Positions 1-64,000 of a DNA stretch of 64,000 bases are shown here, one piece after another. Location of the stretch: positions 26,477-90,476 of the forward strand of contig JAQBOM010000014.1 in NCBI GenBank assembly GCA_028288025.1, given 5' to 3'. The notes under the pieces were generated by a model that saw only the letters and a list, made by a program, of their open reading frames with translations, was not told the origin of the DNA and made no database searches. The first letter of the stretch is position 1, and each line of letters begins with the position of its first letter. The DNA comes from Mucilaginibacter sp. Lineage in GTDB: Bacteria; Bacteroidota; Bacteroidia; Sphingobacteriales; Sphingobacteriaceae. Made by a program: the position numbers and the translations under genes.

Positions 1-452
1 ATTCCAAAATGCCTTTCTGCTTTTTGATTACCACGATAAACCTCAATCGTATAACTCATGGCCTGAAATGTGTGAAATGACAGTCCGATTGGTAAAAGGA
101 TCGACAAATATGGTAAACGGTTTGTCAATCCAAATCCATGAAGCAGAAACGACATGTTTTCATTGATAAAATTATAATATTTAAAAACAGCGAGAATCCC
201 TATGTTGGCAATCAAACTACACACCAAAAATAATTTTCTGCGGCTTCCTGTTGAGGTTTCGATAAATATCCCTGCAAAATAATCGATGATAATGGTGAAC
301 CCTAGTATCAAAATATAAAGAGGCACAAAAGCCATATAGAAATAACAACTGCTTGTCAGCAAAAGCAGCCATCGAAATTTATAAGGTAGAGCAAAATATA
401 AAGAGGTAACAGCAATAAAAAAAATCAGGAATTGAAACGAATTGAAAAGCAT
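1..452 (-). CDS. MBOAT-family membrane O-acyltransferase (AlgI/DltB-like), N-terminal ~150 codons; gene continues beyond the left edge
   Basis: Hand translation of the minus strand from ATG (complement of 450-452) gives MLFNSFQFLIFFIAVTSLYFALPYKFRWLLLLTSSCYFYMAFVPLYILILGFTIIIDYFAG...GLSFHTFQAMSYTIEVYRGNQKAERHF, open to base 1. The hydrophobic multi-pass N-terminus and the SFHTFQxxSYxIxVYRG stretch are what I recognise from AlgI/DltB-type MBOAT enzymes. It is absent from the ORF track because the window truncates it. Confidence 0.7.
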   Translation of the reverse strand, partial: MLFNSFQFLIFFIAVTSLYFALPYKFRWLLLLTSSCYFYMAFVPLYILILGFTIIIDYFAGIFIETSTGSRRKLFLVCSLIANIGILAVFKYYNFINENMSFLLHGFGLTNRLPYLSILLPIGLSFHTFQAMSYTIEVYRGNQKAERHFG

Positions 453-688
453 TAGATTATAGATGTGTTATTGTGATTCACTCAGAGGTTTAGGTTAAGT
501 TTGTTGACGTAAAAAAGCTAATGACTATTCACTCACTGGCGTATAAGCGTAACTTTCGAATCTCAATAATACAAAAGTTAAAGACAAAAGGCGACAACAA
601 CACTCAATTAATGCCGGTTCAGCAGTCATTTGACGGAAAAATTTTATCTTTCGCGTTTCCACTTTGTTTAATTGAAGTTACAGTTCAC

Positions 689-1759
689 ATGAAAGTTCTT
701 TTTATATTACCATACCCGCTTGACCGGGCGCCATCGCAGCGATTTCGTGTGGAGAAGTTACTTCCGCTGCTGGGTGATGCCGGCATTGACTACACGCTCA
801 GGCCGTTTATGACTGAAGCCACGTGGAATATACTGTACAGGGGTGGCTCCCGGGTTCAAAAAGTGGCAGGTATTGTAAAAGGGTATGCTCAAAGGGCTTA
901 TACAGTATTATTTGAGGCCTCAAATTACGACAAAGTATTTATTCATCGCGAGGCGGCACCTTTAGGCCCGCCGGTATTTGAATGGTACCTGGCTAAAATA
1001 TTGCGAAAACCTATTATTTATGATTTTGATGACGCGATCTGGATGCCTAATACATCTGCCCAAAATCGTCTGGCCGGGTTTTTCAAGGCATTTTGGAAAG
1101 TTGCGTTTATATGCAGGTGGTCTGTGTCGATTTCTGCCGGTAATAAGTATCTAGCGGAGTTTGCAAAAAATAACAGTGCCGCAAAGATTACCGTTATGCC
1201 TACTGTTGTTGACACAGTCAATCAATATAGCTTAATAAAACAACAGCGATCGGGAAAAGTAACGGTGGGCTGGACGGGCAGCCATTCCACTTTAAAATAT
1301 CTCGATTTAATCATTCCGATATTGCAAAGGTTACAGGACGAATTTGACTTCACATTTTTGGTTATTGCCGACAAGAACCCTGACCTGCCCCTAACAAACG
1401 TATTATACCTTCCGTGGAACCCCGCCACAGAAATAAAAGACCTCGTAAAGATCGACATCGGTGTAATGCCGCTTACTGAAGATTTGTGGGCAGAAGGCAA
1501 ATGCGGCTTCAAACTTATTCAATACCTGGCATCTGGAATACCTGCTGTCGCCCAACCAGTTGGTGTAAATAAGGAAATTATTGAGCACGGTATTAACGGA
1601 TTTATCTGTTCAACCCCCGATGAATGGTATAGCTGCTTAAAGAAGCTTATTGAAGACGTGGAATTAAGGAAAATGTTCGGAGGACAGGGGCGGCTAAAAA
1701 TAATTAATGAATATAGTATTACGGCTAATACAGATAAATTTCTAAGCCTTTTCAAATAA
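689..1759 (+). CDS. Glycosyltransferase, GT-B fold (GT1/GT4-like)
   Basis: Track ORF 521..1759. I prefer the internal ATG at 689 (MKVLFILPYPLDRAPSQRFRVEKLL...), a typical GT N-terminus. The C-terminal EGKCGFKLIQYLASGIPAVAQPVGVNKEIIEHGINGF is the GT-B nucleotide-sugar binding signature. Confidence 0.8.
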   Translation: MKVLFILPYPLDRAPSQRFRVEKLLPLLGDAGIDYTLRPFMTEATWNILYRGGSRVQKVAGIVKGYAQRAYTVLFEASNYDKVFIHREAAPLGPPVFEWYLAKILRKPIIYDFDDAIWMPNTSAQNRLAGFFKAFWKVAFICRWSVSISAGNKYLAEFAKNNSAAKITVMPTVVDTVNQYSLIKQQRSGKVTVGWTGSHSTLKYLDLIIPILQRLQDEFDFTFLVIADKNPDLPLTNVLYLPWNPATEIKDLVKIDIGVMPLTEDLWAEGKCGFKLIQYLASGIPAVAQPVGVNKEIIEHGINGFICSTPDEWYSCLKKLIEDVELRKMFGGQGRLKIINEYSITANTDKFLSLFK

Positions 1760-1884
1760 ATCAATATCGACATCCCGGGTCGCACAACGCTTGTTCCGTT
1801 CACGTTAATGAAAAAAGATGAACGTATAGGTCACTAAAAAACAATATCTTCACCACTTATTTTTTTAAATACAGCTGCTTTTTA

Positions 1885-3795
1885 ATGTGCGGAATTAACG
1901 GAGTAATTTATAAAGAGCCTATACAACACATCTTTTCGAAAATAAACCTGATGGATGACATGATCATTCATCGCGGACCGGATGATGAAGGTACTTACAC
2001 TTTTGAAAATCGCATTGCTATGGGTATGCGAAGGTTGTCGATTATTGATCTTGAACATGGCAAACAACCAATGTATAGCGATGACAAAAACCTGGTTGTT
2101 GTTTTTAACGGCGAAATTTATAACTTTTTAGAGTTAAAGAAAGATTTGGAGGGTGCCGGAGTAAGGTTTTACACCGGTTCGGATACCGAAGTTATACTCA
2201 GGCTTTATGAAATATATGGTAAAAAGAGCTTTGTCATGCTTAATGGTATGTTTGCTTTTTCCATTCATGACAAGATAAAGAATGAAATGATTATTGTAAG
2301 GGATCGTTTTGGAGAAAAACCGTTATATTATACTGTTGACAAAGACCGTTTCATGTATGCTTCGGAACTTAAAAGTATAGTTAAAATAGCTCCTGAAGTA
2401 AAAGTGATTTCCGAAAAATCATTATTTCTCTACTTTACACTAACTTATATTCCCGCTCCATATACAGTATATACAAACGTTTTTAAATTAAAGGCTGGTA
2501 ACTATATAACCATTAATACGCAGTCGCTTGAGGTAGAAGAACAAACATATTGGGATATAAACTTACAAAGTGATATTAAATTTGAGGATTATGTTTCTGC
2601 AAAAAAACAGTTAAGAACCTTGCTTTTTGATTCGGTAGAGAAGCGGATGATCGCCGACGTACCTATAGGGGTGTTTTTAAGCGGCGGGGTCGATTCTACC
2701 ATTATAGCTGCCATAATGAGCAAGGTATCGGGTAAAAAAATAAATACCTTTTCAATAGGTTATGAAAATAAACGGTATGACGAATCAAAACGGGCGCGGA
2801 TAGTATCAGATCACATTAATTCTCTCCATCATGAATATATCTTAGATTATAACGACATCCTGGATAAGGTTGATGATATTATATTAAACTATGATGAACC
2901 GTTCGCCGATTCATCGTGTCTTCCAACCTATTATGTTTCCAAACAAACCGCTAACCATGTAAAAGTTGCTTTAACAGGAGATGGGGGCGACGAGGTGTTT
3001 GGCGGGTATAATAAGTATCAGATACATTCGTACGGCAAAACTTATGAGAGCTTAGTGCCCGAAATAATTCATAAAAGAGTTATAAAGCCGTTTTTTAACA
3101 GCGCAGCCAGGGCTGCCAATTCAAAAAGCCCTTTTGCGAAGATGAAAAAAATGGTGAATGCATTAGGTCGCGATGTGGTGTCAAATCATCTAAATATTAT
3201 TTCGTTAGGTTTTCAAAAAGAGCAACTGCTAATGCTTTTTAATAATAAATCAACATTTGAAGGTATGAGCCTGGGCGACGTCTTTTCGTTCCCTTCCTCC
3301 ACAAACAGCCGGTTAAAACTTGCCAGATATATCGACAAGGATATTTCACTGGAAGGTGACATGCTTGTAAAAGTGGACCGGGCGAGCATGTTGTGTTCGC
3401 TTGAATGCCGGGCGCCTTTCCTTGACCATCGTTTAATGGAATTTACCTATCAGATACCGGATGAGTTTCTGATTAAAGGGAGCAATAAGAAGCGGATATT
3501 GAAGGATACGTTTGACGACCTTTTGCCAGGTGGGTTTTTCAATTCGCCAAAATCTGGTTTTGAAATACCCGTTGGCGAGTGGTTCAGAGGAAAAATGAAA
3601 GCTGATTTGGATAAAACGTTGTCGGCCGAAAATATGGAACGGCACAACTTGCTGAATATAAATTATGTTAGGGGGTTAATATCGGAACACGTGTCATTGA
3701 AAGCAGATCATTCATGGCAATTGTGGACCTTGTATTGCTTTCAAAAGTGGTACAATAAAAATCTAATTTATGCCGAAAATACTGCGAATTCTTAA
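1885..3795 (+). CDS. asnB: Asparagine synthase (glutamine-hydrolysing) paralogue of the polysaccharide-locus type
   Basis: 636 aa. It has an MCGI N-terminal nucleophile Cys (Ntn amidotransferase) and an SGGVDS PP-loop (FLSGGVDSTIIAA). It sits among glycan genes. Confidence 0.9.
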   Translation: MCGINGVIYKEPIQHIFSKINLMDDMIIHRGPDDEGTYTFENRIAMGMRRLSIIDLEHGKQPMYSDDKNLVVVFNGEIYNFLELKKDLEGAGVRFYTGSDTEVILRLYEIYGKKSFVMLNGMFAFSIHDKIKNEMIIVRDRFGEKPLYYTVDKDRFMYASELKSIVKIAPEVKVISEKSLFLYFTLTYIPAPYTVYTNVFKLKAGNYITINTQSLEVEEQTYWDINLQSDIKFEDYVSAKKQLRTLLFDSVEKRMIADVPIGVFLSGGVDSTIIAAIMSKVSGKKINTFSIGYENKRYDESKRARIVSDHINSLHHEYILDYNDILDKVDDIILNYDEPFADSSCLPTYYVSKQTANHVKVALTGDGGDEVFGGYNKYQIHSYGKTYESLVPEIIHKRVIKPFFNSAARAANSKSPFAKMKKMVNALGRDVVSNHLNIISLGFQKEQLLMLFNNKSTFEGMSLGDVFSFPSSTNSRLKLARYIDKDISLEGDMLVKVDRASMLCSLECRAPFLDHRLMEFTYQIPDEFLIKGSNKKRILKDTFDDLLPGGFFNSPKSGFEIPVGEWFRGKMKADLDKTLSAENMERHNLLNINYVRGLISEHVSLKADHSWQLWTLYCFQKWYNKNLIYAENTANS

Positions 3796-4960
3796 CCGGC
3801 TCAATGTCGGTGGCCCTACTTATAACGTAGCATATCTCTCGAAATATTTGGATGACTCATATGAAACAAGGGTGCTGGCTGGTCATAAAGACTTGCATGA
3901 AGGCAGTTCGGCTTATGTGTTAAACGATCTGGGCGTTGCCTTTGACTATGTTCCGGGTATGTTCAGGCAGTTGAACCCGGCGAATGACTTGCGCGCCTAC
4001 CGGTTTATACAGGATGTGGTCAATCAATACAAGCCCGATATTGTGCATACCCATGCAGCAAAGGCAGGTGCCCTGGGCAGGATGGCCGCATATTACAGTA
4101 AAAACAGGCCCAAAGCAATTATTCATACCTATCATGGCAATGTGTTCGAGGGCTATTTTTCACCACTTAAAACCCGGATTTTTTTATGGGTTGAGCGCTA
4201 CCTTTGCAAGCTAAGCACAGTAATTATTGCCATCAGCGAAGTGCAAAAACGGGATATGGTAGAAAAGTATAAGCTGGCACCGGCGGAAAAAATCCACGTT
4301 ATCAGATTGGGTTTTGATCTTCAGAAATTCCAGGATGACCGCACCGTAAAGCGGAAACAATTTCGTGATTTTTATCGGCTCAATTCTAATACTGTGGTAG
4401 TAAGTATAATAGGAAGATTAGCCCCTGTTAAGAATCACACTTTATTCATTGATGTTGTAAAATATCTTAAAAAGAAGGATCCTTCAATGAATATAAAATT
4501 TTTCATCATTGGAGATGGGGAATCGCGTGGCAGTATTATTTCCATGATACAAAATTATGGTCTGAGTTACTGTTTGCCGGAAGACGATAATTATGAGGCC
4601 GACATTGTATTTACCTCCTGGAGAAAGGATATTGATGTTGTAAACGCGGGTTCGGACATAATAGCACTAACTTCATTAAACGAGGGCACCCCGGTCAGTA
4701 TCATTGAAGCAATGGCATCTGGCAAGGCTGTAATAAGCACCGATGTTGGTGGTATAAGGGATATAATATCCGATGGCAATAGTGGTATAATATCGGATGT
4801 AGATATATTTGCTTTTGCCGAAAATTTGTATAAATTAGTTGCTGATAAATTATTGAGGGACCATCTTGCAGCAAATGGAGAGGTTTTTGTACTAAATAAC
4901 TATTCTTATAGAAGGCTCATTAAGGATATTGAGCAGTTATATAAGAATATACTGGCATAA
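3770..4960 (+). CDS. Glycosyltransferase family 4 (GT-B)
   Basis: 396 aa. N-terminal LNVGGPTYNV and C-terminal LNEGTPVSIIEAMASGKAVISTDVGGIRDII (E-x7-E type motif). It overlaps the asnB end by 26 nt, which is consistent with one operon. Confidence 0.85.
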   Translation: MPKILRILNRLNVGGPTYNVAYLSKYLDDSYETRVLAGHKDLHEGSSAYVLNDLGVAFDYVPGMFRQLNPANDLRAYRFIQDVVNQYKPDIVHTHAAKAGALGRMAAYYSKNRPKAIIHTYHGNVFEGYFSPLKTRIFLWVERYLCKLSTVIIAISEVQKRDMVEKYKLAPAEKIHVIRLGFDLQKFQDDRTVKRKQFRDFYRLNSNTVVVSIIGRLAPVKNHTLFIDVVKYLKKKDPSMNIKFFIIGDGESRGSIISMIQNYGLSYCLPEDDNYEADIVFTSWRKDIDVVNAGSDIIALTSLNEGTPVSIIEAMASGKAVISTDVGGIRDIISDGNSGIISDVDIFAFAENLYKLVADKLLRDHLAANGEVFVLNNYSYRRLIKDIEQLYKNILA

Positions 4961-5013
4961 TAAATACATGCCTCAATAGTAGTATACACTAAACTCTTAC
5001 ACAAAAGGCTGAA

Positions 5014-5958
5014 ATGGTAAAAATTTTAATTACGGGTGGGGCCGGTAATATCGGTAGTTCTCTTGCCGAAAAGCTAATTCAAAACAATAACTATTATGTT
5101 GTAATCGCTGATAATCTGTTAACCGGATCGTTGGATAAATTGCCCTATCCAGCAGCAAATAACCTTAAATTCATTAAATGTGATGTAAACAACTATCAAG
5201 ACCTGGCTGCTATAATGCTGGCCCATGGATTCGATTACGTATTTCATTACGCTGCCATGGTAGGTGTTAAACGTACCCTTAATAACCCGATGGGTGTGCT
5301 TCGGGATATTGAAGGAATTAAGAACGTTTTATCGCTTTCTAAAAATACTTCTGTTAAACGGGTGTTTTATTCATCATCATCAGAAGTATATGGGGAACCG
5401 GTAGAATTTCCCCAAAATGAGCAAACAACTCCCCTAAATTCCAAGCTGCCTTATGCTATTGTAAAAAATGTTGGAGAAGCATTCTTTAAATCGTACAAAA
5501 AAGAATATGGTCTTGATTATACTATTTTCAGATTCTTTAACACCTACGGGCCTAAACAAAGTAAAGATTTTGTGGTATCCAAGTTTATATATGCAGCTGT
5601 GAATAATCATGATATAACGATTTTTGGAGACGGGTCTCAAACGCGTACCTTTTGTTATATTGACGATAATATTGATGCAACTATTGAAATTTTTGAACGC
5701 GGCATGTTTGTGAATGAGGTAATAAATCTGGGAAGTTCACTTGAGATTTCCATATTTGAGTTGGCGCAATTGGTGATTCGGGTAACGGAATCTTCGTCAA
5801 AAATTATTCATCTGGAAGCCTTAAAAGAGGGGGATATGACACGTCGTCAACCGGATAACTCAAAAATGAAGAAAGTATTGCGGCGCGATCTTATAACGAT
5901 TGAAGAAGGGATAAAAAATATGATAAATATGCAGTTTAGCTCATTGGTTAATAATTAG
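5014..5958 (+). CDS. NAD-dependent sugar-nucleotide epimerase/dehydratase (extended SDR)
   Basis: 314 aa. It has ITGGAGNIGSSL (GxxGxxG), SSSEVYG and a YAIVK (YxxxK) catalytic motif. Confidence 0.85.
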   Translation: MVKILITGGAGNIGSSLAEKLIQNNNYYVVIADNLLTGSLDKLPYPAANNLKFIKCDVNNYQDLAAIMLAHGFDYVFHYAAMVGVKRTLNNPMGVLRDIEGIKNVLSLSKNTSVKRVFYSSSSEVYGEPVEFPQNEQTTPLNSKLPYAIVKNVGEAFFKSYKKEYGLDYTIFRFFNTYGPKQSKDFVVSKFIYAAVNNHDITIFGDGSQTRTFCYIDDNIDATIEIFERGMFVNEVINLGSSLEISIFELAQLVIRVTESSSKIIHLEALKEGDMTRRQPDNSKMKKVLRRDLITIEEGIKNMINMQFSSLVNN

Positions 5959-5959
5959 C

Positions 5960-7789
5960 ATGTTACCAGCCGTACTACTCCCCTTTAAGCCATTTCTGGC
6001 GTTTATTGTTTCTTTTTGTGCTTGCGTGATAATTATCCCCTGGGTGATTAAACTTGCAATTTATAAGAACTGGATAGTTGCGCCCCGAGCAGATCGCTGG
6101 CATAAAAAACCTACCGCATTGATGGGAGGGATAGGCATATTTATCTCCTACAGTATTGCACTATTCATATTTAGTTTCGAAAATTTAAGCTTGATGATCT
6201 ATGCTGGCTGTTTGGGCATGTACCTTATAGGATTCTTTGATGATCTGAAAGAAGTAAAACCTGTAGTTAAGTTGTTATGCCAGTTGCTTTGCTCTTTTGC
6301 GCTAATTTATAACGGCTATTATTTTGGCGGAGGGTTATTGGGGTGGGCTGGTATCCCATTGACATTTATTTGGGTAATAGGTATCACTAATGCGATTAAC
6401 CTGCTCGACAATATGGATGGGTTAGCCGCAGGTATAAGTACTATTGTGGCAATAATTACCGGCATATTAGGGATTTTAAATAACGAAGTAAATATTTCAA
6501 TTATGGCATTTGCCATAGCCGGTTCAGCACTTGGTTTTCTGGTTTATAATTTTAAACCGGCACGAATATTCATGGGCGATTCCGGAAGTTTGTTTCTGGG
6601 CTTTTCATTGTCATTTTTAAGCATTGCGGTTCAAAAGAATAATGGATCGTCAACCGCGGTATTTGTTTTATTGATTCCAATAAGTTTGATGGCTATACCG
6701 ATAATGGACATTACACTTGTAACCGTTAAGCGACTTATTGCAGGGCGACGCATAGATCAAGGCGGTAGAGACCATACATCGCACAGGCTTGTTGCCCTGG
6801 GATTATCCGAAAAAAAGGCAGTATTAACATTATATCTCATAAGCGCCATTTGGGGTTTGCTGTGTGTGTTAATATATAAAGTGAAGGTCAATAACCTTTT
6901 TCTTTGTATTTCTTTGCTGGCTATCTTTTCAACTGTTTTTTCTGTACTGCTTTCCAATGTCAGAGTTTATAATGACTCCGAAGAAAGATTAACTTATCTG
7001 CGACTAAAAGGGCGAAAGACCAGTAGTAAATTTTCATTACGGTTTTTCATGTTACATAAAAAATTGATAGTGGGTATTTGTACTGATATCCTCCTTATTT
7101 ATGGTTCTTTCTTAGTGGCGGCAAATTGTATGCGAATTGAACTGGATGATAACTACATTGTTTTGGGCTTATTTATTTGCGTAAAGGTTTCTGTATTTTA
7201 TTTTTCGAATTTATATAACCGATTGGTCAGATATATTGCTGTAATTGAGTTGTCGGGTTATTTTGCTGCAACATCATTGGCAACTATAATTTTGGGTGGT
7301 ATTTTATTTTTTAAAGGTAAGATAGACGAATATTCCCTGTATTTTTTGATGGTTGATTTTCTACTGACATTAACCGGTATGCTACTTTCGAGGTTTGCTT
7401 ACCGTTGGTTAAAGGAAATAATTGACAAAAGCAGGCAGTGTCAAAAGAAAGTGATCATTTATGGAGCAGGAGATAGGGGATATCTTTTAGTTAAGGAACT
7501 ACTGCAAAATCAAAATTATGAATTAAAACCTATAGGCTGGATAGACGACGATCAATCAAAGCATAATATGTATCTCTATGGTTTTAAGGTACACGGAGGC
7601 AGTGATCGATTGGTGGAAATATGTAAAGCCACCGGAGCCGAGGTGGTGTTGATATCGGCAAATAGTATTGACCCCGACCGCGAAAATTATTTACGCATGA
7701 TATTAGCGGATGAGAATATCGAACTTGGACGGTTTGCGATGGACATCTGCTTTAACAGCGTTATCCCAATGCGGTATGGCGTTTCCTGA
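5960..7789 (+). CDS. Polyprenyl-phosphate HexNAc-1-phosphate transferase (WecA/MraY family) fused to a CapD/WbpM-like membrane + Rossmann N-module
   Basis: 609 aa. The N-terminal half is multi-TM with NAINLLDNMDGLAAG and FMGDSGSLFLGF motifs. The C-terminal half has further TM helices and then KKVIIYGAGDRGYLLVKELL...KPIGWIDDDQSKHNMYLYGFKVHGG...VVLISANS. Confidence 0.8.
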   Translation: MLPAVLLPFKPFLAFIVSFCACVIIIPWVIKLAIYKNWIVAPRADRWHKKPTALMGGIGIFISYSIALFIFSFENLSLMIYAGCLGMYLIGFFDDLKEVKPVVKLLCQLLCSFALIYNGYYFGGGLLGWAGIPLTFIWVIGITNAINLLDNMDGLAAGISTIVAIITGILGILNNEVNISIMAFAIAGSALGFLVYNFKPARIFMGDSGSLFLGFSLSFLSIAVQKNNGSSTAVFVLLIPISLMAIPIMDITLVTVKRLIAGRRIDQGGRDHTSHRLVALGLSEKKAVLTLYLISAIWGLLCVLIYKVKVNNLFLCISLLAIFSTVFSVLLSNVRVYNDSEERLTYLRLKGRKTSSKFSLRFFMLHKKLIVGICTDILLIYGSFLVAANCMRIELDDNYIVLGLFICVKVSVFYFSNLYNRLVRYIAVIELSGYFAATSLATIILGGILFFKGKIDEYSLYFLMVDFLLTLTGMLLSRFAYRWLKEIIDKSRQCQKKVIIYGAGDRGYLLVKELLQNQNYELKPIGWIDDDQSKHNMYLYGFKVHGGSDRLVEICKATGAEVVLISANSIDPDRENYLRMILADENIELGRFAMDICFNSVIPMRYGVS

Positions 7790-7860
7790 TCTAAAGAGTG
7801 GTAACTGGAGCCCCAATAGTCTGGACATCTTCTTCATCGTTTTACACGATACCTTGCACA

Positions 7861-9276
7861 CTATCCGTTGATGCCTCTTGGGTTTTCGATAGCATTTTCA
7901 CCAACAACAAAATGTTCAGTGTTATCAAAGTTCTTAATTCGTTTTAAGTAAAACGTATTCTTCCTTTTTTTGCCTTTTTCAAGAATAATAAATAGTCCAG
8001 CCATTAAGAAAGGTATTGCCGGAATTTTGTATCGTACCAACGTACCAAAATTACTTGTTGAAAATCCGATAGCAAACGAAAAAACCAGGCCGAATATGAG
8101 GCAAAACATGACAAGGGGAACCTGACCGATTACCCTGAACATTCCTTGAACACCATTTCTTAAAATTATAAGGGTTAGAATATACAAAATATATAAACTC
8201 TCGAGCGATGACAGCGCCATAAAAAATGTTTTTATTTCCCATAAAAACGGGCGGAAAATAACCGTAGTGATAGCCAAAGGAATTATCTCAACAACTTTTA
8301 AAGTCGACATATTGTCTGTAATGCCAATGTTTACAGTAGAGTTACTTCCAACCTGCTTATTGGCGTTAGATGCAGCTGCACTGCTTATTATTTCATTTGT
8401 CTTAAAATCCTTGTGTTGAGAGCCGATGACGTTAACTATATCATAACAAATGGCAGCTATCAGTATTAATAAAACGGGAAGCGCCATCATCCTTAAAAAG
8501 GGTATCTGAATTTTACTCCGATATTGAAAAAATATCCAAAATGTAAGGCTGGGCAGAAATGCCAGACCTATATATGCCTTAACAACCACTATTACAAATA
8601 TACTGATGGTAACTATTATTATCGAAACCATTAGCCTTTTCCGCAATATAAATAGCATGTAGGATCCATAAAACAACCAGCATAACGCGGTAAAGGTAAT
8701 GGTGTCTTTTAAAATACCCGACCCCCAAAAAAATATCGACGGCATAAACAAAAATGCTATTGCAAACTGCTTATGTAACTTTGGGTATATATGTACAAAA
8801 ACCGTATATGCTCGCCATACTCCCGTAAATGAAATGGCTGCCAACAAGGCAGCACATGGCAAATACGTGTTAAAGGTTAATAATTGAAGTATGGATGTCA
8901 CCCGGATAGGGAAGAAATTAGACTCATTGTAAGCAAAAAGAGTATCAGTCCAATTTACTTGACTTCTTAGTTGTAAAGTGGAGATTATTGGCTTAAACAC
9001 CAGATCGATAAACGTATTTAAATCTGTTGAAAAATAATTAGAAACGATCTTCGAGTTTCTAAAGTACTGGAAAGTATCACCGCCGTTATAATAATATTGA
9101 TAAATCAGGCCCAAACTAATTGCACCCAAAAGCTTTACTGAAAGAGCCGGAATATAATATTGATATATTGGATTTTTAGCAGCGTATTTCCTGTTGCGTT
9201 TAGTGTAAGCTACCATGTAGATAATAACAAGATAAACAGGTAATAAAATAAAATCTGTTATTTGTATAGAATTCAT
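7861..9276 (-). CDS. Polytopic membrane protein at the end of the glycan cluster (possibly polymerase-type; function not assignable)
   Basis: 471-aa ORF with roughly 10 or more hydrophobic helices and no soluble-domain motif that I recognise. The polymerase suggestion rests on position only. Confidence 0.55.
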   Translation of the reverse strand: MNSIQITDFILLPVYLVIIYMVAYTKRNRKYAAKNPIYQYYIPALSVKLLGAISLGLIYQYYYNGGDTFQYFRNSKIVSNYFSTDLNTFIDLVFKPIISTLQLRSQVNWTDTLFAYNESNFFPIRVTSILQLLTFNTYLPCAALLAAISFTGVWRAYTVFVHIYPKLHKQFAIAFLFMPSIFFWGSGILKDTITFTALCWLFYGSYMLFILRKRLMVSIIIVTISIFVIVVVKAYIGLAFLPSLTFWIFFQYRSKIQIPFLRMMALPVLLILIAAICYDIVNVIGSQHKDFKTNEIISSAAASNANKQVGSNSTVNIGITDNMSTLKVVEIIPLAITTVIFRPFLWEIKTFFMALSSLESLYILYILTLIILRNGVQGMFRVIGQVPLVMFCLIFGLVFSFAIGFSTSNFGTLVRYKIPAIPFLMAGLFIILEKGKKRKNTFYLKRIKNFDNTEHFVVGENAIENPRGING

Positions 9277-9559
9277 TTCTTAGCTTAAAGTGGTTCCGGG
9301 AAAGAGTGAGATATTTGCCCCAAAAGTACTTATTTTCATCTGATTGTATTGCCTCGTTATTATAGAATTAAGCTAAAAGTCAAAATCGTTTCAATCTTTC
9401 CTTGCCAGGGATAAATTACAATTGGCCATTAACTGGTTTAAAGCCGGTATCCAGGCTGCACCCTGTTTGATCGTTGTAATAACGCCGGAAATCAGGCTTT
9501 ACGTTTGGTGCTATTATTGCTTATAGCACCTCGGCATCAAATTGCCAATGCAGTATTAT

Positions 9560-9928
9560 ATGAAGATTAAAGTACTTATAATTGAAGATGAACCGGTAAT
9601 AGCAGAAATGATCAGCATGATACTCGAGGACGAAGGGTTTGAGGTGATCAGTTTAAGCGACACCGGCTGGGCAAGGTACAAATTACAGGCGAAAGAAGTA
9701 AGCCTTGTTATGCTTGATCTAAAGCTCAAAGGCGAAGGCGGGGAATCGATATGTAAGTATATTAAGACTCATCATGACCTAAAAAGCATACCCGTGATCC
9801 TGGTATCGGGCAGCGAGGATATTGAAGAAATTAAAGAAAAGTGCGGAGCCGACGACCTTATCCGGAAACCTTTTGAACTAAACCATTTTATAAGTAAGGT
9901 GCATGCGTATACGAGTATCATAAATTAA
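9560..9928 (+). CDS. Single-domain response regulator (receiver only)
   Basis: Track ORF 9542..9928; the likely start is ATG 9560 (MKIKVLIIEDEPVIAEM...). It carries the receiver motifs DE...MLDLKL...K. Confidence 0.8.
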   Translation: MKIKVLIIEDEPVIAEMISMILEDEGFEVISLSDTGWARYKLQAKEVSLVMLDLKLKGEGGESICKYIKTHHDLKSIPVILVSGSEDIEEIKEKCGADDLIRKPFELNHFISKVHAYTSIIN

Positions 9929-10201
9929 ACGGCCCTTTTCAGCAACACCATTAATAGTTGGCTTACAAATGGCCATTTTCCCCCGGTCATTTTTATATCA
10001 TTTTTTTTACGTTTTATTACGATAATCAGGCGGTTCAGGTTAGGCCTTATCTCAGCAGGCATAGTGGTCTCGCAATATTTACAAGCGGATTACCAAGAAA
10101 ATTTTTGCGCCACTTATTTTAGCTGCCGATTATTCTAAGCCGGGCTCAAACATCGTGTCGCGATTGTTTCTGCTAAACGGTGATGATCGAAAGGGGTTAA
10201 A

Positions 10202-11254
10202 ATGAAGAAAAAAGTTTTACTAGTCACCGGTTCTATGAACCAAACGCTGCAAATGCAGCAGATCGCCGAACAGTTACCCGAATACGATTGCTGGTTTAGC
10301 CAGATATTTACGGATAACCCCCTCGTTAATTTTTTGCTTGAACGTGTGCCATTGCTTGACGGAACCATCCTCGGCAAAAAGCACAGGAATATTGCCGAAT
10401 CCTATCTGCGTAGTCATGATCTGAAAATAGATTACCGAGGCATACGCAACGACTACGATCTGGTGATTTATTGCACCGACATGCTGATACCAAAAAGGAT
10501 GCAAAAAACCAGGCTGGTTTTTGTACAGGAGGGAATGACCGACCGTGTTACCTGGAAAAGCCGCCTGGTAAAAACGCTGGGCTTACCGGCGTGGTTTACC
10601 GGCGATACATCCTTAAACGGGTCTTCCAATGTTTGCGACATTTATTGTGTTGCTTCGCCCGGCTATAAGGTGCACTTTACAGGGAACGGCATACATCCGC
10701 AAAAAATATTGGTTACGGGTATACCAAATTACGACAATGTACGAAGCAGCCTTGTAAACGATTTTCCGCACCAGGATTATGTGATGGTTGCGACAAGCGA
10801 CATCCGTGAAACTTTCCGCTGGGAAAACAGGAAAGCGTTCATTAAAGAGGCAGTAAGGATCGCCGCCGGCCGCCGGTTGCTTTTCAAGCTGCATCCGAAC
10901 GAAAAAATGGAGCGTGCGGTAAGCGAAATAAAGAACTTTGCTCCTGCAGGTACTTTAATTTACCAGCGCGGAAATACATTGGAAATGATCGCCAATTGCA
11001 TCGAACTGATCACTCAATACTCCACGGTTGTATATGCCGGCATCATCCTGAAAAAAAAGGTGCATTCCTATTTTGACCGCGATGTCCTTCAGCAGTTGAA
11101 ACCCTGGCAAAACAACGGCTCCTCTGCAGCTAACATTGCGCAAACTTGCCGGAATTTTCTTGAATACAGTATGATCAGCATGAAACGCTATCACGCACAG
11201 GAAGATAGTCCTGTAGATGTAAGCGGATTATTGGATGTTTTGGATGAGCGATAA
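10202..11254 (+). CDS. Hypothetical protein with a two-Rossmann (GT-B/epimerase-like) look; function unknown
   Basis: 350-aa ORF, MKKKVLLVTGSMNQT... with alternating beta-alpha character and a late FKLHPNEK...IELITQYSTVVYAG segment. I recognised no catalytic motif. Confidence 0.5.
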   Translation: MKKKVLLVTGSMNQTLQMQQIAEQLPEYDCWFSQIFTDNPLVNFLLERVPLLDGTILGKKHRNIAESYLRSHDLKIDYRGIRNDYDLVIYCTDMLIPKRMQKTRLVFVQEGMTDRVTWKSRLVKTLGLPAWFTGDTSLNGSSNVCDIYCVASPGYKVHFTGNGIHPQKILVTGIPNYDNVRSSLVNDFPHQDYVMVATSDIRETFRWENRKAFIKEAVRIAAGRRLLFKLHPNEKMERAVSEIKNFAPAGTLIYQRGNTLEMIANCIELITQYSTVVYAGIILKKKVHSYFDRDVLQQLKPWQNNGSSAANIAQTCRNFLEYSMISMKRYHAQEDSPVDVSGLLDVLDER

Positions 11255-11279
11255 ACTGCATTTTTGAAATGATAATCAA

Positions 11280-12995
11280 TTATGGTTTTGATTGTCCTTG
11301 TTGCTCCAACTGGTCGTATAGGTAAAAAGGCTGGGCGTTAAACTTTTTCCAGTCCGCTGTTAATATTTCCTTAAGTCTTTGTTCTGACGCAGTCAGGTCA
11401 GTTTTTTTTGTGTAATATTTCAGCAGATTGTAACAAGTAGTAAATTGGCCTGCACCCACAATGGCTTTCAGGCATCCAGCCTCCTTTTGAAATTGGTCAA
11501 ACCATAGTGTAGTCGGCATAAGCCGCGCCTGTTCCGCAATCATAATTAAATAATGACCAGGAGGTGGCTGGATTTCAGCAGGCTCGTTTCCCTTCGTAGA
11601 GCCATAGCTTAGCTCATCAGGCAATCCCTGATCCTGGTCGGCGTGCTGTTTGGCCAGGCTCAGATCATAAATTGCATTGCTTACAGTAATGGTTCGCAAT
11701 TCCGCATCTGAATAAATCTTTTCGTAATATAATCGCCGGATCTGCTTCAGGTAAAGATCGTCGGCTAGTAAAAAAACAGATTTCAGCCGCGAGGTCACCA
11801 TTTGTTTAATACGGCTATAGCGTATGGTGAGAAAGTAGTTTACATACGAAAAGAGCACCACAAGCCAGGTGCTTTTCTCTTTAAATGCCTTCCTTTTTTC
11901 GCGGTTTAAATAAAACGCGCCAGCCAGGTAAGCTGCCAAACTAAGTCCGGGCAATACAATAACATATTTCATCCACTCCGCCCAATTCTTCAATAATACC
12001 CAGGCCAATATCCCCACGAAAGCGAGACCAAGAATTTTGATACCATTAACAACCTGTTGTAAAGTAAAGTTATTATACCAGTTTCTCTTTTCCATCGGCA
12101 GGGTATAACCATCAACGAAGTAGCTCCCAACGTCCGTTACGATAACCAGGTCGAATCCTTTACCGACGCTTTTTCGTCGTGCATTTGATTTAAAAACACT
12201 GTCGATAGCCTGGTTATCCGCGACGCCGCCGTCCATCAGGCCAAAACGACCAGGTACCTTTTTAAACTCTTCGCTGGACAAAAGATCCCTCGAGGGGTCC
12301 TTAATGGTAAAGGGGTTTGCCTTCAGCGAAATACTGCGCCCTAAATGCTCGCGGGTTAGGGCGCCATACGCAAAATCGTCAGGAAAAATGACAGGCTCAA
12401 ATCCACCGGAAAAACAGGAAGAACAGGCCATGATGTCGCCTAACAGCAATTGGCCCCCAACGTCCGGGTCGTTAAAATAAATGTAATAATTGCCGATCCT
12501 GCCGGAAGGCAAATGCTTGTTCTGTGATTGAAAACGGAAGCTTAGCCCATTGGTAAATTCCGTGGCATTTACACAAACGTCTTCCAGATGAGGGATGACT
12601 CCTGGTGCAGGCTCATATAGGTGTTTAAAGGTTGCATGACCAAAAAGCTCATCATAGGCAATGGAGAAACCATTGATCAGGTTTCTGCTTTTGTCATCCC
12701 GGCCATTCCATTTTTCTTTCGACTTTAAAATTTTAAATACATTACTGATGAGGTCCTCGCCATTCATGGCTTGCAGGGCCTTCTGATAAGTTGGTAGAAA
12801 TCCCCCGCCTCGTGCTACTGAGAGACTATAAAAAATATTGGTTAGGCTGCCGCCGGACGTAGAACCTATAAATTTGACATTTTGAATCAGCCGTTTACCG
12901 TCGATTTCAACCTCGTTGAGATATGAGAGGGCACCCAAGGAAAATGCCGCGGCACGGAACCCGCCACCTGAAAAAGCCAATGCAATATTTTCCAT
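11280..12995 (-). CDS. Patatin-like phospholipase with internal transmembrane anchor
   Basis: 571 aa. It has the SGGGFRAAAF oxyanion motif, the GTSGGS (GxSxG) nucleophile and the MDGGVADNQ (DGG) catalytic Asp. Hydrophobic helices lie at about aa 315-375 (ILGLAFVGILAWVLL, VIVLPGLSLAAYLAGAFYL). Confidence 0.85.
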   Translation of the reverse strand: MENIALAFSGGGFRAAAFSLGALSYLNEVEIDGKRLIQNVKFIGSTSGGSLTNIFYSLSVARGGGFLPTYQKALQAMNGEDLISNVFKILKSKEKWNGRDDKSRNLINGFSIAYDELFGHATFKHLYEPAPGVIPHLEDVCVNATEFTNGLSFRFQSQNKHLPSGRIGNYYIYFNDPDVGGQLLLGDIMACSSCFSGGFEPVIFPDDFAYGALTREHLGRSISLKANPFTIKDPSRDLLSSEEFKKVPGRFGLMDGGVADNQAIDSVFKSNARRKSVGKGFDLVIVTDVGSYFVDGYTLPMEKRNWYNNFTLQQVVNGIKILGLAFVGILAWVLLKNWAEWMKYVIVLPGLSLAAYLAGAFYLNREKRKAFKEKSTWLVVLFSYVNYFLTIRYSRIKQMVTSRLKSVFLLADDLYLKQIRRLYYEKIYSDAELRTITVSNAIYDLSLAKQHADQDQGLPDELSYGSTKGNEPAEIQPPPGHYLIMIAEQARLMPTTLWFDQFQKEAGCLKAIVGAGQFTTCYNLLKYYTKKTDLTASEQRLKEILTADWKKFNAQPFYLYDQLEQQGQSKP

Positions 12996-13062
12996 TTAAC
13001 CAAGATTTAGGAATAACAAAAATGTCGTCAACGCACTATATTCATGCAATCAATCTGGTTCT

Positions 13063-14868
13063 TTATCCAAACAACACACGATCCATACAATGCAGGTCGT
13101 TAGGATCGAAGTACCTTACCGCCCAGCTATCGTTATTATACAGCGTTAGCGGCGCCGTATCAATCGTTGCCGCCATAGCCGGCGTATTATCACTTCCCTT
13201 AACGGCGCCTGGGGCACTGGCGGCTTTTGGGGCCATATTCGCATTGCGGAAATCAAAATGATCAACCAGAGCCACGGCTTCGAGCGCAAAAACAGTTGCA
13301 ATATCTGTGTCGTTAATCTGGATCAGGTTATCGCCATTCTGTTCCTCGCCGCCCAGCGCCAAATTTGAAGAGCCGCACCAAACCACGGCGTTATCTGTAT
13401 TAAAGTCGCAAATGATAAACTTATGATGTATCTGGTGCCCCATGTTAATAGAATGTTCTTTATCAAATGGGGGCGGCAAAATAGTTGTTCCGGGCTTACC
13501 ACCAACCAATACCCCGGTTTTATTGCCGGGCTTATATAATGAAATGCCCCCCGGCGCATCTGAAATGCCATAGCTGAATATATTCTGATTCTGATGAATA
13601 TTTTGAAGTGCGGGGAACACCGGCCCGCTGCCTGCCGAGATATCCATTACCGCAAAAAGCACGCTGCTCGTCGCAGCTTTGACCCGGGCAGCTACAGCAT
13701 CCAGCGTCGACTCTGCAACGCCGGCAGGATGCGGTGAAAAGGTAACGCTCATCTTCGGCAAACCAAGCTGGTTAAATGAAAAAGGAGCTGCGGCCAATGC
13801 GGAGGTATTAAATTTTTCGGATACACCATCGTTCCATGCGTCATTAAATACCTTGGAATAAAGGTCGGCAACGTTGGCATTATTAAAAACCACCACGTGA
13901 TTGGAGTTCACATACATGCCTGTTACCGAAAAGTTGGTTGAACCCGTGAGCACCTTTAGCGGTTGCTTATTTTTATAAACAATAAATATCTTATCGTGGG
14001 CAAAACGGCCGAACTTCCCGCGTAAAATTGCCGCCGGAGCTTTGGTAACGGTATTAAACTTTTGTTCGAATGCATCTTCGGGAACCCCCGGGCCATGATG
14101 AAGGGGCGCATTGTCTAATATAACCCGCACCCTGCCTGAAGCAGCCAGGTCCAGCAGGATTGTCACCAGGTCGGGCTCATTCAGGTCATATGCAAAGACA
14201 TCCATAGTCAATGAACTGTCCTGAACAACAGCATCGAGGATTTCAAAAATCCTTTCGCGCGCGGTGAAGCCCGACCATTGATACTCCTGCAGGAACGTGT
14301 ACGTTTGGCCGGCCGCATTTGTCCCGGCGGTTCCCCCGGTGTCAAATTGCAAATCTTTTCCTGCCGGACGAAACTGCGCCTTCAGGCCAAAGCGATGCGT
14401 AAACGCCTGCGATTGCGTGAAGCCCCGGGTAAAACCCAGCTGTACCTGGCTCGTTGCAAACGGTACCACCTGCACTTCTACCGAAACGCTTAATGACGGA
14501 TCGATAGCTGTTAACAGCCCGTTATTAAAATAGCGCGGCGTAATTGTGTATGTGTAAGCTCCATAGAAAACGGTTTCTCCCTGGTGAAACGAACCCGGCA
14601 CGTGCAGCCACCTGAACTTTTGTATCGGCGCATTGGCCGAAGAGTTGGGACTGGTTTCGGATGCAACGGTTGCATTTTTACCGCCAGGCAATACCAGGTT
14701 ATTAAAAAGGTAGTAGGCCGGTTTCCCGTGAGGCTGAACCTGTATGGAAAAACCCGCCAGGTTAGTTGCCTTTTTACTATCAGTAAAATTAAAGGCCAAT
14801 AGGGTTTTAGCATCGCCCTGCCAGGCTTTGACTGAAAAGCCAACCGGATTAGTGCTTTGTACAAACAT
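13063..14868 (-). CDS. Phospholipase D / HKD-superfamily protein with unknown ~280-aa N-terminal domain
   Basis: 601 aa. The first motif is AHDKIFIV...GSTNFS. The second, canonical HxKxxxxD motif is HHKFIICD...GSSNLALGG. No signal peptide is visible. Confidence 0.85.
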   Translation of the reverse strand: MFVQSTNPVGFSVKAWQGDAKTLLAFNFTDSKKATNLAGFSIQVQPHGKPAYYLFNNLVLPGGKNATVASETSPNSSANAPIQKFRWLHVPGSFHQGETVFYGAYTYTITPRYFNNGLLTAIDPSLSVSVEVQVVPFATSQVQLGFTRGFTQSQAFTHRFGLKAQFRPAGKDLQFDTGGTAGTNAAGQTYTFLQEYQWSGFTARERIFEILDAVVQDSSLTMDVFAYDLNEPDLVTILLDLAASGRVRVILDNAPLHHGPGVPEDAFEQKFNTVTKAPAAILRGKFGRFAHDKIFIVYKNKQPLKVLTGSTNFSVTGMYVNSNHVVVFNNANVADLYSKVFNDAWNDGVSEKFNTSALAAAPFSFNQLGLPKMSVTFSPHPAGVAESTLDAVAARVKAATSSVLFAVMDISAGSGPVFPALQNIHQNQNIFSYGISDAPGGISLYKPGNKTGVLVGGKPGTTILPPPFDKEHSINMGHQIHHKFIICDFNTDNAVVWCGSSNLALGGEEQNGDNLIQINDTDIATVFALEAVALVDHFDFRNANMAPKAASAPGAVKGSDNTPAMAATIDTAPLTLYNNDSWAVRYFDPNDLHCMDRVLFG

Positions 14869-15075
14869 GATAAGGTTAATTAAGCGGAAATAAATAACAC
14901 ACGATTAAAATAAAATGATTACCTAAAAGTATGATGAATAATAGATAAATAACAGGGTGTTTTCACGGTATTTTTAACCGTATTTAAACTAGGTGTCAAA
15001 ACTGCCACCTCCCAACCCCGGTCAGGCGTCTTTCGCTTGACCATAAACAATTTGAGCGTCCACGCTCAAATAAAG

Positions 15076-15105
15076 AAAGCCCTCAAAAATTAATCTGAGG
15101 GCTTT
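15076..15105 (-). terminator. Rho-independent terminator downstream of the SDR gene
   Basis: A 10-bp perfect stem, AAAGCCCTCA (15076-15085) / TGAGGGCTTT (15096-15105). On the minus-strand transcript it is followed by CUUUAUUU. A second hairpin, TTGAGCG-TCCA-CGCTCAA, lies at 15052-15069. Confidence 0.7.
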
Positions 15106-15189
15106 TCGTGGTATCAGTTGAAATCGAACCAGCGACACAAGGGTTTTCCGGATGCAGGTTTAACCGAGCGCTTGTATTAACTCCGGCGC

Positions 15190-16044
15190 TTATTGCTCCG
15201 CATCAGGGTAATCAGCACCCAGGGAAAGGTCTTTCCAGTAGGTAAAGTTTTCTTTAAGGGTTTCTGCCTTCTCTACAGCAAGATCATAGGCCATTTTGCC
15301 CAATACCAAACGGAGATAGGAAGCGTCAGACTCAATCGCCTTTATAATAGCTTCACATGCCCTTATCGGGTCTCCTTTTTGTTTACCGCTTCCTTCCAGG
15401 CTAATTTTCATCCGGGCATCTACGGTATCCATATAATCTTCAATTTTAACCGGCGTACGGCTGGTCGAGCGGCCTGCCCAGTCCGTACGGAAAGGCCCTG
15501 GTTCTACTACCAGTACTTTTATCCCCAGCGGACCTACTTCTTTAGCTAACGATTCGGATAAACCCTCTACCGCAAATTTGGTAGCGTGGTAAAAGCCGGT
15601 TGCGGTAAAACCAACAAGACCGCCAATGGATGAAAAATTTAAGATATGTCCGTGCCGTCTTTTACGCATACCCGGCAAAGCAGCCTGTATCACGTTAACC
15701 AATCCAAAAAAATTGGTTTCAAATTGCGCCCGTATTTTTTCTTCCTCGGCTTCCTCTATGCTGGTGAAGTAACCATACCCGGCATTGTTTACCAATACAT
15801 CAACTTTGCCAAAGGTTGTTTCCGCCTTGCTGATGGCGCTTGCAACCTGCGCTTTATCGGTTACATCCAGTGGCAGCACCAGCGCAGCGCTTTCGTAACC
15901 GTCGGCCAGGTCGGCAACGGTTTCAATTTTTCGTGCAGTAATTACCGCGTTCCAGCCTTTACTTAATATTATTTTAGCCAGTTCTCTTCCAAATCCTGTG
16001 GAGCAGCCGGTGATAAACCACACAGGAGCGTTCGTTCTTTCCAT
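15190..16044 (-). CDS. Short-chain dehydrogenase/reductase (classical SDR)
   Basis: Track ORF 15190..16230; the likely start is ATG at 16044 (MERTNAPVWFITGCSTGFGRELA). It has TGxxxGxG, NNAG and YHATK (YxxxK) motifs. Confidence 0.85.
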   Translation of the reverse strand: MERTNAPVWFITGCSTGFGRELAKIILSKGWNAVITARKIETVADLADGYESAALVLPLDVTDKAQVASAISKAETTFGKVDVLVNNAGYGYFTSIEEAEEEKIRAQFETNFFGLVNVIQAALPGMRKRRHGHILNFSSIGGLVGFTATGFYHATKFAVEGLSESLAKEVGPLGIKVLVVEPGPFRTDWAGRSTSRTPVKIEDYMDTVDARMKISLEGSGKQKGDPIRACEAIIKAIESDASYLRLVLGKMAYDLAVEKAETLKENFTYWKDLSLGADYPDAEQ

Positions 16045-16489
16045 TTTTTTTAATTTAATATTTGATAACAATGCTTCAGTTAAACAGTTGTTTTTTGAAA
16101 GCGTGAAATTCCCAAACGGGGCGTACTTTAACATCACATGGCTGTAATATTTGAGCAACAATAATGGCGACAAATTGTAAAATAGCCAGGTGTACCGCGC
16201 TCTTGAACAGCGTCTTTTTAAACAGTACATGCCGGGTCATTTAGTTACCAATTATTAGGTGTGCCGGGTGTCTCATTTATTGAGAGAGATACAGCTGATA
16301 CAGCGTACCACCCGGTACAGGTGGACACACCTGAATACAGTTGAACACACTGACAAAACATTGTCACCGTTTTTACTAAACCTTTGTCGCTCGATTATTA
16401 CTTTATTAAATCAAAAGAGGAATGAGTTTAACGATATTCGACGTTTTTCCTTAACTGGTTACTTTCCATTTGATAGTTTGGTATTTGGA

Positions 16490-16709
16490 TTACGAGATCT
16501 CCCAAAGATCAGGTGTGATTTTGGTTTCTTTCCAATCCCCTGCATCGTAATGCCAGTGATGGCTCCGGCCAATTTGCATACCCGTATACTGCCGGTCGCC
16601 AAATGTTTTATAACGGTTATAGCCAGCTAATAAGTTTTTTTTTTCTGCCTATCCTGCCCGCCTCTTTATCGGCCGATTTGGTTTTGGTGCTTTTTATTTT
16701 CTTTTCCAT
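16490..16709 (-). pseudogene. Small conserved basic protein (~72 aa) interrupted by a frameshift in an A10 run
   Basis: Hand translation from ATG at 16709 gives MEKKIKSTKTKSADKEAGRIGRKKK, then a stop after 5 more codons. One base out of frame, the reading continues LLAGYNRYKTFGDRQYTGMQIGRSHHWHYDAGDWKETKITPDLWEIS* (stop at 16490-16492). The frames meet at the T10 run at 16635-16644 (A10 on the coding strand). Confidence 0.6.
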
Positions 16710-16728
16710 AAGGAATAGTATTAATGTT

Positions 16729-17199
16729 CTATTTAATGATCCGCGCTGCCTGCGTCGAATTTAGCCTTTCAAGTACCTTGAATTTTTTACCGGCCTGGCG
16801 GTTATAGTTTTTGAAAAAATTTTCCAGCTGCTTCATAATCCCTTCAGGCAAATCGTCAGCTTCATTGATCGTAATAAATTGCTGCGACACATCGGGAATA
16901 GCCAGGAAACGGTCGTTCCGCATAGTTTTGCCATCACGTTCAGTTTGCTCGGCTTTTATAGCCCCTATTATTCGGCAGTCAATAACACAGCCTGGAAAAC
17001 TGGCCATTTCCGAAATAACAATAATATCCAATGGGTCGCCGTCCTCACCCTTTGTTCCCGGAATAAATCCAAAATCAAACGGAAACACCAAACCCGCGGG
17101 TAGTATTTTACTTACCTTAAACTGCTTGAGCTTAGGCTCGTAGTCGTACTTGTACCCGCTTCCTTTTGGGCATTCAACGATGGCTGATATTGTTTTCAA
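16729..17199 (-). CDS. ppa: Inorganic pyrophosphatase (family I)
   Basis: 156 aa. ECPKGSGYKYDYE, FPFDFGFIPGT and EDGDPLDIIV motifs. Confidence 0.9.
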   Translation of the reverse strand: MKTISAIVECPKGSGYKYDYEPKLKQFKVSKILPAGLVFPFDFGFIPGTKGEDGDPLDIIVISEMASFPGCVIDCRIIGAIKAEQTERDGKTMRNDRFLAIPDVSQQFITINEADDLPEGIMKQLENFFKNYNRQAGKKFKVLERLNSTQAARIIK

Positions 17200-17209
17200 T
17201 ATATATTAA

Positions 17210-17710
17210 TTATCGTCCGACGGGATTAAACACTGGGCTTAACTCGTCGATTAGCAGCCTGGCTGATCGGTCTACTGTCTGCATTACAATTTCTTCGGGC
17301 GATCCGGAAAAAACTTCACGAACGGGTACCTGTTTCCCGTTGATCAGGGTGTGAATAAACATGGTACCCACCGGCTTTTGCGCGTTCTCACTGCCTCCCG
17401 GCATCGTCAACCCGGTTATTGCAATATAAATATCAGCTTTAATAAAATTTTTCAGCCGGTTAGCCATTTCAGCTGTCACTTCAGCCGATTCCGGCGTATA
17501 TTTTTTTACCAGGTCTTCCGGAACGCCCAAAATATCCTGTTTGATACAGGCATCATAGCAAACTATTCCGCCCTTTAGTATCTGGCCGCAATCGGGTATC
17601 AGCGCAAATTCAGCCGACAACCGGCCCGCCGTTGCGCTTTCAGCAAATGCAACGGTTAACTTTTTATCGGACAATAATTTACTGCATTGCGCTATTAATT
17701 GAGATGGCAT
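17210..17710 (-). CDS. CinA C-terminal domain protein (nicotinamide-nucleotide amidohydrolase PncC-like)
   Basis: 166 aa. KKLTVAFAESATAGRL and ITGLTMPGG are typical of the CinA/PncC domain. Confidence 0.8.
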   Translation of the reverse strand: MPSQLIAQCSKLLSDKKLTVAFAESATAGRLSAEFALIPDCGQILKGGIVCYDACIKQDILGVPEDLVKKYTPESAEVTAEMANRLKNFIKADIYIAITGLTMPGGSENAQKPVGTMFIHTLINGKQVPVREVFSGSPEEIVMQTVDRSARLLIDELSPVFNPVGR

Positions 17711-17756
17711 AATTTATTGGTTTACATGCAGTAACAAGCAATACTTAATGTTAGTT

Positions 17757-18257
17757 TTAGCTTTCTTCCATCTCGGCGTTAGTTGCCGGTGGTTCTTCTT
17801 TTGTCGCCGTGCTTGAAGGTTTGTTTAACAGGCCGTATGCCAGCCCGGCAAATACCGCGAACACGATATGGGCAGGAACCAGTTGTAAATAATATTTATC
17901 GAAGCTGAGCCGCGGGGGCAGCGGGTGCATTTTAAAAGTGGTTTTCCAGATGGCTACTGCTGCAAGGCCGCTGATACCGCCCAGTATCAGGTTATTTTTA
18001 AAGGAAGGTTTTAATCTTTTCCTGCGCCAAAGCCAATCATAGGCAGTTGAGAATAACAAGCCTACCCCGTAATGGGCCGACCAGCCGATCAGTTGATTCT
18101 CCCTCTTATTTATAGTCGGCAAAAGCCGGTTAGCAAGTTGTCCCAATCGTTCGGGTTCGCTAAAGTTTTCCTTTTCAACCGCCGAAACGGCGTAGCTAAA
18201 AGCCGTCATAAAGGTGGTGCCGCTAATGCCCGCAAATAATATTTCTTTTGCTTTCAT
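17757..18257 (-). CDS. Small membrane protein, unknown function
   Basis: 166-aa ORF with about 4 hydrophobic helices. It ends 2 nt from the upstream oxidoreductase gene, so it is probably co-transcribed. Confidence 0.6.
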   Translation of the reverse strand: MKAKEILFAGISGTTFMTAFSYAVSAVEKENFSEPERLGQLANRLLPTINKRENQLIGWSAHYGVGLLFSTAYDWLWRRKRLKPSFKNNLILGGISGLAAVAIWKTTFKMHPLPPRLSFDKYYLQLVPAHIVFAVFAGLAYGLLNKPSSTATKEEPPATNAEMEES

Positions 18258-18259
18258 AA

Positions 18260-19849
18260 TTATTCAGTTGCCGGGGCCAGTTCGATATGCTGCAGATCAA
18301 CAATTGCCGGCCCCGTTAATACTCTTCCGTTTATATCATACCTTGCACCGTGGCAGGGGCAGTCCCAGCTTTTTTCTTCCGGGTTCCAGTTAACGATGCA
18401 TTTGGCATGGGTACAAACCGGGTTAAGAGTGTGAAAATTTCCTTCATCATCCCGGTATGCAGCTACTTTTTTGCCATCTACTTCAACCACCTTACCGCTC
18501 CCGGGCGCTATTCTTTTCAGCGAGTCGGTATCTTTTATTGATAGTCTGTCCGCAACAAAATGATAAGCTACATCCGCGTTCTCTTTTACGAACTCGCTGA
18601 AACCTGCCACAGGTTTCAATCGCGACGGGCTGAATATCTTTTCGTATTTACTGCCATTGTTTAAAACCAGGTCGCTTAAAGTTTTTCCTGAAATGGTACC
18701 AAGCATCATGCCATTGCCGTTAAACCCCGTGGCGCAATACACGCCCTCGCTGGCATCAGGCATCTGGCCGATATAGGGAAAACCGTCAACAGGAATATAA
18801 TACTGCGACGACCACCTGTATTTTACAGATGACACCTGGTAATGCTTCCTGATATATTTCTCCAGGTCATCAAACGCTTTTTCCGGATCGTCGTGCCCTG
18901 TTTTATGGTCGTTTCCGCCTGCTATCAATAATTGCTGCCCATCAATATTGTGCGTACGGTAATAGTGATAAGGCTCCTGCATGTCGTAGATCAGCGCGTC
19001 GGGGTAGTTATTTCCTTTTAGCTTTACGCCCAATACATAGCTACGGTAAGGCGCGCAGCGGAAATTCAATGAGGTTAACCCCGGCGGAATATGCGTGGCA
19101 TAAATGACCTTGCGCGCCCGGATAACCAGGGGCCCGGCTTTTGCCATGTGTATTTCTTCAACATGTTCAAGACCCTCGATCTTGGTATTTTCAAGGATCA
19201 CACCTTTGGCTTTTATGAATTCCTTAGCCAGGGCAGTAACATACTTTATCGGGTGAAACTGTGCCTGTCCTTCCAGTACGACTGCCTTTTTGTAAGTCAG
19301 CGGGGTAGGGACACCTTCGGTGTAGCTAATATCCACACCTGCCTTTTTTGTTCCTTCGTACAGTTCATCCAATTCCTTTACTTCATCATCATTTTCGGCA
19401 AAAACGTAACCTTTTTTCGGCTCAAAGTCACAGTCGATCTTGTAGGTTTTTATATTTTCCTCAATAATGCTTTTACCCTCGTTAATGGCATCTTTAAACA
19501 GTTGGGCGCCTTCTTCGCCGAAAGCGCTTTCGGCTTCAGCATAGGTTGTGTCGGCAAAGGTATTGATATGCGCGCTGGTGCCGCCGGTTGTGCCAAAACC
19601 AACGGTGTGCGCCTCAACTACCAGGCATTTTCTGCCTGCTTTTTGAAGCAGCAGGGCAGTAGTCACACCGGTAATTCCAGCCCCGATAATCAATGCATCA
19701 TACGTTTCAGTGGTTACATTGGCTGAATTTAACGACACCGGCGATTCATTTAGCCAGGGGCTTTGTAAGTCGCCATCCCGGGGTGCCGCGACAGGCTTTC
19801 CCGAAGTCGAACTTGATTTCTTACTATCTGCTGTTTTTATACTTTTCAT
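18260..19849 (-). CDS. FAD-dependent oxidoreductase with C-terminal Rieske [2Fe-2S] domain
   Basis: 529 aa. LIIGAGITGVTTALLL (GxGxxG) near the N-terminus; CTHAKC...CPCHGARY (CxH...CxxH Rieske motif) at the C-terminus. Confidence 0.85.
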   Translation of the reverse strand: MKSIKTADSKKSSSTSGKPVAAPRDGDLQSPWLNESPVSLNSANVTTETYDALIIGAGITGVTTALLLQKAGRKCLVVEAHTVGFGTTGGTSAHINTFADTTYAEAESAFGEEGAQLFKDAINEGKSIIEENIKTYKIDCDFEPKKGYVFAENDDEVKELDELYEGTKKAGVDISYTEGVPTPLTYKKAVVLEGQAQFHPIKYVTALAKEFIKAKGVILENTKIEGLEHVEEIHMAKAGPLVIRARKVIYATHIPPGLTSLNFRCAPYRSYVLGVKLKGNNYPDALIYDMQEPYHYYRTHNIDGQQLLIAGGNDHKTGHDDPEKAFDDLEKYIRKHYQVSSVKYRWSSQYYIPVDGFPYIGQMPDASEGVYCATGFNGNGMMLGTISGKTLSDLVLNNGSKYEKIFSPSRLKPVAGFSEFVKENADVAYHFVADRLSIKDTDSLKRIAPGSGKVVEVDGKKVAAYRDDEGNFHTLNPVCTHAKCIVNWNPEEKSWDCPCHGARYDINGRVLTGPAIVDLQHIELAPATE

Positions 19850-19949
19850 AGAATAGGATATAGACTCTATACAAAAATCCGGTGATCCTGTTTTGCAAAA
19901 TGTGTTTTATGATACAGCCTTTTTTATAGTGTTCGCTTTTGGTAAGTAC

Positions 19950-20042
19950 GAACATCGCGAACTGTCGCGAACGACCCCGAACACCCGCGAACACGCCATG
20001 AACATGTCGCGAACGCACCCGAACACCCGCAAACACGCCACC
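19950..20042. repeat. Array of nine ~10-bp phased GAACnnnCGC units in a divergent promoter region
   Basis: Unit starts are at 19950, 19959, 19969, 19979, 19989, 20000, 20011, 20021 and 20031 (spacing 9-11 nt). A ~31-nt block at 19969-19999 recurs at 20011-20042. Confidence 0.8.
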
Positions 20043-20277
20043 TATATAAAATAATATTGAGTGATCATATTGGACTAACATGGTTCACGCACATTATCTT
20101 TATACAACAAAATTAAGGCAATCCCAAATTAGCAATCTAACAATATAACAATACGATGTTTTACCGCAGGATTTAGTTTGATCGGGAGGATAGGGAAAAT
20201 GGAGATTGAATCTATAGAACGTCAATCTTCTATTTTTTTATTAAATTACCCCCAACTTAAACCAAACTGCACATCAG

Positions 20278-22482
20278 GTGAAAAAACACTATCTACTGCT
20301 CATCACATTGATCTTTAGTGGTTCATGGGTGTTTGCGCAGCAAAACTGGCCCTCTGTTATTGAGATCAAGGCCGACACCGCGATCAGCCAAAATATCGAT
20401 GATAAATACTGGCAGCTGCTGGAAGACCCATCCGGAAAATTAACCATTAACCAGGTGAGCAGCCCGGCTTACAACGCAAAATTTCATATCAATGCAACAC
20501 GTACGAAAGGGTACGACTATCATATCGACACCTATTGGCTGCGGTATCGTTTCAAAAACATACTTAACCGCCCTGTAAAGCTCACTGTCCGTGAAAATGT
20601 CGCATACGCATGGATATATATTTCGCAGCCAAACAATAAATGGAAGGTGCAAACAACCGGCGAATTTGTGCCATGGAGCAAGCGCGATGGATTGAAACGT
20701 ATAAAGCAACTTGTGGTTGAACTAAGTGCGGGACAGGAAATTACGATATATGAACGCGATATTTTTGATTTCAGAAACTATAAACCCCAGTTTTTCCAAT
20801 TTAGCATTGGTTTCGCCAATCCGGTAATTAATAAATCATACGTAGATAACGACAGCGACTATTACGCCACAATTATTTATTCGGTAGTAATGGGCGTACT
20901 GCTGCTTGCTGCCTTAACCAATTTGTTGTTTTTTAGAATTGTACGCGAAAAGGTTTACTTGTATTTAGCCTTTTTTGAATTGTTTTTCGGTTTATATTAT
21001 TTTACAAACAGCACCGAAAATATAATTCTTCGAGAACATCGATATCTGAACTTCTATGTACCTATTGTAATTCTGATCGTTGCATTTTTTTCGATGATGC
21101 ATTTCATCCGGCATTTTTTATCAACGAATATTCATACGCCGAGATGGGATAAAGTGATGGTCGGCTTGAGTTATCTGCAGATATTGGCTTGGCTTGCTAT
21201 TTTATTGCCTTCATACTGGAGCTACCATACGTATGTAGTGATAAACCTGGTTACCAGTGTAATAATATATACTTATATGTCCTTTGTTCTTGGCACTCTG
21301 CTGTTTTATATCCCCGGGAGCAAGGGATACATACGGACAGGCATTTTTGCTGCATTGCCGTGTTTGTTCGTTTGGGGCGTTGGTTACTTCTTTTTGTTTA
21401 TAAGTAGCGAATTGAACGATCTGTATAAGGTCCCTTTTACAAAAGCTTTCCTATGGTTTCATTCATGGAGTAATGTCATCATGCTGATTTGCTTTTTTTG
21501 GCTGGTTGCCGTGTTTTCGCGCATTTTGTTCAGGCGTTTCCGGGACCTGCAGCAAATGGTTTTGCAGTCCTCCCTGGATAAAGAACGCTTAGCCAAAGAA
21601 AAAGAGATCGAGCGCAGCCAGCTCATCGAACAGCAAAATGCCGAACTGGAGCGGCAGGTGGAGGCACGTACCGCACAGCTGAAAAAATCAATCGACGAAT
21701 TAAAAACCACCCAGCAGCAACTGGTTCAATCCGAAAAGCTGGCTTCGCTGGGCGAGTTAACAGCGGGCATAGCCCACGAGATACAAAACCCACTCAACTT
21801 TGTAAATAATTTCTCAGAAGTGAGTGTTGAGCTTACATCTGAACTTAAAGAAGAATTAAAGAACGGGAACACCAAAGAAGCTGCCGTTTTAGCGGATGAC
21901 ATTGAACATAACCTCGAAAAGATCATTCACCATGGTAAACGCGCGGACGGTATTGTGAAGAATATGCTGCAGCATTCGCGCAACAACTCCGGCGAGAAAA
22001 AGCTTACAGACGTAAATGCCCTTGCAGACGAATACATGCGGCTGAGTTACCATGGCCTGCGTGCGAAAGATAAATCCTTTAATTCGGCAATGGAAACCCA
22101 TCTGAACAGCGACTTGCCCCAAGTAAATGTAGTACCACAGGACATCGGAAGGGTATTGCTGAATTTGTTCAACAACGCATTTTACACGGTTCATCAAAAA
22201 AAGAAACAGCACCCTGAAGGATATTTTCCCCTAGTGACATTAACCACATCAAAGAAAGATAGCTTTATTGAGATTGCGGTAACCGACAATGGAAATGGCA
22301 TCCCCGAAAGTATAAAGGATAAAATTATGCAGCCGTTCTTTACCACCAAACCTACCGGGGAGGGAACGGGCTTGGGGTTATCATTGAGCTACGATATTGT
22401 GGTAAAAGGGCATGGTGGAAGCATATCTGCTGGCAGTACAGAAGGTCAAGGTTCAGAATTTATAATTAAATTACCGCTTTAA
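20278..22482 (+). CDS. Sensor histidine kinase with 7TM-DISM-type extracellular + 7TM sensor module
   Basis: 734 aa. It has a signal peptide, a ~190-aa extracellular domain and about 7 TM helices, followed by a coiled coil. Kinase motifs are the H-box [18 protein letters not shown]-box LLNLFNNAFY, and DNGNGIP / GTGLGLS. The start codon is GTG. Confidence 0.85.
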   Translation: MKKHYLLLITLIFSGSWVFAQQNWPSVIEIKADTAISQNIDDKYWQLLEDPSGKLTINQVSSPAYNAKFHINATRTKGYDYHIDTYWLRYRFKNILNRPVKLTVRENVAYAWIYISQPNNKWKVQTTGEFVPWSKRDGLKRIKQLVVELSAGQEITIYERDIFDFRNYKPQFFQFSIGFANPVINKSYVDNDSDYYATIIYSVVMGVLLLAALTNLLFFRIVREKVYLYLAFFELFFGLYYFTNSTENIILREHRYLNFYVPIVILIVAFFSMMHFIRHFLSTNIHTPRWDKVMVGLSYLQILAWLAILLPSYWSYHTYVVINLVTSVIIYTYMSFVLGTLLFYIPGSKGYIRTGIFAALPCLFVWGVGYFFLFISSELNDLYKVPFTKAFLWFHSWSNVIMLICFFWLVAVFSRILFRRFRDLQQMVLQSSLDKERLAKEKEIERSQLIEQQNAELERQVEARTAQLKKSIDELKTTQQQLVQSEKLASLGELTAGIAHEIQNPLNFVNNFSEVSVELTSELKEELKNGNTKEAAVLADDIEHNLEKIIHHGKRADGIVKNMLQHSRNNSGEKKLTDVNALADEYMRLSYHGLRAKDKSFNSAMETHLNSDLPQVNVVPQDIGRVLLNLFNNAFYTVHQKKKQHPEGYFPLVTLTTSKKDSFIEIAVTDNGNGIPESIKDKIMQPFFTTKPTGEGTGLGLSLSYDIVVKGHGGSISAGSTEGQGSEFIIKLPL

Positions 22483-22484
22483 TT

Positions 22485-24473
22485 GTGTTTATGAGGAGTT
22501 CGTTGTTTGTTTTTTTCCTGGTACTATTCATAAACCCGGTTTGGGCGCAAAAAATAAATGTTGACAGCTTAACCCAGGTAGCGCTATCGAGAGCCGGTAG
22601 CGCCCGATCAAGCAGCACAATTAACCGGGATAGCTTATTCAGGCTTTTGCCTTCAACCAAATCTCCGGCAGGACGGATAAAAATAATTTACGACATACTT
22701 TATAATTATGGTTCATTAAATCCAAACCAGTCTTTAATATACCACAAAAAGATTTTAAGCTTTGCTCAAAATACTCACGATCATGTATGTGAGGCAGTAA
22801 TTACAGCTGAATTAGGTTTTTTAATCGTCCAGGGCGGCGATTATGTGGAGGGTAACAAAACCATTTTTAAAGCTTTAAAAATGGCTGAAGAAACAGGCAA
22901 CAGCGAAGCAATCGGCATTGTTTATAATAATTTAGGGGTTTGTGGCACAAATATTAGTTTGAATAAGATTTATTTTCAAAAAGGGCTGTGGTTTTCAGAT
23001 GCGGGGCAGGATTATGTTTTTGCATGTTACGACTTAGGAGGGTTAAGTTATACATATTCACGTCTGCATCAGCCTGATTCCGCGAAATTCTTCATGTTAA
23101 AGGCTTATGATCTTGCTGTCAGAAAAAAAATAGATCAGTTGATGCCAAGTTTGTTGGTCGGTATTGCAGATTTTGTGAAAGATAAAGGGCGCCGGCTTCA
23201 AATTTATCAACAGGCGCTCAATATGCCTGCAACCCGGAATAATGCGGAAATTATGGGGGGGCTGTTGTGTTATCTTTCTTATTTTTATTTCAAAGAAGAA
23301 AAAAGGGATTCTGCTTTATATTACGCGAAGCGGGCATACGAGAATTCAAGGGATCAATTTTATATACACCGAATTGACGCAGTCGACTTGTTGTCCAAAA
23401 TATATCGTAAACTCAATTCGGATAGCGCCCTAAAATATACGCTACAGTATAATGTTATAAAAGACAGCACGTTAAATTTTAAAAAAATTGAGCAATCACA
23501 ATCACTGGCCTTTGCAAACCAGCAGCGGCAACAAACATTAGAGCAGGAGAAGGCTGCATATAAAAATAACCTGCGCTTTTATATGCTTTTATGTGTGATA
23601 ATGTTCCTGTTGGTAATTGCTTTCATTTTCTGGCGCAATAACAAACAAAACAAACTGGCAAAGGCGCAGATACAACACACGCTCGACGAGCTTAAACTAA
23701 CCCAGCAGCAACTCATCCAGTCCGAAAAAATGGCTTCATTAGGGGAGCTTACGGCCGGCATAGCCCACGAGATACAGAACCCACTGAACTTTGTAAACAA
23801 CTTTGCCGAGGTAAATATTGAGTTACTTGATGAAATGGAAACGGAGTTAAAATCGGGCGACAAAGAAGAAGCTTTAGCTATTGCATCCGACGTTAAACAG
23901 AATTTGGAAAAAATTCGTCACCATGGTCAGCGAGCCGACGGCATTGTAAAAGGCATGCTGCAGCATAGCCGCGCCAGTAGCAATACAAAAGAGCCAACCG
24001 ACGTAAATAAATTGGCCGATGAGTATTTACGCCTGGCTTACCATGGCTTAAGGGCAAAGGATAAAAACTTTAATGCCGAACTGGAAACTAATTTTGACCC
24101 TAAATTGCAACCGGTGAACTTAGTCCCGCAGGATATTGGCAGGGTGTTGCTGAACTTGTTCACTAACGCTTTTTATGCTACCGAACAAAGGAAAAAACTT
24201 GCAGCGGGAAATTATAGCCCGGTTGTTAAAGTAAGTACCGCCAAAATCGGGGATAACCTCGAAATAAAAGTTAGGGATAACGGGAATGGCATCCCTGAAG
24301 ACATAAGAGATAAGATCATGCAACCGTTTTTTACGACCAAACCAACCGGGGAAGGCACCGGGTTAGGCTTGTCGATGAGCTATGATATTGTGGTAAAGGG
24401 GCATGGCGGCAGCATACAGATTGAATCAAATGAAAACGAATACACCGAGTTTATTATCCTGATACCCATATAG
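22485..24473 (+). CDS. Sensor histidine kinase with TPR-like periplasmic/sensor region (paralogue of the preceding kinase core)
   Basis: 662 aa; the alternative start is ATG 22491. It has helical-repeat N-terminal region and a single TM. Its kinase core is nearly the same as the upstream kinase ([24 protein letters not shown]). Confidence 0.85.
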
Positions 24474-24502
24474 TTTAACTAAAAATATATAAATTGACCA
24501 CC

Positions 24503-24880
24503 ATGAAAATTTTAGTAGTTGATGATGAGGCTGACATCCAACCATTATTTATACAGCGTTTTCGCCAGGAGATAAAACACGGCGATTTTGACTTTTCCTT
24601 TGCCCTCTCGGGAGAGGAGGCTCTCGTTTATCTTGAAGAAAATCATTCGGAAGTGGTGCTTATATTATCTGACATTAATATGCCTGGTATGACTGGTATT
24701 GAGCTGTTGTCGCGTATCAGGCATGCTTACGCGGAGCCGCCTCCGGTGGTGATGATGATAACTGCGTATGGTGATGAGGAAAACCGTAACCAGGCAATGC
24801 AAAACGGTGCAGATGAATTTTTAACCAAACCATTGGATTTCAATTTATTAAAAGAAAAACTTAAAACCTTTTTACACTAA
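24503..24880 (+). CDS. Single-domain response regulator
   Basis: Track ORF 24494..24880; the likely start is ATG 24503 (MKILVVDDEADIQ...). Receiver motifs LSDINMPGMTG and ...TKP. Confidence 0.85.
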   Translation: MKILVVDDEADIQPLFIQRFRQEIKHGDFDFSFALSGEEALVYLEENHSEVVLILSDINMPGMTGIELLSRIRHAYAEPPPVVMMITAYGDEENRNQAMQNGADEFLTKPLDFNLLKEKLKTFLH

Positions 24881-24884
24881 ACTG

Positions 24885-25928
24885 ATGGCTAAAATTTTAG
24901 TAGTTGACGACGAGGCAGATTTGGAGCTGCTGGTCAAGCAAAAGTTCAGGCGCAAAATAAGGGAGAATGTGTACGAGTTTATTTTTGCTCAAAATGGCGA
25001 GGATGCACTGGAAAAATTGATTGAAAATCCGGATGTGGATGTATTGCTGAGCGATATTAACATGCCGGTTATGGATGGTTTAACTTTGCTAACCCGGCTG
25101 GCCGAATCGAACCCGATACTAAAGGCGGTTATGGTTTCCGCCTATGGCGATATGCAAAATATCCGAACGGCCATGAACCGCGGCGCTTTTGATTTTGTTT
25201 GCAAGCCGGTTGATTTTGAGGACCTTGATGTAACTATTGAAAAAACTTTACAGCACGTGCTGCAGGTACGGTCGACGTTAGAGGCGATCAAGGAGAACAA
25301 CATACTGAAAATGTATGTTGATGAAAACGTGCTGAATTTTATGACCAGCAAGGAATTTGAAAAAAGCCTGCTTGAAAATGAGACGGTAGAGGCGACGGTT
25401 ATGTTTATTGACATCTGCGGATTTACAGCTATTACCGAAAACGTGCCGGCTAATGTGGTTGTAAATATCATTAACCGTTTGTTCGATAAAATAGTGCAGG
25501 AGGTTATTTCACAAAAAGGCCATGTCGACAAATTTATGGGCGATGCAGTGATGGCTGTTTTCAGGGGTAAATTTCACTTAGACAGGGCTATCGACGCCGC
25601 GCTTGCTATAAGGGAACAGCTCAAGTCAGTTGAAGAGATCGTTTCCGGAAAAAAGGTTTTCAAGCCGGAAGTATCTATTGGGATCAATACGGGCGAAATG
25701 GTTTCCGGGAATATTGGCTCCGCTTCATTAAAGCGGCTTGATTATACTGTTATTGGCGATGCCGTAAACTTAGCCCAGCGTTTGCAGTCGACTGCTAAAG
25801 CAGGCCAGATCATTATAACGGAAGAAGTATATCACATGGCTAAAGAATCTTTTAAATGCGAGAAAATAGGGGAGGTTAACTTAAAAAATAAAGCCAAACC
25901 GATTGTGATTTACGAGGTAATGGAATAA
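24885..25928 (+). CDS. Response-regulator receiver fused to class III adenylate/guanylate cyclase
   Basis: 347 aa. Receiver motif (VVDDE...SDINMPVMDG...KP), then ATVMFIDICGFTAITE, FMGDAVMAVF and DYTVIGDAVNLAQRL cyclase motifs. Confidence 0.85.
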   Translation: MAKILVVDDEADLELLVKQKFRRKIRENVYEFIFAQNGEDALEKLIENPDVDVLLSDINMPVMDGLTLLTRLAESNPILKAVMVSAYGDMQNIRTAMNRGAFDFVCKPVDFEDLDVTIEKTLQHVLQVRSTLEAIKENNILKMYVDENVLNFMTSKEFEKSLLENETVEATVMFIDICGFTAITENVPANVVVNIINRLFDKIVQEVISQKGHVDKFMGDAVMAVFRGKFHLDRAIDAALAIREQLKSVEEIVSGKKVFKPEVSIGINTGEMVSGNIGSASLKRLDYTVIGDAVNLAQRLQSTAKAGQIIITEEVYHMAKESFKCEKIGEVNLKNKAKPIVIYEVME

Positions 25929-25950
25929 GCGCTTAATTGCGCATCAATTA

Positions 25951-26823
25951 TCAGGAATGCCTGGCCCGGCGCTTAAGTACCCCGCCTGCAGCTTCCTTAA
26001 TTGAACTGGTGAATATAAAAGCCTTTTCATCAATTTCGTGTACCATATTGCGCAGTCGCCTAACTTCTAACCGCGTAACAACTGTAAATATAATATCAAC
26101 CGGCTGGCTAACTTCAAAGCTGTCCTTTAAAAACCCGCGCTCACCTTTGTATACGGTAATCCCTCTCCCTAAATCCATCACCAGCCGCTCCTTGATGATC
26201 TCATTTTGACCGGAGATAATAGTTACCCCAGTATACTCCTCCAACCCTTCGATGACAAAGTTTATTGTGCGGGAAGCCGAGTAATAGGTGAGTATAGAGT
26301 ATAAAGCTGTCGGCAGCCCTAATTTAATCGCCGCGACCAGAAAAATAACGATATTAATACCAAGTATTATCTCACTGATAGTAAAACTTATCCGTTTCCC
26401 GGTATATAAGGCCAATACCTCAATACCATCTAGCGCGCAGCCGCCACGTATAGCCAGGCCAACACCAATGCCCATAAAAACCCCGCCGAATATCGATACC
26501 AATAACTTATCCGAAGTTATTTGGGGGTAAGGTATAAAATGCAGGCAAAGACCGAGGCAAATAACGGCTGCAAGTGTTTTGAAAGCAAAGGCCCGGTTAA
26601 CCTGGAAAGCACCTGCTATGATAAAAGGGACGTTAACAAGAACGATAACGTACGCAATGTTAAATTTATAAAGCTCGTGTATAAGTAACGAGATACCTGT
26701 AACCCCGCCATCGAAAAATTGGTTAGGGACAAGGAAACTTTTGAGCGCAAATCCGCTGAAAAGCACACCTAATACGGTATAAATAGTATCACTTAACCAT
26801 ACTGGCATTACGGTTTTTTTCAT
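25951..26823 (-). CDS. YitT-family membrane protein (with C-terminal DUF2179-like domain)
   Basis: 290 aa. It has about 5 TM helices with FFDGGVTGISLL, and a soluble C-terminal GVTIISGQNE...ITVYKGERGF...FTVVTRLEVRRL. Confidence 0.8.
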   Translation of the reverse strand: MKKTVMPVWLSDTIYTVLGVLFSGFALKSFLVPNQFFDGGVTGISLLIHELYKFNIAYVIVLVNVPFIIAGAFQVNRAFAFKTLAAVICLGLCLHFIPYPQITSDKLLVSIFGGVFMGIGVGLAIRGGCALDGIEVLALYTGKRISFTISEIILGINIVIFLVAAIKLGLPTALYSILTYYSASRTINFVIEGLEEYTGVTIISGQNEIIKERLVMDLGRGITVYKGERGFLKDSFEVSQPVDIIFTVVTRLEVRRLRNMVHEIDEKAFIFTSSIKEAAGGVLKRRARHS

Positions 26824-26835
26824 TGCTGCCTTAAT

Positions 26836-27411
26836 TTATAGTTTCGCTTTGATCAATTTTAAATTTTTATCTTTTTTAGCTTCGCGGAGCGCCCGGGATG
26901 TGTTTGTAAAATAGCGGTGATTTTCCATAAATGCCACCTGGATCTGATTCCACTCCCGGTAAGAAGATACTACGCCAAGCAACGATAGCTCTGAAAATAG
27001 TTTATCGCTGATGAACTCAAAATCATCCCGTCCAAGATAGTCTAAATCTGCATCACTTAAAATTTCCCCGGTATGATTTTTGGGTTGCTGGGGTATTTTA
27101 GTCGCCATAATGATAGCGCACACCTGGTTAATTTCATCCGGCTTATAACCAAAATCGGGCAATATTTCGTGCGCCAGCCTGCACGATACGTCTTCGTGAC
27201 CTATTGTGCACTCCAAAAAACCGGTGTCATGAAAGCAGGCTGCGGTAAACAGTAATTTTTTTTCATGATCTGCGATCTTTTCCAGCCCGGCAAGTTCTAT
27301 TGCAACCGCGTATACATCCTGTGTATGCCCAACGTTGTGATAATGGAGATAATCGGGCAGCTCTGTTTTTAACTTATTTAAAATATACGCGCACGCCCGG
27401 TCTAATTCCAT
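26836..27411 (-). CDS. HD-domain phosphohydrolase
   Basis: 191 aa. YHNVGHTQDV and ACFHDTGF (H...HD) metal-binding motifs. Confidence 0.8.
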   Translation of the reverse strand: MELDRACAYILNKLKTELPDYLHYHNVGHTQDVYAVAIELAGLEKIADHEKKLLFTAACFHDTGFLECTIGHEDVSCRLAHEILPDFGYKPDEINQVCAIIMATKIPQQPKNHTGEILSDADLDYLGRDDFEFISDKLFSELSLLGVVSSYREWNQIQVAFMENHRYFTNTSRALREAKKDKNLKLIKAKL

Positions 27412-27530
27412 TTTAAAGTTAGTTGCTGGGCCTAATATATTAAATGTTTTATAATCGCCCTTAAAAAGGTTTAGGCCTGTTAGTAATTCTTTATATGAGT
27501 ACGGTTTTTGAGATATAAACGACTTTAAAT

Positions 27531-27690
27531 AAAAAAACCCTAAGGATATTCCTTAAGATCTTTTTGGTATTCTGCGCCCTGTAAGCGAAAGGTCTCCTTT
27601 GCACCATTAGCGGACTTCGTCCGCCGTAGTTCGCTTCGGCGAGCGAAGGCGGAGAGAAAGGGAACAACTGCGAATAAGTTGTGTGCTCTA
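27531..27690 (-). ncRNA. Candidate small structured RNA (three hairpins + intrinsic-terminator-like hairpin); strand and existence uncertain
   Basis: Hairpins are at 27664-27682 (ACAACT/AGTTGT) and 27621-27652 (CCGCC...GGCGG, with nested TCGCT/AGCGA). An alternative stem lies at 27610-27624 (GCGGAC-TTC-GTCCGC) and overlaps the second hairpin. On the minus strand a TAAGGA-ATA-TCCTTA hairpin (27541-27555) is followed by U7 (A7 at 27531-27537). No ORF of 60 aa or more lies here. Confidence 0.25.
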
Positions 27691-27720
27691 AACCACCACT
27701 TTATATTTTCGAATCTCATT

Positions 27721-27741
27721 AGGTCATAGAATAGGTCACCA
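27721..27741 (+). repeat. AGGTCA direct-repeat motif, left copy (AGGTCAtagaatAGGTCAcca)
   Basis: It contains AATAGGTCACCA (27730-27741) preceded by a second AGGTCA (27721-27726). The same arrangement recurs at 53411-53430. Confidence 0.6.
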
Positions 27742-28013
27742 TCAAAATAAACTAAAAATCGCTACTGCTTATTAAGTAATATAGCAATATATTTGGAAAT
27801 TAAAATCCTATTCCGAACAAACATTTGATAGCCTGCGGCCTTGGCCTAAAAAGTCCTTTTATTGATTGAATAATGTTTTGTCAATTCCTGTAAATCCCCT
27901 TTGGAAATATTTTTATTGTATTAGTAGTTTAGATTCCCATCTGAGATTGATATATCGGTAGCACAACTAAAGGCGTAGATATGGTGTAATCATAGACTTA
28001 AATTGTCTCCCAC

Positions 28014-28035
28014 ATTCGAGTCCCTACCTCCTGCA
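28014..28035 (+). other. tRNA 3'-end-like fragment (T-loop to acceptor), no complete tRNA
   Basis: ATTCGAGTCCCTACCTCCTGCA. Its TTCGAGTCCCTA-CTC portion resembles the fragment at 53530-53557 (TTCGAATCCCTAACTC). No complementary T-stem or 5' acceptor half lies upstream. Confidence 0.3.
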
Positions 28036-28271
28036 AGGCTATCACAGTTGAAAGAATAGAATTAATATCTTTTTGATACCTGTTCTATTTCCTAGTTCTG
28101 GACAATCAACAAGGCTCATTTTTTGAACTTCTAACATCAAAAATAAATAGCCGGATTTGGACGATCCCATTAAAATATTTGGTTTAGATATATCCTTCTT
28201 AGTTAGATAATTATAACAATCGCGTGATTAACCAACACGCAAAGTAAACATACGTTAGTAAATTACTGAAA

Positions 28272-28291
28272 ATACCGTGTTTTCACGGTAT
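28272..28291. promoter_or_regulatory. Perfect 8-4-8 palindrome ATACCGTG-TTTT-CACGGTAT upstream of the fibre/RHS block
   Basis: Read directly; it lies ~240 nt upstream of the ATG at 28533. Its right 15 nt (GTGTTTTCACGGTAT, 28277-28291) recur exactly at 14957-14971, upstream of the PLD-patatin operon. Confidence 0.4.
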
Positions 28292-28321
28292 CTATATCAA
28301 AAAAATGTTTTTACTATTGTC

Positions 28322-28350
28322 TTGACAACGCAATTTATATTGCTTGTCAA
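28322..28350. promoter_or_regulatory. Imperfect 13/12-nt-arm palindrome TTGACAACGCAAT-TTAT-ATTGCTTGTCAA
   Basis: Read directly; it lies ~185 nt upstream of the first fibre gene. The arms match except for one missing G. Confidence 0.35.
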
Positions 28351-28532
28351 AACATTTTTTAACCTTAACTCACCTTAATCACAACATTATGAAAAATTTT
28401 CCTGTGGCGTTTCCATCGCCTCCCAACAATTAATATTCTCGGTAAAACGGTCATTTTTTCAACCCGGATGCTTTCATATTGGTGAAAAGCATGCTTTACG
28501 ACATGCAACCCCTTTGCAGTTAATTTGAACCC

Positions 28533-29936
28533 ATGAAAAAAATCTCTATTACACTCATCGCAGTAATTGTACTAATGCAGTTTGGTCACGCCCAATGGAC
28601 AACCAGCGGCAGCAATATTTACAACACTAATACCGGCAATGTTGGTATTGGCACAACAACACCGAGTCAAAAACTGGTTGTGATCGGCAATGCCAATGTT
28701 ATCGGGCAATTACGGGCAGACCTGGGTGCAACTGGTACCAGCCTGGTCGTAACTGGGTCAGGTTCAAATTTTCAAATTGGCCACAACGGTACTTCGCATG
28801 TCCAGGTGTTTAACTCCAGCGGCGGTGCTATTCAATTCAACAATTACCTAAATGCTGTTACACTTTTTCATATTGACGGCGGCGGTAATGTCGGCATTGG
28901 CACTACCACACCCGTTGATATTTTTGAAGTATCAAAAAGCTCTACGGCAAAATTTAAGATTTTCACACCTACAAGCTATACCTATCCCACAGATTTTAAT
29001 ACCGGAGTTATCGGATTAGGGTTGTCCAGGAGCGATGGTGTTTATACAGCTGGCATCTATTCATATACTTCTGCTTCCAGTAATGATAATGTCGGCATCG
29101 GTTCAAGAAGCGACATCGTATTTCTTTCTGGCAACGGCGCCTTGGGGCAACAACCCGAAGCAATGAGAATAAAATCGAATGGCAATGTCGGTATCGGCAC
29201 AACAAGCCCCGGATATAAACTGGACATTACTTCGAGCGCTTCCGGAGCTAATGCGAATGGCCTGCGGGTGAATCAAACGGATTTAACTGTAGGGGTTACG
29301 CACAGCTCTGCATTCGCTACGCAACAACTGGGCAGCGGAACTGCAAGGACATTGCTCTATGCCGCGAGTAACACCACCGGGATCACTCAGGGAGAACTTG
29401 ATATTGTAACCGAAAATGGAGGTAGTTTTCTTGCACAACTTGGCTATAATACCACTGGGTCCTCAAACTCGCTTAATTTATACAACGGGTCAACTTCAGC
29501 AATACGACTAAACACAAATGGCAACTCGTACATAAACGGTGGCAATGTAGGCATTGGGACAACCGACCCGGGCACCTATATGCTAGCCGTTAACGGCAGC
29601 GTTCATGCCCGGCAGGTTAACGTTGATATGACCGGCTGGTCGGATTATGTGTTTAATCGTAACTATCTTCTTCCTTCGCTTACTTCGATCAAAGCTTACA
29701 TTGATCAAAACCACCATCTGCCCGACATGCCATCCGAACAGCAAATCATTAAAGACGGGCTGAACTTGGGCGAGATGAATAAGCTGTTGGTGAAGAAGAT
29801 TGAGGAGTTAACGCTATATCTGATTCAAGAGGACAATAAAGATAACGAGCAATCAGTCCAGCTAAAATATCAGCAGGAACAAATTAACAAATTGCAGGAA
29901 CAGCTGAATCAGTTAATTAAAATTTCAGGAAAATAA
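28533..29936 (+). CDS. Secreted fibre-like repeat protein, paralogue 1 (GNVGIGTT repeats + conserved C-terminal domain + coiled coil)
   Basis: 467 aa with a signal peptide ending HAQW. There are four strong GNVGIGTT[TSD]P repeats plus one degenerate DNVGIGS copy. The conserved tail is VNGSVHARQVNVDMTGWSDYVFNRNYLLPSLTSIKAYIDQNHHLPDMPSEQQIIKDGLNLGEMNKLLVKKIEELTLYLI, followed by a Q/E/K-rich coiled coil. Confidence 0.8.
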   Translation: MKKISITLIAVIVLMQFGHAQWTTSGSNIYNTNTGNVGIGTTTPSQKLVVIGNANVIGQLRADLGATGTSLVVTGSGSNFQIGHNGTSHVQVFNSSGGAIQFNNYLNAVTLFHIDGGGNVGIGTTTPVDIFEVSKSSTAKFKIFTPTSYTYPTDFNTGVIGLGLSRSDGVYTAGIYSYTSASSNDNVGIGSRSDIVFLSGNGALGQQPEAMRIKSNGNVGIGTTSPGYKLDITSSASGANANGLRVNQTDLTVGVTHSSAFATQQLGSGTARTLLYAASNTTGITQGELDIVTENGGSFLAQLGYNTTGSSNSLNLYNGSTSAIRLNTNGNSYINGGNVGIGTTDPGTYMLAVNGSVHARQVNVDMTGWSDYVFNRNYLLPSLTSIKAYIDQNHHLPDMPSEQQIIKDGLNLGEMNKLLVKKIEELTLYLIQEDNKDNEQSVQLKYQQEQINKLQEQLNQLIKISGK

Positions 29937-29946
29937 AATTAAAAAA

Positions 29947-31224
29947 ATGAAGAAGGTTTATTTGTTGCTCATCACTATTTTGGCTGCCGTTCAATTCTCA
30001 CATGCTCAATGGGCTGCCAGCGGAACCAATATTTACAATACTAATACCGGCAAAGTTGGTATCGGCACATCTTCGCCCGCGGCTCAGCTTACCGTTCAAA
30101 AGGATTCGGCGGCCACCCAAACGCTTTACGTAAACCGCCTGGCAAATGCCTCACTCGAATTGGTTTCCACTACTAGTAGTGCGCAAGCGACCATCCAGTC
30201 TCAGCCCACATCCCTTTCCATATTAAGCTTTAATCACAGTACGACTAATTATGGAAATATTTACACGAATTCAAACAACAGCTCGCTCAACATTAATGGA
30301 GTCCAAAATGGGCCTCTTGTTTTTTCGGTAAACAACAACGAAGTTATGCGGATGTTACCTTCCGGCAACATCGGTATCGGCAGCACTACTCCGTCTCAAA
30401 AGCTACAAGTCGGGACGGGCACCGACCCCACAGGTATTATTTCATTATGGAACGCATACTCCACTTCGCAAGCCGGACAAATACTATTTAAATCAAACAA
30501 CAACTTTAACGCGAATATCGGTATAGCAGCAATTTCTACAGTAGATATGGGTACTGTAAACGAATCGAAAGGATCATTGATATTTGCCACAGGCAACCAG
30601 GCGGCCCCCGCTGAACATATGCGTATTGATAACCTCGGCAACGTAGGCATTGGGACAACAAGCCCCGGTGCAAACCTTGATATTCAGGGAACTGGCACGG
30701 TACTCGAACGTATTCTATCCTTCGGGAGTATTGCAACGTTACAGCTACGTAATTCAAGTCAAACATGGTCTGTTACAAACCAAGGCACACTTTCTGTATT
30801 TGATGAAACTGCCGGCCTGGCAAGAATTTCTGTATTGTCTGGCACTGGCAATGTCGGTATTGGCACCACAACTCCGGGCACCTACAAACTTGCTGTCAAC
30901 GGTAATGTACACGCCCAGCAGGTTAGCGTTGATCTGACCGGCTGGGGTGATTACGTGTTTGACCGGGATTATACACTTCCTTCGTTAACGCAGATAAAAA
31001 CCTATATCGATCAAAACCACCACTTACCGGACATCCCTTCGGAGCAGCAAATCATTAAGGATGGGTTGAACCTGGGCGAAATAAATAAGCTGCTGGTGAA
31101 GAAGGTGGAAGAACTGACCCTTTATTTGATCGCCTGGGATGAAAAGGAGAAGAGTCAGGATATAAAAATTGACAAATTGGAACAGCGCCTGGCGTTATTA
31201 GAAAAACAGATAGCAAATAAATAA
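29947..31224 (+). CDS. Secreted fibre-like repeat protein, paralogue 2
   Basis: 425 aa with the same signal peptide and N-terminal box (AQWAASGTNIYNTNTGKVGIGTSSP). It has four G[NK][VI]GIG repeats, the same C-terminal domain and a divergent middle. Confidence 0.8.
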   Translation: MKKVYLLLITILAAVQFSHAQWAASGTNIYNTNTGKVGIGTSSPAAQLTVQKDSAATQTLYVNRLANASLELVSTTSSAQATIQSQPTSLSILSFNHSTTNYGNIYTNSNNSSLNINGVQNGPLVFSVNNNEVMRMLPSGNIGIGSTTPSQKLQVGTGTDPTGIISLWNAYSTSQAGQILFKSNNNFNANIGIAAISTVDMGTVNESKGSLIFATGNQAAPAEHMRIDNLGNVGIGTTSPGANLDIQGTGTVLERILSFGSIATLQLRNSSQTWSVTNQGTLSVFDETAGLARISVLSGTGNVGIGTTTPGTYKLAVNGNVHAQQVSVDLTGWGDYVFDRDYTLPSLTQIKTYIDQNHHLPDIPSEQQIIKDGLNLGEINKLLVKKVEELTLYLIAWDEKEKSQDIKIDKLEQRLALLEKQIANK

Positions 31225-31228
31225 GATT

Positions 31229-32629
31229 ATGAAAATAATTTCCCTAACGCTTGTTGCTTTATTATCAATAACCCAGTTAACACAAGCCCAATGGACAACC
31301 AGCGGCAGCGATATTTACAACACCAATTCCGGCAATGTGGGGATTGGCACGACCACGCCGACGGAGAAACTGGATGTTATCGGTATAATAAAGGCTACCT
31401 CTTTCAATGTCAAAGGGGCTACAGCGGTCGAAATAGCGGGGCTGACGGGTACCGGTATGGGGTATAGCCCCACTTCCTATCCTGCTGTAGCTGTCGGTAT
31501 TCTTAGTGGCACGGGTGTAACTTCCATAGGATATAACCCATTAACAAACACAGGCGGTAATTTTGCAGGGGATGGCTCCGAGGTGCTGTTCAGAAATATT
31601 GTAAAATTCATTCAACCTAATGCAGGCGGAACTGACTATCTGTCTTCTACGCTGACAATGAACAACGGCAATGTCGGAATCGGCACTACAAGCCCCACTT
31701 TTAAACTTGATGTGCTGGCGGGCAATGATAACCAGGTATTTCTCGATAATGCCGGCAGCCAATACACGTCCATGTACTTTGCCAATAACGGCACAAAAAA
31801 AGGACAGGTTTTTTACGACAATACCAATTCGTATTTGGGTGTAGGCGGGGCGGCAACAGGAACCGGAACACGTTTTTTTTATGGCGCTGGTACCCTGGCT
31901 ATGACAATTGACGGAAGTTCAGGCAACGTCGGCATCGGCACAATGACACCCGGTTCTTTGGTGGATCTATACGCGCTTGCTCCAGCGGTTAAACTTTCCC
32001 CGAGTTCATATGGTGGTACGAACTATTCTACATATCTCGGATCTCTTCAAACAGCCGTTGGTATGCTTCAACTGGGCAACAACGGGCAAAATGACATCGT
32101 AGCAGGCAATACAAACACAGGCGGATTTTTTCGGTTCATTGTTAATAACAGCAACACATTTCCAAGCGCTGCTAATGGAACGATCGCCATGCTGATCAAT
32201 CCCGCAGGCAATGTCGGCATTGGAACGACGACTCCCGGCAGCTTTAAACTGGCTGTCAATGGTAATGTACATGCCCAGCAAGTTAACGTTGACCTGATCG
32301 GCTGGTCGGATTACGTGTTTAAACGAAGTTATGTGCTGCCATCGCTCGCCAAAGTAAAAACCTACATCGATCAAAACCACCGCCTGCCTGATATGCCATC
32401 GGAGCAGCAAATAATTAAAGATGGATTGAACCTAGGCGAAATGAATAAGCTGCTGGCCAAAAAAGTAGAGGAACTGACGTTATACTTGATCGAACAAGAT
32501 GCAAAAGAAAATAACCAGGAAATAATCAATTCGCAATTGGCAGATAAATTAAAAGCCCAGCAGGCTGAAATAAACGCATTAAATCAAAAAGTGAATACGC
32601 TGCTGAACAAAATCACTCATAATCAATAA
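31229..32629 (+). CDS. Secreted fibre-like repeat protein, paralogue 3
   Basis: 466 aa. AQWTTSGSDIYNTNSGNVGIGTTTP, four repeats, the same C-terminal domain and a longer coiled-coil tail. Confidence 0.8.
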   Translation: MKIISLTLVALLSITQLTQAQWTTSGSDIYNTNSGNVGIGTTTPTEKLDVIGIIKATSFNVKGATAVEIAGLTGTGMGYSPTSYPAVAVGILSGTGVTSIGYNPLTNTGGNFAGDGSEVLFRNIVKFIQPNAGGTDYLSSTLTMNNGNVGIGTTSPTFKLDVLAGNDNQVFLDNAGSQYTSMYFANNGTKKGQVFYDNTNSYLGVGGAATGTGTRFFYGAGTLAMTIDGSSGNVGIGTMTPGSLVDLYALAPAVKLSPSSYGGTNYSTYLGSLQTAVGMLQLGNNGQNDIVAGNTNTGGFFRFIVNNSNTFPSAANGTIAMLINPAGNVGIGTTTPGSFKLAVNGNVHAQQVNVDLIGWSDYVFKRSYVLPSLAKVKTYIDQNHRLPDMPSEQQIIKDGLNLGEMNKLLAKKVEELTLYLIEQDAKENNQEIINSQLADKLKAQQAEINALNQKVNTLLNKITHNQ

Positions 32630-32635
32630 CGCTCT

Positions 32636-33079
32636 ATGCTTAGGTCCAGGTTTATATTAAGCCTAATCGTTTTTACGGTAACCTGCAGCCTTTTTAGCTG
32701 CCGGAATAATTCATCGGTCAAAGCGTTCAAGCGGGACGGCCTGGCCATCGAGATCGCGCGAATAGCCGGTGAACCAGGCGCTGCTTCAGGACTCAATTAT
32801 TCCGCTCGCCTGATCCCTGATAAAAAGCTGGCAGATACGAAAGACAAGGAACTGACCAGCGCTTTGTGGTACCGTATGGACAGCTGTTTTTATTTGCAGC
32901 AAGGTGGCAAAAAAGTGTTCGCAAGCATTATCCAGCCTATCGCAAACGGCGTAGCCGGCAGCTACGAATATTTTTTGTCATTTGATATCAGTCAGGCCGA
33001 GGAAAGCAAATGGCATTTGATTTACCAGGATAAATACCTGAACCAAAAAAAATATTCGCTGAACCTCGGCGATCAATAA
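32636..33079 (+). CDS. Small lipoprotein, unknown function
   Basis: 147 aa. MLRSRFILSLIVFTVTCSLFSC has a lipobox-like Cys. It starts 6 nt after fibre gene 3 and ends 22 nt before the giant gene. Confidence 0.65.
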   Translation: MLRSRFILSLIVFTVTCSLFSCRNNSSVKAFKRDGLAIEIARIAGEPGAASGLNYSARLIPDKKLADTKDKELTSALWYRMDSCFYLQQGGKKVFASIIQPIANGVAGSYEYFLSFDISQAEESKWHLIYQDKYLNQKKYSLNLGDQ

Positions 33080-33101
33080 AACCAATCCAGAACTGACCAT
33101 T

Positions 33102-36005
33102 ATGATCATAATCTGCAAATTACGAAAAAAAGCTGCCATAGGAATGCTCATTATCTGGATCATCAACCTGATGTCCCCGTCGCTTGTCTTCGCGCTTACT
33201 TCGGGGCCTGTGCAGCCGGAAAGCAAAGGCTTCCAACCCGCCGGCGTTTCGGACATGGTCGACCTGCAGTCGGGCGCCCTGAAATATAATATACCACTGC
33301 TGGATATTGACGGTTACCCGATCAACCTGAACTACCAGTCCGGCACCGGGATCGATGACGAGGCCAGCTGGGTGGGCCTTGGATGGAACCTTAATCCGGG
33401 CGCGATCACCCGCCAGGTTAGAGGGTTGCCGGATGACTATTCCGGCGATATTGTCGAAACAGACCATTATATTAAGCCCAAGGTAACAGTTGGGGGGCGC
33501 CTTACGGCTAAAGTGGAATATGATGGCATCGCCAGGCCCAGCGGGTCGTTTACATTCGGTGTTTTTAATGACAATTATACCGGGCTTGGCGCCGAGCTGG
33601 GCGCGAACGCCGGTATATCCTATAACTTTGTCAATGATGGCTTCCTGACTGCTGGCCTCGGGGCGGGGGTTTTATCCAATACCCAATCAGGTGTTGACGT
33701 TTCATTTTCGCCCTATGTTTCGCTAAGCATCAAAGAAAATTCAGACAACAACCTGACCATGAGAGCAGGGCTGTCCGGTTCATTTGGTTATAATAGCCGT
33801 TCCGGATTGAAAGCGCTTACCCTGGGGACAAGCTTTGGCCTCAGCAATTCCGAAGGGGAAAAGTCCGGCTGTGCGGAATACAGTATCGGCGGGTCAGTTA
33901 TTTCCTATAATACAGAGCCCATCTCCCCAACCATCCGCGTTCCCTATAGCTCGAACTACGGATCATTCAGTTTCGATATCGGCGGAGAGGCCTTTGGCCT
34001 GTTCGGGTCAGTGGGCGGTACCGGGTACCAGAATGTCCGGCAGGTAAAAACCATCACTAACCCAAAACCAGCCTTTGGCTTTTTATATGCGGAACGGGGA
34101 AAAAACAACCAGGACGCTGTAATGGATTTTATCAGGGAGAATGATAACCCGGTTATCCCGTCGCTGCCTGACCTGGCGATCCCCGTTCATACGCCCGATT
34201 CATGGAGCTATACCAGCCAGGTCGGAAGCGGGCAGTTCCGGCTCTACCGCGGTGGCTCCGGCGCGTTTTTTGATAACCAAGCGACTGACGGTTCAACCGT
34301 ATCAACCACGGGCGGCGACATCGGGATTGGCGCATGGGTTCATGGCGGTATTACGCATTATACCCAAAATGCGAAAACCACCACGCGCAAATGGACGAAC
34401 AACAACGGGTACCTGCCAAACGGAGATTTCCAAAACCCTGACTTTACCAATCCCTCTGCGGAGCATGTTTATTTCAGGCAGGTGGGCGAAAAAAATACCG
34501 AAGACCAGGATATGGATAGCCGGCTTGCAGGTACGCAGGCGGTGGAAGTCGACGTTGTAGGATCAACAGCGTATCACCAGTTCAGGAATGCGGGGAACTT
34601 GCATGGAGGCACTATCCCCGTTGGCTCGCCGATCGCAAAAACGTCCAGGAGGCCCAACCGGACGGTCATTTCATACCTGACGGCAGCTGAAGGCGAACAG
34701 GCTGCCCTCGACAAAAAAATACTGACCTACTCTTTCGTTGATTCGTCAGCGGTTCCCTCGCTGACGCCGTCTCCGGCGATAGCGGCAAGCTGCAACCGCG
34801 TCGATGATGTCCATAAGGCCCATCATATATCGGAGATGACGGTAACGGACGATGGCGGCAAGAGGATGGTTTACGGTATACCAGTCTACAATATTTCCCA
34901 GGACGAATACTCTTTCGCCATCGATCCGGCTTCGAGAGATGCCAATAACCTCGTTGACGTACCACCCGGCATTACCAGCCCGACCGGCGACCCGAATGGC
35001 ATCGATCATTATTACCACGCTGAACATAAACCGTCCTATTCGACAGGTTTTTTGCTGACCGCGATCCTGTCGCCGGATTATGTCGATAAGACCGGTGACG
35101 GCATCACCAACGATGACCTGGGCACAGCCATTAAGTTCAATTATTCAAAGCTGCCTTATTATTATAAATGGCGGACGCCTTATAAAAGGGCCAGCCCAAA
35201 CCGGGGATTGTTGGCAGACCCGGACGATGACAAAGCCAGCATCGTTTACGGCCAAAAGGAGGTTTGGCATGTGCAGTCCATCGAATCGAAGAGCAAAATA
35301 GCCTATTTCATTACGCAGGACCGCAGGGATGCACTGGGCGTAACCGGGTGGCAATATGGCGACCAAGACCCGGCCAATAAGCAAAAATGCTTGAGGGAGA
35401 TACGGCTTTACTCAAAAGCGGATATGAGCCGGCCAATAAAAGTCGTCAAATTCCAATACACCTATGAGTTGTGCCGCGGCATACCGAATTCAGCAGACGT
35501 GGGGAGCACAAATCCCATGCTGGCCGGGAAACTTACCTTGTCAAAAGTGTGGTTCGAATACGGGAATTCGGATAAAGGCAAATACCACCCCTATACTTTT
35601 CAATACAATAAAACGACATCTACTTACTCCACAGTTAATTATGGGTACTCCGTGACCGACCGCTGGGGCATTTACAAACTACCCGGAGAAAATGTCACAG
35701 GCCTGGATAACGAACAGTACCCTTATACCAACCAGACTAAAACGGTGCTGGATGGTAATAGCGCCTTATGGCAGTTAAACCAGGTGACCCTGCCTACCGG
35801 GGGCATCATCAATATGTCCTACGAATCGGGTGATTACGCTTATGTACAGGACAAAAAAGCTATGAGCATGAACCCCGGTTCAAAACCTCATCAATGCGTC
35901 CAACGGAACAGTGTCAGCTGCCAACTTAAACCTGGCGACCGGTATCAGCGTGAATATTGGTACCTCTATAACGCCTCCCTCCGGGGATGCCACTGCCTGG
36001 TTTAA
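33102..36005 (+). CDS. Giant secreted SpvB/TcB-N-terminal-like protein, first reading frame (same gene as 35911..39636, split by a 1-nt frame change near 35873-35876)
   Basis: After the signal peptide comes TSGPVQPESKGFQPAGVSDMVDLQSGALKYNIPLLDIDGYPINLNYQSGTGIDDEASWVGLGWNLNPGAITRQVRGLPDDY. This matches the L-x-Y-x-S...G-x-GW-x-L...I-x-R...G-x-P-x-Y pattern I associate with the SpvB/TcB N-terminal domain. The last ~40 codons (NPGSKPHQCVQRNSVSC...) look like out-of-frame read-through. Confidence 0.7.
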   Translation: MIIICKLRKKAAIGMLIIWIINLMSPSLVFALTSGPVQPESKGFQPAGVSDMVDLQSGALKYNIPLLDIDGYPINLNYQSGTGIDDEASWVGLGWNLNPGAITRQVRGLPDDYSGDIVETDHYIKPKVTVGGRLTAKVEYDGIARPSGSFTFGVFNDNYTGLGAELGANAGISYNFVNDGFLTAGLGAGVLSNTQSGVDVSFSPYVSLSIKENSDNNLTMRAGLSGSFGYNSRSGLKALTLGTSFGLSNSEGEKSGCAEYSIGGSVISYNTEPISPTIRVPYSSNYGSFSFDIGGEAFGLFGSVGGTGYQNVRQVKTITNPKPAFGFLYAERGKNNQDAVMDFIRENDNPVIPSLPDLAIPVHTPDSWSYTSQVGSGQFRLYRGGSGAFFDNQATDGSTVSTTGGDIGIGAWVHGGITHYTQNAKTTTRKWTNNNGYLPNGDFQNPDFTNPSAEHVYFRQVGEKNTEDQDMDSRLAGTQAVEVDVVGSTAYHQFRNAGNLHGGTIPVGSPIAKTSRRPNRTVISYLTAAEGEQAALDKKILTYSFVDSSAVPSLTPSPAIAASCNRVDDVHKAHHISEMTVTDDGGKRMVYGIPVYNISQDEYSFAIDPASRDANNLVDVPPGITSPTGDPNGIDHYYHAEHKPSYSTGFLLTAILSPDYVDKTGDGITNDDLGTAIKFNYSKLPYYYKWRTPYKRASPNRGLLADPDDDKASIVYGQKEVWHVQSIESKSKIAYFITQDRRDALGVTGWQYGDQDPANKQKCLREIRLYSKADMSRPIKVVKFQYTYELCRGIPNSADVGSTNPMLAGKLTLSKVWFEYGNSDKGKYHPYTFQYNKTTSTYSTVNYGYSVTDRWGIYKLPGENVTGLDNEQYPYTNQTKTVLDGNSALWQLNQVTLPTGGIINMSYESGDYAYVQDKKAMSMNPGSKPHQCVQRNSVSCQLKPGDRYQREYWYLYNASLRGCHCLV

Positions 36006-39000
36006 AAAAACCTTCCTTAATGGGTCGAATTATATCTATACCAAGCTGTATGTAAACATGGCGACAAGTAACTACCCGGATCCTAACCCAATCACCTATG
36101 ATTTGGTCCCGACCTATTGCCTAATCAAAGCAGTGACGATATCTTCCGGGATCGCTTACATTCAATTTACCGCGGTTAATGCGGGGAGCATAACGGCCAA
36201 TCCGATGGTCATTTCAGCCTGGCAGCGGCTGAAAAACGAATACCCGCGGTATGCCTATCCGGGTTTCGACAACCGTGTGCAAACGGCAAGCAACAGCGTC
36301 CTGGCGGCTGTTTCAGCGGTGGTGAATGCGGCCAAAAACCTTTCCGAGCTTAAAAAGAGCTTTTATCAAAAGGCGAACGCGAGACAGTACGCAAGCGCCG
36401 TCACAATCGGTAAAAGTTTCGTTAAACTAGTCAATACCAACGGCTTTAAGCTTGGCGGCCCTCCGCGGGTTACTAAAATACAGATATCGGATACCTGGAA
36501 TTTATCAAATCCTTCCGCAACAGCTGTAGCCTACGGGCAGGCGTATAGTTATACAACTACCGATAACGGAACGATGATCAGCAGTGGTGTGGCCACCTAC
36601 GAGCCGTCTATCGGCAATGATGAAAACGCTTTAAAACAACCTGTTCCGTATGTCGAAAAAATCAAGGGGGCGATAAATAATTATTTTGACCTGGAACTTC
36701 CACTGGGCGAATCTTTTTACCCTGCGGCCACTATCACCTACAGTAAGATAACTGTAAATGACCTCGATAAAACCGGCAGCCCATCGAATAAAACGGGCTC
36801 CATCGTAAATGAATTTTATACTTCGAGAGATTACCCGGTAAAGGTGAGGGCGCTGCCAATTATCCCAAACACCTTCAAACCGCCCGGCTATTATTCGCTG
36901 ACCCGTTCGAGCAGTGATGATGAGACCTGTCTCTCACAAGGGTATAGCTTTGAGGTAAACGACATGAACGGCAAACAAAAGGCCGTCACGGTTTATGACA
37001 TGGCTGGCGCGATCATATCCGGTACTGCGTATTATTATAATTCGCAGGCAAACGGCACGGCTTTGTCTTTGAATAACCAGGTCAATGTGATCGACCCCGC
37101 GACACTCCTGCAGGCCAGCAGGGTTTTGGGGCGCGATGTGGACTTTTTCACGGATGTCAGGGAGCAGGAAACGAGCAACCGCGGACAGGCCATCAATCTC
37201 GGCGGGGATATTTTTCCGATCCCGCCCTGGATACCGTTTTTCGGCTTGCCGCATTTCCCGGTCAATCAAAACGACGATTATAAATTATTCCGGTCCGTCT
37301 GCGCCGTTAAGGTGATTCAAAATTATGGCATCCTCAACAAAGTGGTTAAAACGGAGAACGGCTCTTCCATTACGACGGAAAATCTCGCGTACGATGCACT
37401 AACTGGGGAAGCATTGGTAACACGCACCCAAAATGAATTCAAAAAATATATCTATTCAGTTAATATTCCGGCATACTGGGTATATAAGGGAATGGGGGCC
37501 GCCTATCAGAATCTCGGCGTTTTGCTCAGCGGGTTTACCACCAACACAAACGGGGAGATCACCACCAGCTATACAGGATATGTACAGGGCGGTGATGAAA
37601 TACTGGATACAAATAACGGGAACCATTACTGGGTGATCGATAACCAGGCCGTATCCGGCGGAGGTACTACAAAAAAACTGGTCGACAGGAACGGCTTCAT
37701 CAATGCCAATTATAACCCTGCCGCGTTGGTTAAAATTGTCAAATCAGGCTTTCACAATATGCTAACGGCGAGCACAACGACGCTGGCCAGCCTGAACCGC
37801 CCGTTTACCGCGGATAACCACCTGCAACTCATTTCGAGCGGCGATCTGACCGCGATGAAAGTGATCAACGCATCGGTCACCACGTATGACGAAAACTGGA
37901 CGCAGGATAAGTTATGCCCTAACCCGGTAGTAAACACTTCCTATGTTTTCTCCTTCAGGGCCGGTGATGATGGCGAATATTGTGGTTCCGGGGCTATAAT
38001 TAAACCCGATTCGCTATCTGCGCCGGTAACAAGCACTGCGGCGGTTTGGCAAAATTCATTAAACTTAAGGTCGGGTATATGGATTAACCAACCCAGCTCC
38101 ACGACTTTAAATGAATCGATGGGGTTTGACCGGTGTATAACCATAACGAAGGCGAAGGACTATTTCTTTGGGTTCGCGGCCGATAACGGCATCCAGATAT
38201 ATATCGACGGGGCATTAGCGGACTCATTATACCGCGGCAGCACGAGTTCTTTTAATTACTGGCATGTCAATCCGCATTATTTATCTACAGGCAAGCATAC
38301 CATCCATGTAGAATTTGTGAACGTGACTGCCGGGGCCTCTGCGGGCCTTGAAATTTATGATAATAATGCGGAAGAGCTGACCAACCCCAGCGTTTCAGCC
38401 AGTGATCTGAAAATTATTTTTTCCACCGCAAGCCTGCTCAATAGCACGTTCGTTCAAAGCTTTAGAACGGTCAGCGGTGCAAAAGTCTGGCACTATACCA
38501 TAAACGGCGCCGAGATGCAAGTCTCCTCACCAAATGTCCAGCAGGTGGCCAACCCCTATATCCAGGGATTCCTCGGGAACTGGCGGCCATACCAGACGAA
38601 AGTGTTCCAGCAAAGCCGCAATTATAGTTATTCGGCCAGCCTGCCAAGGCAGGGGGTTGATGTTAAAAACGCAGGTTTTGTGAATAGTTTTTATTCGTAT
38701 TGGTATTTAAACACGGGCACATCTTTGTTGACGGTCAACCCGAATGGCACCAGGTGGGTGACGGCCAATACGGTAACGCTCTACGATAAATATGGCCAGC
38801 AGCTTGAAAACAGGGACGCGCTGGCAAGGTACAGCGCGGCTAAATTTGACTTTAACGGCGAGCTGCCATCGGCTGTGGCATCCAATGCGATGAACCGGGA
38901 AATATATGCCAATAGCCTGGAGGATAGTAAATTTACACCCGGAACAGGCAGCAATACCGCCACGTGCAGCCTTCCCGAATTTACACAGCTGTCAACCGGA

Positions 39001-39636
39001 TACGAGTTAAAGCAGCTGGCGGTTAATACCATTTCGCACAGCGGCAATTACAGTGCACTGCTTCCTTTTGACGGCGTTACCTTATCAACAATTACCGACA
39101 CATTGCAGCAAAAAAACAATGCCTACCTGACGCTGGATGGTCTCAAACAATACATGACCCTGAATACTACGGGGCTATACCCGAACGGGTTTGAACCTTA
39201 TCCCAATAAAAAATACATTTTTGATGCCTGGGTAAATGACGCTCACCCGAACGATAAATCCGCTAACCTTACCCTTTCTGTAAATGGTAATAACATACCG
39301 CTAAAATGTAAGGCGGTGGTAGAAAACTGGAAGCTGGTGGAGGGTACCATTGATCTTTCGACCATTTCGCTCGGGCTGCTGAATATCAGCATTACCCCGA
39401 ATGCCGGCAATACAATATACATCGATGACATCCGTATACATCCTTTTGACGCGCAGCTGAAAACGTACGCCTACGATGATAAAACATTGCGGCTGATGGC
39501 TGAAATCGATGAAAACGGCTTTGCGACATTTTATGAATATGACGATGAGGGCCTTTTGATCCGTGTAAAAAAGGAAACCGAAAAGGGTATTATGACGCTG
39601 AAAGAAAGCCGGTCGACATACAGGAGAAAATTTTAA
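35911..39636 (+). CDS. Giant secreted protein, second reading frame (C-terminal ~1,250 aa; PA14-like and CBM-like segments, terminal YD-repeat pair)
   Basis: This frame is open from 35876 (after TGA 35873-35875) as TPVQNLINASNGTVSAANLNLATG... It contains DYFFGFAADNGIQIYIDGAL (PA14-like). It ends with NTIYIDDIRIHPFDAQLKTYAYDDKTLRLMAEIDENGFATFYEYDDEGLLIRVKKE (YD-type repeats). Confidence 0.7.
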   Translation: MSAANLNLATGISVNIGTSITPPSGDATAWFKKTFLNGSNYIYTKLYVNMATSNYPDPNPITYDLVPTYCLIKAVTISSGIAYIQFTAVNAGSITANPMVISAWQRLKNEYPRYAYPGFDNRVQTASNSVLAAVSAVVNAAKNLSELKKSFYQKANARQYASAVTIGKSFVKLVNTNGFKLGGPPRVTKIQISDTWNLSNPSATAVAYGQAYSYTTTDNGTMISSGVATYEPSIGNDENALKQPVPYVEKIKGAINNYFDLELPLGESFYPAATITYSKITVNDLDKTGSPSNKTGSIVNEFYTSRDYPVKVRALPIIPNTFKPPGYYSLTRSSSDDETCLSQGYSFEVNDMNGKQKAVTVYDMAGAIISGTAYYYNSQANGTALSLNNQVNVIDPATLLQASRVLGRDVDFFTDVREQETSNRGQAINLGGDIFPIPPWIPFFGLPHFPVNQNDDYKLFRSVCAVKVIQNYGILNKVVKTENGSSITTENLAYDALTGEALVTRTQNEFKKYIYSVNIPAYWVYKGMGAAYQNLGVLLSGFTTNTNGEITTSYTGYVQGGDEILDTNNGNHYWVIDNQAVSGGGTTKKLVDRNGFINANYNPAALVKIVKSGFHNMLTASTTTLASLNRPFTADNHLQLISSGDLTAMKVINASVTTYDENWTQDKLCPNPVVNTSYVFSFRAGDDGEYCGSGAIIKPDSLSAPVTSTAAVWQNSLNLRSGIWINQPSSTTLNESMGFDRCITITKAKDYFFGFAADNGIQIYIDGALADSLYRGSTSSFNYWHVNPHYLSTGKHTIHVEFVNVTAGASAGLEIYDNNAEELTNPSVSASDLKIIFSTASLLNSTFVQSFRTVSGAKVWHYTINGAEMQVSSPNVQQVANPYIQGFLGNWRPYQTKVFQQSRNYSYSASLPRQGVDVKNAGFVNSFYSYWYLNTGTSLLTVNPNGTRWVTANTVTLYDKYGQQLENRDALARYSAAKFDFNGELPSAVASNAMNREIYANSLEDSKFTPGTGSNTATCSLPEFTQLSTGYELKQLAVNTISHSGNYSALLPFDGVTLSTITDTLQQKNNAYLTLDGLKQYMTLNTTGLYPNGFEPYPNKKYIFDAWVNDAHPNDKSANLTLSVNGNNIPLKCKAVVENWKLVEGTIDLSTISLGLLNISITPNAGNTIYIDDIRIHPFDAQLKTYAYDDKTLRLMAEIDENGFATFYEYDDEGLLIRVKKETEKGIMTLKESRSTYRRKF

Positions 39637-39645
39637 ATAAAAAAA

Positions 39646-40401
39646 ATGAACGCAGATAGGAAACTTAAACATAGCGTAATGCTCATGATACTCATCCTCA
39701 CAGTTGGCAGTTATGTGCGCGGTAATGCATGTATCCCAAATCCACCTGCTGATATGACGGCGGACAAAGAACTGCTCAGCAAATTCGCACTGCTTTGCAA
39801 CAAAATCCGGGATGTAAAGGGCAATTATACATTAGCCGGCTTGATCAGCATCACAGACCCAACCCAACCCGCAGCAAACATGGATCACGTTCGGTTTTTA
39901 TTTTGCAAGCAGGGTGATGAATATTATTACCGGCTGGGCAGTACCACTACCCTGAATGAAAAGGGAACTTACCTTTATATCGATAACCAGAACAAACGGA
40001 TACTTGTCTCCGGACAAAAGCAGGTGGCGTATGATAACGACGTTAAGGGTTTAGGCGAGCTTGGCGCGAATATAAAATTTGAGCATTACCGGCCCGAAAG
40101 TAAGGTCAGCGGCAATGAGGAAACGATATCATTGACCAATCCGCACCATATCAGCTGCAAACAATACGCGATCACGTTTGACAAGCGCAATATGAAAATA
40201 AAAAGGCTGTACCTGCGGCTTTCCAATTTGAGCGACCCTTTGAGGACGGATAATGAAAAAATTATCAGTGTAAGCATTACGGAATGGACAAAGACTGCCG
40301 TTCTATCAAAATATTTAACGAAGGACCAGGTCATCCGGATAGTGAGGGGAGAATGGGCAACGACCAGTGAGTTTAAACAATACCGGTTAATAAAAATGTA
40401 A
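39646..40401 (+). CDS. Secreted/lipoprotein-like 251-aa protein, unknown function
   Basis: It has a hydrophobic N-terminus, MLMILILTVGSYVRGNAC. It lies 9 nt after the giant gene and 11 nt before the RHS gene. Confidence 0.65.
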   Translation: MNADRKLKHSVMLMILILTVGSYVRGNACIPNPPADMTADKELLSKFALLCNKIRDVKGNYTLAGLISITDPTQPAANMDHVRFLFCKQGDEYYYRLGSTTTLNEKGTYLYIDNQNKRILVSGQKQVAYDNDVKGLGELGANIKFEHYRPESKVSGNEETISLTNPHHISCKQYAITFDKRNMKIKRLYLRLSNLSDPLRTDNEKIISVSITEWTKTAVLSKYLTKDQVIRIVRGEWATTSEFKQYRLIKM

Positions 40402-40412
40402 TCGTTTTTTAC

Positions 40413-43400
40413 ATGCGTAAAATATTACCATTATTCTATTTCATCGTATTAAGCAGTTTGCTGACGCTTTCGTCGGCGACGTGCCTGGCAAGGATTGAAT
40501 CTTACCGGGATTCGATAAAAGGACCCTTTGCGAATGGCACCAACTATATCTATCAGGACCCGAACTATTCGCAGACGTATACTATCCATAACCCGGTTCA
40601 GAATACCGTGGCCTTACGCGTTCTTGATAATGTGCTGATCAGCAGCGCATTTACCTGCACTTTGTCGCTTAGGATTGATTATTATACCTACGCGACCAAC
40701 ACTTTAACAACGGTCTACCCGTCGCTCACTGTAAATTACGCGGCAGGCCAGGGTGTTACCTATAAGGGATTGGATATTTACAGCTTCCAGGGAGCCTATA
40801 AAATACAGGTGACCGTATTAAGCAGCGCCTATACCGGCAGCACGCCGCCTGCCAACTCGCTGCAGTTAACCAGCGATATTGTGATCGACCGGACGTATGC
40901 CTTCAGTGGCGGGCAGGTCATCGGCGCGGCTTATACCTGGGCAACCAACGGGAAACAGCTTCAGGCAACGTGGGCACCTGTCAGCGGGGCGGAAGAATAT
41001 GACGTGGAGTGGACCACCATTAATACCGGCAACAGTAATTTCGCGCTGCTATATGCAAACCTAACGAGCCATTCGAGCCCGAACATCCCGGCGGTCAGCA
41101 CGGCTTTGGCACAATGCTTCCGCAATAACGGGAGCCGGATAACTACCAAAAAAGACACCTGTACCCTATCGGTGCTCTCGACGGACAGCCTGCTGCTGGT
41201 GCGGATCAGGCAGGCGCAATACGACCCGGTTTCGGGCGTAAGGGTGGCGGGGAACTGGGATTATACCAAAGGGATCTATTATGCCATGTGGGTGCTGAAC
41301 TGGAACGAGCAAACACAGAACTGGCAGTACTCGGCAGCGTTTGCCGAAGACGGGAAGAAAAAGGAAGTGATCAGCTATTTTGACGGTACCCTCCGCGGAC
41401 GGCAAACAGTAACGATCAATAATTCGGATAACGTTGCGCTGGCCCAGGAAAACATTTATGACGATTTCGGGAGGCCTTCGGCAAGTATCCTTCCCGCGGG
41501 GTATAAGGAGCCTTCCTATACGCCATATCTCCATTATATTAAAAATTTCAACGTAATTTCGGCGAACACGCCATATACATTTGCCAATGTAAGCGGCACA
41601 ACACCGGCGCTTTGCGAGCTTAATCCTGATCCGCTGAGCACCCTGGCGGGCGCATCAAGGTATTATTCGAATCAAAATGATTTCACCGGCTTAAATATTA
41701 ACAACAATTATATACCGGATGCTGTCGGGTACCCGCTTTCGGTTACACAATATACCAATGACAATACGGGCCGCATCCGGTCGCAGGGCGGGGTGGGGCT
41801 GGCTTTTCAACCGGGAAAATCCGGCTCGCCGCCGCTGAGCAAAACCACCAAGTATTATTACGGCAAGCCCGAACAGTGGGAGCTTGACCAGCTTTTTGGC
41901 AACGATGCCGGCTATGCCGAACATTACCTGAAAAATACGGTGGTTGACCCGAACGGGCAGATCAGCGTATCTTACCTGAACGCCAGCGGCAAAACCATTG
42001 CTACGGCCTTAGCGGGCCTTAAGCCGGCGTCGTTAGACACGCTGACCTCCTATAAACCGCTGCTGCCGGCCGGTAAACCGCGGAACCTGCATATCTTAAA
42101 GCCCGAACAATTTATTTTTAACAGCACCGGGCTAACGCTCAACGCGAACACCACCTACCTGGCCACGGCCATTGGACCGGATACCCTGAAGTTCAACATG
42201 CAGCAGCTGATCGATTACTACCCGGGTGGGGCGTTCCAGGTGTGCAGCAACTGTTATTATACGATGACGGCGAAGGTGAGCGATGATTGCGGGAATACGA
42301 TTGCCGCCATAACGACGCCCTTACCTATCGGCTCGGCCACCGCCAACCCGCTGGCGACGGGATTATTTACCACTTCGCTGGTGGCACCGATCGCAGCGCC
42401 CGGGGAATACAATGTGAACATCCGGCTGGCATTTGATAATAACGTGATACAGGCCTATACCGATTCGATGATATCAAAGGGTATACAGAATGGTTACCTG
42501 GAACAGCAGTTCGGGTATATTAAGAAGCGGTACCTGGACAGCATTGACGTGAGCGCCTGCTATAGCGACTGCCATACCTGCAAGCTGCTGCTTGGCACTA
42601 AAACGGACTTCGCACAAATGCTCAGGACGAAGTGTATTGCGCTGGGGCTTGATTCCGTGAGCGTTTCGGGTGCGCCGTTCACTGCCTGGGCCAACCAGGT
42701 GTATGCGGCGGACAGCACGAAGTGCCAGTCGCTGCAGGCTGGCTGTTCATATTCGCCGTGTACGTCGATACAAAATGTGATGCAGAACGATGTTTCGCCG
42801 GGCGGGCAGTACGCCTTGTTCGACAGCAGCGGCATTACGCTGGAACCGTCCGCCAATGTGATCACGGAAATCCTGCCGGGCGCTACGCAACAAAACTGGC
42901 GGGTGGTGTTCCCGGTATTATTACCGACAAACCCGGTTTACCAGGCCAATGCGATCGTACTGCCGGACGGGACAACAACCTCGCCGAATGACGCACTTTT
43001 TAACATTCAGCAACTTATCACCTACTGGCAGCCGGCCTGGGCAACGAGCTTTTTGGTTTACCACCCCGAATACTGCAGGCTGCAATACTGCATCAGCAAT
43101 GCGACTTACGAAAGCTGGGACATGATCGTACAGCAGGACATCAATACCGCCGCTGCGGTACCGAATATCCCGACCGGCGGGGCGCCGCTTAGCTATGCTT
43201 TCGATAATCCTGCCGACTGGCTGATGGCCGGCGACCCGTTCTTTAAATCCGGCGGGCCGGGATATAGCTATGCCTCGCAGATGAGCACCGACCTGGCCCA
43301 GTATTCGGTAAATGTTTTGGGTATTTCCAATAGCTCGCAGCACCCTACCAGAAGCGTGATGGCCTATATCGATTTTACGTTGTATTGCCTGGATACCCTG

Positions 43401-46400
43401 GGCAATATGAATAACGCGAGGACAATTCCTGATACCCCATGGACCCATTGCACGCCAAACCCCGGCTGCCGCGTGGCCGACCGGGAGTGGGCCCTTTACC
43501 AGCAGTATTACTTTACCGCCAAGCAAAAATATTACACGCTTTTGAGGAATGCCAGCTGCAGTACGACGGCCCCCTGCGTGATCGGGCAGCCGCTCAGCAG
43601 CAGCCTGCCGGGGGCCTGCCCGGCCATTACGGATTTCAGCGTGCAGCTGTATACAGGCGCTTCTGCCTGTACCGGGACGTACCAGACGGTGGTGGTGATG
43701 CACGATGCGGGCTCGCTGAGCCAAACCACTACGGTAACGCTGTATTACCCGCCGGCCTTAGATAACCCCGGCCTGACGCACAACATCACCTTTGCCGCGG
43801 GCCAGTCGCAAGCGACGATATGCGTGCCGGCTGCTATACCGGTTACTTCTATCTATGTGAACGGGGTGTATTGCCCCAGCTATCCTTACGGCAACGACCC
43901 TACGTACGTGGTAAATGTGGTTGACCAGTCCGGCGGGACACTGACGAACGACTGCAGTAACCCGACGTTCGTTCAGCGCAATACGGTGATCACCTTAAAA
44001 GACAGTTTTGGTAACCCGGTGAACGCGGTAAGCCCGGTTACGGCTACTATCAACTATAATTATACCACCTGCATCAACCCGACCCCGCAGGTGCTTGCCA
44101 TTACGCTGACCATCCCCATCGGGCAAAGCAGCAGCACGGCCAATGGTTATGTGAGCCTGCTTGACTGCACCGTGCCCTGTCACTGGGGCACGAAAACGAT
44201 CGGCATCGGCTGCGTGCAAAGCCTGAGCAATGCCAGCAATGTGACGGGACTGGGCACCTGCACGGGTTATACTTACAGTAATCCGCAGCCGCCCTCGGGC
44301 TCGTGCCCGGCGGCCTATACGGTAAAAATACCGCGCTTCCCGGATGCGACCAGCAACATTGCCGCGCAGGCGGCAGCTACGACGGTCAGCACGCAGCTGA
44401 CCAACCCGGCGAATGCCGCGGTTACGGCGCAGGCGGGGGACATGTGCACGGCAATGTCTGCGGCATGGATTAGCCGGCTGCAGCCAGGTTTAACGGCCAT
44501 GGGCGCAACTCCTACGCAGATCAGCGCGCTGACGGCGGCTTTTGTCTCGATCTGCTCTGCGGGCGGCGATAAAACGCACCCGATGGGCGCCAGTACCCTG
44601 CCATTGCCATTACGGCCCGGCGCGACGGATACCACCTTCGGGGCGGCTATCAAAAGAATATTACTCGGCGGCGGTACGTTTACCACCACGCTGAACCCCT
44701 GGCTGATTGATGCGCCGTACCCGTACACGGTAAAACAGCAGTCGGTGCCGCGGACGATCAGCCGGAGCGATACGGGGCTGTGCAGCCTGATCGGCAGGCT
44801 GACCACCGCCGCAGGCGGCAGCAGCTATTTATACAGTTACCTTGTAACCACTTATGGCAGCGCGATGACGCTAAGCGCTTCGGACCTTACGATGCTGCAG
44901 AATTCCTGCAGCTCGTGCAAGTTTTTGCTTGCAACCGATGTTACTTTGCCGGTGTTTTTAGATCCGGGCGCCGCGGCCTGTATCAGCTACACCGTCTACC
45001 AAAACGCTAAAACAGCGCTGGTGGCGCAGTTTGGCGGTACATTGCCCACCACCGACCCGAACTACCAGACCATATTCGCTAATTACATGAACCAGCAATG
45101 GGGGTTTTCATTAACCTATGCTGACTATGCGGCTTATGATGCGAGTCACCCGGGCCTGCTTTGCAATACGATGCCGTATACGACCATCGCCACTGACCCG
45201 AACGACTGCGTAAAAAATGCCATTGCTAAAGCGGTGATCGACGGGCTGGCGGATTATAACGCCTATATCACAAACCAGCGGCAGCTGTTTAAAGCCAGCT
45301 ATATCGGCACCTGCCGGCTGGCGCAGGCCAACGCGAACCTGAACGGTTTGCAGCAGCAATATCATTATACGCTGTACTACTACGACCAGGCGGATAACCT
45401 TTCAAGGACGATCCCGCCGGAAGGGGTTACCCTGTTTGATACTTCGCGGTTCGGCTATATCGATAAAGCGCGGGATAACGATACGGCGGCTTATGCCTAT
45501 ACCTATAACGGGCCTACCACGGCTTCAAGCCTTACAACGGCTTTAACCACACTTTCAGCTACGTTGAGCGCTTCTGTCGGTTCCGTAGAAATGTGGCTGT
45601 ATAACAATAGCACCAGTAATTACCATTGGGTAGAAGCTACGCCGGACAGAAGCTATTTGTTCCAGGTGGGGTTGTCGGGTAACAAATTAGCCATTGATGT
45701 TTACCCCATGGTACAGCCGACGGGGGCCAGCATACAGCTAATGCCTACAAGCGGGCATTACCAGGCGGATATTAGTGCGTTATTGCCCTTGCCGCCTTTT
45801 GCGCACGTCGTATTCCAGGGAAGCAACCTTGGTGCGGGCACCAGTTTGCCGCAGCTGTACCTGAACGGTACGCAGCTGACGGTAAGCAATACTTCTGCGC
45901 CGAGCCCGTTCGGGTTTAATATTACGGCAGGAAGCACCTCGGTGACTTTCCCGGACAGCATCTATAGCCTGAAGCACCTGCGGCTGTATACGCATTTGCT
46001 GACCCAGGCTACCATAACAGCCGATGCCAATAATGCATTTTTTAATGCCACAGACCTGACCTATACCGGCTGGTACCGCTTTAACGTGCCCGCGCCGGGA
46101 ACGCCGCCAACCACGATCAATGCCAATACGAGCGACGAAACGAATATCATCGATACTTACCCCAATCATGCACTTCCCACCACCTACGCCTATAACAGCA
46201 CCAACCAGGTGACGCAGCAGAATTCGCCGGATGGCGGGACGAACAGTTTTTGGTATGACCTGCTGAGCAGGCTGGTGGTATCGCAGAATGACAAGCAGTT
46301 AGCCGGCAGCAATTACAGCTATACCACCTACGATGTACTCGGAAGAATTACCGAAGTGGGACAAAAGAACCAAACTACGGTAAATATCGGCGCCCCTGAT

Positions 46401-49157
46401 TATTTAACCAGCGCCGCGCTAACAAGCTTTGCCGCGGCGGGGACCAACAGCCAGATCACCGATACGTACTATGACAAACCCGTACCCACGGTAAGCGGCC
46501 ATACCAATGGGATAGCTACCCTGCCGGGGCAGAGCTACCTGCGCAAGCGCGTAGCGGCCAGCACCTATACCGAAACGCAGGGCAGCCCGGTGCTGCGGGC
46601 TACCTATTACAATTACGACCTGGACGGGAATGTAAAAACCTTGTGGCAGCAGGTGGACGGCCTTTATATCAACAGCAGCAATGCCGGGCTGAAGCGCATC
46701 GATTATGAATACGACCTGGTGAGCGGCAAGGTCAATTTCGTGCGCTACCAGGACGGGCAGCCAGATGCGTTTTATTATAGCTATCAATACGATGCTGATA
46801 ACCGCCTCACCAAAGCCTACAGCAGCGTAACAGCCATGGTGGATACCGCCCTGGGCAGTTTTCTGCCGGCGAGTATCAGGAAACTGGATGCGATCTATTA
46901 CTACTATTTGCATGGCCCGTTGCGACGGGAAGTAATAGGCGGAGACAGCGCGGGTGTGCAGGGGGTTGACTATGCCTATACCCTGCAGGGCTGGCTCAAA
47001 GGCGTAAACAGCACGGCGGCGACAGCGGCAATGGATATGGGGCAGGACGGCGCGGATGCGAGCCATAAGGTGGCGAGGGATGCGTATGGGTACTCGTTAG
47101 GTTATTATACGGGTGATTATACCCCGATAGGCGGAACAGGATACACTGCATTTGCCCTGCAGTATACAGCCACTACCGGTGATATAACCGGGCAGAGTTT
47201 GTATAACGGCAATATTTCAAACGCTACTTTAGCAGTTAACCAGCTGGGCAGCCCGGTAGGATACACCTACCATTACGATCAATTAAACCGCCTGAAAAAA
47301 ATGCGGCAGCATACCGGCATAAGCGGCACCAGCTGGGACAGGCACAGCATCACACCCAACTACCAGGAAAACGTGACCTACGATGGCAACGGAAACATCT
47401 TAACATACGGCAGGAACGGGGCCGCACCTACCGCGCAAACCATTGACAGCCTGACCTATAATTACAGCCACAGTGGCAACAAGTTAATTAATAACAGGCT
47501 GAACTCCATAAGCGACGCCATAGCCAATAGCAACTATAGCCTTGACCTGACTAACCAAACCAACCCGACAAACTACCGGTATGATGCGATTGGTAATTTG
47601 ATTTATGATGCGCAATCAGGTATTACCGGTAACGATGGTATAAATAGTATTACCTGGAGCGTTTACGGAAAAATATTAAACATCTATAAAACTACAGGGA
47701 CAATTAGTTACACTTACAACCCTGCCGGCGAGCGGGTAAGCAAAACGGTGGCCGGGTTGACAACTTTTTATATCAGGGATGCGCAAGGGAACACATTAGC
47801 TCTTTATGATAATAAGAGCAGCAATGTAAATTGGCGCGAACAGCATCTTTACGGTAGTAGCCGGATTGGTATGTGGACACCCAATGTGAACCTGGTAACT
47901 AATAACGCTTTAGCGGTATGGGATACGACAGGAAGAAAACAATACGAGCTGACTAACCATTTGGGAAACGTTTTGGAAACAGTTTCCGAGAAAAGATTAC
48001 AGCATACTACTAGCGGTACGAGTATTGACTACTATTTGGCTGATGTGGCTACGGCGCAGGATTATTACCCTTTTGGTATGCTGATGCCAGGTAGGCAGTA
48101 CAGTTTTAATAACGTGTACCGGTATGGTTTTAACGGGAAGGAGAATGATAATGAGGTGAAGGGGTTGGGGAACCAGCAGGATTATGGGAAACGCATTTAT
48201 GATGACAGGGTAGGAAGGTTTTTAAGTGTGGATCCATTACAGGTCAAATACGCTTCATTAACGCCTTATCAGTTTGCTTCTAATAGTCCAATTGATAATG
48301 TCGATTTGGATGGATTAGAAAAGATTTCTCAAAAACTTATAATTAGAGATGGAAAGCCAGTTTTACAGACTTTAAGTGCTGGGCCAAAGCGGCTTTCATT
48401 CCTTCAATGGGTTGTGGGCAGTAGTTCGAGTAGAGACGTACCACTTGAATATAATATTGAGTATTCAGGCCGAACATATAACTTCTCACCATCCTATGAA
48501 AAATTGGATAATGGTCTTCACCCAACATATTCAATGGAAGACTTGAAGAAGTTTTTGAGATCGCCCAATCAAAATAATCTTATTTCCGAAGATGAGGCAT
48601 ACGCAGGGTTTCAACGTCAGGTTATCATAAATACAGCAATTTATGATGTTGATCGCATTTCAGAAGGTGGGAACTTACTGCTAAATAATGCTCTTTCTAA
48701 TATTGCAATTAGCGTTCATAACGGCAATAATGAAGCCACTGAAGCCAACAATGCAGCTCAAAAGAAGCTACAGGTCGATACTTATGCACAATTGAAGAAA
48801 TCAAGTTCAAATTCGGGACTTAGTAATGATCACATACCATCGTTCGCTTCTTTAAAACATGCAGAACAAGAAAGGTTAGGACGAGATTTAAGCGCCCAAG
48901 AAGAGACAAATCTAAAAATGAATTCACTAACATTGTCAATTAAGACAATATTACATATCAAGAGTTCGGAAACATTTGGTGGCAAAAATACCAGGTCAAG
49001 ACAAATCCAAGACGCTAAAAATCCTTTGCAAGCAATCAGAAATAATGTTGAAGCGTATAGAGCCGAATTAAATAAGGAAGGTTACTCAAATGACGAAATT
49101 AACAAGGCAATACAAAAACTTTCCGTTCCATTTAACCAAAATAAAGCCGGGCCATAG
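40413..49157 (+). CDS. 2,914-aa RHS/YD-repeat polymorphic toxin with long non-RHS N-terminal region and variable C-terminal toxin tip
   Basis: Signal peptide is MRKILPLFYFIVLSSLLTLSSATCLA. YD repeats run from about aa 1,935 (YAYNSTNQVTQQNSPDGG..., YTTYDVLGRITEVGQ, YNYDLDGNV, YEYDLVSGKV, YQYDADNRL, YHYDQLNRL, YRYDAIGNL). The RHS core is YRYGFNGKENDNEV...DYGKRIYDDRVGRFLSVDPL...SPIDNVDLDGLE at 48.1-48.3 kb. A ~277-aa AT-rich tip follows. Confidence 0.9.
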   Translation: MRKILPLFYFIVLSSLLTLSSATCLARIESYRDSIKGPFANGTNYIYQDPNYSQTYTIHNPVQNTVALRVLDNVLISSAFTCTLSLRIDYYTYATNTLTTVYPSLTVNYAAGQGVTYKGLDIYSFQGAYKIQVTVLSSAYTGSTPPANSLQLTSDIVIDRTYAFSGGQVIGAAYTWATNGKQLQATWAPVSGAEEYDVEWTTINTGNSNFALLYANLTSHSSPNIPAVSTALAQCFRNNGSRITTKKDTCTLSVLSTDSLLLVRIRQAQYDPVSGVRVAGNWDYTKGIYYAMWVLNWNEQTQNWQYSAAFAEDGKKKEVISYFDGTLRGRQTVTINNSDNVALAQENIYDDFGRPSASILPAGYKEPSYTPYLHYIKNFNVISANTPYTFANVSGTTPALCELNPDPLSTLAGASRYYSNQNDFTGLNINNNYIPDAVGYPLSVTQYTNDNTGRIRSQGGVGLAFQPGKSGSPPLSKTTKYYYGKPEQWELDQLFGNDAGYAEHYLKNTVVDPNGQISVSYLNASGKTIATALAGLKPASLDTLTSYKPLLPAGKPRNLHILKPEQFIFNSTGLTLNANTTYLATAIGPDTLKFNMQQLIDYYPGGAFQVCSNCYYTMTAKVSDDCGNTIAAITTPLPIGSATANPLATGLFTTSLVAPIAAPGEYNVNIRLAFDNNVIQAYTDSMISKGIQNGYLEQQFGYIKKRYLDSIDVSACYSDCHTCKLLLGTKTDFAQMLRTKCIALGLDSVSVSGAPFTAWANQVYAADSTKCQSLQAGCSYSPCTSIQNVMQNDVSPGGQYALFDSSGITLEPSANVITEILPGATQQNWRVVFPVLLPTNPVYQANAIVLPDGTTTSPNDALFNIQQLITYWQPAWATSFLVYHPEYCRLQYCISNATYESWDMIVQQDINTAAAVPNIPTGGAPLSYAFDNPADWLMAGDPFFKSGGPGYSYASQMSTDLAQYSVNVLGISNSSQHPTRSVMAYIDFTLYCLDTLGNMNNARTIPDTPWTHCTPNPGCRVADREWALYQQYYFTAKQKYYTLLRNASCSTTAPCVIGQPLSSSLPGACPAITDFSVQLYTGASACTGTYQTVVVMHDAGSLSQTTTVTLYYPPALDNPGLTHNITFAAGQSQATICVPAAIPVTSIYVNGVYCPSYPYGNDPTYVVNVVDQSGGTLTNDCSNPTFVQRNTVITLKDSFGNPVNAVSPVTATINYNYTTCINPTPQVLAITLTIPIGQSSSTANGYVSLLDCTVPCHWGTKTIGIGCVQSLSNASNVTGLGTCTGYTYSNPQPPSGSCPAAYTVKIPRFPDATSNIAAQAAATTVSTQLTNPANAAVTAQAGDMCTAMSAAWISRLQPGLTAMGATPTQISALTAAFVSICSAGGDKTHPMGASTLPLPLRPGATDTTFGAAIKRILLGGGTFTTTLNPWLIDAPYPYTVKQQSVPRTISRSDTGLCSLIGRLTTAAGGSSYLYSYLVTTYGSAMTLSASDLTMLQNSCSSCKFLLATDVTLPVFLDPGAAACISYTVYQNAKTALVAQFGGTLPTTDPNYQTIFANYMNQQWGFSLTYADYAAYDASHPGLLCNTMPYTTIATDPNDCVKNAIAKAVIDGLADYNAYITNQRQLFKASYIGTCRLAQANANLNGLQQQYHYTLYYYDQADNLSRTIPPEGVTLFDTSRFGYIDKARDNDTAAYAYTYNGPTTASSLTTALTTLSATLSASVGSVEMWLYNNSTSNYHWVEATPDRSYLFQVGLSGNKLAIDVYPMVQPTGASIQLMPTSGHYQADISALLPLPPFAHVVFQGSNLGAGTSLPQLYLNGTQLTVSNTSAPSPFGFNITAGSTSVTFPDSIYSLKHLRLYTHLLTQATITADANNAFFNATDLTYTGWYRFNVPAPGTPPTTINANTSDETNIIDTYPNHALPTTYAYNSTNQVTQQNSPDGGTNSFWYDLLSRLVVSQNDKQLAGSNYSYTTYDVLGRITEVGQKNQTTVNIGAPDYLTSAALTSFAAAGTNSQITDTYYDKPVPTVSGHTNGIATLPGQSYLRKRVAASTYTETQGSPVLRATYYNYDLDGNVKTLWQQVDGLYINSSNAGLKRIDYEYDLVSGKVNFVRYQDGQPDAFYYSYQYDADNRLTKAYSSVTAMVDTALGSFLPASIRKLDAIYYYYLHGPLRREVIGGDSAGVQGVDYAYTLQGWLKGVNSTAATAAMDMGQDGADASHKVARDAYGYSLGYYTGDYTPIGGTGYTAFALQYTATTGDITGQSLYNGNISNATLAVNQLGSPVGYTYHYDQLNRLKKMRQHTGISGTSWDRHSITPNYQENVTYDGNGNILTYGRNGAAPTAQTIDSLTYNYSHSGNKLINNRLNSISDAIANSNYSLDLTNQTNPTNYRYDAIGNLIYDAQSGITGNDGINSITWSVYGKILNIYKTTGTISYTYNPAGERVSKTVAGLTTFYIRDAQGNTLALYDNKSSNVNWREQHLYGSSRIGMWTPNVNLVTNNALAVWDTTGRKQYELTNHLGNVLETVSEKRLQHTTSGTSIDYYLADVATAQDYYPFGMLMPGRQYSFNNVYRYGFNGKENDNEVKGLGNQQDYGKRIYDDRVGRFLSVDPLQVKYASLTPYQFASNSPIDNVDLDGLEKISQKLIIRDGKPVLQTLSAGPKRLSFLQWVVGSSSSRDVPLEYNIEYSGRTYNFSPSYEKLDNGLHPTYSMEDLKKFLRSPNQNNLISEDEAYAGFQRQVIINTAIYDVDRISEGGNLLLNNALSNIAISVHNGNNEATEANNAAQKKLQVDTYAQLKKSSSNSGLSNDHIPSFASLKHAEQERLGRDLSAQEETNLKMNSLTLSIKTILHIKSSETFGGKNTRSRQIQDAKNPLQAIRNNVEAYRAELNKEGYSNDEINKAIQKLSVPFNQNKAGP

Positions 49158-49160
49158 TCA

Positions 49161-49604
49161 ATGGCGTGCTCAATAAATATGGATATTTTAAATTGGATTG
49201 GTAAAAATATTAACGAGGTCAAAGAAACTTTGCTTTATAAGCGGTATTTTACGAATATTCCTTTAGAAAAGGGAACTGACGTATATTTTTTATTTAACCG
49301 ATTATTAGGAATTGATTTGATTTTGAATGAAAGTTATAATATTAAGTCAATTCACCTTTACTCGGGCAATAAGGATGACATACATCGATTTCCTTATGAA
49401 TTACCTTTTGACTTGAATTTTTCTTTATCGAGGAATGATACCAGGCTAATTTTAGGACCGCCTAATAAGTCTGGTGGTGGCGACTTTAGCTTTATATATG
49501 GTATTACCCCGCCTTGGGATAAATACGTTTATGATAAATTTAGCTTACATCTTCAATTTTTTGAAGACCACAGTGAAATTGCATTACTTACTATCGGCAG
49601 TTAA
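49161..49604 (+). CDS. Putative cognate immunity protein of the RHS toxin tip
   Basis: 147 aa with no signal peptide. It starts 3 nt after the RHS stop and shares the low G+C of the toxin tip. The call is positional. Confidence 0.6.
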   Translation: MACSINMDILNWIGKNINEVKETLLYKRYFTNIPLEKGTDVYFLFNRLLGIDLILNESYNIKSIHLYSGNKDDIHRFPYELPFDLNFSLSRNDTRLILGPPNKSGGGDFSFIYGITPPWDKYVYDKFSLHLQFFEDHSEIALLTIGS

Positions 49605-49764
49605 ATTTATTAAAAATAAGCAAAACTTATAAATTAGGAAAGCGGGTGGTATGAAAGTATAACACGCTTTGTATTAATAAAAAACTATTGGCTTTAAAGT
49701 ATTAACGTTCTTTGAAATATAATTTTATTTTAATACGGATTACAGCTCCGTTATTACGACGAAT

Positions 49765-51657
49765 TTGCCTTTTGCCACTACTTTGCAAACTGGTGGCTAT
49801 TTAAGGCAATTATATAATGGGAATATAGTAGCTGCAAGTGTTAACATCCCGCAACTGACTTCAAGCACTTACTGGCTGGACAAGGTGTATACTTATGACC
49901 AGCTGAACCGGATAAAAAGCGCTACCGCATACCATACCGTTAGTACAAGCAGTACGCCGGTACACAACGGGGATTACGACGAGACATTCACTTATGACGG
50001 GAACGGGAATATATTAGCGGTTAACAGGGCGGGTTCCGGTACGGGTACGTTGAAAGATATAGAGAGCTATACGTACAACAGACATAGCAATGGCCAGTTG
50101 GTTAATAATCAACTTAATTACCTGAATGGGCATGCAGGGGCCAGCAATATTACACCTGACCAGGGTATTAATAACTATACTTATGACCCCATTGGGAATT
50201 TGACAGCCGATGTGCAAGCCGGTATTACAGCCATTGGCTGGAATGTATATGGTAAGATAACAAATATCAATAAAGCGACAGGCAATATTACTTATACCTA
50301 CAACCCCGCCGGGCAACGGGTAAGTAAAACGGTGGTCGGTTTAACTACTTACTATATCCGTGATGCACAGGGGAACACGCTGGCGCTTTATGATAATAAG
50401 AGCAGTAATGTAAACTGGCGGGAGCAGCATTTATACGGCAGCAGCCGCTTGGGTATGTGGACTCCAAATGTAAACCTCGCTATTAATAATGCTTTATCTG
50501 TTTGGGATACTACAGGCCGAAAACAATATGAACTCAGCAACCATTTAGGGAATATGCTGGCGACCATTAGTGATAAACGGCTGCAACACACAACAAGTGG
50601 TACCAGTATAGATTACTATAATGCGGATATTGCGACTGCACAGGATTATTATTCGTTTGGCAGTTTACAACCGGGCAGGCAGTACAATTTCAATAATGTT
50701 TACAGGTATGGGTTTAATGGGAAGGAGAATGATAATGAGGTAAGGGGTGTGGGTAATGAACAGGATTACGGGCAAAGGATTAATATAAATTGGGTTTGTA
50801 GGTTTTCAAGCGTGGACCCCATTAGCAGACAATATCCTGAATTGTCTTCTTATCAGTTTGCTGGTAATAATCCTATCTTAAATATCGATTTAGACGGACT
50901 AGAGCCAAAACGTTTACATTCGGACGATCCAATAACCGAGTTCTTCAATGATATTGCTTACAAATTTGAACTAAAGGTTTACAAATTCGACGCAAAAGTT
51001 TCGAAAATGAGCGATCAGCAAATACAAGACGGAATTAATAAAACAGCCGCCAGTATAATTCGAAATCCTATAAAAGTAGTAGATAATACAATAAAAGATA
51101 TAGAAAAGCAGGGGCATCAGGTTCCTAAAGACCTCAAAACTTTTTCACATCTCGTTGCAAATGGCGAAACGAAAAACGCAAAAGACTTTGCAGAAAATAA
51201 AATTGTTGAATATGCCCCGTGGGCGTTGTTTCTTGAAGAAAAGGAATTCGAAACGACTGCACCAAAGCTGTTTGAAAGTGAAACTGAAGTTCCCATTAAA
51301 GGAACAGGGGATTATCAAGACGTAGGTGGGCATCATGTGCATGCTAAAGCAGCATTTCGCGAAGTTGCAACTTATGACCCTAAAAGGGGATTTTCTGTAA
51401 GCCAAAAGCTAATGAGAGAATTAAACATCGATCACAATACTGTGACTCAAATGCAGAGACGCTTATTTAACGATTTGGCTAAAAGTGGACGACCTAATAC
51501 TTTGATCGAACAAACGAAAATTGCAAAAGAAGCGTTAATAGCCGGCGGGGCTACTGAAAAATTGGCCAATGACTTAATTAAAGCTTCCTTAGAAAACCTT
51601 AAAAGTCAAAATGTTACAGCACCTTCAAATATACCTTGGAATAAAAAGAATAACTAA
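49765..51657 (+). CDS. Orphan rhs C-terminal cassette (last YD repeats + core + alternative toxin tip with GHH-type HNH/EndoVII-like signature); lacks N-terminus and ATG
   Basis: The track ORF starts at TTG. Aa 1-380 parallel aa ~2,260-2,640 of the main RHS (e.g. YTYNPAGQRVSKTVVGLTTYYIRDAQGNTLALYDNKSSNVNWREQHLYGSSRLGMW). The tip after DLDGLE (50905 onward) is unrelated to the main tip and contains DVGGHHVHAKAAF. Confidence 0.75.
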   Translation: MPFATTLQTGGYLRQLYNGNIVAASVNIPQLTSSTYWLDKVYTYDQLNRIKSATAYHTVSTSSTPVHNGDYDETFTYDGNGNILAVNRAGSGTGTLKDIESYTYNRHSNGQLVNNQLNYLNGHAGASNITPDQGINNYTYDPIGNLTADVQAGITAIGWNVYGKITNINKATGNITYTYNPAGQRVSKTVVGLTTYYIRDAQGNTLALYDNKSSNVNWREQHLYGSSRLGMWTPNVNLAINNALSVWDTTGRKQYELSNHLGNMLATISDKRLQHTTSGTSIDYYNADIATAQDYYSFGSLQPGRQYNFNNVYRYGFNGKENDNEVRGVGNEQDYGQRININWVCRFSSVDPISRQYPELSSYQFAGNNPILNIDLDGLEPKRLHSDDPITEFFNDIAYKFELKVYKFDAKVSKMSDQQIQDGINKTAASIIRNPIKVVDNTIKDIEKQGHQVPKDLKTFSHLVANGETKNAKDFAENKIVEYAPWALFLEEKEFETTAPKLFESETEVPIKGTGDYQDVGGHHVHAKAAFREVATYDPKRGFSVSQKLMRELNIDHNTVTQMQRRLFNDLAKSGRPNTLIEQTKIAKEALIAGGATEKLANDLIKASLENLKSQNVTAPSNIPWNKKNN

Positions 51658-51662
51658 TATAT

Positions 51663-52037
51663 ATGATGGAAAAATTAGAATCGTTAGGTAAAGAAATAAT
51701 TGAAAATCTAAGAGATTTATCAATTGAAGAATATTTAGCAATTAAAAAGGGAAGTCTGAAATCAAGAGATGCCCAAAATATTTATAAAATATTCTCATCT
51801 GTAAATAAGAAAGATCAAGACAAGATCGATAAAATTGTTTTTAATGTCATTGATAGGGTTTTACATAACGCTTTATGGATGTTTGAACAAAGTAAAGACT
51901 TTACAATAACCGATAAGAATTTAATTAGCCCTAACGAAGATATTGTAGAAGAAAGTGATGGACTGTCAGGTGAATTATATAGTGAAGACGGCTGGATAGA
52001 AAAATACAGCAAATTCCCATTAGGTACTTCTATTTAG
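51663..52037 (+). CDS. Putative immunity protein for the orphan toxin tip
   Basis: 124 aa, acidic, no signal peptide, starting 5 nt after the orphan cassette stop. The call is positional. Confidence 0.55.
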   Translation: MMEKLESLGKEIIENLRDLSIEEYLAIKKGSLKSRDAQNIYKIFSSVNKKDQDKIDKIVFNVIDRVLHNALWMFEQSKDFTITDKNLISPNEDIVEESDGLSGELYSEDGWIEKYSKFPLGTSI

Positions 52038-52102
52038 GCTTGAGCGTGCGCAGCCGGGTACAGTTGCGAACGAATTAAAGAAAATAGGAACAGAACTATT
52101 AA

Positions 52103-52681
52103 ATGGGACATTCCCTAAATAAGATGAAAATATATAGCGTAAGACCTGATAGTAATAACGTTCAGTGGGTTATACCAATAGTCCCAGAAGAAAATATCTT
52201 AAGTGTGTTATCTTTTGATTGCATTACCAAGAAAAATGGGTTCGATAATATTGAATGGTATATATTCAATCCGAAAGAAAGGAAAGGTAATTTCTATACC
52301 GGAGTGAATGGCGCTTTAATTTTTGATCAGGAAGTATATGATAGCGATCTTTCTATTTTATTTGAAATGGCTGGAGAGATATTGCCCATTAAACTCGAAA
52401 ATGGTGAAATATTATATGCTCTTAACGTTTTGGAATGTGTTAACATGTTAAATCAAAAAGAAACAACCTATGATATTTACGATAGTGGCAAAAGAGGGAG
52501 AATTCTAAATTATTCGTTTCATCCAGACAGATTATCAGAATCATCTATTTTTAAAATCCCGGAAACTTCTCGCGTAGAGATTTTGACTTATACAGATGTT
52601 AAGTATCCGGATGATGAATTTTATACCGTATATAAAGAATCCGGTTTTACAGGGTTAGTTTTTGAGGAAATTTGGGGGTAG
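52103..52681 (+). CDS. Additional immunity-like protein without adjacent toxin (orphan immunity candidate)
   Basis: 192 aa (the alternative start is MKIYSV at 52124), cytoplasmic-looking and AT-rich. It is the last gene of the block. Confidence 0.45.
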   Translation: MGHSLNKMKIYSVRPDSNNVQWVIPIVPEENILSVLSFDCITKKNGFDNIEWYIFNPKERKGNFYTGVNGALIFDQEVYDSDLSILFEMAGEILPIKLENGEILYALNVLECVNMLNQKETTYDIYDSGKRGRILNYSFHPDRLSESSIFKIPETSRVEILTYTDVKYPDDEFYTVYKESGFTGLVFEEIWG

Positions 52682-52753
52682 TGTATCAATTCAATTGTTA
52701 ATTGCACAAAACATTGAAAAATCAAAATTTAAGCAAAATATTGAAAATAACAA

Positions 52754-52788
52754 AAGTGGGGGTATAAAAAACCACCCGCTTTATTTTT
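52754..52788 (+). terminator. Possible intrinsic terminator closing the fibre/RHS block
   Basis: AAGTGGG (52754-52760) pairs with CCCGCTT (52775-52781), 7 bp including one G-T pair. TATTTTT follows. Confidence 0.35.
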
Positions 52789-53159
52789 GAAGTTTAGGTT
52801 TATCAATCAACAAACATTAAGCAATTTTCCACATAAAAACTTTAACAAGCTTACTACCTGCTTATTAGGCCATTTATTTGAAGTGTACCACCTGTAACCA
52901 GGTGTATCCAGGTGTACCGGGTGGTACAGTACAGCATATTCCAAATAAAGTGTAATTTTCCATAGTCACAGTTGGTTTAAAAGTATCATGATCCGGGTTA
53001 TTCATTTTTATTTGTTGATCATAGTTTATTGCGCCCCTACCCGGATTAGCGGCCATTTAACTTGCACTACTACCAATTTTGTTTTCACCGCAGTTTCGCG
53101 TTATGGGATTGCAGCGGATACCGGCTGCGCTGATGGGCTCAGTGCGTGAGCCGCAGCTA

Positions 53160-53306
53160 ATGCCTGTGCAGTATGAGCGGAAAGCCTGACCGCCGTTCTA
53201 CCACGGCGGAAACGCCTGAAAAGAGGTGAAAGCTGAAGACACCCTCCCCAGTGCCGACCCGAACTACCAAACGATATTCGCCAACTATATGAACCAGCAA
53301 TGGGGG
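53160..53306 (+). pseudogene. Relic of an internal segment of a paralogous giant RHS-family gene
   Basis: 53256-53306 (DPNYQTIFANYMNQQWG) matches 45054-45104 of the main RHS gene at 46/51 nt. All 5 differences are synonymous third-position changes. Upstream the frame has stops at 53187 and 53217, and similarity ends at 53306. Confidence 0.7.
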
Positions 53307-53400
53307 TTAATTAGTTGCTTAATCAGCTGTCATCAAGATGTTTAATTGTTGAACACTAATAATCAGCAACTATAAGCTTTCTGGTGAACTGTCGGTAATT

Positions 53401-53430
53401 TGACCTTCACAGGTCACCAATAGGTCACCA
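53401..53430 (+). repeat. AGGTCA motif cluster, right copy (TGACCTtcacAGGTCAccaatAGGTCAcca)
   Basis: AATAGGTCACCA (53419-53430) is identical to 27730-27741. It is preceded by AGGTCA (53411-53416) and an inverted TGACCT (53401-53406). Confidence 0.6.
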
Positions 53431-53529
53431 GAATTGTGTGATTATTTGGTTTTGTTTGAGGGGGGGGTAAAACCAAAAACGCCTTAAATCATTGATTTAA
53501 AGCGTTTTTGGTTTATTTAAAAATATAAC

Positions 53530-53557
53530 TGGCGGAGAGTTAGGGATTCGAACCTAT
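53530..53557 (-). other. 3' fragment of a tRNA-Ser-like gene (T-loop, acceptor 3' strand, discriminator G, CCA); not a complete tRNA
   Basis: The minus strand reads ...ATAGGTTCGAATCCCTAACTCTCCGCCA. GGTTCGAATCC is the T-loop consensus and CTCTCC-G-CCA is a tRNA-Ser-type end. The 5' T-stem partner (TAGGG) and the whole 5' half are missing. Confidence 0.5.
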
Positions 53558-53838
53558 GATATTTTGCTTAATCCATTTTAAGTAAAAAGTGCTTTAGTAT
53601 ATGTAAATGACTATTTTACAAAACCGAACTAAATTAAACTTAGCCTGTATTACAAAATAATTGCTACCAATTTTGCTACCTAATTTTATTGTAATTGCAT
53701 TTCGTTTAAGTTTTTACATAATAAGCGACATTATGTTTCGATATAAAGTGACGAGAATCAACTTTCAACCTGAAATAGGTTAACTTTTTGACAGATACAT
53801 GTTTTGATATTTGTTGTACGGTCCTTATACCGACTGAT

Positions 53839-54891
53839 ATGACTGAAAAAATATTAATTATTGAAGACAACCTCGACATCCGCGAAAATATCGTTGAAAT
53901 CTTGACCCTTGCCGGTTATGTTGTAGATGCAGCAAGCAATGGGAAAACAGGTGTGAGTTCTGCATTGAAAAATGTACCTGATCTTATAATTTGCGATATT
54001 ATGATGCCTGAACTTGATGGTTATAGCGTTTTACATCTTCTAAATAAAAATGCCAACACGGCCGCTATTCCTTTTATTTTTCTAACAGCAAAGGCCGATC
54101 GCGTTGATTTGCGCAAGGGAATGGAAATGGGCGCAGACGATTACCTCACCAAACCATTTGATGATATGGAGTTATTAAATGCGATTGAAATCAGGTTTAA
54201 GAAAAGGCAAGGTCTTAAAAATTTCTATAGTAAATCACTCGACCAACTAACCGCGCTGGTATCAAAGAATAGCGGTTTAGACGAACTAAAAAAAATCATT
54301 AAAGAACGTAAAAGCAGGCAGTTTAAAAAAAATCAAGTCATTTTTTACGAGGGAGATAAAGGGAAGGGACTCTATATTGTAATTACCGGAAAAGTTAAAA
54401 CTGTTAAACAGGCGGAAGACGGGCGTGAATTAATGACTGGTATTTATTCAGCGGATGATTATCTCGGAATAAATGCTATGCTTTCAAACGAGTCATATAC
54501 AGATACTGCTACTGCTTTAGAGGACAGCTTATTATGCGTGATACCAAGGGAACAAGTGGAGCAATTGTTGAATTTGTACCCGGATGTCGCCCGTGAATTC
54601 ATAAATATCTTGTCAAAAGATGTGCGTGAAAAGGAAGAACAAATGCTGCAATTAGCGTACAACTCTGTACGAAAAAAGATGGCCGAAGCCATTTTACGCT
54701 TATTCCGACAGGGTGAAAAATACAAAGAAAGTTTCAAAATATCCCGGGACGACCTCGCCGCAATGTCAGGTATGGCAACAGAAACAGTCAGCCGTACGCT
54801 GTCCGATTTTAGGGACGATGGTCTAATTGAAAAAAAGGGAAGCGTCCTTACAATACTCGATCAGGCTCGACTTGTAAAAATGAAAAACTGA
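53839..54891 (+). CDS. Response-regulator receiver fused to cNMP-binding domain and Crp/Fnr-type HTH
   Basis: Track ORF 53788..54891; the likely start is ATG 53839 (MTEKILIIEDNLDIREN). It has a receiver (CDIMMPELDG...TKP), a cNMP-binding part (VIFYEGDKGKGLYIVITGKVK) and an HTH (SRDDLAAMSGMATETVSRTLSDFRDDGLI). Confidence 0.85.
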   Translation: MTEKILIIEDNLDIRENIVEILTLAGYVVDAASNGKTGVSSALKNVPDLIICDIMMPELDGYSVLHLLNKNANTAAIPFIFLTAKADRVDLRKGMEMGADDYLTKPFDDMELLNAIEIRFKKRQGLKNFYSKSLDQLTALVSKNSGLDELKKIIKERKSRQFKKNQVIFYEGDKGKGLYIVITGKVKTVKQAEDGRELMTGIYSADDYLGINAMLSNESYTDTATALEDSLLCVIPREQVEQLLNLYPDVAREFINILSKDVREKEEQMLQLAYNSVRKKMAEAILRLFRQGEKYKESFKISRDDLAAMSGMATETVSRTLSDFRDDGLIEKKGSVLTILDQARLVKMKN

Positions 54892-54944
54892 CGTACATCA
54901 TTATTCCAACTGATGCTGCTCATAGCACACCGCAGCGTTACCCG

Positions 54945-54952
54945 TATTTTTG
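54945..54952 (+). promoter_or_regulatory. Candidate Bacteroidota -7 promoter element TAnnTTTG (TATTTTTG)
   Basis: It is an exact match to the TAnnTTTG consensus known for Bacteroidota sigma-A promoters. It lies ~10-25 nt upstream of the candidate ATGs at 54963/54975. Confidence 0.35.
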
Positions 54953-54974
54953 TCTATATCAAATGATGTTGAAG

Positions 54975-56015
54975 ATGAAAGCGGTAGCATACAGCGTTAA
55001 ACCATTCGAAAGAGAATTCCTGGCCATGGCTAATCAAAAGAAGCATGATATTACGCTTATATCAAATGCACTAGGCATTGACACCGTAAATTTTGCGAAA
55101 GGAAAAGACGCTGTTATTGTCACTCCAAATGATGATGTTTCAAATGCAGTTATCACAAAACTGGCCGGGCTTGGGATCAAATATATAGCTACACGATCAA
55201 CCGGGACGGATCATATCGATAAAATAATAGCAAAAAGTTGCGGCATTAAGTTGTCTCATGTGCCGTTTTATAACCCGCAGGCAACGGCTGAACATGCCGT
55301 TGCATTGGCTTTTGCACTGAATAGACATCTTATACAGGCCGATTGGAACAGCCACCATTTCGACTTTCGGAATGATGAACTTATTGGATTCAATTTTTCC
55401 GGAAAAACTGTGGGGTTAATTGGCCTGGGGAATACGGGCCGGGCGGCAGCAAGAATATTCAATGGGCTTGGCTGCAAAATAATTGGTTTTGATCGTGCAT
55501 TTCCAAAAGGCGCCTCATATATATTACCTGCTTCCTTAAAGGACCTTTTAAATTCCGCGGACGTAATATCATTGCATTTGCCGCTAACAAAAGAAACAAC
55601 CCACCTTATTCAAAAAGACACACTCGATCAAATGAAAACTGGGGTAATGTTGATAAATACGTCCAGGGGTGCTGTTATTAATACAAAGGATGTGTTATCA
55701 GCGTTAGCAAGTGGCAAGATAGGTTATCTTGGCCTTGATGTTTACGAATACGAAAGAGGATTGTTTTTTAAAGACCACACAAATGATGCGCCAAAAGATC
55801 AGTTGCTCGAAAGGTTGATGGAATACGCCAATGTGTTGATAACGCCGCACCAGGCGTACTTAACGAAAGATGCCCTACAGGAGATCGCCAATCAAACGAT
55901 CAAAAACCTTGATCAATGGCAAATGAACCAATGCCTCGGTAGTGCTTGCGCCTGTGGCAATGGGTGCCAAACACACGAATCGGCCGGAAAGAAAAAGAAG
56001 GATAATGCATACTGA
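54975..56015 (+). CDS. ldhA: D-isomer-specific 2-hydroxyacid dehydrogenase (D-lactate dehydrogenase-like) with Cys-rich C-terminal tail
   Basis: Likely start is MKAVAYSVKPFE. It has VGLIGLGNTGRAAAR (NAD-binding GxGxxG), INTSRGAVI and TPHQAYLT motifs. The unusual tail is CLGSACACGNGCQTH. Confidence 0.8.
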   Translation: MKAVAYSVKPFEREFLAMANQKKHDITLISNALGIDTVNFAKGKDAVIVTPNDDVSNAVITKLAGLGIKYIATRSTGTDHIDKIIAKSCGIKLSHVPFYNPQATAEHAVALAFALNRHLIQADWNSHHFDFRNDELIGFNFSGKTVGLIGLGNTGRAAARIFNGLGCKIIGFDRAFPKGASYILPASLKDLLNSADVISLHLPLTKETTHLIQKDTLDQMKTGVMLINTSRGAVINTKDVLSALASGKIGYLGLDVYEYERGLFFKDHTNDAPKDQLLERLMEYANVLITPHQAYLTKDALQEIANQTIKNLDQWQMNQCLGSACACGNGCQTHESAGKKKKDNAY

Positions 56016-57381
56016 AAAAATATACAACGATTTGTCCGAAAAGTATAACGTGGCTGCTCCGCGTTATACTAGTTATCCGACCATGCCTTATTGGGATGTG
56101 GAACCATTTAATCGGCCAGCCTGGGAGCAATCTGTAAAACTGTCATTTAGCGAAAGCAATGAAAAAGAGGGGATTAGTCTTTACATCCATTTACCATTTT
56201 GCGAAAGCTTGTGTACCTATTGCGGGTGCAATACGCGCATTACAAAAAATCATGGTGTTGAGGAACCTTACATTAAAGCGGTATTAAAGGAATGGAAAAT
56301 GTATAAGGAAATAGTGGGCGAGCCGCCGCTTATTCGTGAAATACATTTGGGCGGGGGCACCCCAACATTTTTTAGTGCTGAAAATTTAAATTTACTTATA
56401 AAGGGCATCCTGGATGATACGCATATTCACCCAAAAGCCGCATTCAGTTTCGAGGCACATCCCGCTAATACTACCGCCGAACATTTACAAACATTGTTTG
56501 ACCTGGGATTTCGCCGCCTAAGCCTTGGTATACAGGATTTTGACCCCAAAGTTCAGCACGTCATTAATCGTTACCAAAGTTTTGAACAAGTGCAATTAGT
56601 AACTATTGAGGCCCGCAGGATAGGTTATACGTCTATTAATTATGATTTGATATACGGGCTTCCGCTACAAACATTTGAAGGGCTGGCAAACAGCATCCAC
56701 CTGGTTGCTGAGTTAATGCCCGACAGGATAGCCTTTTACAGTTATGCGCACGTGCCCTGGATAAAGCCGGGCCAACGGCATTTTACCGAAAAAGATTTAC
56801 CTGATGCGCACGACAAAAGCAAACTATATGAAATAGGCAGGGGACTTTTTAAAGGTTACGGTTATCTAGAAATAGGCATGGATCATTTTGCGCTTGCGGA
56901 CGATGAGCTATTCCTTGCCGGGCGGTCTGGAAACCTTCATAGGAATTTTATGGGTTATACCCATCAGCATACACAACTCCTCATCGGCCTTGGGGTTTCA
57001 TCAATCAGCGACTCCAAATATGCATTTGCTCAAAATGTTAAGGTGGTCGAGGATTATTTGCAAATCGTAAATGGAGGTGAATTGCCGGTTTTTAAGGGCC
57101 ACCTGTTGACGCAGGAGGATTTAGTAATTCGCAAACATATTTTAAACATCATGTGTAAAGGTGATACTAACTGGAATTATCGCGCCGAACCGTTCGGCTC
57201 ATTATTTCCGGCTTTGATCCGTCTTAAGCCTCTGGCTGATGATGGATTAATTGTGCTTACTTCTACGGGCCTGAGAGTAACGCCTGAAGGCAAGCCGTTT
57301 CTCCGCAATATTTGCATGATGCTGGATGCCCGGTTGTGGGCAGGTAGTTCAACTTCGCAGCAATTTAGCATGGCCGTATAA
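56005..57381 (+). CDS. hemN: Oxygen-independent coproporphyrinogen III oxidase (radical SAM)
   Basis: Track ORF 55942..57381; the likely start is ATG 56005 (MHTEKIYNDLSEKYNVAAPRYTSYPT). It has a CESLCTYCGC (CxxxCxxC) cluster motif and GGGTPTF. It overlaps the ldhA-like end by 11 nt. Confidence 0.9.
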   Translation: MHTEKIYNDLSEKYNVAAPRYTSYPTMPYWDVEPFNRPAWEQSVKLSFSESNEKEGISLYIHLPFCESLCTYCGCNTRITKNHGVEEPYIKAVLKEWKMYKEIVGEPPLIREIHLGGGTPTFFSAENLNLLIKGILDDTHIHPKAAFSFEAHPANTTAEHLQTLFDLGFRRLSLGIQDFDPKVQHVINRYQSFEQVQLVTIEARRIGYTSINYDLIYGLPLQTFEGLANSIHLVAELMPDRIAFYSYAHVPWIKPGQRHFTEKDLPDAHDKSKLYEIGRGLFKGYGYLEIGMDHFALADDELFLAGRSGNLHRNFMGYTHQHTQLLIGLGVSSISDSKYAFAQNVKVVEDYLQIVNGGELPVFKGHLLTQEDLVIRKHILNIMCKGDTNWNYRAEPFGSLFPALIRLKPLADDGLIVLTSTGLRVTPEGKPFLRNICMMLDARLWAGSSTSQQFSMAV

Positions 57382-57789
57382 GTATAGATACTCAACTTAA
57401 AATATTATGGGAACATCGAATATGGTTTTAATTATTTTAGTGCTTGGACTGTATTTGGAATAACTTGTTACTTTATTGGAACCCGAAAAGAAATCGATGC
57501 TTTAGCAGCGGATTTCCTCGGTATGGTACCTGGAATTATAGGTCTTATTATAGGTCTTCTATCCCCCCGAAGAGAACCTATTCGTTTCTCCGATCAATTA
57601 CGTAAGTATAAAACATTGTTTGATAGCGGCATAATTATGGAAACTGATACGCTAATCTAAAAGGGAACTTTTTGAACAAAAATAAGTTGAAAAAGCATGA
57701 ACAGACCTGCGGTGAAAGTGTGTGCTGTTATTAGGATACACTTTGCCGAACAGTTTTTGCAAAATTTCTAAATGTTGCACCACATCCCT

Positions 57790-57872
57790 GTCGCAAAACC
57801 TTCGGAAACATGATGTGTGAATTATGTAATTTATCTACAAAATTATATAACGTATACCGTCGCAAAACCTTC
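57790..57872 (+). repeat. Two exact copies of GTCGCAAAACCTTC, 69 nt apart, in the leader of the 58029 operon
   Basis: Copies at 57790-57803 and 57859-57872, read directly. Confidence 0.8.
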
Positions 57873-57950
57873 AAATTTAAGGAATCTTTTAATCCCTAAC
57901 CTGCCAAGGCAATTACTCTTTATACCATCTGATTCATGTCATCTTTAATA

Positions 57951-57964
57951 GTGACGTGGGTCAT
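57951..57964. promoter_or_regulatory. Candidate Crp/Fnr-type operator GTGACGtggGTCAT (TGAC-N4-GTCA core)
   Basis: Palindromic core ~65 nt upstream of ATG 58029. A sister site lies at 61451-61464, and a related GTGACGAGAATCAAC lies upstream of the regulator gene (~53748-53762). Confidence 0.35.
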
Positions 57965-58028
57965 ATTTCCCCTCATCATACCGCGGTAATTTAGCAGTCG
58001 AAAGAAGTTAGAACAGTCACACTATATT

Positions 58029-59369
58029 ATGTCAATCATGAAACTAACACAAAACAAAAAATTTTGGGTAACCGCAACAATTATTCTTTTTTTAGGGTAC
58101 ATAGTAAGCTGTACCAAAAAAGATCAGATCATTACCAACAACGCTCCGGTTAGTACAACCACATTGGTGTCTGTTAAAACCGCAACACCACCTACCATTG
58201 ATGGTGTAATAGACGCCGCATGGAATAATGCGCCCAAACTAAATATTTTACCAACGGTGCCGAATCCGGGTAATGGACTATTTACAGGATATAATGGACA
58301 GGTGTATCCTGCAACGCTACGTTCAATGTACGATGATAAATATATCTACTTTCTGGCCCAATGGAGCGATGCGGAAAAAAGTGTTTATGTGGCCACATGG
58401 TATTTTGACCCTGCTTTAAAAGTGTGGGCGCAGGAGCCAACAGGGAAAGCCTTTGATTCAAATGGCAACTTGATCCGTGATGGTTTTGGTGAGGATAAAT
58501 TTGCAATGCTGTTTAACATTGACAATTCAACTCCGCTGTTTATATCACAATCCTGCTACGCGAGCTGTCATGTGTTTACACCTTATACCAACTACGCTGT
58601 TACGCCAGTTGTCGAGGCTTCAAATGCAAACAGCGGCAACCATTATACGAATGGTGCAAGTGAAAAAATCGATATGTGGTGGGGACATTTAAGCAGAGAC
58701 CTCATTTTTAACCAGATAGACGATAATTACCAGGACTGGGCCGGCGGCCCGGGTGTAACAAGCTTGGTGGGGGGATCGGGTAATGGCCGCCACGTAGATA
58801 ATGTTGTTGTATCAGGAGCGTCAAAAACATGGCCTTTTGCTCCAACATATACAACTGCCGCCGCACAAGGCGCCGTTAATAACAAGCAGTCGCTAAAATT
58901 AGACGGTACAGGTGCTACGGTTAGCGTACCAATGTGGATCATCCCCAATGCTGCCAATTATTATTACATTTTAGCGACCGACACATTAGCGGGCGGTAAA
59001 GCTGTTAAAATTAACGGGGTAAGTTCAACAGGTGTGCTAACCTATACCGGCGGGACAATCGACCCCAATACCGATACTGGCTACCTACGTACAGGTGATG
59101 CAGTTATGGGCGGAGACGGGGCAAAAGCATTTCCGAGTTACATCGCTTCTCCCTTAGTTGGTGGCAGGGCCGATATCACAGGTGCCGCAATTTACACTGG
59201 TACAGGCTGGGTTGTTGAATACAAAAGACTGTTAAAAACTGGTGACCTGTTAAAGCAGGATGTTGATTTTACAAGCCTGCAAGACCAGCAATTTGGTTTC
59301 GCCATCTGGAACAAGTCAAACAACCAGCACGGTATTCAGCCATATCTTACATTGACATTTAAGAAATAG
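58029..59369 (+). CDS. Lipoprotein with ethylbenzene-dehydrogenase-gamma/DOMON-like (haem-binding-type) domain
   Basis: 446 aa with lipobox LGYIVSC. TIDGVIDAAWNNAPKL...YDDKYIYFLAQWSD resembles the EB_dh/CBM9-like fold family. It contains CYASCH (CX3CH) at 58554-58571. Confidence 0.6.
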   Translation: MSIMKLTQNKKFWVTATIILFLGYIVSCTKKDQIITNNAPVSTTTLVSVKTATPPTIDGVIDAAWNNAPKLNILPTVPNPGNGLFTGYNGQVYPATLRSMYDDKYIYFLAQWSDAEKSVYVATWYFDPALKVWAQEPTGKAFDSNGNLIRDGFGEDKFAMLFNIDNSTPLFISQSCYASCHVFTPYTNYAVTPVVEASNANSGNHYTNGASEKIDMWWGHLSRDLIFNQIDDNYQDWAGGPGVTSLVGGSGNGRHVDNVVVSGASKTWPFAPTYTTAAAQGAVNNKQSLKLDGTGATVSVPMWIIPNAANYYYILATDTLAGGKAVKINGVSSTGVLTYTGGTIDPNTDTGYLRTGDAVMGGDGAKAFPSYIASPLVGGRADITGAAIYTGTGWVVEYKRLLKTGDLLKQDVDFTSLQDQQFGFAIWNKSNNQHGIQPYLTLTFKK

Positions 59370-59394
59370 AAAACTGTTTCTAAAACTTAACAAA

Positions 59395-59799
59395 ATGATC
59401 ACGTCAAAGAAAATAATAGGAGTTGGGTTGATTTTAGTGGCGGTATTTGTATTGGTTATAGCCAGTTGTACAAAAAACAACACGGTTGTGATTGACAATA
59501 CTCCGGCCATAACAAGAACAGTAAGTTTTGCAAAAGACATTCAGCCAATTCTAACAAAAAGCTGCGCAGTAAGCGGCTGTCATAGCGGATCGGTAGCACC
59601 AAATTTATCAGAGGCAACATCGTTTAACGCCCTAAGCAGCGGCAATTTTATAAATACAGCATCGCCAAAAAGCAGCGACGTTTATTTGTGGCTTACTGGT
59701 AAAAAAGCGGTAGCCATGCCAGCCGGTGCAGCCAATAATCCTTCAAATATCAACCCTTTAATGCTGGCCTGGATTACCCAGGGAGCCAAAAACAATTAA
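59395..59799 (+). CDS. Small lipoprotein with cytochrome-c-domain-like layout and CX4CH motif
   Basis: 134 aa with lipobox VIASC. DIQPILTKSCAVSGCH...SDVYLWLTGKKAVAMP...LMLAWITQGAKNN. It is a paralogue of 62349..62732. Confidence 0.65.
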   Translation: MITSKKIIGVGLILVAVFVLVIASCTKNNTVVIDNTPAITRTVSFAKDIQPILTKSCAVSGCHSGSVAPNLSEATSFNALSSGNFINTASPKSSDVYLWLTGKKAVAMPAGAANNPSNINPLMLAWITQGAKNN

Positions 59800-59809
59800 A
59801 AGCACAAAA

Positions 59810-60787
59810 ATGAAAAAACGAAATAAATATTCGTCACCGCTATCTTTCGTAGCAACAGTGTGTCTCGTGATTCTATTGTGCGGCAGCTCGTTTAAAGTTG
59901 AGGCTCAAGCTAAAACTGCTAAAAAAGATACTTCCGCTAAAAAAGCCGGCGCTGAGACTGACACTACGGCAGTTGCGCCCGTTAAAAAAACAGCGTATGC
60001 AAAAAACACGTTCGACGGGAATTTTATCATCGATAATCAAACAGTGATGGTCCCGATCAAAGGAACATTTGAATTTGACATACAGCACCGTTTTGGCGTT
60101 GTGAGCAACGGAACCAAAGATTTGTTCGGCATTTTTGGCGGCGCCACCATGAAACTTGGTTTTAGCTATACAGTGGTTAATAATTTACAACTCGGGTTTG
60201 ACGCTACCAATGAAAACATGATCGTTGACTGGAACCTGAAATTTGCGATCCTAAAGCAAACAAAAAGCGGCTCGATGCCGGTAAGCATTACTTATTTTGG
60301 TAATGCAGCAATGGATACGCGGAAAAAGGATAATACAACCTTGTTCGTAACTACTTCGGACCGTTTCAGCTATTTTAACCAGATCATTATAGCCAGAAAG
60401 TTTTCGGACAAAGTTTCGATACAGGTTGCCCCCAGTGTGTCACACTTTAATAACCTGGAGGGGTATTTAGATCCAAATACAGGCAAAGTAATGCCTTTGA
60501 TGAAACATGATAACTTTTCAATCGCTGTTGCTGGTCGGTATAAAATTGCCGAGGGTGTAGCGCTTATGGCAAATTACGACCAGCCACTTACACAGAACCC
60601 GGCAAATAACCCACATCCAAACCTGAGTTTTGGTATTGAAATGAAAACCAGCGGGCACGATTTTGAAGTATTCTTTGGCAATTATAGTTCTTTAATACCA
60701 CAGAATAATAATGTTTTTAATCAAAACGATTTTAAGAAAGGGCAGTTCCTGATCGGGTTCAATATCTCCAGGCTTTGGAATTTTTGA
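59810..60787 (+). CDS. Outer-membrane beta-barrel protein (unknown family; paralogue of 62753..63715)
   Basis: 325 aa with a signal peptide, alternating amphipathic strands and a C-terminal FLIGFNISRLWNF (aromatic terminus typical of OMPs). Confidence 0.7.
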   Translation: MKKRNKYSSPLSFVATVCLVILLCGSSFKVEAQAKTAKKDTSAKKAGAETDTTAVAPVKKTAYAKNTFDGNFIIDNQTVMVPIKGTFEFDIQHRFGVVSNGTKDLFGIFGGATMKLGFSYTVVNNLQLGFDATNENMIVDWNLKFAILKQTKSGSMPVSITYFGNAAMDTRKKDNTTLFVTTSDRFSYFNQIIIARKFSDKVSIQVAPSVSHFNNLEGYLDPNTGKVMPLMKHDNFSIAVAGRYKIAEGVALMANYDQPLTQNPANNPHPNLSFGIEMKTSGHDFEVFFGNYSSLIPQNNNVFNQNDFKKGQFLIGFNISRLWNF

Positions 60788-60821
60788 ATAATTAAATAGC
60801 AATCAGAATAGGATAGGTAAG

Positions 60822-61361
60822 ATGGGTAATAGTTTTTTCATTTATATCCAGACGCTTGAACTGATGGCTTTTTTTGCAGGATATCCATTAATATATGCCA
60901 TTGTCGTTTATATCGCAGACAGCCGGAGGCTAAGCAATAGTCTCATTAGCAGGATAGATTCGTTTTTACCTTTCGCATATGCGTTAGTAGGGACTTTATT
61001 TCTCGGGTTCCAATTAAAAAAACTATATCCCGACTATTCTGCCGCAAATATTAATCAGGTTATTCAACAACCCTGGCTTATTGGCTGGGCGCTGCTTTCT
61101 ATTCTTTTTTGGCTTCCATGGTTTGCCGGGAAAAAGATTTTAAGTTTAATTCACAGTTTTTTATTCTTTTCTTTTTTGATAAAGGACATCATTCTGCAAT
61201 TATTCACCTCATCACGTGATGGAAATATCATTAATAATGATATGAAAGTATATGCCGAAAGCCTTTTCCTCAACCTTGCTTGCATCGCGATTATCGTCTT
61301 CGCATACGGCTTGGTTTTACTTCTAAAAAGGCGATTAAAGCGCTTATCGCCTCCTGTTTAA
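60822..61361 (+). CDS. Integral membrane protein, unknown function
   Basis: 179 aa with about 5 hydrophobic helices. Confidence 0.55.
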   Translation: MGNSFFIYIQTLELMAFFAGYPLIYAIVVYIADSRRLSNSLISRIDSFLPFAYALVGTLFLGFQLKKLYPDYSAANINQVIQQPWLIGWALLSILFWLPWFAGKKILSLIHSFLFFSFLIKDIILQLFTSSRDGNIINNDMKVYAESLFLNLACIAIIVFAYGLVLLLKRRLKRLSPPV

Positions 61362-61450
61362 GCCTTCTTTTCCCGTTGTTGCTCACTATCTTTTCGTGTT
61401 TTAAAAATCTAAAAATCAATGGTTTGATGGCTGCTTGACTTTGACATTGT

Positions 61451-61464
61451 GTGACGAATGTCAT
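61451..61464. promoter_or_regulatory. Candidate Crp/Fnr-type operator GTGACGaatGTCAT
   Basis: It has the same TGAC-N4-GTCA core as 57951-57964 (11/14 identical). It lies ~90 nt upstream of ATG 61555, embedded in TTGACtTTGACattgtGTGACgaaTGTCA. Confidence 0.35.
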
Positions 61465-61554
61465 TTTATTGGCTGATCGAGCGCATATAAATTGAGGCTT
61501 TTAACCAACACCTTTGATTAATTAAAACATTCAATCATTATTTATTAAAATATT

Positions 61555-62331
61555 ATGAAACGTATAGACAACAGGATGCTGATGATTTTTTTAATACTCA
61601 TTAGCGGCATTGGATTAATTGCCAGTTGCGTTCACAAAAATGAGGTATTACCGGCCTCTGCTTCTACAGCAGTGATCATTACTCACGGCAGCCGTATTCA
61701 CCTGCCGGGCTTAGCGGGCGATACCACCAAATGGAAATTCGATAAGGTGCATAGCGCGGTTAACTGGTCGACCCCCTTTCAGGCAGTGGGCGCCCCACTG
61801 ACCGGCAAATTCAATCAATTTGGCATAGCTGATATATCCAGCGCACAAATGCAAAATTATGTTACAGCTGCTCAGCCGTTAGCGGATACCTCCTGGTCGT
61901 TTTATGAAAATCAACCGAAAAAGATACATTTTAGTGGTTATGTCCAGATCAACCAGGTCAACACCGGCGAGCCGGGCCGCGATCAGGGTTGTCTTGTTTC
62001 TACGCTTGGCACATCGGCAATTGTGGCCGGCACCCAAAATCTTACGGTGTCAAATATTGCACTTATTAAAACAACTTCAGTTGATTTTGATCCGCTAAGT
62101 AATGATTACCTGGCAACATTTAATTTCACCTGGCTGGGTAAGATGGGCGCGCCCGTTACTGAATCAATAGTAGGTAGGTTAACTTATGTACCTGCTGCTG
62201 TAACTGGAACACATAAAGAATTTGGCCTGGTGTTAAAATTTCAGATTAATTGCAGGCACTACGGTGTTACCAGTACCAATGTGGCAGATATAATAGCCAT
62301 TGAGGTTCATGCAAATTTCAACAACCAATAA
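61555..62331 (+). CDS. YceI-like lipoprotein
   Basis: 258 aa with lipobox LIASC. KWKFDKVHSAVNWSTPF...APLTGKFNQFG is the YceI-family N-terminal signature. Confidence 0.65.
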   Translation: MKRIDNRMLMIFLILISGIGLIASCVHKNEVLPASASTAVIITHGSRIHLPGLAGDTTKWKFDKVHSAVNWSTPFQAVGAPLTGKFNQFGIADISSAQMQNYVTAAQPLADTSWSFYENQPKKIHFSGYVQINQVNTGEPGRDQGCLVSTLGTSAIVAGTQNLTVSNIALIKTTSVDFDPLSNDYLATFNFTWLGKMGAPVTESIVGRLTYVPAAVTGTHKEFGLVLKFQINCRHYGVTSTNVADIIAIEVHANFNNQ

Positions 62332-62348
62332 TTACTAAATAAATCACC

Positions 62349-62732
62349 ATGAAATCAGTAATAATATTTACAGCTCTGCTCTTAGTAATTGCAGTTGGTT
62401 TTACTTCGTGTTATAAGGATGTTAATGTTCCAACGCCTGCCACCGATCCTAACGGACCACCGCAACAATGGAGTTATGTAAAAAATATTGAGCCATTGTT
62501 TATAACCAATTGTGCCTTGTCAGGCTGCCATGTGGCGGGCTCACAAAAACCCAATCTTGGGCAAGGCATATCATATCTCAGCCTTGTAAATGGCGGGTAT
62601 GTTAACACACTTGTGCCTGCCCAAAGCGTGCTTTATATCATGATAAACGGAAACATGCAGGAACATATTCAGAGTGCAGCAGACCGAAAGAAGATTTACG
62701 ACTGGATTAGAACTGGTGCGCTTAATAATTAA
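62349..62732 (+). CDS. Small lipoprotein with CX4CH motif (paralogue of 59395..59799)
   Basis: 127 aa with lipobox GFTSC. IEPLFITNCALSGCH...SVLYIMINGNMQEH...IYDWIRTGALNN. Confidence 0.65.
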   Translation: MKSVIIFTALLLVIAVGFTSCYKDVNVPTPATDPNGPPQQWSYVKNIEPLFITNCALSGCHVAGSQKPNLGQGISYLSLVNGGYVNTLVPAQSVLYIMINGNMQEHIQSAADRKKIYDWIRTGALNN

Positions 62733-62752
62733 CCCACCTAAAAAAAGATAAC

Positions 62753-63715
62753 GTGAAACTAAATATAAATTTCCAGAAACGACTGTTTGCAACATGCCTT
62801 GCCAGCAGTCTGCTATTCATTCAGACTGCTGCGAGCGGCCAGGATACCACAGCAGCAAAAGAAAGAGTTGGCGCGGTAAAAGCTAAACCGGTAAAAAACA
62901 CTTTTCAAAGTACATGGATAATTGATAACCAAACTGTAATGGTGCCTGTAAAAGGTACTTTTGAAATGGATATTATGCACAGGTTTGGAACCGTCACCAA
63001 AGGTTATGACGATCTTTGGGGATTATTTGCATCTTCAAATATCCGAATTGGGGTTGATTATGCACCTATAAATAACCTGTACCTGGGCGTCGGCCTTGAT
63101 AAATATGATCAGCTTTGGGATGGAAGCGCAAAGTTCGCTATAGTTAAGCAAACCAGAGGCAGCATGCCAGTCAGTGTCACCTACTATGGCGATCTGACCA
63201 TTGACTCAAGGAAAGATCCTACGCATGACATTTTCAACCGTTCATCCGACCGGATTTACTCTTTTAATCAACTGATTATCGCGAGAAAGATCAGCGACAA
63301 ACTTTCATTACAGGTAGCGCCAAGCATCTCGCATCAGAATGCGGTAGCGGGGTATTATGTGAAAGTAGATAGTACCAGAACAACATTATTCGAAAGAATG
63401 AAACACGACCATTTCGCAGTTTCGGTCGCGGGCAGGTACAAAATAGGAGAAGCAACTGCCGTATTATTAAATTACGATCAGCCAATTACAGCACATGCCA
63501 CTGATAATCCAACCCCTAATCTATCATTTGGGTTTGAATTTAGCACAAGCGGTCATACATTTCAACTGTTTATGGGAAACTATTCCTTGCTAAACCCCGC
63601 TAAAAACAACCTGTTCAATGTAAACAGCCCTTTTAACTACAGCCAAACTGGCGGTACCAAAGTGAAAGGCGGTATGTTCCTGATCGGGTTTAATATTACC
63701 CGGTTGTGGAATTGA
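62753..63715 (+). CDS. Outer-membrane beta-barrel protein (paralogue of 59810..60787)
   Basis: 320 aa with a GTG start. It shares NTF.....IIDNQTVMVP.KGTFE.DI.HRFG, MPVS.TY.G, FNQ.IIARK.SDK.S.QVAPS.SH and the terminal FLIGFNITRLWN with the first barrel. Confidence 0.7.
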   Translation: MKLNINFQKRLFATCLASSLLFIQTAASGQDTTAAKERVGAVKAKPVKNTFQSTWIIDNQTVMVPVKGTFEMDIMHRFGTVTKGYDDLWGLFASSNIRIGVDYAPINNLYLGVGLDKYDQLWDGSAKFAIVKQTRGSMPVSVTYYGDLTIDSRKDPTHDIFNRSSDRIYSFNQLIIARKISDKLSLQVAPSISHQNAVAGYYVKVDSTRTTLFERMKHDHFAVSVAGRYKIGEATAVLLNYDQPITAHATDNPTPNLSFGFEFSTSGHTFQLFMGNYSLLNPAKNNLFNVNSPFNYSQTGGTKVKGGMFLIGFNITRLWN

Positions 63716-63936
63716 AAATACGGCCGGTTATAACATGCAACCGGTGTATATTTTCAGACTGTTTTTAAAATGAATAATTAAGATGAAATGCAATTTAACG
63801 ATGTTGACCTCAATATGTGCAGTAACCACAAGGGGCGCCGCATATGTGAATTATATAACATCTTTCATTAATTGTATAACTCCTTTTAGATTAAAGCACT
63901 CAATTTTATATAATTATTAACTTAAGAATTATAACT

Positions 63937-64000
63937 ATGAAAAGTAAATTAATATTAGCGGCTTCCGTATTGACCGTATGTACGATGAGCCTGGCATTTA
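63937..64000 (+). CDS. Start of a secreted/lipoprotein gene, truncated by the right edge
   Basis: ATG at 63937 gives MKSKLILAASVLTVCTMSLAF..., which is signal-peptide-like. Only 21 codons are visible. Confidence 0.4.
   Translation, partial: MKSKLILAASVLTVCTMSLAF

Follow-up and report, generated by a model that had tools for sequence, protein, structure and literature searches.

The block of co-directional genes at positions 28533–52681 of the window (the whole stretch of 64,000 nt that we analysed, from Mucilaginibacter sp. GCA_028288025.1, contig JAQBOM010000014.1, 26,477–90,476 of the forward strand) is best explained, with a probability that we put at roughly 55%, as a reduced "satellite" variant of a widespread Sphingobacteriia/Chitinophagia module that exports and presents a Sec-dependent RHS toxin. 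The most likely purpose of the module is contact-dependent killing of other bacteria. Our data support the view that these co-directional genes belong together as a conserved unit, whose core is widespread in Bacteroidota and unannotated. Such loci make up a very large and so far unstudied family in Bacteroidota, coupling an RHS toxin to a LolA3-like periplasmic protein and a giant protein of the surface type.

Genes of the block

Every ORF listed for the block lies on the + strand at the coordinates first given, and the core intergenic gaps are exactly 10, 4, 6, 22, 9, 11 and 3 nt, as had been claimed, together with the gene order, in a sequence-only reading that preceded this work. That reading also ascribed a signal peptide or lipobox to each structural product and none to the immunity candidates. 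We found a basic N-terminus and a hydrophobic stretch in the three fibres, the 147-aa lipoprotein, the giant, the 251-aa protein and the RHS protein, with a best 10-residue Kyte-Doolittle mean of 2.7–3.3 in these structural products, while the three immunity candidates had no hydrophobic N-terminus (best mean ≤1.3). As stated previously, no T6SS, TPS or TcA genes were present among the window ORFs scanned, and no NCBIfam T9SS sorting domain matched any of nine products at E ≤ 1.

The block begins with three fibre paralogues, located at 28533–29936 (467 aa), 29947–31224 (425 aa) and 31229–32629 (466 aa). [quoted passage not shown] It matched the PHROG tail-fibre families 18345 (E 9e-12) and 9942 (E 4e-9) and the PDB entries 8OND (Bd2133, E 3e-4) and 8OL4 (E 2e-3), both of which are Bdellovibrio fibre proteins; the second paralogue matched the same two PHROG families (9942, E 1e-16; 18345, E 2e-15) and the third matched 18345 (E 6e-15). 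The C-terminal domain of the second is common to the other two (HMM match in the third, E 3e-73), and neither this domain nor the coiled coil matched any Pfam, NCBIfam or PHROG family. The next gene (32636–33079, +) encodes a 147-aa lipoprotein with the lipobox LFSC and no acidic residues after the cysteine. Its Cys22 is the sole invariant column across 29 syntenic homologues, and the protein had no Pfam, NCBIfam or PDB match.

The giant gene (33102–39636, +) would encode ∼2,177 aa if repaired. Although it had been described as a single ORF of ∼2,180 aa, it is split in the window into ORFs at 33102–36005 (967 aa) and 35911–39636 (1,241 aa). With intact homologues as tblastn queries, the match to P0001 covers residues 1–935 up to 35870 and resumes in the next frame at 35872 with residue 936. 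Since the frame switches between these positions with no residue missing, we placed a 1-nt indel at the CCCC run at 35873–35876. Either the sequence contains an error here or the gene was inactivated by a mutation very recently. Apart from this indel both halves are open, and they are 66–73% identical to P0001 along their whole length. The homologues are uninterrupted. They form a family of 4,731 cluster representatives at E ≤ 1e-3, with 2,298 matches to homologues of 2,000–2,800 aa and at least 418 matches in a collection with one genome per species. No Pfam or NCBIfam family was assigned to the giant, and its family profile detected no PDB chain at E ≤ 10.

The giant had been likened to SpvB and TcB. 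What remains of this likeness is a motif of ∼50 aa near the N-terminus (aa 74–127; 33321–33482, +), which matched the Pfam SpvB family PF03534 below threshold (E 0.012, 15.2 bits against a threshold of 22) over profile positions 26–71 of 287. Similar sub-threshold matches at this motif were obtained in three of four full-length homologues and, not counting the window's own fragment, in three of nine homologue N-terminal fragments. However, TcdB mid-N, mid-C and FG-GAP gave no match even at E ≤ 10, and a Foldseek search with a model of the N-terminal region returned nothing at E ≤ 1e-3 and no TcB; with a mean pLDDT of 66.8, the quality of both this model and the barrel model described below is moderate. 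Homologues gave weak signals for PA14 and CBM_4_9. The C-terminal ∼60 aa (39454–39636, +) are nearly invariant in the family alignment and contain two YD hairpins; the giant has just two Y.YD motifs, at aa 2122 and 2144, and its match to Pfam RHS_repeat was sub-threshold (E 0.31).

The 251-aa protein encoded at 39646–40401 (+) carries a signal peptide and matched the NCBIfam family LolA3_fam (NF053579) with E 1.3e-14 and 54.3 bits, below the 83-bit cut-off, whereas three syntenic counterparts scored above it at 101–155 bits. On these profile scores the gene appears to be a divergent LolA3 family member; a profile of its own family found no LolA structure in the PDB. Published work assigns LolA3 no function, having found neither binding to LolB nor a phenotype in gliding or the T9SS, and an RHS context is mentioned in neither report (PMC11885536, PMC13103446).

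The RHS toxin gene (40413–49157, +) encodes 2,914 aa with a signal peptide. Profile searches identified DUF6443 at aa 306–369 (41328–41519; 27.8 bits, at threshold) and the RHS-associated core TIGR03696 at aa 2551–2635 (48063–48317; 46 bits against a cut-off of 32.5). The YD shell occupies about 46185–48062, beginning ∼1,900 aa into the protein, a DLDGLE cleavage-type motif lies at aa 2631, and the toxin tip is encoded at 48318–49154. All 42 cysteines fall within aa 24–1634 of the Cys-rich N-terminal region (∼1,650 aa) and none beyond, as would suit a protein that folds after leaving the cytoplasm. The tip shows a weak resemblance to TseN (PDB 9J9W, E 0.08), and searches with the toxin tips of the block gave no confident family assignment. 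An immunity candidate of 147 aa (49161–49604, +), recognised by position, begins 3 nt past the RHS stop codon. The orphan array also proved to be as described earlier: a 630-aa rhs fragment read from a TTG start (49765–51657, +) comprises a shell end, a core and a tip. Its aa 14–380 share 63% identity with RHS aa 2261–2636 (74% over 668 nt of DNA), its repeats matched Pfam RHS_repeat (E 3e-6), and after its own DLDGLE at aa 375 the sequence is unrelated, indicating a different C-terminal tip. A 124-aa immunity candidate for this tip begins 5 nt downstream (51663–52037, +), and a 192-aa ORF (52103–52681, +) is by position possibly a further orphan immunity gene. All three candidates lack a signal peptide and a family match.

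The module in related genomes

Of the related loci, 75 extend far enough to show the order giant, ORF of 228–307 aa in the LolA3-like position, DUF6443-RHS, and 74 of them retain it, even where identity with the window's giant has fallen to 34–40%. Hosts include Mucilaginibacter, Pedobacter, Chitinophaga, Niastella and others, and all that are named belong to the Sphingobacteriales or Chitinophagales. In 65 of 76 loci the giant is immediately preceded by a small ORF. The fibres are present at 16 of 84 loci. The fibre genes are indeed tail-fibre-like by PHROG and PDB comparison, but they are accessory to the module. At two loci (L025 and L058) they sit inside the core, between the LolA3-like and RHS genes.

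The block had been said to lack recognisable secretion machinery. This is correct for the window, but ∼90% of the homologous loci have a predicted barrel and a 365-aa partner directly upstream. Upstream sequence of more than 4.6 kb was available for 73 non-duplicate loci, of which 68 have a ∼365-aa gene, adjoined in 66 by an ORF of ≥650 aa whose product of ∼800 aa is predicted to be a large outer-membrane β-barrel; the family therefore carries a candidate outer-membrane component. An AlphaFold2 model built on 17 sequences has ∼26 long antiparallel strands (pLDDT 80–93 in the C-terminal half) and a helical insert of ∼170 residues. Foldseek returned 69 PDB matches at E ≤ 1e-3, of which the 50 listed are all outer-membrane barrels; they include SlpA, FimD, LptD, MtrB, TonB-dependent transporters and Occ porins, at low TM-scores of 0.2–0.5. 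The model thus supports a large outer-membrane barrel, though no specific barrel family. The canonical order of the module is zero to six tail-fibre-like genes, ∼800-aa barrel, ∼365-aa protein, lipoprotein, ∼2,200-aa giant, LolA3-family protein, DUF6443-RHS and immunity gene.

Family HMMs detected no barrel or 365-aa homologue in the window at E ≤ 10. Where the barrel and 365-aa genes would stand, the window and its closest relatives carry tail-fibre-like genes; the window clusters with L004, L005 and L007, a barrel-less group whose sister is the barrel-bearing L033, and L007 and L033 come from the same MAG. This layout exists in at least three other Mucilaginibacter genomes (L004, L005 and L007) with an intact giant. 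A barrel-less locus is found in the complete genome of Mucilaginibacter sp. X5P1 (CP183230.1). The earlier proposal of an undescribed Bacteroidota system stands insofar as our literature search found no publication describing the module and its core is conserved; the present copy, however, is barrel-less and frameshifted. Since the barrel and 365-aa genes are absent and the giant is interrupted, the window copy probably draws on another, complete locus of the same genome or has been newly inactivated.

Proposed mechanism and alternatives

In the mechanism that we propose, Sec would carry all structural products over the inner membrane, consistent with the signal peptides seen in their sequences. 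The LolA3-like protein would act in the periplasm, perhaps as a chaperone for the module's own lipoprotein or for a hydrophobic part of the RHS protein or the giant. Judging from the relatives, the barrel would give outer-membrane passage or an anchor, with the lipoprotein perhaps its partner in the manner of LptD/LptE. The giant would serve as a surface scaffold or adhesin, and one could speculate that its C-terminal YD hairpins and N-terminal SpvB/DUF6531-type motif dock the RHS protein. The trimeric fibres, by homology to tail fibres, would bind targets, after which cleavage at DLDGLE may allow the RHS shell to free the tip, with the downstream gene protecting kin. Antibacterial use is favoured by the X5P1 homologue, in which Colicin-DNase/WHH nuclease tips are followed by a SUKH immunity gene, and by the window's own immunity-position gene and orphan tip/immunity array.

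A possible but unlikely alternative is that the giant and RHS protein leave through the host T9SS by an unrecognised signal or partner, the module genes being cargo and adaptors rather than a secretion device. Sphingobacteriales and Chitinophagales, to which all named hosts belong, generally have a T9SS; the structural products carry Sec signal peptides as T9SS cargo does; and the giant ends in ∼60 aa that hardly vary, as could be the case for a sorting signal. Four F. johnsoniae proteins, Fjoh_0601, 0602, 0604 and 0606, were reportedly found by Kharade and McBride in 2015 to be secreted in a T9SS-dependent manner with no recognisable C-terminal sorting domain, and their genes flank lolA3 (Fjoh_0605). 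Against this, none of the nine products matched a sorting domain in NCBIfam, which includes the models TIGR04183 and TIGR04131, and the RHS C-terminus, being a polymorphic toxin, cannot hold a conserved C-terminal signal. The family also owns a conserved outer-membrane barrel gene. Deletion of lolA3 in F. johnsoniae left T9SS-dependent amylase secretion and gliding unaffected (PMC11885536), a result that shows only that LolA3 is dispensable for T9SS.

It is rather unlikely that the window copy is a decaying, non-functional remnant in which only toxin/immunity pairs are kept for protection. The frameshift means that this copy may be dead, the barrel and 365-aa homologues are missing, and the orphan rhs with its extra immunity candidates points to past rearrangement. 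However, L004, L005 and L007 share the barrel-less layout with an intact giant, the two giant halves are otherwise open and well conserved, the remaining genes are intact and tightly spaced, and sequencing often misreads a homopolymer by 1 nt.

We give little credence to a Tc-toxin-like complex, with the giant as TcB and the RHS protein as TcC forming a cocoon released against eukaryotes such as amoebae, nematodes or insects. The SpvB-type motif in the giant and several homologues, the RHS core with an autoproteolysis-type motif as in TcC, and the PA14/CBM_4_9 signals, which could bind glycans, would suit it. But the window has no TcA gene, the SpvB match is short and sub-threshold, the TcB mid domains and FG-GAP are unmatched, and no TcB was found either by family profile among PDB sequences or by Foldseek. 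The parallel with a split TcB/TcC cocoon drawn previously is weak because the giant has only two YD hairpins and the RHS shell starts far into the next-but-one gene. Moreover, Tc subunits are not known to have signal peptides, which all structural products here possess, and the homologue's nuclease tips with SUKH and the window's immunity and orphan arrays point to bacterial targets.

That fibres, giant and RHS are unrelated surface proteins side by side by chance is highly improbable and, for the core genes, already contradicted: most related loci lack fibre genes and promoter/terminator scans gave nothing informative, but 74 of 75 loci preserve the core order, only 3–22 nt separate the genes and fibre genes are embedded in the core at two loci.

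Comparison with known systems

Read as a reduced variant of the export and presentation module, the block shares with RHS/YD polymorphic toxins (T6SS Rhs effectors and Gram-positive WapA) the YD shell, the TIGR03696 core, the DPxGL-type cleavage motif, the variable C-terminal tip, a gene at the immunity position and an orphan tip/immunity array. It differs from them in the Sec signal peptide of its RHS protein and the Cys-rich N-terminal region of ∼1,900 aa with DUF6443, in having no PAAR, VgrG, Hcp or Eag chaperone, and in that the module's RHS is always paired with the giant and the LolA3-like protein. As in Tc toxins (TcA/TcB/TcC), a very large protein with an SpvB-type motif at its N-terminus precedes an RHS protein whose variable tip is encapsulated; unlike them, the block has no TcA, no full SpvB domain, no TcB mid domains or propeller detected and no structural match to TcB, and it has signal peptides and an antibacterial context with immunity genes.

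The 251-aa protein and its counterparts fall in the same LolA3_fam as LolA3 of Flavobacterium johnsoniae (Fjoh_0605) and Porphyromonas gingivalis (PGN0947), although the window protein is divergent (54 bits, below the 83-bit cut-off). The relatives' predicted ∼26-strand barrel, small lipoprotein and periplasmic LolA-fold protein recall LptD/LptE, the FimD usher with its FimC chaperone, and MtrB/MtrA/MtrC. Foldseek matches of the barrel to LptD, FimD and MtrB (E 1e-5 to 5e-4) indicate a class of fold only, given their TM-scores; the barrel has no sequence similarity to these proteins and bears the helical insert, and its genes are absent from the window. Finally, the fibres share GNVGIGT-type repeat regions with phage tail fibres and with Bd2133, a mosaic adhesive trimer fibre of Bdellovibrio (PMC10769870), but differ in having a signal peptide directly before the first repeat and in sharing the ∼70-aa C-terminal domain and coiled coil, which belong to no matched family.

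Gene layout and toxin part of the block

An ORF listing of the window reproduced the plus-strand gene map proposed by the sequence-only reading for every gene except the giant (33102–39636), which had been described as a single ORF and which we found as two overlapping ORFs (33102–36005 and 35911–39636). On the plus strand, three fibre paralogues (28533–29936, 467 aa; 29947–31224, 425 aa; 31229–32629, 466 aa) and a small lipoprotein (32636–33079, 147 aa) precede the giant, and a mid-size LolA3-like protein (39646–40401, 251 aa), the RHS protein (40413–49157, 2,914 aa) and a small ORF in the immunity position (49161–49604, 147 aa) follow it. The block ends with an orphan rhs 3′ fragment (49765–51657, 630 aa) and two further small ORFs (51663–52037, 124 aa; 52103–52681, 192 aa). 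The core gaps measured 10, 4, 6, 22, 9, 11 and 3 nt, identical to those first proposed, and a simple N-terminal check bore out the claim that structural products carry leaders and immunity candidates do not: a basic plus hydrophobic N-terminus was present on 7/7 structural products and on 0/3 small downstream ORFs. Across all nine products, matches to Pfam (E ≤10) and NCBIfam (E ≤1) were limited to DUF6443, the RHS core and LolA3_fam.

In its toxin and immunity genes the block is of a known kind. The RHS-associated core TIGR03696 scored 46.4 bits against a cut-off of 32.5 at aa 2551–2635 of the RHS protein, in which DUF6443 also matched at threshold. YD motifs extend from ∼aa 1925 to 2400, and all 42 cysteines lie within aa 24–1634 (40413–45320), leaving the YD shell, core and toxin free of cysteine; this distribution fits a predicted folding of the RHS N-terminal region outside the cytoplasm. 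A DLDGLE sequence, a predicted autoproteolysis motif of the DPxGL type, occurs at aa 2631 of the RHS protein and at aa 375 of the orphan, and the two sequences are unrelated beyond it. Upstream of its own tip the orphan is 63% identical to RHS aa 2261–2636, and two small ORFs follow it. The RHS toxin tip comprises the 278 aa after DLDGLE (48318–49154), of which the last ∼110 aa have a weak similarity to PDB 9J9W chain B, 'TseN' (E 0.08), an SGL..DH.PS.A motif being present in both; the orphan tip had no match in the PDB. The 147-aa ORF beginning 3 nt 3′ of the RHS stop is a candidate immunity gene by position, with no signal peptide and no family match. Tips differ among related loci, being for example Colicin-DNase/WHH followed by SUKH immunity in Mucilaginibacter X5P1 and PT-HINT in Niastella; variation of this kind, as predicted from sequence, is typical of antibacterial polymorphic toxins. 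Base composition also varies along this part of the window, G+C rising to 0.56 inside the RHS gene (42000–46000) and falling to 0.36–0.38 across the toxin tips and immunity genes (48000–54000), with flanks at ∼0.40.

The genes flanking the block encode histidine kinases, a cyclase, a YitT membrane protein and a Crp-type regulator, functions unrelated to it. Rfam and tRNA scans of the window gave no match, including in the 1.1 kb 5′ of the first fibre gene (27412–28532), which holds no ORF of ≥110 aa and has a GC-rich segment at ∼27600–27660. Scans for sigma-70 promoters and terminators, using a consensus ill-suited to Bacteroidota, returned counts at chance level. Elsewhere in the window, on the minus strand at 11280–14868, a patatin-like phospholipase (571 aa) lies beside a PLD/NgoFVII-like protein (601 aa) where local G+C is 0.44–0.475, and the two could be a conflict-system pair. 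Two paralogous three-gene cassettes occupy 58029–60787 and 61555–63715, each combining an EB_dh/CBM9-like or 258-aa protein (hydrophobic leader plus Cys), a small C-x-S-G-C-H protein and a DUF5777 β-barrel.

The giant protein

TBLASTN analysis with intact homologues located the frame switch in the giant between 35870 and 35872 with no residue lost, and places a predicted 1-nt indel in the CCCC run at 35873–35876; the repaired giant is 2,177 aa. Since the homologues are uninterrupted, either the frameshift is a sequencing error or the gene became a pseudogene very recently. We also considered whether the CCCC run might serve programmed frameshifting or phase variation and rejected this, because four bases are too short for slippage-based switching and, again, the homologues are uninterrupted.

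The sequence-only reading had described the giant as SpvB/TcB-like. What survives of this is a short, sub-threshold N-terminal SpvB motif; a full SpvB domain, TcB domains and a corresponding fold were not found. The giant matched no Pfam or NCBIfam family, permissive thresholds included. Its N-terminal fragment aligned with positions 26–71 of the 287 in the Pfam SpvB profile (E 0.012, 15.2 bits, threshold 22), while the whole protein gave no SpvB match at E ≤10. Sub-threshold matches to the same N-terminal motif were returned by three of four full-length homologues, and SpvB was matched by 3/9 homologue fragments (the window fragment apart), with one further fragment matching DUF6531 instead. 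No Pfam match at E ≤10 was obtained in the giant for the TcB mid-N, mid-C, β-propeller or RHS half-cocoon domains, and a 53-sequence family profile found no chain among PDB sequences at E ≤10. An AlphaFold2 model of the N-terminal 923 aa (pLDDT 66.8, pTM 0.68) likewise retrieved nothing at E ≤1e-3, and no TcB, when searched with Foldseek against the PDB and BFVD. Only two YD hairpins are present, at the extreme C-terminus, which is nearly invariant. In homologues, PA14 and CBM_4_9 gave weak signals, and some sources name these homologues PA14 domain proteins. On sequence, then, the giant appears to resemble SpvB/TcB only marginally.

One segment of the giant, aa ∼110–330 (33430–34090), is rich in glycine (15%) and serine (12%) with raised period-2 β-amphipathicity. 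The model draws it as long hairpins at confidence <50, and its top Foldseek matches are all outer-membrane barrels, none of them significant. The segment may be a membrane-inserting β region; that the giant might resemble an inverse autotransporter and carry an N-terminal barrel of its own is a lead only.

Related loci and the variable parts of the module

An indexed search returned 2,298 giant homologues, all of about 2,000–2,400 aa and annotated as hypothetical, and an exhaustive search identified 4,731 representatives (50% identity) at E ≤1e-3. At least 418 matches were found in a collection holding one genome per species, and the best 80 of these at least 418 loci, from Mucilaginibacter, Pedobacter, Chitinophaga, Niastella, Sediminibacterium and others, were used for locus comparison. 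Among the loci that reached far enough, the giant was followed by a 228–307-aa ORF and then by a DUF6443-RHS N-terminus in 74 of 75. That the genes of the block lie together by chance is contradicted by this core synteny and is very improbable. All accessory proteins of the module are annotated as hypothetical. Two loci (L055 and L066) place the Bacteroidota-type module on MAG contigs that bear the names Citrobacter freundii and Rhizobium sp.; these contigs are probably mis-binned.

The sequence-only reading had also noted an absence of secretion machinery. No known machinery was indeed present among the window ORFs scanned, but most related loci (about 90%) contain a gene for a predicted outer-membrane barrel. 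A gene for a ∼365-aa protein with weak DUF928 and Ig-like signals lies 5′ of the lipoprotein and giant genes in 68/73 non-duplicate loci, and in 66 of those 68 it is adjoined by a gene for a protein of 650–970 aa (∼800 aa), as at L001:3280-6683 and L003:5759-9468. The ∼800-aa protein carries a signal peptide, and an aromatic motif (YY/HY-type) is conserved close to its C-terminus, a few residues from the end. Its AlphaFold2 model, built from 17 sequences, comprises ∼26 long antiparallel strands and a helical insert, with a pLDDT of 80–93 in the C-terminal half and 66.8 overall, a moderate confidence like that of the giant model. Foldseek returned 69 PDB matches at E ≤1e-3, and the 50 listed of these were all outer-membrane barrels (SlpA, FimD, LptD, MtrB, TonB-dependent transporters, Occ porins); since Foldseek TM-scores were low, the protein is assigned to this class of fold and not to a family. 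Sequence profiles of the barrel gave no match. Searches for its homologues returned 2 matches with the full-length query, probably because helical-insert words crowded the candidates, and 20 with the C-terminal half.

Neither the barrel gene nor the 365-aa gene was detected in the six-frame translation of the window by TBLASTN and family HMMs at E ≤10. Five loci, all from Mucilaginibacter, lack both. A rough neighbour-joining tree built on giant N-termini placed the window with three of these five (L004, L005 and L007), in a clade sister to the barrel-bearing locus L033; the barrel-less L007 and L033 are from one MAG.

The 147-aa protein encoded upstream of the giant is, by its sequence, a lipoprotein: Cys22 is the sole invariant column among 29 syntenic homologues. 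The 251-aa protein matched LolA3_fam (NF053579) at E 1.3e-14; its 54.3 bits fall short of the curated cut-off (83 bits), which its syntenic counterparts at three loci exceed (L069, 154.6 bits; L073, 108.6; L045, 101). Because all nine middle ORFs tested matched LolA3_fam, three of them above the cut-off, the middle gene of the module is placed in the LolA3 family, the window protein being a candidate member. The two recent published studies of LolA3 give no function and do not mention an RHS-module context (PMC11885536, PMC13103446). Phmmer and profile searches of PDB sequences gave no meaningful match for the giant, barrel, lipoprotein or LolA3-like families.

The fibres matched PHROG tail-fibre families 18345 and 9942 (E 1e-9 to 1e-16) and showed weak similarity to the solved Bdellovibrio fibre proteins Bd2133 (PDB 8OND, E 3e-4) and 8OL4 (PMC10769870). 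On these matches they are classed as tail-fibre-like, with a predicted trimeric state. The conserved C-terminal domain that they share matched nothing in Pfam, NCBIfam or PHROG. Fibre genes with this domain were present in 16/84 loci; at L004 and L005 they lie immediately 5′ of the lipoprotein gene, as in the window, and at two Pedobacter loci (L025:17422-19134 and L058:17296-19651) they are located between the LolA3-like and RHS genes.

Proposed function and comparison with known systems

We favour, with a probability of roughly 0.55, the reading that the family is a Sec-dependent module for export and presentation of RHS proteins, of which the window would hold a barrel-less variant. At the level of sequence this is supported by Sec leaders on all structural products, a lipobox, the RHS core and cleavage-type motif, the gene in the immunity position, the orphan array and strict synteny. 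The barrel, perhaps with the lipoprotein as partner, would serve outer-membrane passage or anchoring of the RHS protein; a periplasmic role would fall to the LolA3-like protein, the giant would work at the cell surface as a scaffold or an adhesin, and the fibres would act as interchangeable parts for targeting. The variant in the window probably draws on a complete locus in another part of the genome, or else the frameshift has freshly inactivated it. A bolder version, which we put forward tentatively, holds that the family is an unrecognised Bacteroidota outer-membrane export and presentation system for Sec-dependent RHS toxins, made up of the barrel, its 365-aa partner, a lipoprotein, a LolA3-family periplasmic carrier, a 2,200-aa surface giant and, for targeting, exchangeable tail-fibre-like proteins. 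The window would then be a satellite in which fibres replace the barrel pair and the machinery is supplied in trans.

[quoted passage not shown] Somewhat more doubtful still is the proposal that the block is a decaying remnant, for which the frameshifted giant and the missing genes speak, while relatives of the same layout carry an intact giant. A true Tc-like complex aimed at eukaryotes is improbable, given that the SpvB similarity is confined to a short motif, that no ORF or family match for a TcA translocator was found among the window ORFs scanned, and that the context is antibacterial. As the short motif and the RHS neighbour are all that is shared, the analogy with Tc toxins falls short of membership.

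If the outer-membrane export reading is true, the module would represent a new type of secretion system, and LolA3 would gain its missing function. LolA3 is here linked to a specific cargo system, and since lolA3 has already been deleted in a strain of F. johnsoniae, the LolA3–RHS hypothesis is directly testable. The analysis also nominates a new family of large outer-membrane barrels, and it suggests that an antibacterial toxin is targeted in a modular way by fibres, which bears on microbiome competition and engineered delivery. The module family is very large and is common among Mucilaginibacter, Pedobacter and Chitinophaga associated with soil and plants.

[quoted passage not shown] Our search of the literature available outside subscription journals returned no description of the module, nothing on DUF6443 and no link between LolA3 and RHS, and the accessory set (giant, LolA3-like protein, lipoprotein and fibres, with the barrel and 365-aa proteins in relatives) belongs to no described secretion or delivery system that we could find. 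Of two-partner secretion and CDI, neither TpsB (POTRA plus 16-strand barrel) nor the cargo TPS domain had a family match in the products searched, and the PAAR, VgrG, Hcp and Eag-type partner traits of T6SS-delivered Rhs proteins were likewise unmatched among the ORFs scanned. With RHS polymorphic toxin systems the block shares an RHS core above the cut-off, a cleavage-type motif and a variable tip. It differs from T6SS-delivered Rhs effectors, which are cytoplasmic and made without a signal peptide, whereas the RHS protein of the block carries one.

Follow-up and report, generated by a model that had tools for sequence, protein, structure and literature searches.

A conserved eight-gene cluster of soil and freshwater Bacteroidota as a possible low-oxygen electron-transport chain with atypical cytochromes and DUF5777 barrels at its outer-membrane end

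Several described systems join redox proteins to the outer membrane or to the quinone pool. In the MtrCAB, PioAB, and Geobacter porin–cytochrome conduits, deca- or multihaem wires run through barrels of 20-28 strands, whereas Cyc2 of Fe(II) oxidisers, which has a microoxic physiology, unites one c-type haem at a canonical CXXCH with a modest-sized barrel of ~16 strands in one polypeptide. On the quinone side, alternative complex III (ActABCDEF) and the DsrOP, NrfCD, and QrcCD pairs combine a Tat-exported poly-ferredoxin with an NrfD-family quinone-site subunit, a monohaem cytochrome c, and a single-TM accessory protein; NrfCD-type modules run in both directions in known systems, and Qrc reduces quinone. 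The EB_dh/DOMON-like beta-sandwich is known from gamma subunits of the type II DMSO-reductase family (EbdC, NxrC, SerC, ClrC, DdhC), which bind haem b via Met and Lys and dock on Mo-bisMGD and Fe-S subunits. Further, in YceI–YceJ (cytochrome b561) and DOMON–cytochrome b561 pairs, the gene for a ligand-binding beta-protein of YceI or DOMON type is linked to those for a cytochrome and a small membrane protein. Polyisoprenoids are ligands of YceI proteins; haem or sugars are ligands of EB_dh, DOMON, and CBM9 folds.

These systems are the closest known to a gene cluster that lies partly in a 64,000-nucleotide stretch of Mucilaginibacter sp. DNA (the window), in which a preliminary description had recognized two three-part envelope modules, A and B. 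The features of the region are as follows.

53788..54891, + strand: receiver–cNMP-binding–Crp/Fnr HTH hybrid regulator (Pfam domain matches)
54888..54923, no strand: two weak Fnr-like boxes, CTGACGTACATCAT and CTGATGCTGCTCAT, 22 bp apart, upstream of ldhA–hemN
57929..57964, no strand: paired Crp/Fnr-type boxes, CTGATTCATGTCAT and GTGACGTGGGTCAT, 22 bp apart, 65-100 bp upstream of the EB_dh gene
58029..59369, + strand: EB_dh/DOMON-like lipoprotein, 446 aa (Pfam EB_dh 2e-21, above gathering score)
59395..59799, + strand: small lipoprotein A, 134 aa, PSCyt1/PccH-type by sequence, CX4CH site C57-AVSG-C62-H63
59810..60787, + strand: barrel A, DUF5777, 325 aa (Pfam DUF5777 1e-76)
60822..61361, + strand: 5-TM membrane protein, 179 aa, going with the YceI cassette, without family match
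61451..61464, no strand: Crp/Fnr-type box, GTGACGAATGTCAT, 91 bp upstream of the YceI-like gene
61555..62331, + strand: YceI-like lipoprotein, 258 aa (Pfam YceI 3.7e-4)
62349..62732, + strand: small lipoprotein B, 127 aa, CX4CH site C55-ALSG-C60-H61
62753..63715, + strand: barrel B, DUF5777, 320 aa, GTG start (Pfam DUF5777 5e-75)
63938..64000, + strand: soluble monohaem cytochrome c (CASCH), first 21 of 135 codons, the gene running past the window end

All seven open reading frames of the preliminary description, from the EB_dh gene to barrel B, were found in place on the + strand, and its family guesses (EB_dh, YceI-like, PSCyt-like cytochrome, beta-barrel DUF) were upheld when a profile search was run. 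The claimed paralogy holds for the small proteins (32% identical, E=4e-18) and for the barrels (49% identical, E=3e-103), and the first genes of the modules do differ, the EB_dh and YceI-like lipoproteins being unrelated (E>6). The blocks IIDNQTVMVP.KGTFE.DI.HRFG, FLIGFNI[ST]RLWN, C[AV].SGCH, and WI..GA.NN each occur in both copies. Two details required correction. First, the pattern I.P[IL]...C is one residue short, as four residues rather than three separate P[IL] from Cys. Second, the 5-TM gene had been assigned to module A but travels with the YceI gene: it lies directly 5' of that gene in 13 of 13 loci and is present in none of the 67 loci without one.

In a near-identical contig (L001; identity 99.5%), five further conserved genes can be read at and beyond the window end, in the order cytochrome c, 92-aa Tat protein (p92), DsrO/NrfC-like Fe-S protein, DsrP/NrfD-like membrane protein, and 296-aa anchored protein (p296). 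Synteny was surveyed in the closest 80 of at least 574 related loci, and more distant DUF5777 genes may have other contexts. Among these 80 loci, the order EB_dh–small–barrel occurred 72 times, this order followed by cytochrome c 63 times, and the block cytochrome c–p92–DsrO–DsrP–p296 57 times; all eight genes were found together in 50 of the 53 loci with enough flank. Candidate carriers among isolates include Mucilaginibacter frigoritolerans, Niastella vici, and Emticicia aquatica. That the trio recurs as a functional unit is borne out by the survey, a PSCyt1-like cytochrome gene lying directly 5' of 97 of 100 DUF5777 genes in related loci, and the cytochrome–barrel pair occurs in three paralogous cassette types. 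The trios are real, although only part of the unit had been seen, given the five genes that follow downstream. Because the flanking genes vary from genome to genome and no further conserved enzyme was found among the flanks of related loci, the cluster appears to be a self-contained unit. No published or characterised function for the trio or the cluster was found in the literature, nor any RNA run that contains the locus. With confidence somewhat short of even, we regard the cluster as a widely conserved, low-oxygen-regulated, uncharacterised electron-transport unit of soil and freshwater Bacteroidota; that the duplicated trios form its outer-membrane end is proposed with the same reserve.

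The downstream genes, read in the near-identical contig, match Pfam Cytochrome_CBB3 (8e-11), Fer4_11 (2e-23), and NrfD (2e-31), and NCBIfam DsrO (1e-56; 191.5 against a cut-off of 200) and DsrP (2e-40; 139.5 against 350), the latter two below their equivalog cut-offs. Three complete Cys motifs and the Tat motif SRRNFL are present in the DsrO-like protein. That the cluster goes on to a cytochrome c and a quinone module of NrfCD/DsrOP type strengthens the redox reading that had been given to the trios. Our leading, if tentative, explanation, to which we give slightly less than an even chance, is that the region is the outer-membrane end of a self-contained, low-oxygen-induced, quinol-linked electron-transport chain. 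In such a chain, the inner-membrane NrfD/DsrP-type subunit would exchange electrons with menaquinol, the periplasmic, Tat-exported DsrO/NrfC-type Fe-S partner would take them on (a ‘mini alternative-complex-III’), and the soluble monohaem cytochrome c would ferry them over the periplasm. Two lipid-anchored atypical c-type cytochromes, the CX4CH PSCyt1-type protein and the CX3CH protein of EB_dh/DOMON fold, would receive them at the outer membrane. These would sit at the small, ~12-strand DUF5777 barrel, which would sheathe no cytochrome and may admit a small redox-active substrate to them, present it, or merely dock them. Flow would be outward, with quinol oxidised and electrons dumped on a diffusible or outer-membrane-proximal acceptor, most likely chelated Fe(III) or quinone-like humic compounds. 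Module B (5-TM protein, YceI-like lipoprotein, CX4CH cytochrome, and barrel) would be an accessory second terminal in which an isoprenoid/quinone-type binder stands in for the haem protein.

The same genes could also work in reverse, which we consider unlikely. Outer-membrane cytochromes would then oxidise an external or periplasmic reduced donor, such as Fe(II) or reduced humic hydroquinones, under microoxic conditions and pass electrons to a high-affinity oxidase via soluble cytochrome c, to the quinone pool via the NrfCD-type module, or to both, as a split, Cyc2/FoxE-like donor-oxidation system. The NCBIfam matches include QrcC and QrcD, which reduce quinone, in keeping with this direction, and one locus that holds EB_dh–small–barrel–cytochrome c only, without the quinone module, fits a cytochrome c feeding an oxidase. 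For the most part, carrier genomes originate from boreal lakes, peat, and soil, habitats in which low oxygen coincides with Fe(II) and reduced humics, but the carriers are heterotrophs without evident need for such donors.

The small lipoproteins bear on direction as well. CX4CH is invariant in 77 homologues of small lipoprotein A and 12 of B. The M-P pair is invariant too; in A it is the conserved M108-P109, a candidate distal ligand. In the profile search, no Pfam model matched the window's own small proteins. Lipoprotein A is 42% identical (E=2e-27) to a CXXCH lipoprotein (P0406) that clears the Pfam cut-offs for Cytochrom_C and PSCyt1; the alignment gap within the Cys pair spans exactly two residues. 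CX4CH and CXXCH interchange within the same scaffold, even within one protein. Owing to this identity, with the two-residue insertion as the sole difference at the site, the small lipoproteins are classed from sequence, transitively through this relative, as PSCyt1/PccH-type monohaem c cytochromes with an expanded CXXCH, and both they and the CX3CH protein are predicted to attach haem. Profile matches of lipoprotein A to the PDB were to the HZS-alpha haem site (0.004), PccH (0.04), and FoxE (0.29). The only solved small-cytochrome relatives, FoxE, which oxidises Fe(II), and PccH, which serves uptake from a cathode, both act in electron uptake, which weighs against outward flow and favours the inward alternative; their likeness is nevertheless remote (E 0.04-0.29), and the PSCyt1 domain, with 4790 clusters, is very common.

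The preferred outward chain assigns a terminal role to the EB_dh lipoprotein as well. Foldseek matched its fold to NxrC (7b04, 4e-7) and EbdC (2ivf_C, 7e-5). Its beta-sandwich is broken by a ~140-residue insertion (about 166-306), for which no relatives were found in PDB or Pfam, and which carries an invariant C176-x3-C180-H181 (CX3CH). All 67 of 67 homologues keep the CYxxCH, H205, H255, and H434. The lipobox Cys28 is invariant too, and so are, around the CX3CH, K213, W217-W218, and R254 next to H255. These features make the protein a candidate covalent-haem terminal redox protein. So many invariant polar residues near the CX3CH (H205, K213, W217-W218, R254-H255) resemble an active site more than a relay, and the cluster has no second conserved candidate for a catalytic enzyme, which would suit a periplasmic detoxifying or respiratory reductase of a small soluble oxidant (H2O2, NO, nitrite, chlorite). 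Such an enzyme would be the EB_dh-fold haem lipoprotein itself, fed by cytochrome c and quinol, with the barrel only a dedicated porin or anchor. Other bacteria have peroxidases and NO reductases that depend on quinol or cytochrome and are under Fnr control, which lends this reading some plausibility. We judge it very unlikely, as family and structure searches gave the lipoprotein no similarity to known peroxidases, NO reductases, or nitrite reductases, and as small oxidants pass general porins, leaving a strictly co-inherited private barrel (97/100) unexplained. Moreover, module B swaps the putative enzyme for a YceI-type lipid/isoprenoid binder and keeps cytochrome and barrel, which points to these two as the core.

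Module B is an accessory cassette in 13 of the 80 closest of at least 574 loci, and its YceI-like lipoprotein (Pfam YceI 21.3 bits, just under the gathering score of 23.7), with a conserved N-T-G-E-P-x-R-D block, fills the EB_dh protein's place. A third cassette type, in other loci, sets a clear YceI protein (6e-17) beside a DUF5777 barrel. The 5-TM protein has an invariant H111 and a Trp-rich third helix; profile and database searches returned no family for it. Barrel A carries a type-I signal peptide, a linker rich in Lys, Ala, and Thr, and, at its C-terminus, the beta-signal ...RLWNF, and barrel B is identical over its full length to a database protein. The alignment profile shows 11-12 amphipathic segments, and the AF2 model of barrel A has 12 strands at low pLDDT (52); confidence is low for both AF2 models (pLDDT 52 and 56), so that strand count and any pocket geometry are approximate. 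The DUF5777 domain would thus be a barrel of ~250 residues and about 12 strands, probably in the outer membrane. The best folds for the barrel A model are NanC (TM 0.66), a COG4313 channel, FapF, and OmpG. An MtrAB-like sheathed conduit was rejected, since a ~12-strand barrel cannot sheath the cytochrome.

The binding habits of YceI and EB_dh/DOMON/CBM9 folds, the match to COG4313 and FadL-type channels for hydrophobic compounds (weak, and to a poor model), and the hemN gene adjoining in this window would also suit a system without any outer-membrane electron chain, in which the EB_dh and YceI lipoproteins carry a hydrophobic cofactor (haem, isoprenoid quinone) to or through the outer membrane via the barrel and the small proteins are accessory redox partners or chaperones. 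This reading is the most doubtful: the invariant CX3CH implies that the cofactor is covalently fixed and not cargo, hemN adjoins the cluster in only 3 related loci, and transport alone hardly explains the strict linkage to cytochrome c and an Fe-S/NrfD quinone module.

For the favoured electron-transport chain, low-oxygen control is suggested by the upstream regions. Of 67 loci, 49 have an Fnr/FixK-like RTGAY-N4-RTCAY box ahead of the EB_dh gene, the background expectation being 0.035 per 300 nt, a result that bears out the earlier low-oxygen and shared-operator idea. The boxes are often paired, at about -103 and -81, and 8 of 13 regions upstream of a YceI gene have the same type near -110; an Fnr-like box precedes both modules in this window. 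Here the cluster also adjoins ldhA, hemN, and the hybrid regulator. The ldhA–hemN boxes each have two mismatches to ATGAT-N4-ATCAT at a spacing (22 bp) equal to that of the EB_dh pair, and are suggestive context. The regulator matches Pfam Response_reg (3e-28), cNMP_binding (6e-24), and HTH_Crp_2 (3e-16), and the NCBIfam Fnr subfamily at 3e-28, below its cut-off; with a homologue within 10 kb of the cluster in about nine other loci, this REC–Crp/Fnr hybrid is a candidate reader of the boxes. Fnr-type control suits the microaerobic physiology of a donor-oxidizing chain as well as anoxia, but the ldhA/hemN adjacency, with box-like sites in common, points to acceptor shortage rather than donor use.

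Compared with the systems outlined above, the quinone module is built like alternative complex III, DsrOP, NrfCD, and QrcCD, but has no pentahaem ActA, molybdopterin-like ActB1 domain, or second NrfD subunit, and no DsrMKJ proteins. The EB_dh lipoprotein shares the gamma-subunit beta-sandwich yet stands alone, with its lipid anchor, ~140-residue insertion, and CX3CH and with no molybdoenzyme gene nearby; the gamma-subunit Lys ligand position aligns to Pro, an invariant His lying four residues earlier. As in the YceI–YceJ and DOMON–b561 pairs, a beta-protein gene goes with genes for a cytochrome and a small membrane protein, but the partner cytochromes here are predicted c-type lipoproteins, an outer-membrane barrel is in the set, and the 5-TM protein has a single conserved His without the b561 signature. 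The small lipoproteins share with FoxE (5mab), PccH (4rlr), the C-terminal haem domain of hydrazine synthase alpha (HZS-alpha, 5c2v), and Pfam PSCyt1/PccH a small cytochrome c scaffold, with (F/I)xxDIxPI...C..CH near the N-terminus and WIxxGA at the C-terminus; the likeness to the solved proteins is marginal (E 0.004 to 0.29), and the window proteins differ in having CX4CH, being lipoproteins, and always pairing with a DUF5777 barrel. The MtrAB-type logic of the preliminary description has parallels in a cytochrome gene adjoining a barrel gene, in lipoprotein cytochromes, and in a quinone-pool link via inner-membrane and periplasmic carriers. It is not supported, because a single haem cannot bridge the membrane and the barrel (~250 residues, ~12 strands) is too narrow; nor is there sequence kinship, as both the barrel (DUF5777) and cytochrome (PSCyt1-like) families differ. 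Cyc2 likewise pairs one c-type haem with a modest-sized barrel in a microoxic setting, but its barrel is larger, whereas here separate genes encode lipid-anchored CX4CH cytochromes and barrels together with two extra partners, EB_dh or YceI.

The seven open reading frames (ORFs) of the two modules were recovered exactly as in the preliminary description, all on the forward strand and with gaps of 10-35 nt within the modules as originally drawn. One assignment had to be changed. The gene for a protein with five transmembrane segments (5-TM), formerly placed in module A, occurs in 13 of 13 loci with module B and in none of the others, and therefore belongs to module B:

58029-59369, forward strand: EB_dh lipoprotein, 446 aa (module A)
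59395-59799, forward strand: small protein A, 134 aa (module A)
59810-60787, forward strand: barrel A, 325 aa (module A)
60822-61361, forward strand: 5-TM protein, 179 aa (module B)
61555-62331, forward strand: YceI-like lipoprotein, 258 aa (module B)
62349-62732, forward strand: small protein B, 127 aa (module B)
62753-63715, forward strand: barrel B, 320 aa (module B)

The paralogy claimed between the modules was confirmed for the small proteins (32% identity, E=4e-18) and the barrels (49% identity, E=3e-103), and the leading genes of the two modules are indeed unrelated by comparison. By the names of its close homologs, the window belongs to Mucilaginibacter (Sphingobacteriaceae, Bacteroidota). 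Family assignment by profile search was successful for both barrels, which match DUF5777 (PF19089) over the full profile length (1e-76 and 5e-75; 257.6 and 252.5 bits against a cut-off of 23.1), and for the EB_dh lipoprotein, which matches Pfam EB_dh (PF09459) at 2e-21 (77.5 bits against a cut-off of 33.3) and CBM9 weakly. The 258-aa lipoprotein scored 21.3 bits against Pfam YceI (PF04264; cut-off 23.7), over profile positions 1-150. Small A, small B, and the 5-TM protein had no Pfam match.

A near-identical metagenomic contig (L001; 99.5% identity) extends past the end of the window and encodes, in order, a 135-aa soluble monohaem cytochrome c, a 92-aa twin-arginine protein (p92), a DsrO/NrfC-like Fe-S protein (309 aa) with a Tat motif, three complete Cys clusters, and three further Cys, a DsrP/NrfD-like membrane protein, and a 296-aa protein (p296) that combines a signal peptide and an Ig-like region with an anchor at the C-terminus. 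No meaningful family match was obtained for the 5-TM protein, p92, or p296, the last giving a sub-threshold Big_1 match alone. The twin-arginine motifs of p92 (L001 15126-15404) and the DsrO-like protein (L001 15409-16338) are SRRKFV and SRRNFL, respectively, and both proteins carry a common short motif just past the signal, L-(L/T)-x-D-G-x-(V/I)-(V/I)-E-(V/I).

When one genome per species was scanned, a DUF5777 relative turned up in at least 574, and synteny was evaluated in the closest 80 loci. These belong to Mucilaginibacter, Ferruginibacter, Sediminibacterium, Niastella, Puia, and Limnovirga and to numerous MAGs of Chitinophagaceae of lake, peat, and soil origin. Among these 80, the order EB_dh-small protein-barrel is kept in 72 loci and is followed by the cytochrome c gene in 63, while the block from cytochrome c through p92, DsrO-like, and DsrP-like to p296 is present in 57. 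All eight genes were found in 50 of the 53 loci with enough flanking sequence, and one genome keeps the first four genes only. The flanking genes vary between loci, and the eight genes therefore form a self-contained cluster to which no additional enzyme can be assigned. In Emticicia (Cytophagales), the complete set adjoins an integrase gene and a CRISPR-Cas locus, which hints at horizontal transfer between orders of Bacteroidota. On that contig (Emticicia aquatica, L084 1-9749), the cluster lies directly beside phage-type integrase genes and a CRISPR-Cas adaptation module.

Module B is an accessory cassette. Its four genes occur in 13 of the 80 loci, where they precede the EB_dh gene or, as in the window, separate barrel A from the cytochrome c gene. 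Six loci have a third cassette, which encodes a PSCyt1 lipoprotein of 396 aa, a dihaem-like protein of 207 aa, a YceI protein with a clear match (6e-17, 62.9 bits), and a DUF5777 barrel. This cassette lies upstream of the core cluster (L051 2737-7861; also L024, L044, L061, L072, and L080) and combines multidomain CX4CH cytochromes and a canonical YceI protein with a divergent DUF5777 barrel; its 207-aa protein carries an odd C-G-C-H. On the opposite strand in L051 is a 271-aa protein that is DOMON/CBM9-like by eye and has no Pfam match. Across all cassette types, a PSCyt1-like cytochrome gene is directly upstream of 97 of 100 barrels. The invariant core is thus the cytochrome-barrel pair, and the third partner (EB_dh or YceI) is variable.

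The small proteins are, with good support from comparison of their sequences, putative c-type cytochromes with a widened haem site. Each has one haem motif, and CX4CH, invariant in 77 A-type and 12 B-type homologs, stands at the position homologous to the CXXCH of PSCyt1/class-I-like cytochromes c. A downstream Met-Pro, the usual context of a distal ligand, is also conserved. Exhaustive searching returned 4790 clusters of relatives, many of them tandem arrays of one ~95-residue domain, in which CX4CH and CXXCH alternate within a single scaffold (…DIxPI…C..CH…WIxQGAxNN), sometimes inside a single protein; the contigs with the multidomain relatives P0381 and P0362 were too short for informative gene context. 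The single-domain CXXCH lipoprotein P0406, of the same size and 42% identical to small A (E=2e-27), differs from it at the haem site by a two-residue gap alone and scores above the Pfam cut-offs of Cytochrom_C (26.8 against 21.3) and PSCyt1 (23 against 22); a relative in L051 also exceeds the PSCyt1 cut-off. Haem sites of the CX3CH and CX4CH types occur in tetrahaem cytochromes c3 of other phyla, and on this precedent haem attachment at such sites is assumed for Bacteroidota; we infer that the small proteins bind their haem covalently. Against solved structures, the family profile gave weak matches to the haem-binding stretch of hydrazine synthase alpha (E=0.004), PccH (0.04), and FoxE (0.29), in alignments where the CXXCH Cys pair of the solved proteins is spread by exactly two residues. 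This remote similarity to FoxE and PccH, together with remote similarity to Qrc-type modules, favors a serious alternative in which electrons flow inward through oxidation of a donor, as in FoxE or Cyc2.

A second atypical haem site is predicted in the EB_dh lipoprotein. Its beta-sandwich resembles NxrC and EbdC by fold and NxrC by sequence, and is interrupted by an insertion (residues 166-306) that was left unmodelled by AF2; when residues 160-312 were searched alone, no relative was found in PDB or Pfam. The insertion starts with C176-Y-x-x-C180-H181, which is invariant in 67 of 67 homologs, as are H205, H255, and H434. In NxrC, haem b is ligated by Met155 and Lys305 (PMC8387239). Lys305 aligns to P438 of the EB_dh lipoprotein, with the invariant H434 four residues earlier, and the position of the Met ligand falls in an unaligned region; the CX3CH is not placeable relative to the canonical Met. 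We hypothesize from these conserved residues that a covalent, His-ligated haem could replace the Met/Lys-ligated haem b. A gamma subunit of a type II DMSO reductase (EbdC/NxrC type) was considered and rejected, as the alpha subunit is absent and the haem ligands differ. A gene for an alpha (Mo-bisMGD) subunit is absent from all 80 loci, and the Fe-S protein of the cluster scores 85.8 against DMSO_red_II_bet (cut-off 480.7), which separates it from EbdB/NarH-type beta subunits. A catalytic role for the EB_dh protein itself is considered less likely than one in electron transfer.

The barrels carry no haem motif and have a mature domain of ~250 residues, a length that by itself rules out more than ~16 strands. 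The AF2 model has 12 strands at low confidence; two models (pLDDT 52 and 56, from shallow alignments) were used for fold class and strand count alone. The best structural matches were 12- to 14-strand barrels, namely NanC (12 strands), the COG4313 channel, FapF, and OmpG, and an alignment-based amphipathicity profile gave 11-12 segments. A barrel of ~12 strands is unable to enclose a folded cytochrome of 100 residues, and a single haem is unable to span the membrane. Three histidines of barrel A, H93, H212, and H283 (window about 60086, 60443, and 60656), are invariant in DUF5777 barrels. All three lie near strand ends in the hydrophobic, outward-facing register of the predicted strands, which is unusual for an outer-membrane barrel, and, if the model is correct, they could form a contact surface for protein, metal, or haem.

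Lipoboxes are present in the EB_dh, YceI, and small proteins, while the soluble cytochrome c mostly lacks one. The Bacteroidota signal for surface export of lipoproteins is C-X-K-(D/E)2-X or S-D-D-D-D following the lipidated Cys (PMC5080379). Small A has C-[YST]-K-T-[TS]-T, with zero acidic residues, and the EB_dh lipoprotein (C-T-K-[NK]-D-Q) and small B (C-Y-K-D-V-I) have one each. Because these sequences depart from the export signal, the lipoproteins are more likely anchored in the outer membrane facing the periplasm; this placement is tentative, and the export rule comes from work on other genera.

The shared operator and low-oxygen context proposed earlier gained support from comparison across loci. 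A box, RTGAY-N4-RTCAY, whose TGAY-N4-RTCA core is the same as that of the Fnr/FixK box, precedes 49 of 67 EB_dh genes, 8 of 13 YceI genes, and 14 of 76 cytochrome c genes, against a background of 0.035 per 300 nt. Its usual position is about -103, and a second copy follows 22 bp closer to the gene (about -80). In the window, the relevant features are:

53788-54891: receiver-cNMP-Crp/Fnr hybrid regulator, before ldhA
upstream of ldhA: weak box pair resembling the EB_dh pair
after ldhA: hemN (TIGR00538, 4e-127)
57951-57964: box upstream of the EB_dh gene, paired with a weaker one at 57929
61451-61464: box upstream of the YceI-like gene

The locus thus combines the two marks of an Fnr/FixK-type regulon, a promoter-proximal palindromic box like TTGAT-N4-ATCAA and a candidate regulator of the Crp/Fnr family. 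A sigma-70 promoter scan performed no better than on shuffled sequences, as expected because Bacteroidota promoters differ from the sigma-70 model, and Rfam returned nothing at the locus. The locus was present in five soil DNA metagenome runs and in no RNA run.

Several further observations concern the surrounding sequence. A ~39-nt motif (ATGTGAATTAT.TAA...TATAAC) at 57813-57851 and 63842-63880, upstream of the EB_dh and cytochrome c genes, may serve both transcription units as another regulatory or promoter element; its first copy is flanked by an exact 14-nt direct repeat, GTCGCAAAACCTTC (57790-57803 and 57859-57872). The gap between hemN and the EB_dh gene (57382-58028, 650 bp) contains short ORFs alone, for example 57523-57660 (45 aa, hydrophobic N-terminus), and no Rfam match. 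At the 3' end of ldhA, the window has one extra C (window 55873, L001 6481) relative to L001, such that its ORF extends to 56015 (350 aa, ending in a Cys-rich tail) and into the hemN ORF, while the L001 stop is at the equivalent of 55926; this is a frameshift or a sequencing error in one of the two assemblies. A near-perfect hairpin in the gap upstream of the regulator gene (53470-53517) is most likely terminator-like or a chance palindrome; on either strand it matches plastid 3'UTR and miRNA models of Rfam below threshold (27-33 bits, where 48-95 are required). At 20278-25928, a receiver-adenylate/guanylate cyclase fusion comes after two histidine kinases, one of which has 7TMR-DISM sensor domains, and the cyclase is a possible source of cyclic nucleotide for the cNMP-binding regulator. 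Elsewhere, 28533-49157 is a run of large same-strand ORFs, one of 2914 aa (40413-49157), with no Pfam match at E<=1e-5 in the four scanned. An RHS-repeat protein (630 aa) and two small ORFs (124 and 192 aa) at 49765-52681, where GC falls to about 0.32, may represent a polymorphic toxin tip and immunity genes.

In the mechanism proposed here, menaquinol would be oxidized at the NrfD-type subunit, and electrons would travel by way of the Fe-S protein and then the soluble cytochrome c to the CX4CH and CX3CH cytochromes, which would be tethered to the outer membrane and gathered at the barrel. The barrel would let in a small redox-active substrate or present it. The predicted co-regulation with fermentation and anaerobic haem synthesis, and the habitats of the carriers, would fit an outward flow, with chelated Fe(III) or quinone-like humic compounds as acceptors. 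Trafficking of a cofactor by the cluster is considered less likely than electron transfer. A bolder form of the proposal, a Bacteroidota-specific wiring of the quinone pool to the cell exterior by monohaem CX4CH lipoprotein cytochromes and a covalent-haem EB_dh lipoprotein on a 12-stranded barrel, fed by a minimal complex like alternative complex III (ACIII), is put forward tentatively, and we consider it rather doubtful. Were it true, the abundant Chitinophagaceae and Sphingobacteriaceae of soil, peat, and lakes could respire extracellular Fe(III) or humic quinones, or oxidize Fe(II) or hydroquinones, without a multihaem cytochrome, and the cluster would escape screens for extracellular electron transfer that are based on counts of multihaem proteins. 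If the cluster is a respiratory terminal, it would represent an oxygen-limitation strategy of aerobic-looking heterotrophic Bacteroidota in peat, soil, and humic lakes that is unseen by current annotation pipelines. The EB_dh/DOMON fold normally holds haem b; such a terminal would comprise two atypical contexts of haem c, CX4CH in a PSCyt1 scaffold and CX3CH in an EB_dh/DOMON fold, and a cytochrome-barrel partnership that is not workable by the sheath principle of MtrAB. Cultured isolates carry the cluster, among them Mucilaginibacter frigoritolerans, M. xinganensis, Niastella vici, Ferruginibacter paludis, Limnovirga soli, and Emticicia aquatica.

A full-text literature search on DUF5777, on PF09459/EB_dh, on ethylbenzene dehydrogenase with the outer membrane, on CX4CH in Bacteroidetes, and on extracellular electron transfer with NrfD and a beta-barrel found no relevant paper, either for DUF5777 or for the gene set. 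Both an MtrB-like sheath and a Cyc2-like fusion are rejected on barrel size, haem count, and gene structure. The MtrAB-type logic of the preliminary description survives in one respect, that cytochrome and barrel genes are adjacent and co-inherited. Structurally the analogy fails, because the barrel is too small for the cytochrome and one haem is too short for the membrane: the MtrAB conduit holds a ~10-haem periplasmic cytochrome inside a 20-28-strand barrel, whereas each small protein has one haem motif and the barrel ~12 strands. Cyc2 is a single polypeptide with an N-terminal CXXCH domain fused to a porin, whereas here the genes are separate and the cytochrome is a lipoprotein. ACIII has a pentahaem ActA, an ActB with a molybdopterin-like domain, and two NrfD-type subunits, in contrast to the one NrfD gene, 309-aa Fe-S protein, and monohaem cytochrome of the cluster. 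Mtr-type conduits, Cyc2, type II DMSO-reductase gamma subunits, ACIII, and DsrMKJOP are all defined by features that the cluster lacks. Its domains each belong or relate to named families. No described system has the same assembly, and the cluster may work like a porin-cytochrome respiratory terminal built on a different structural principle.
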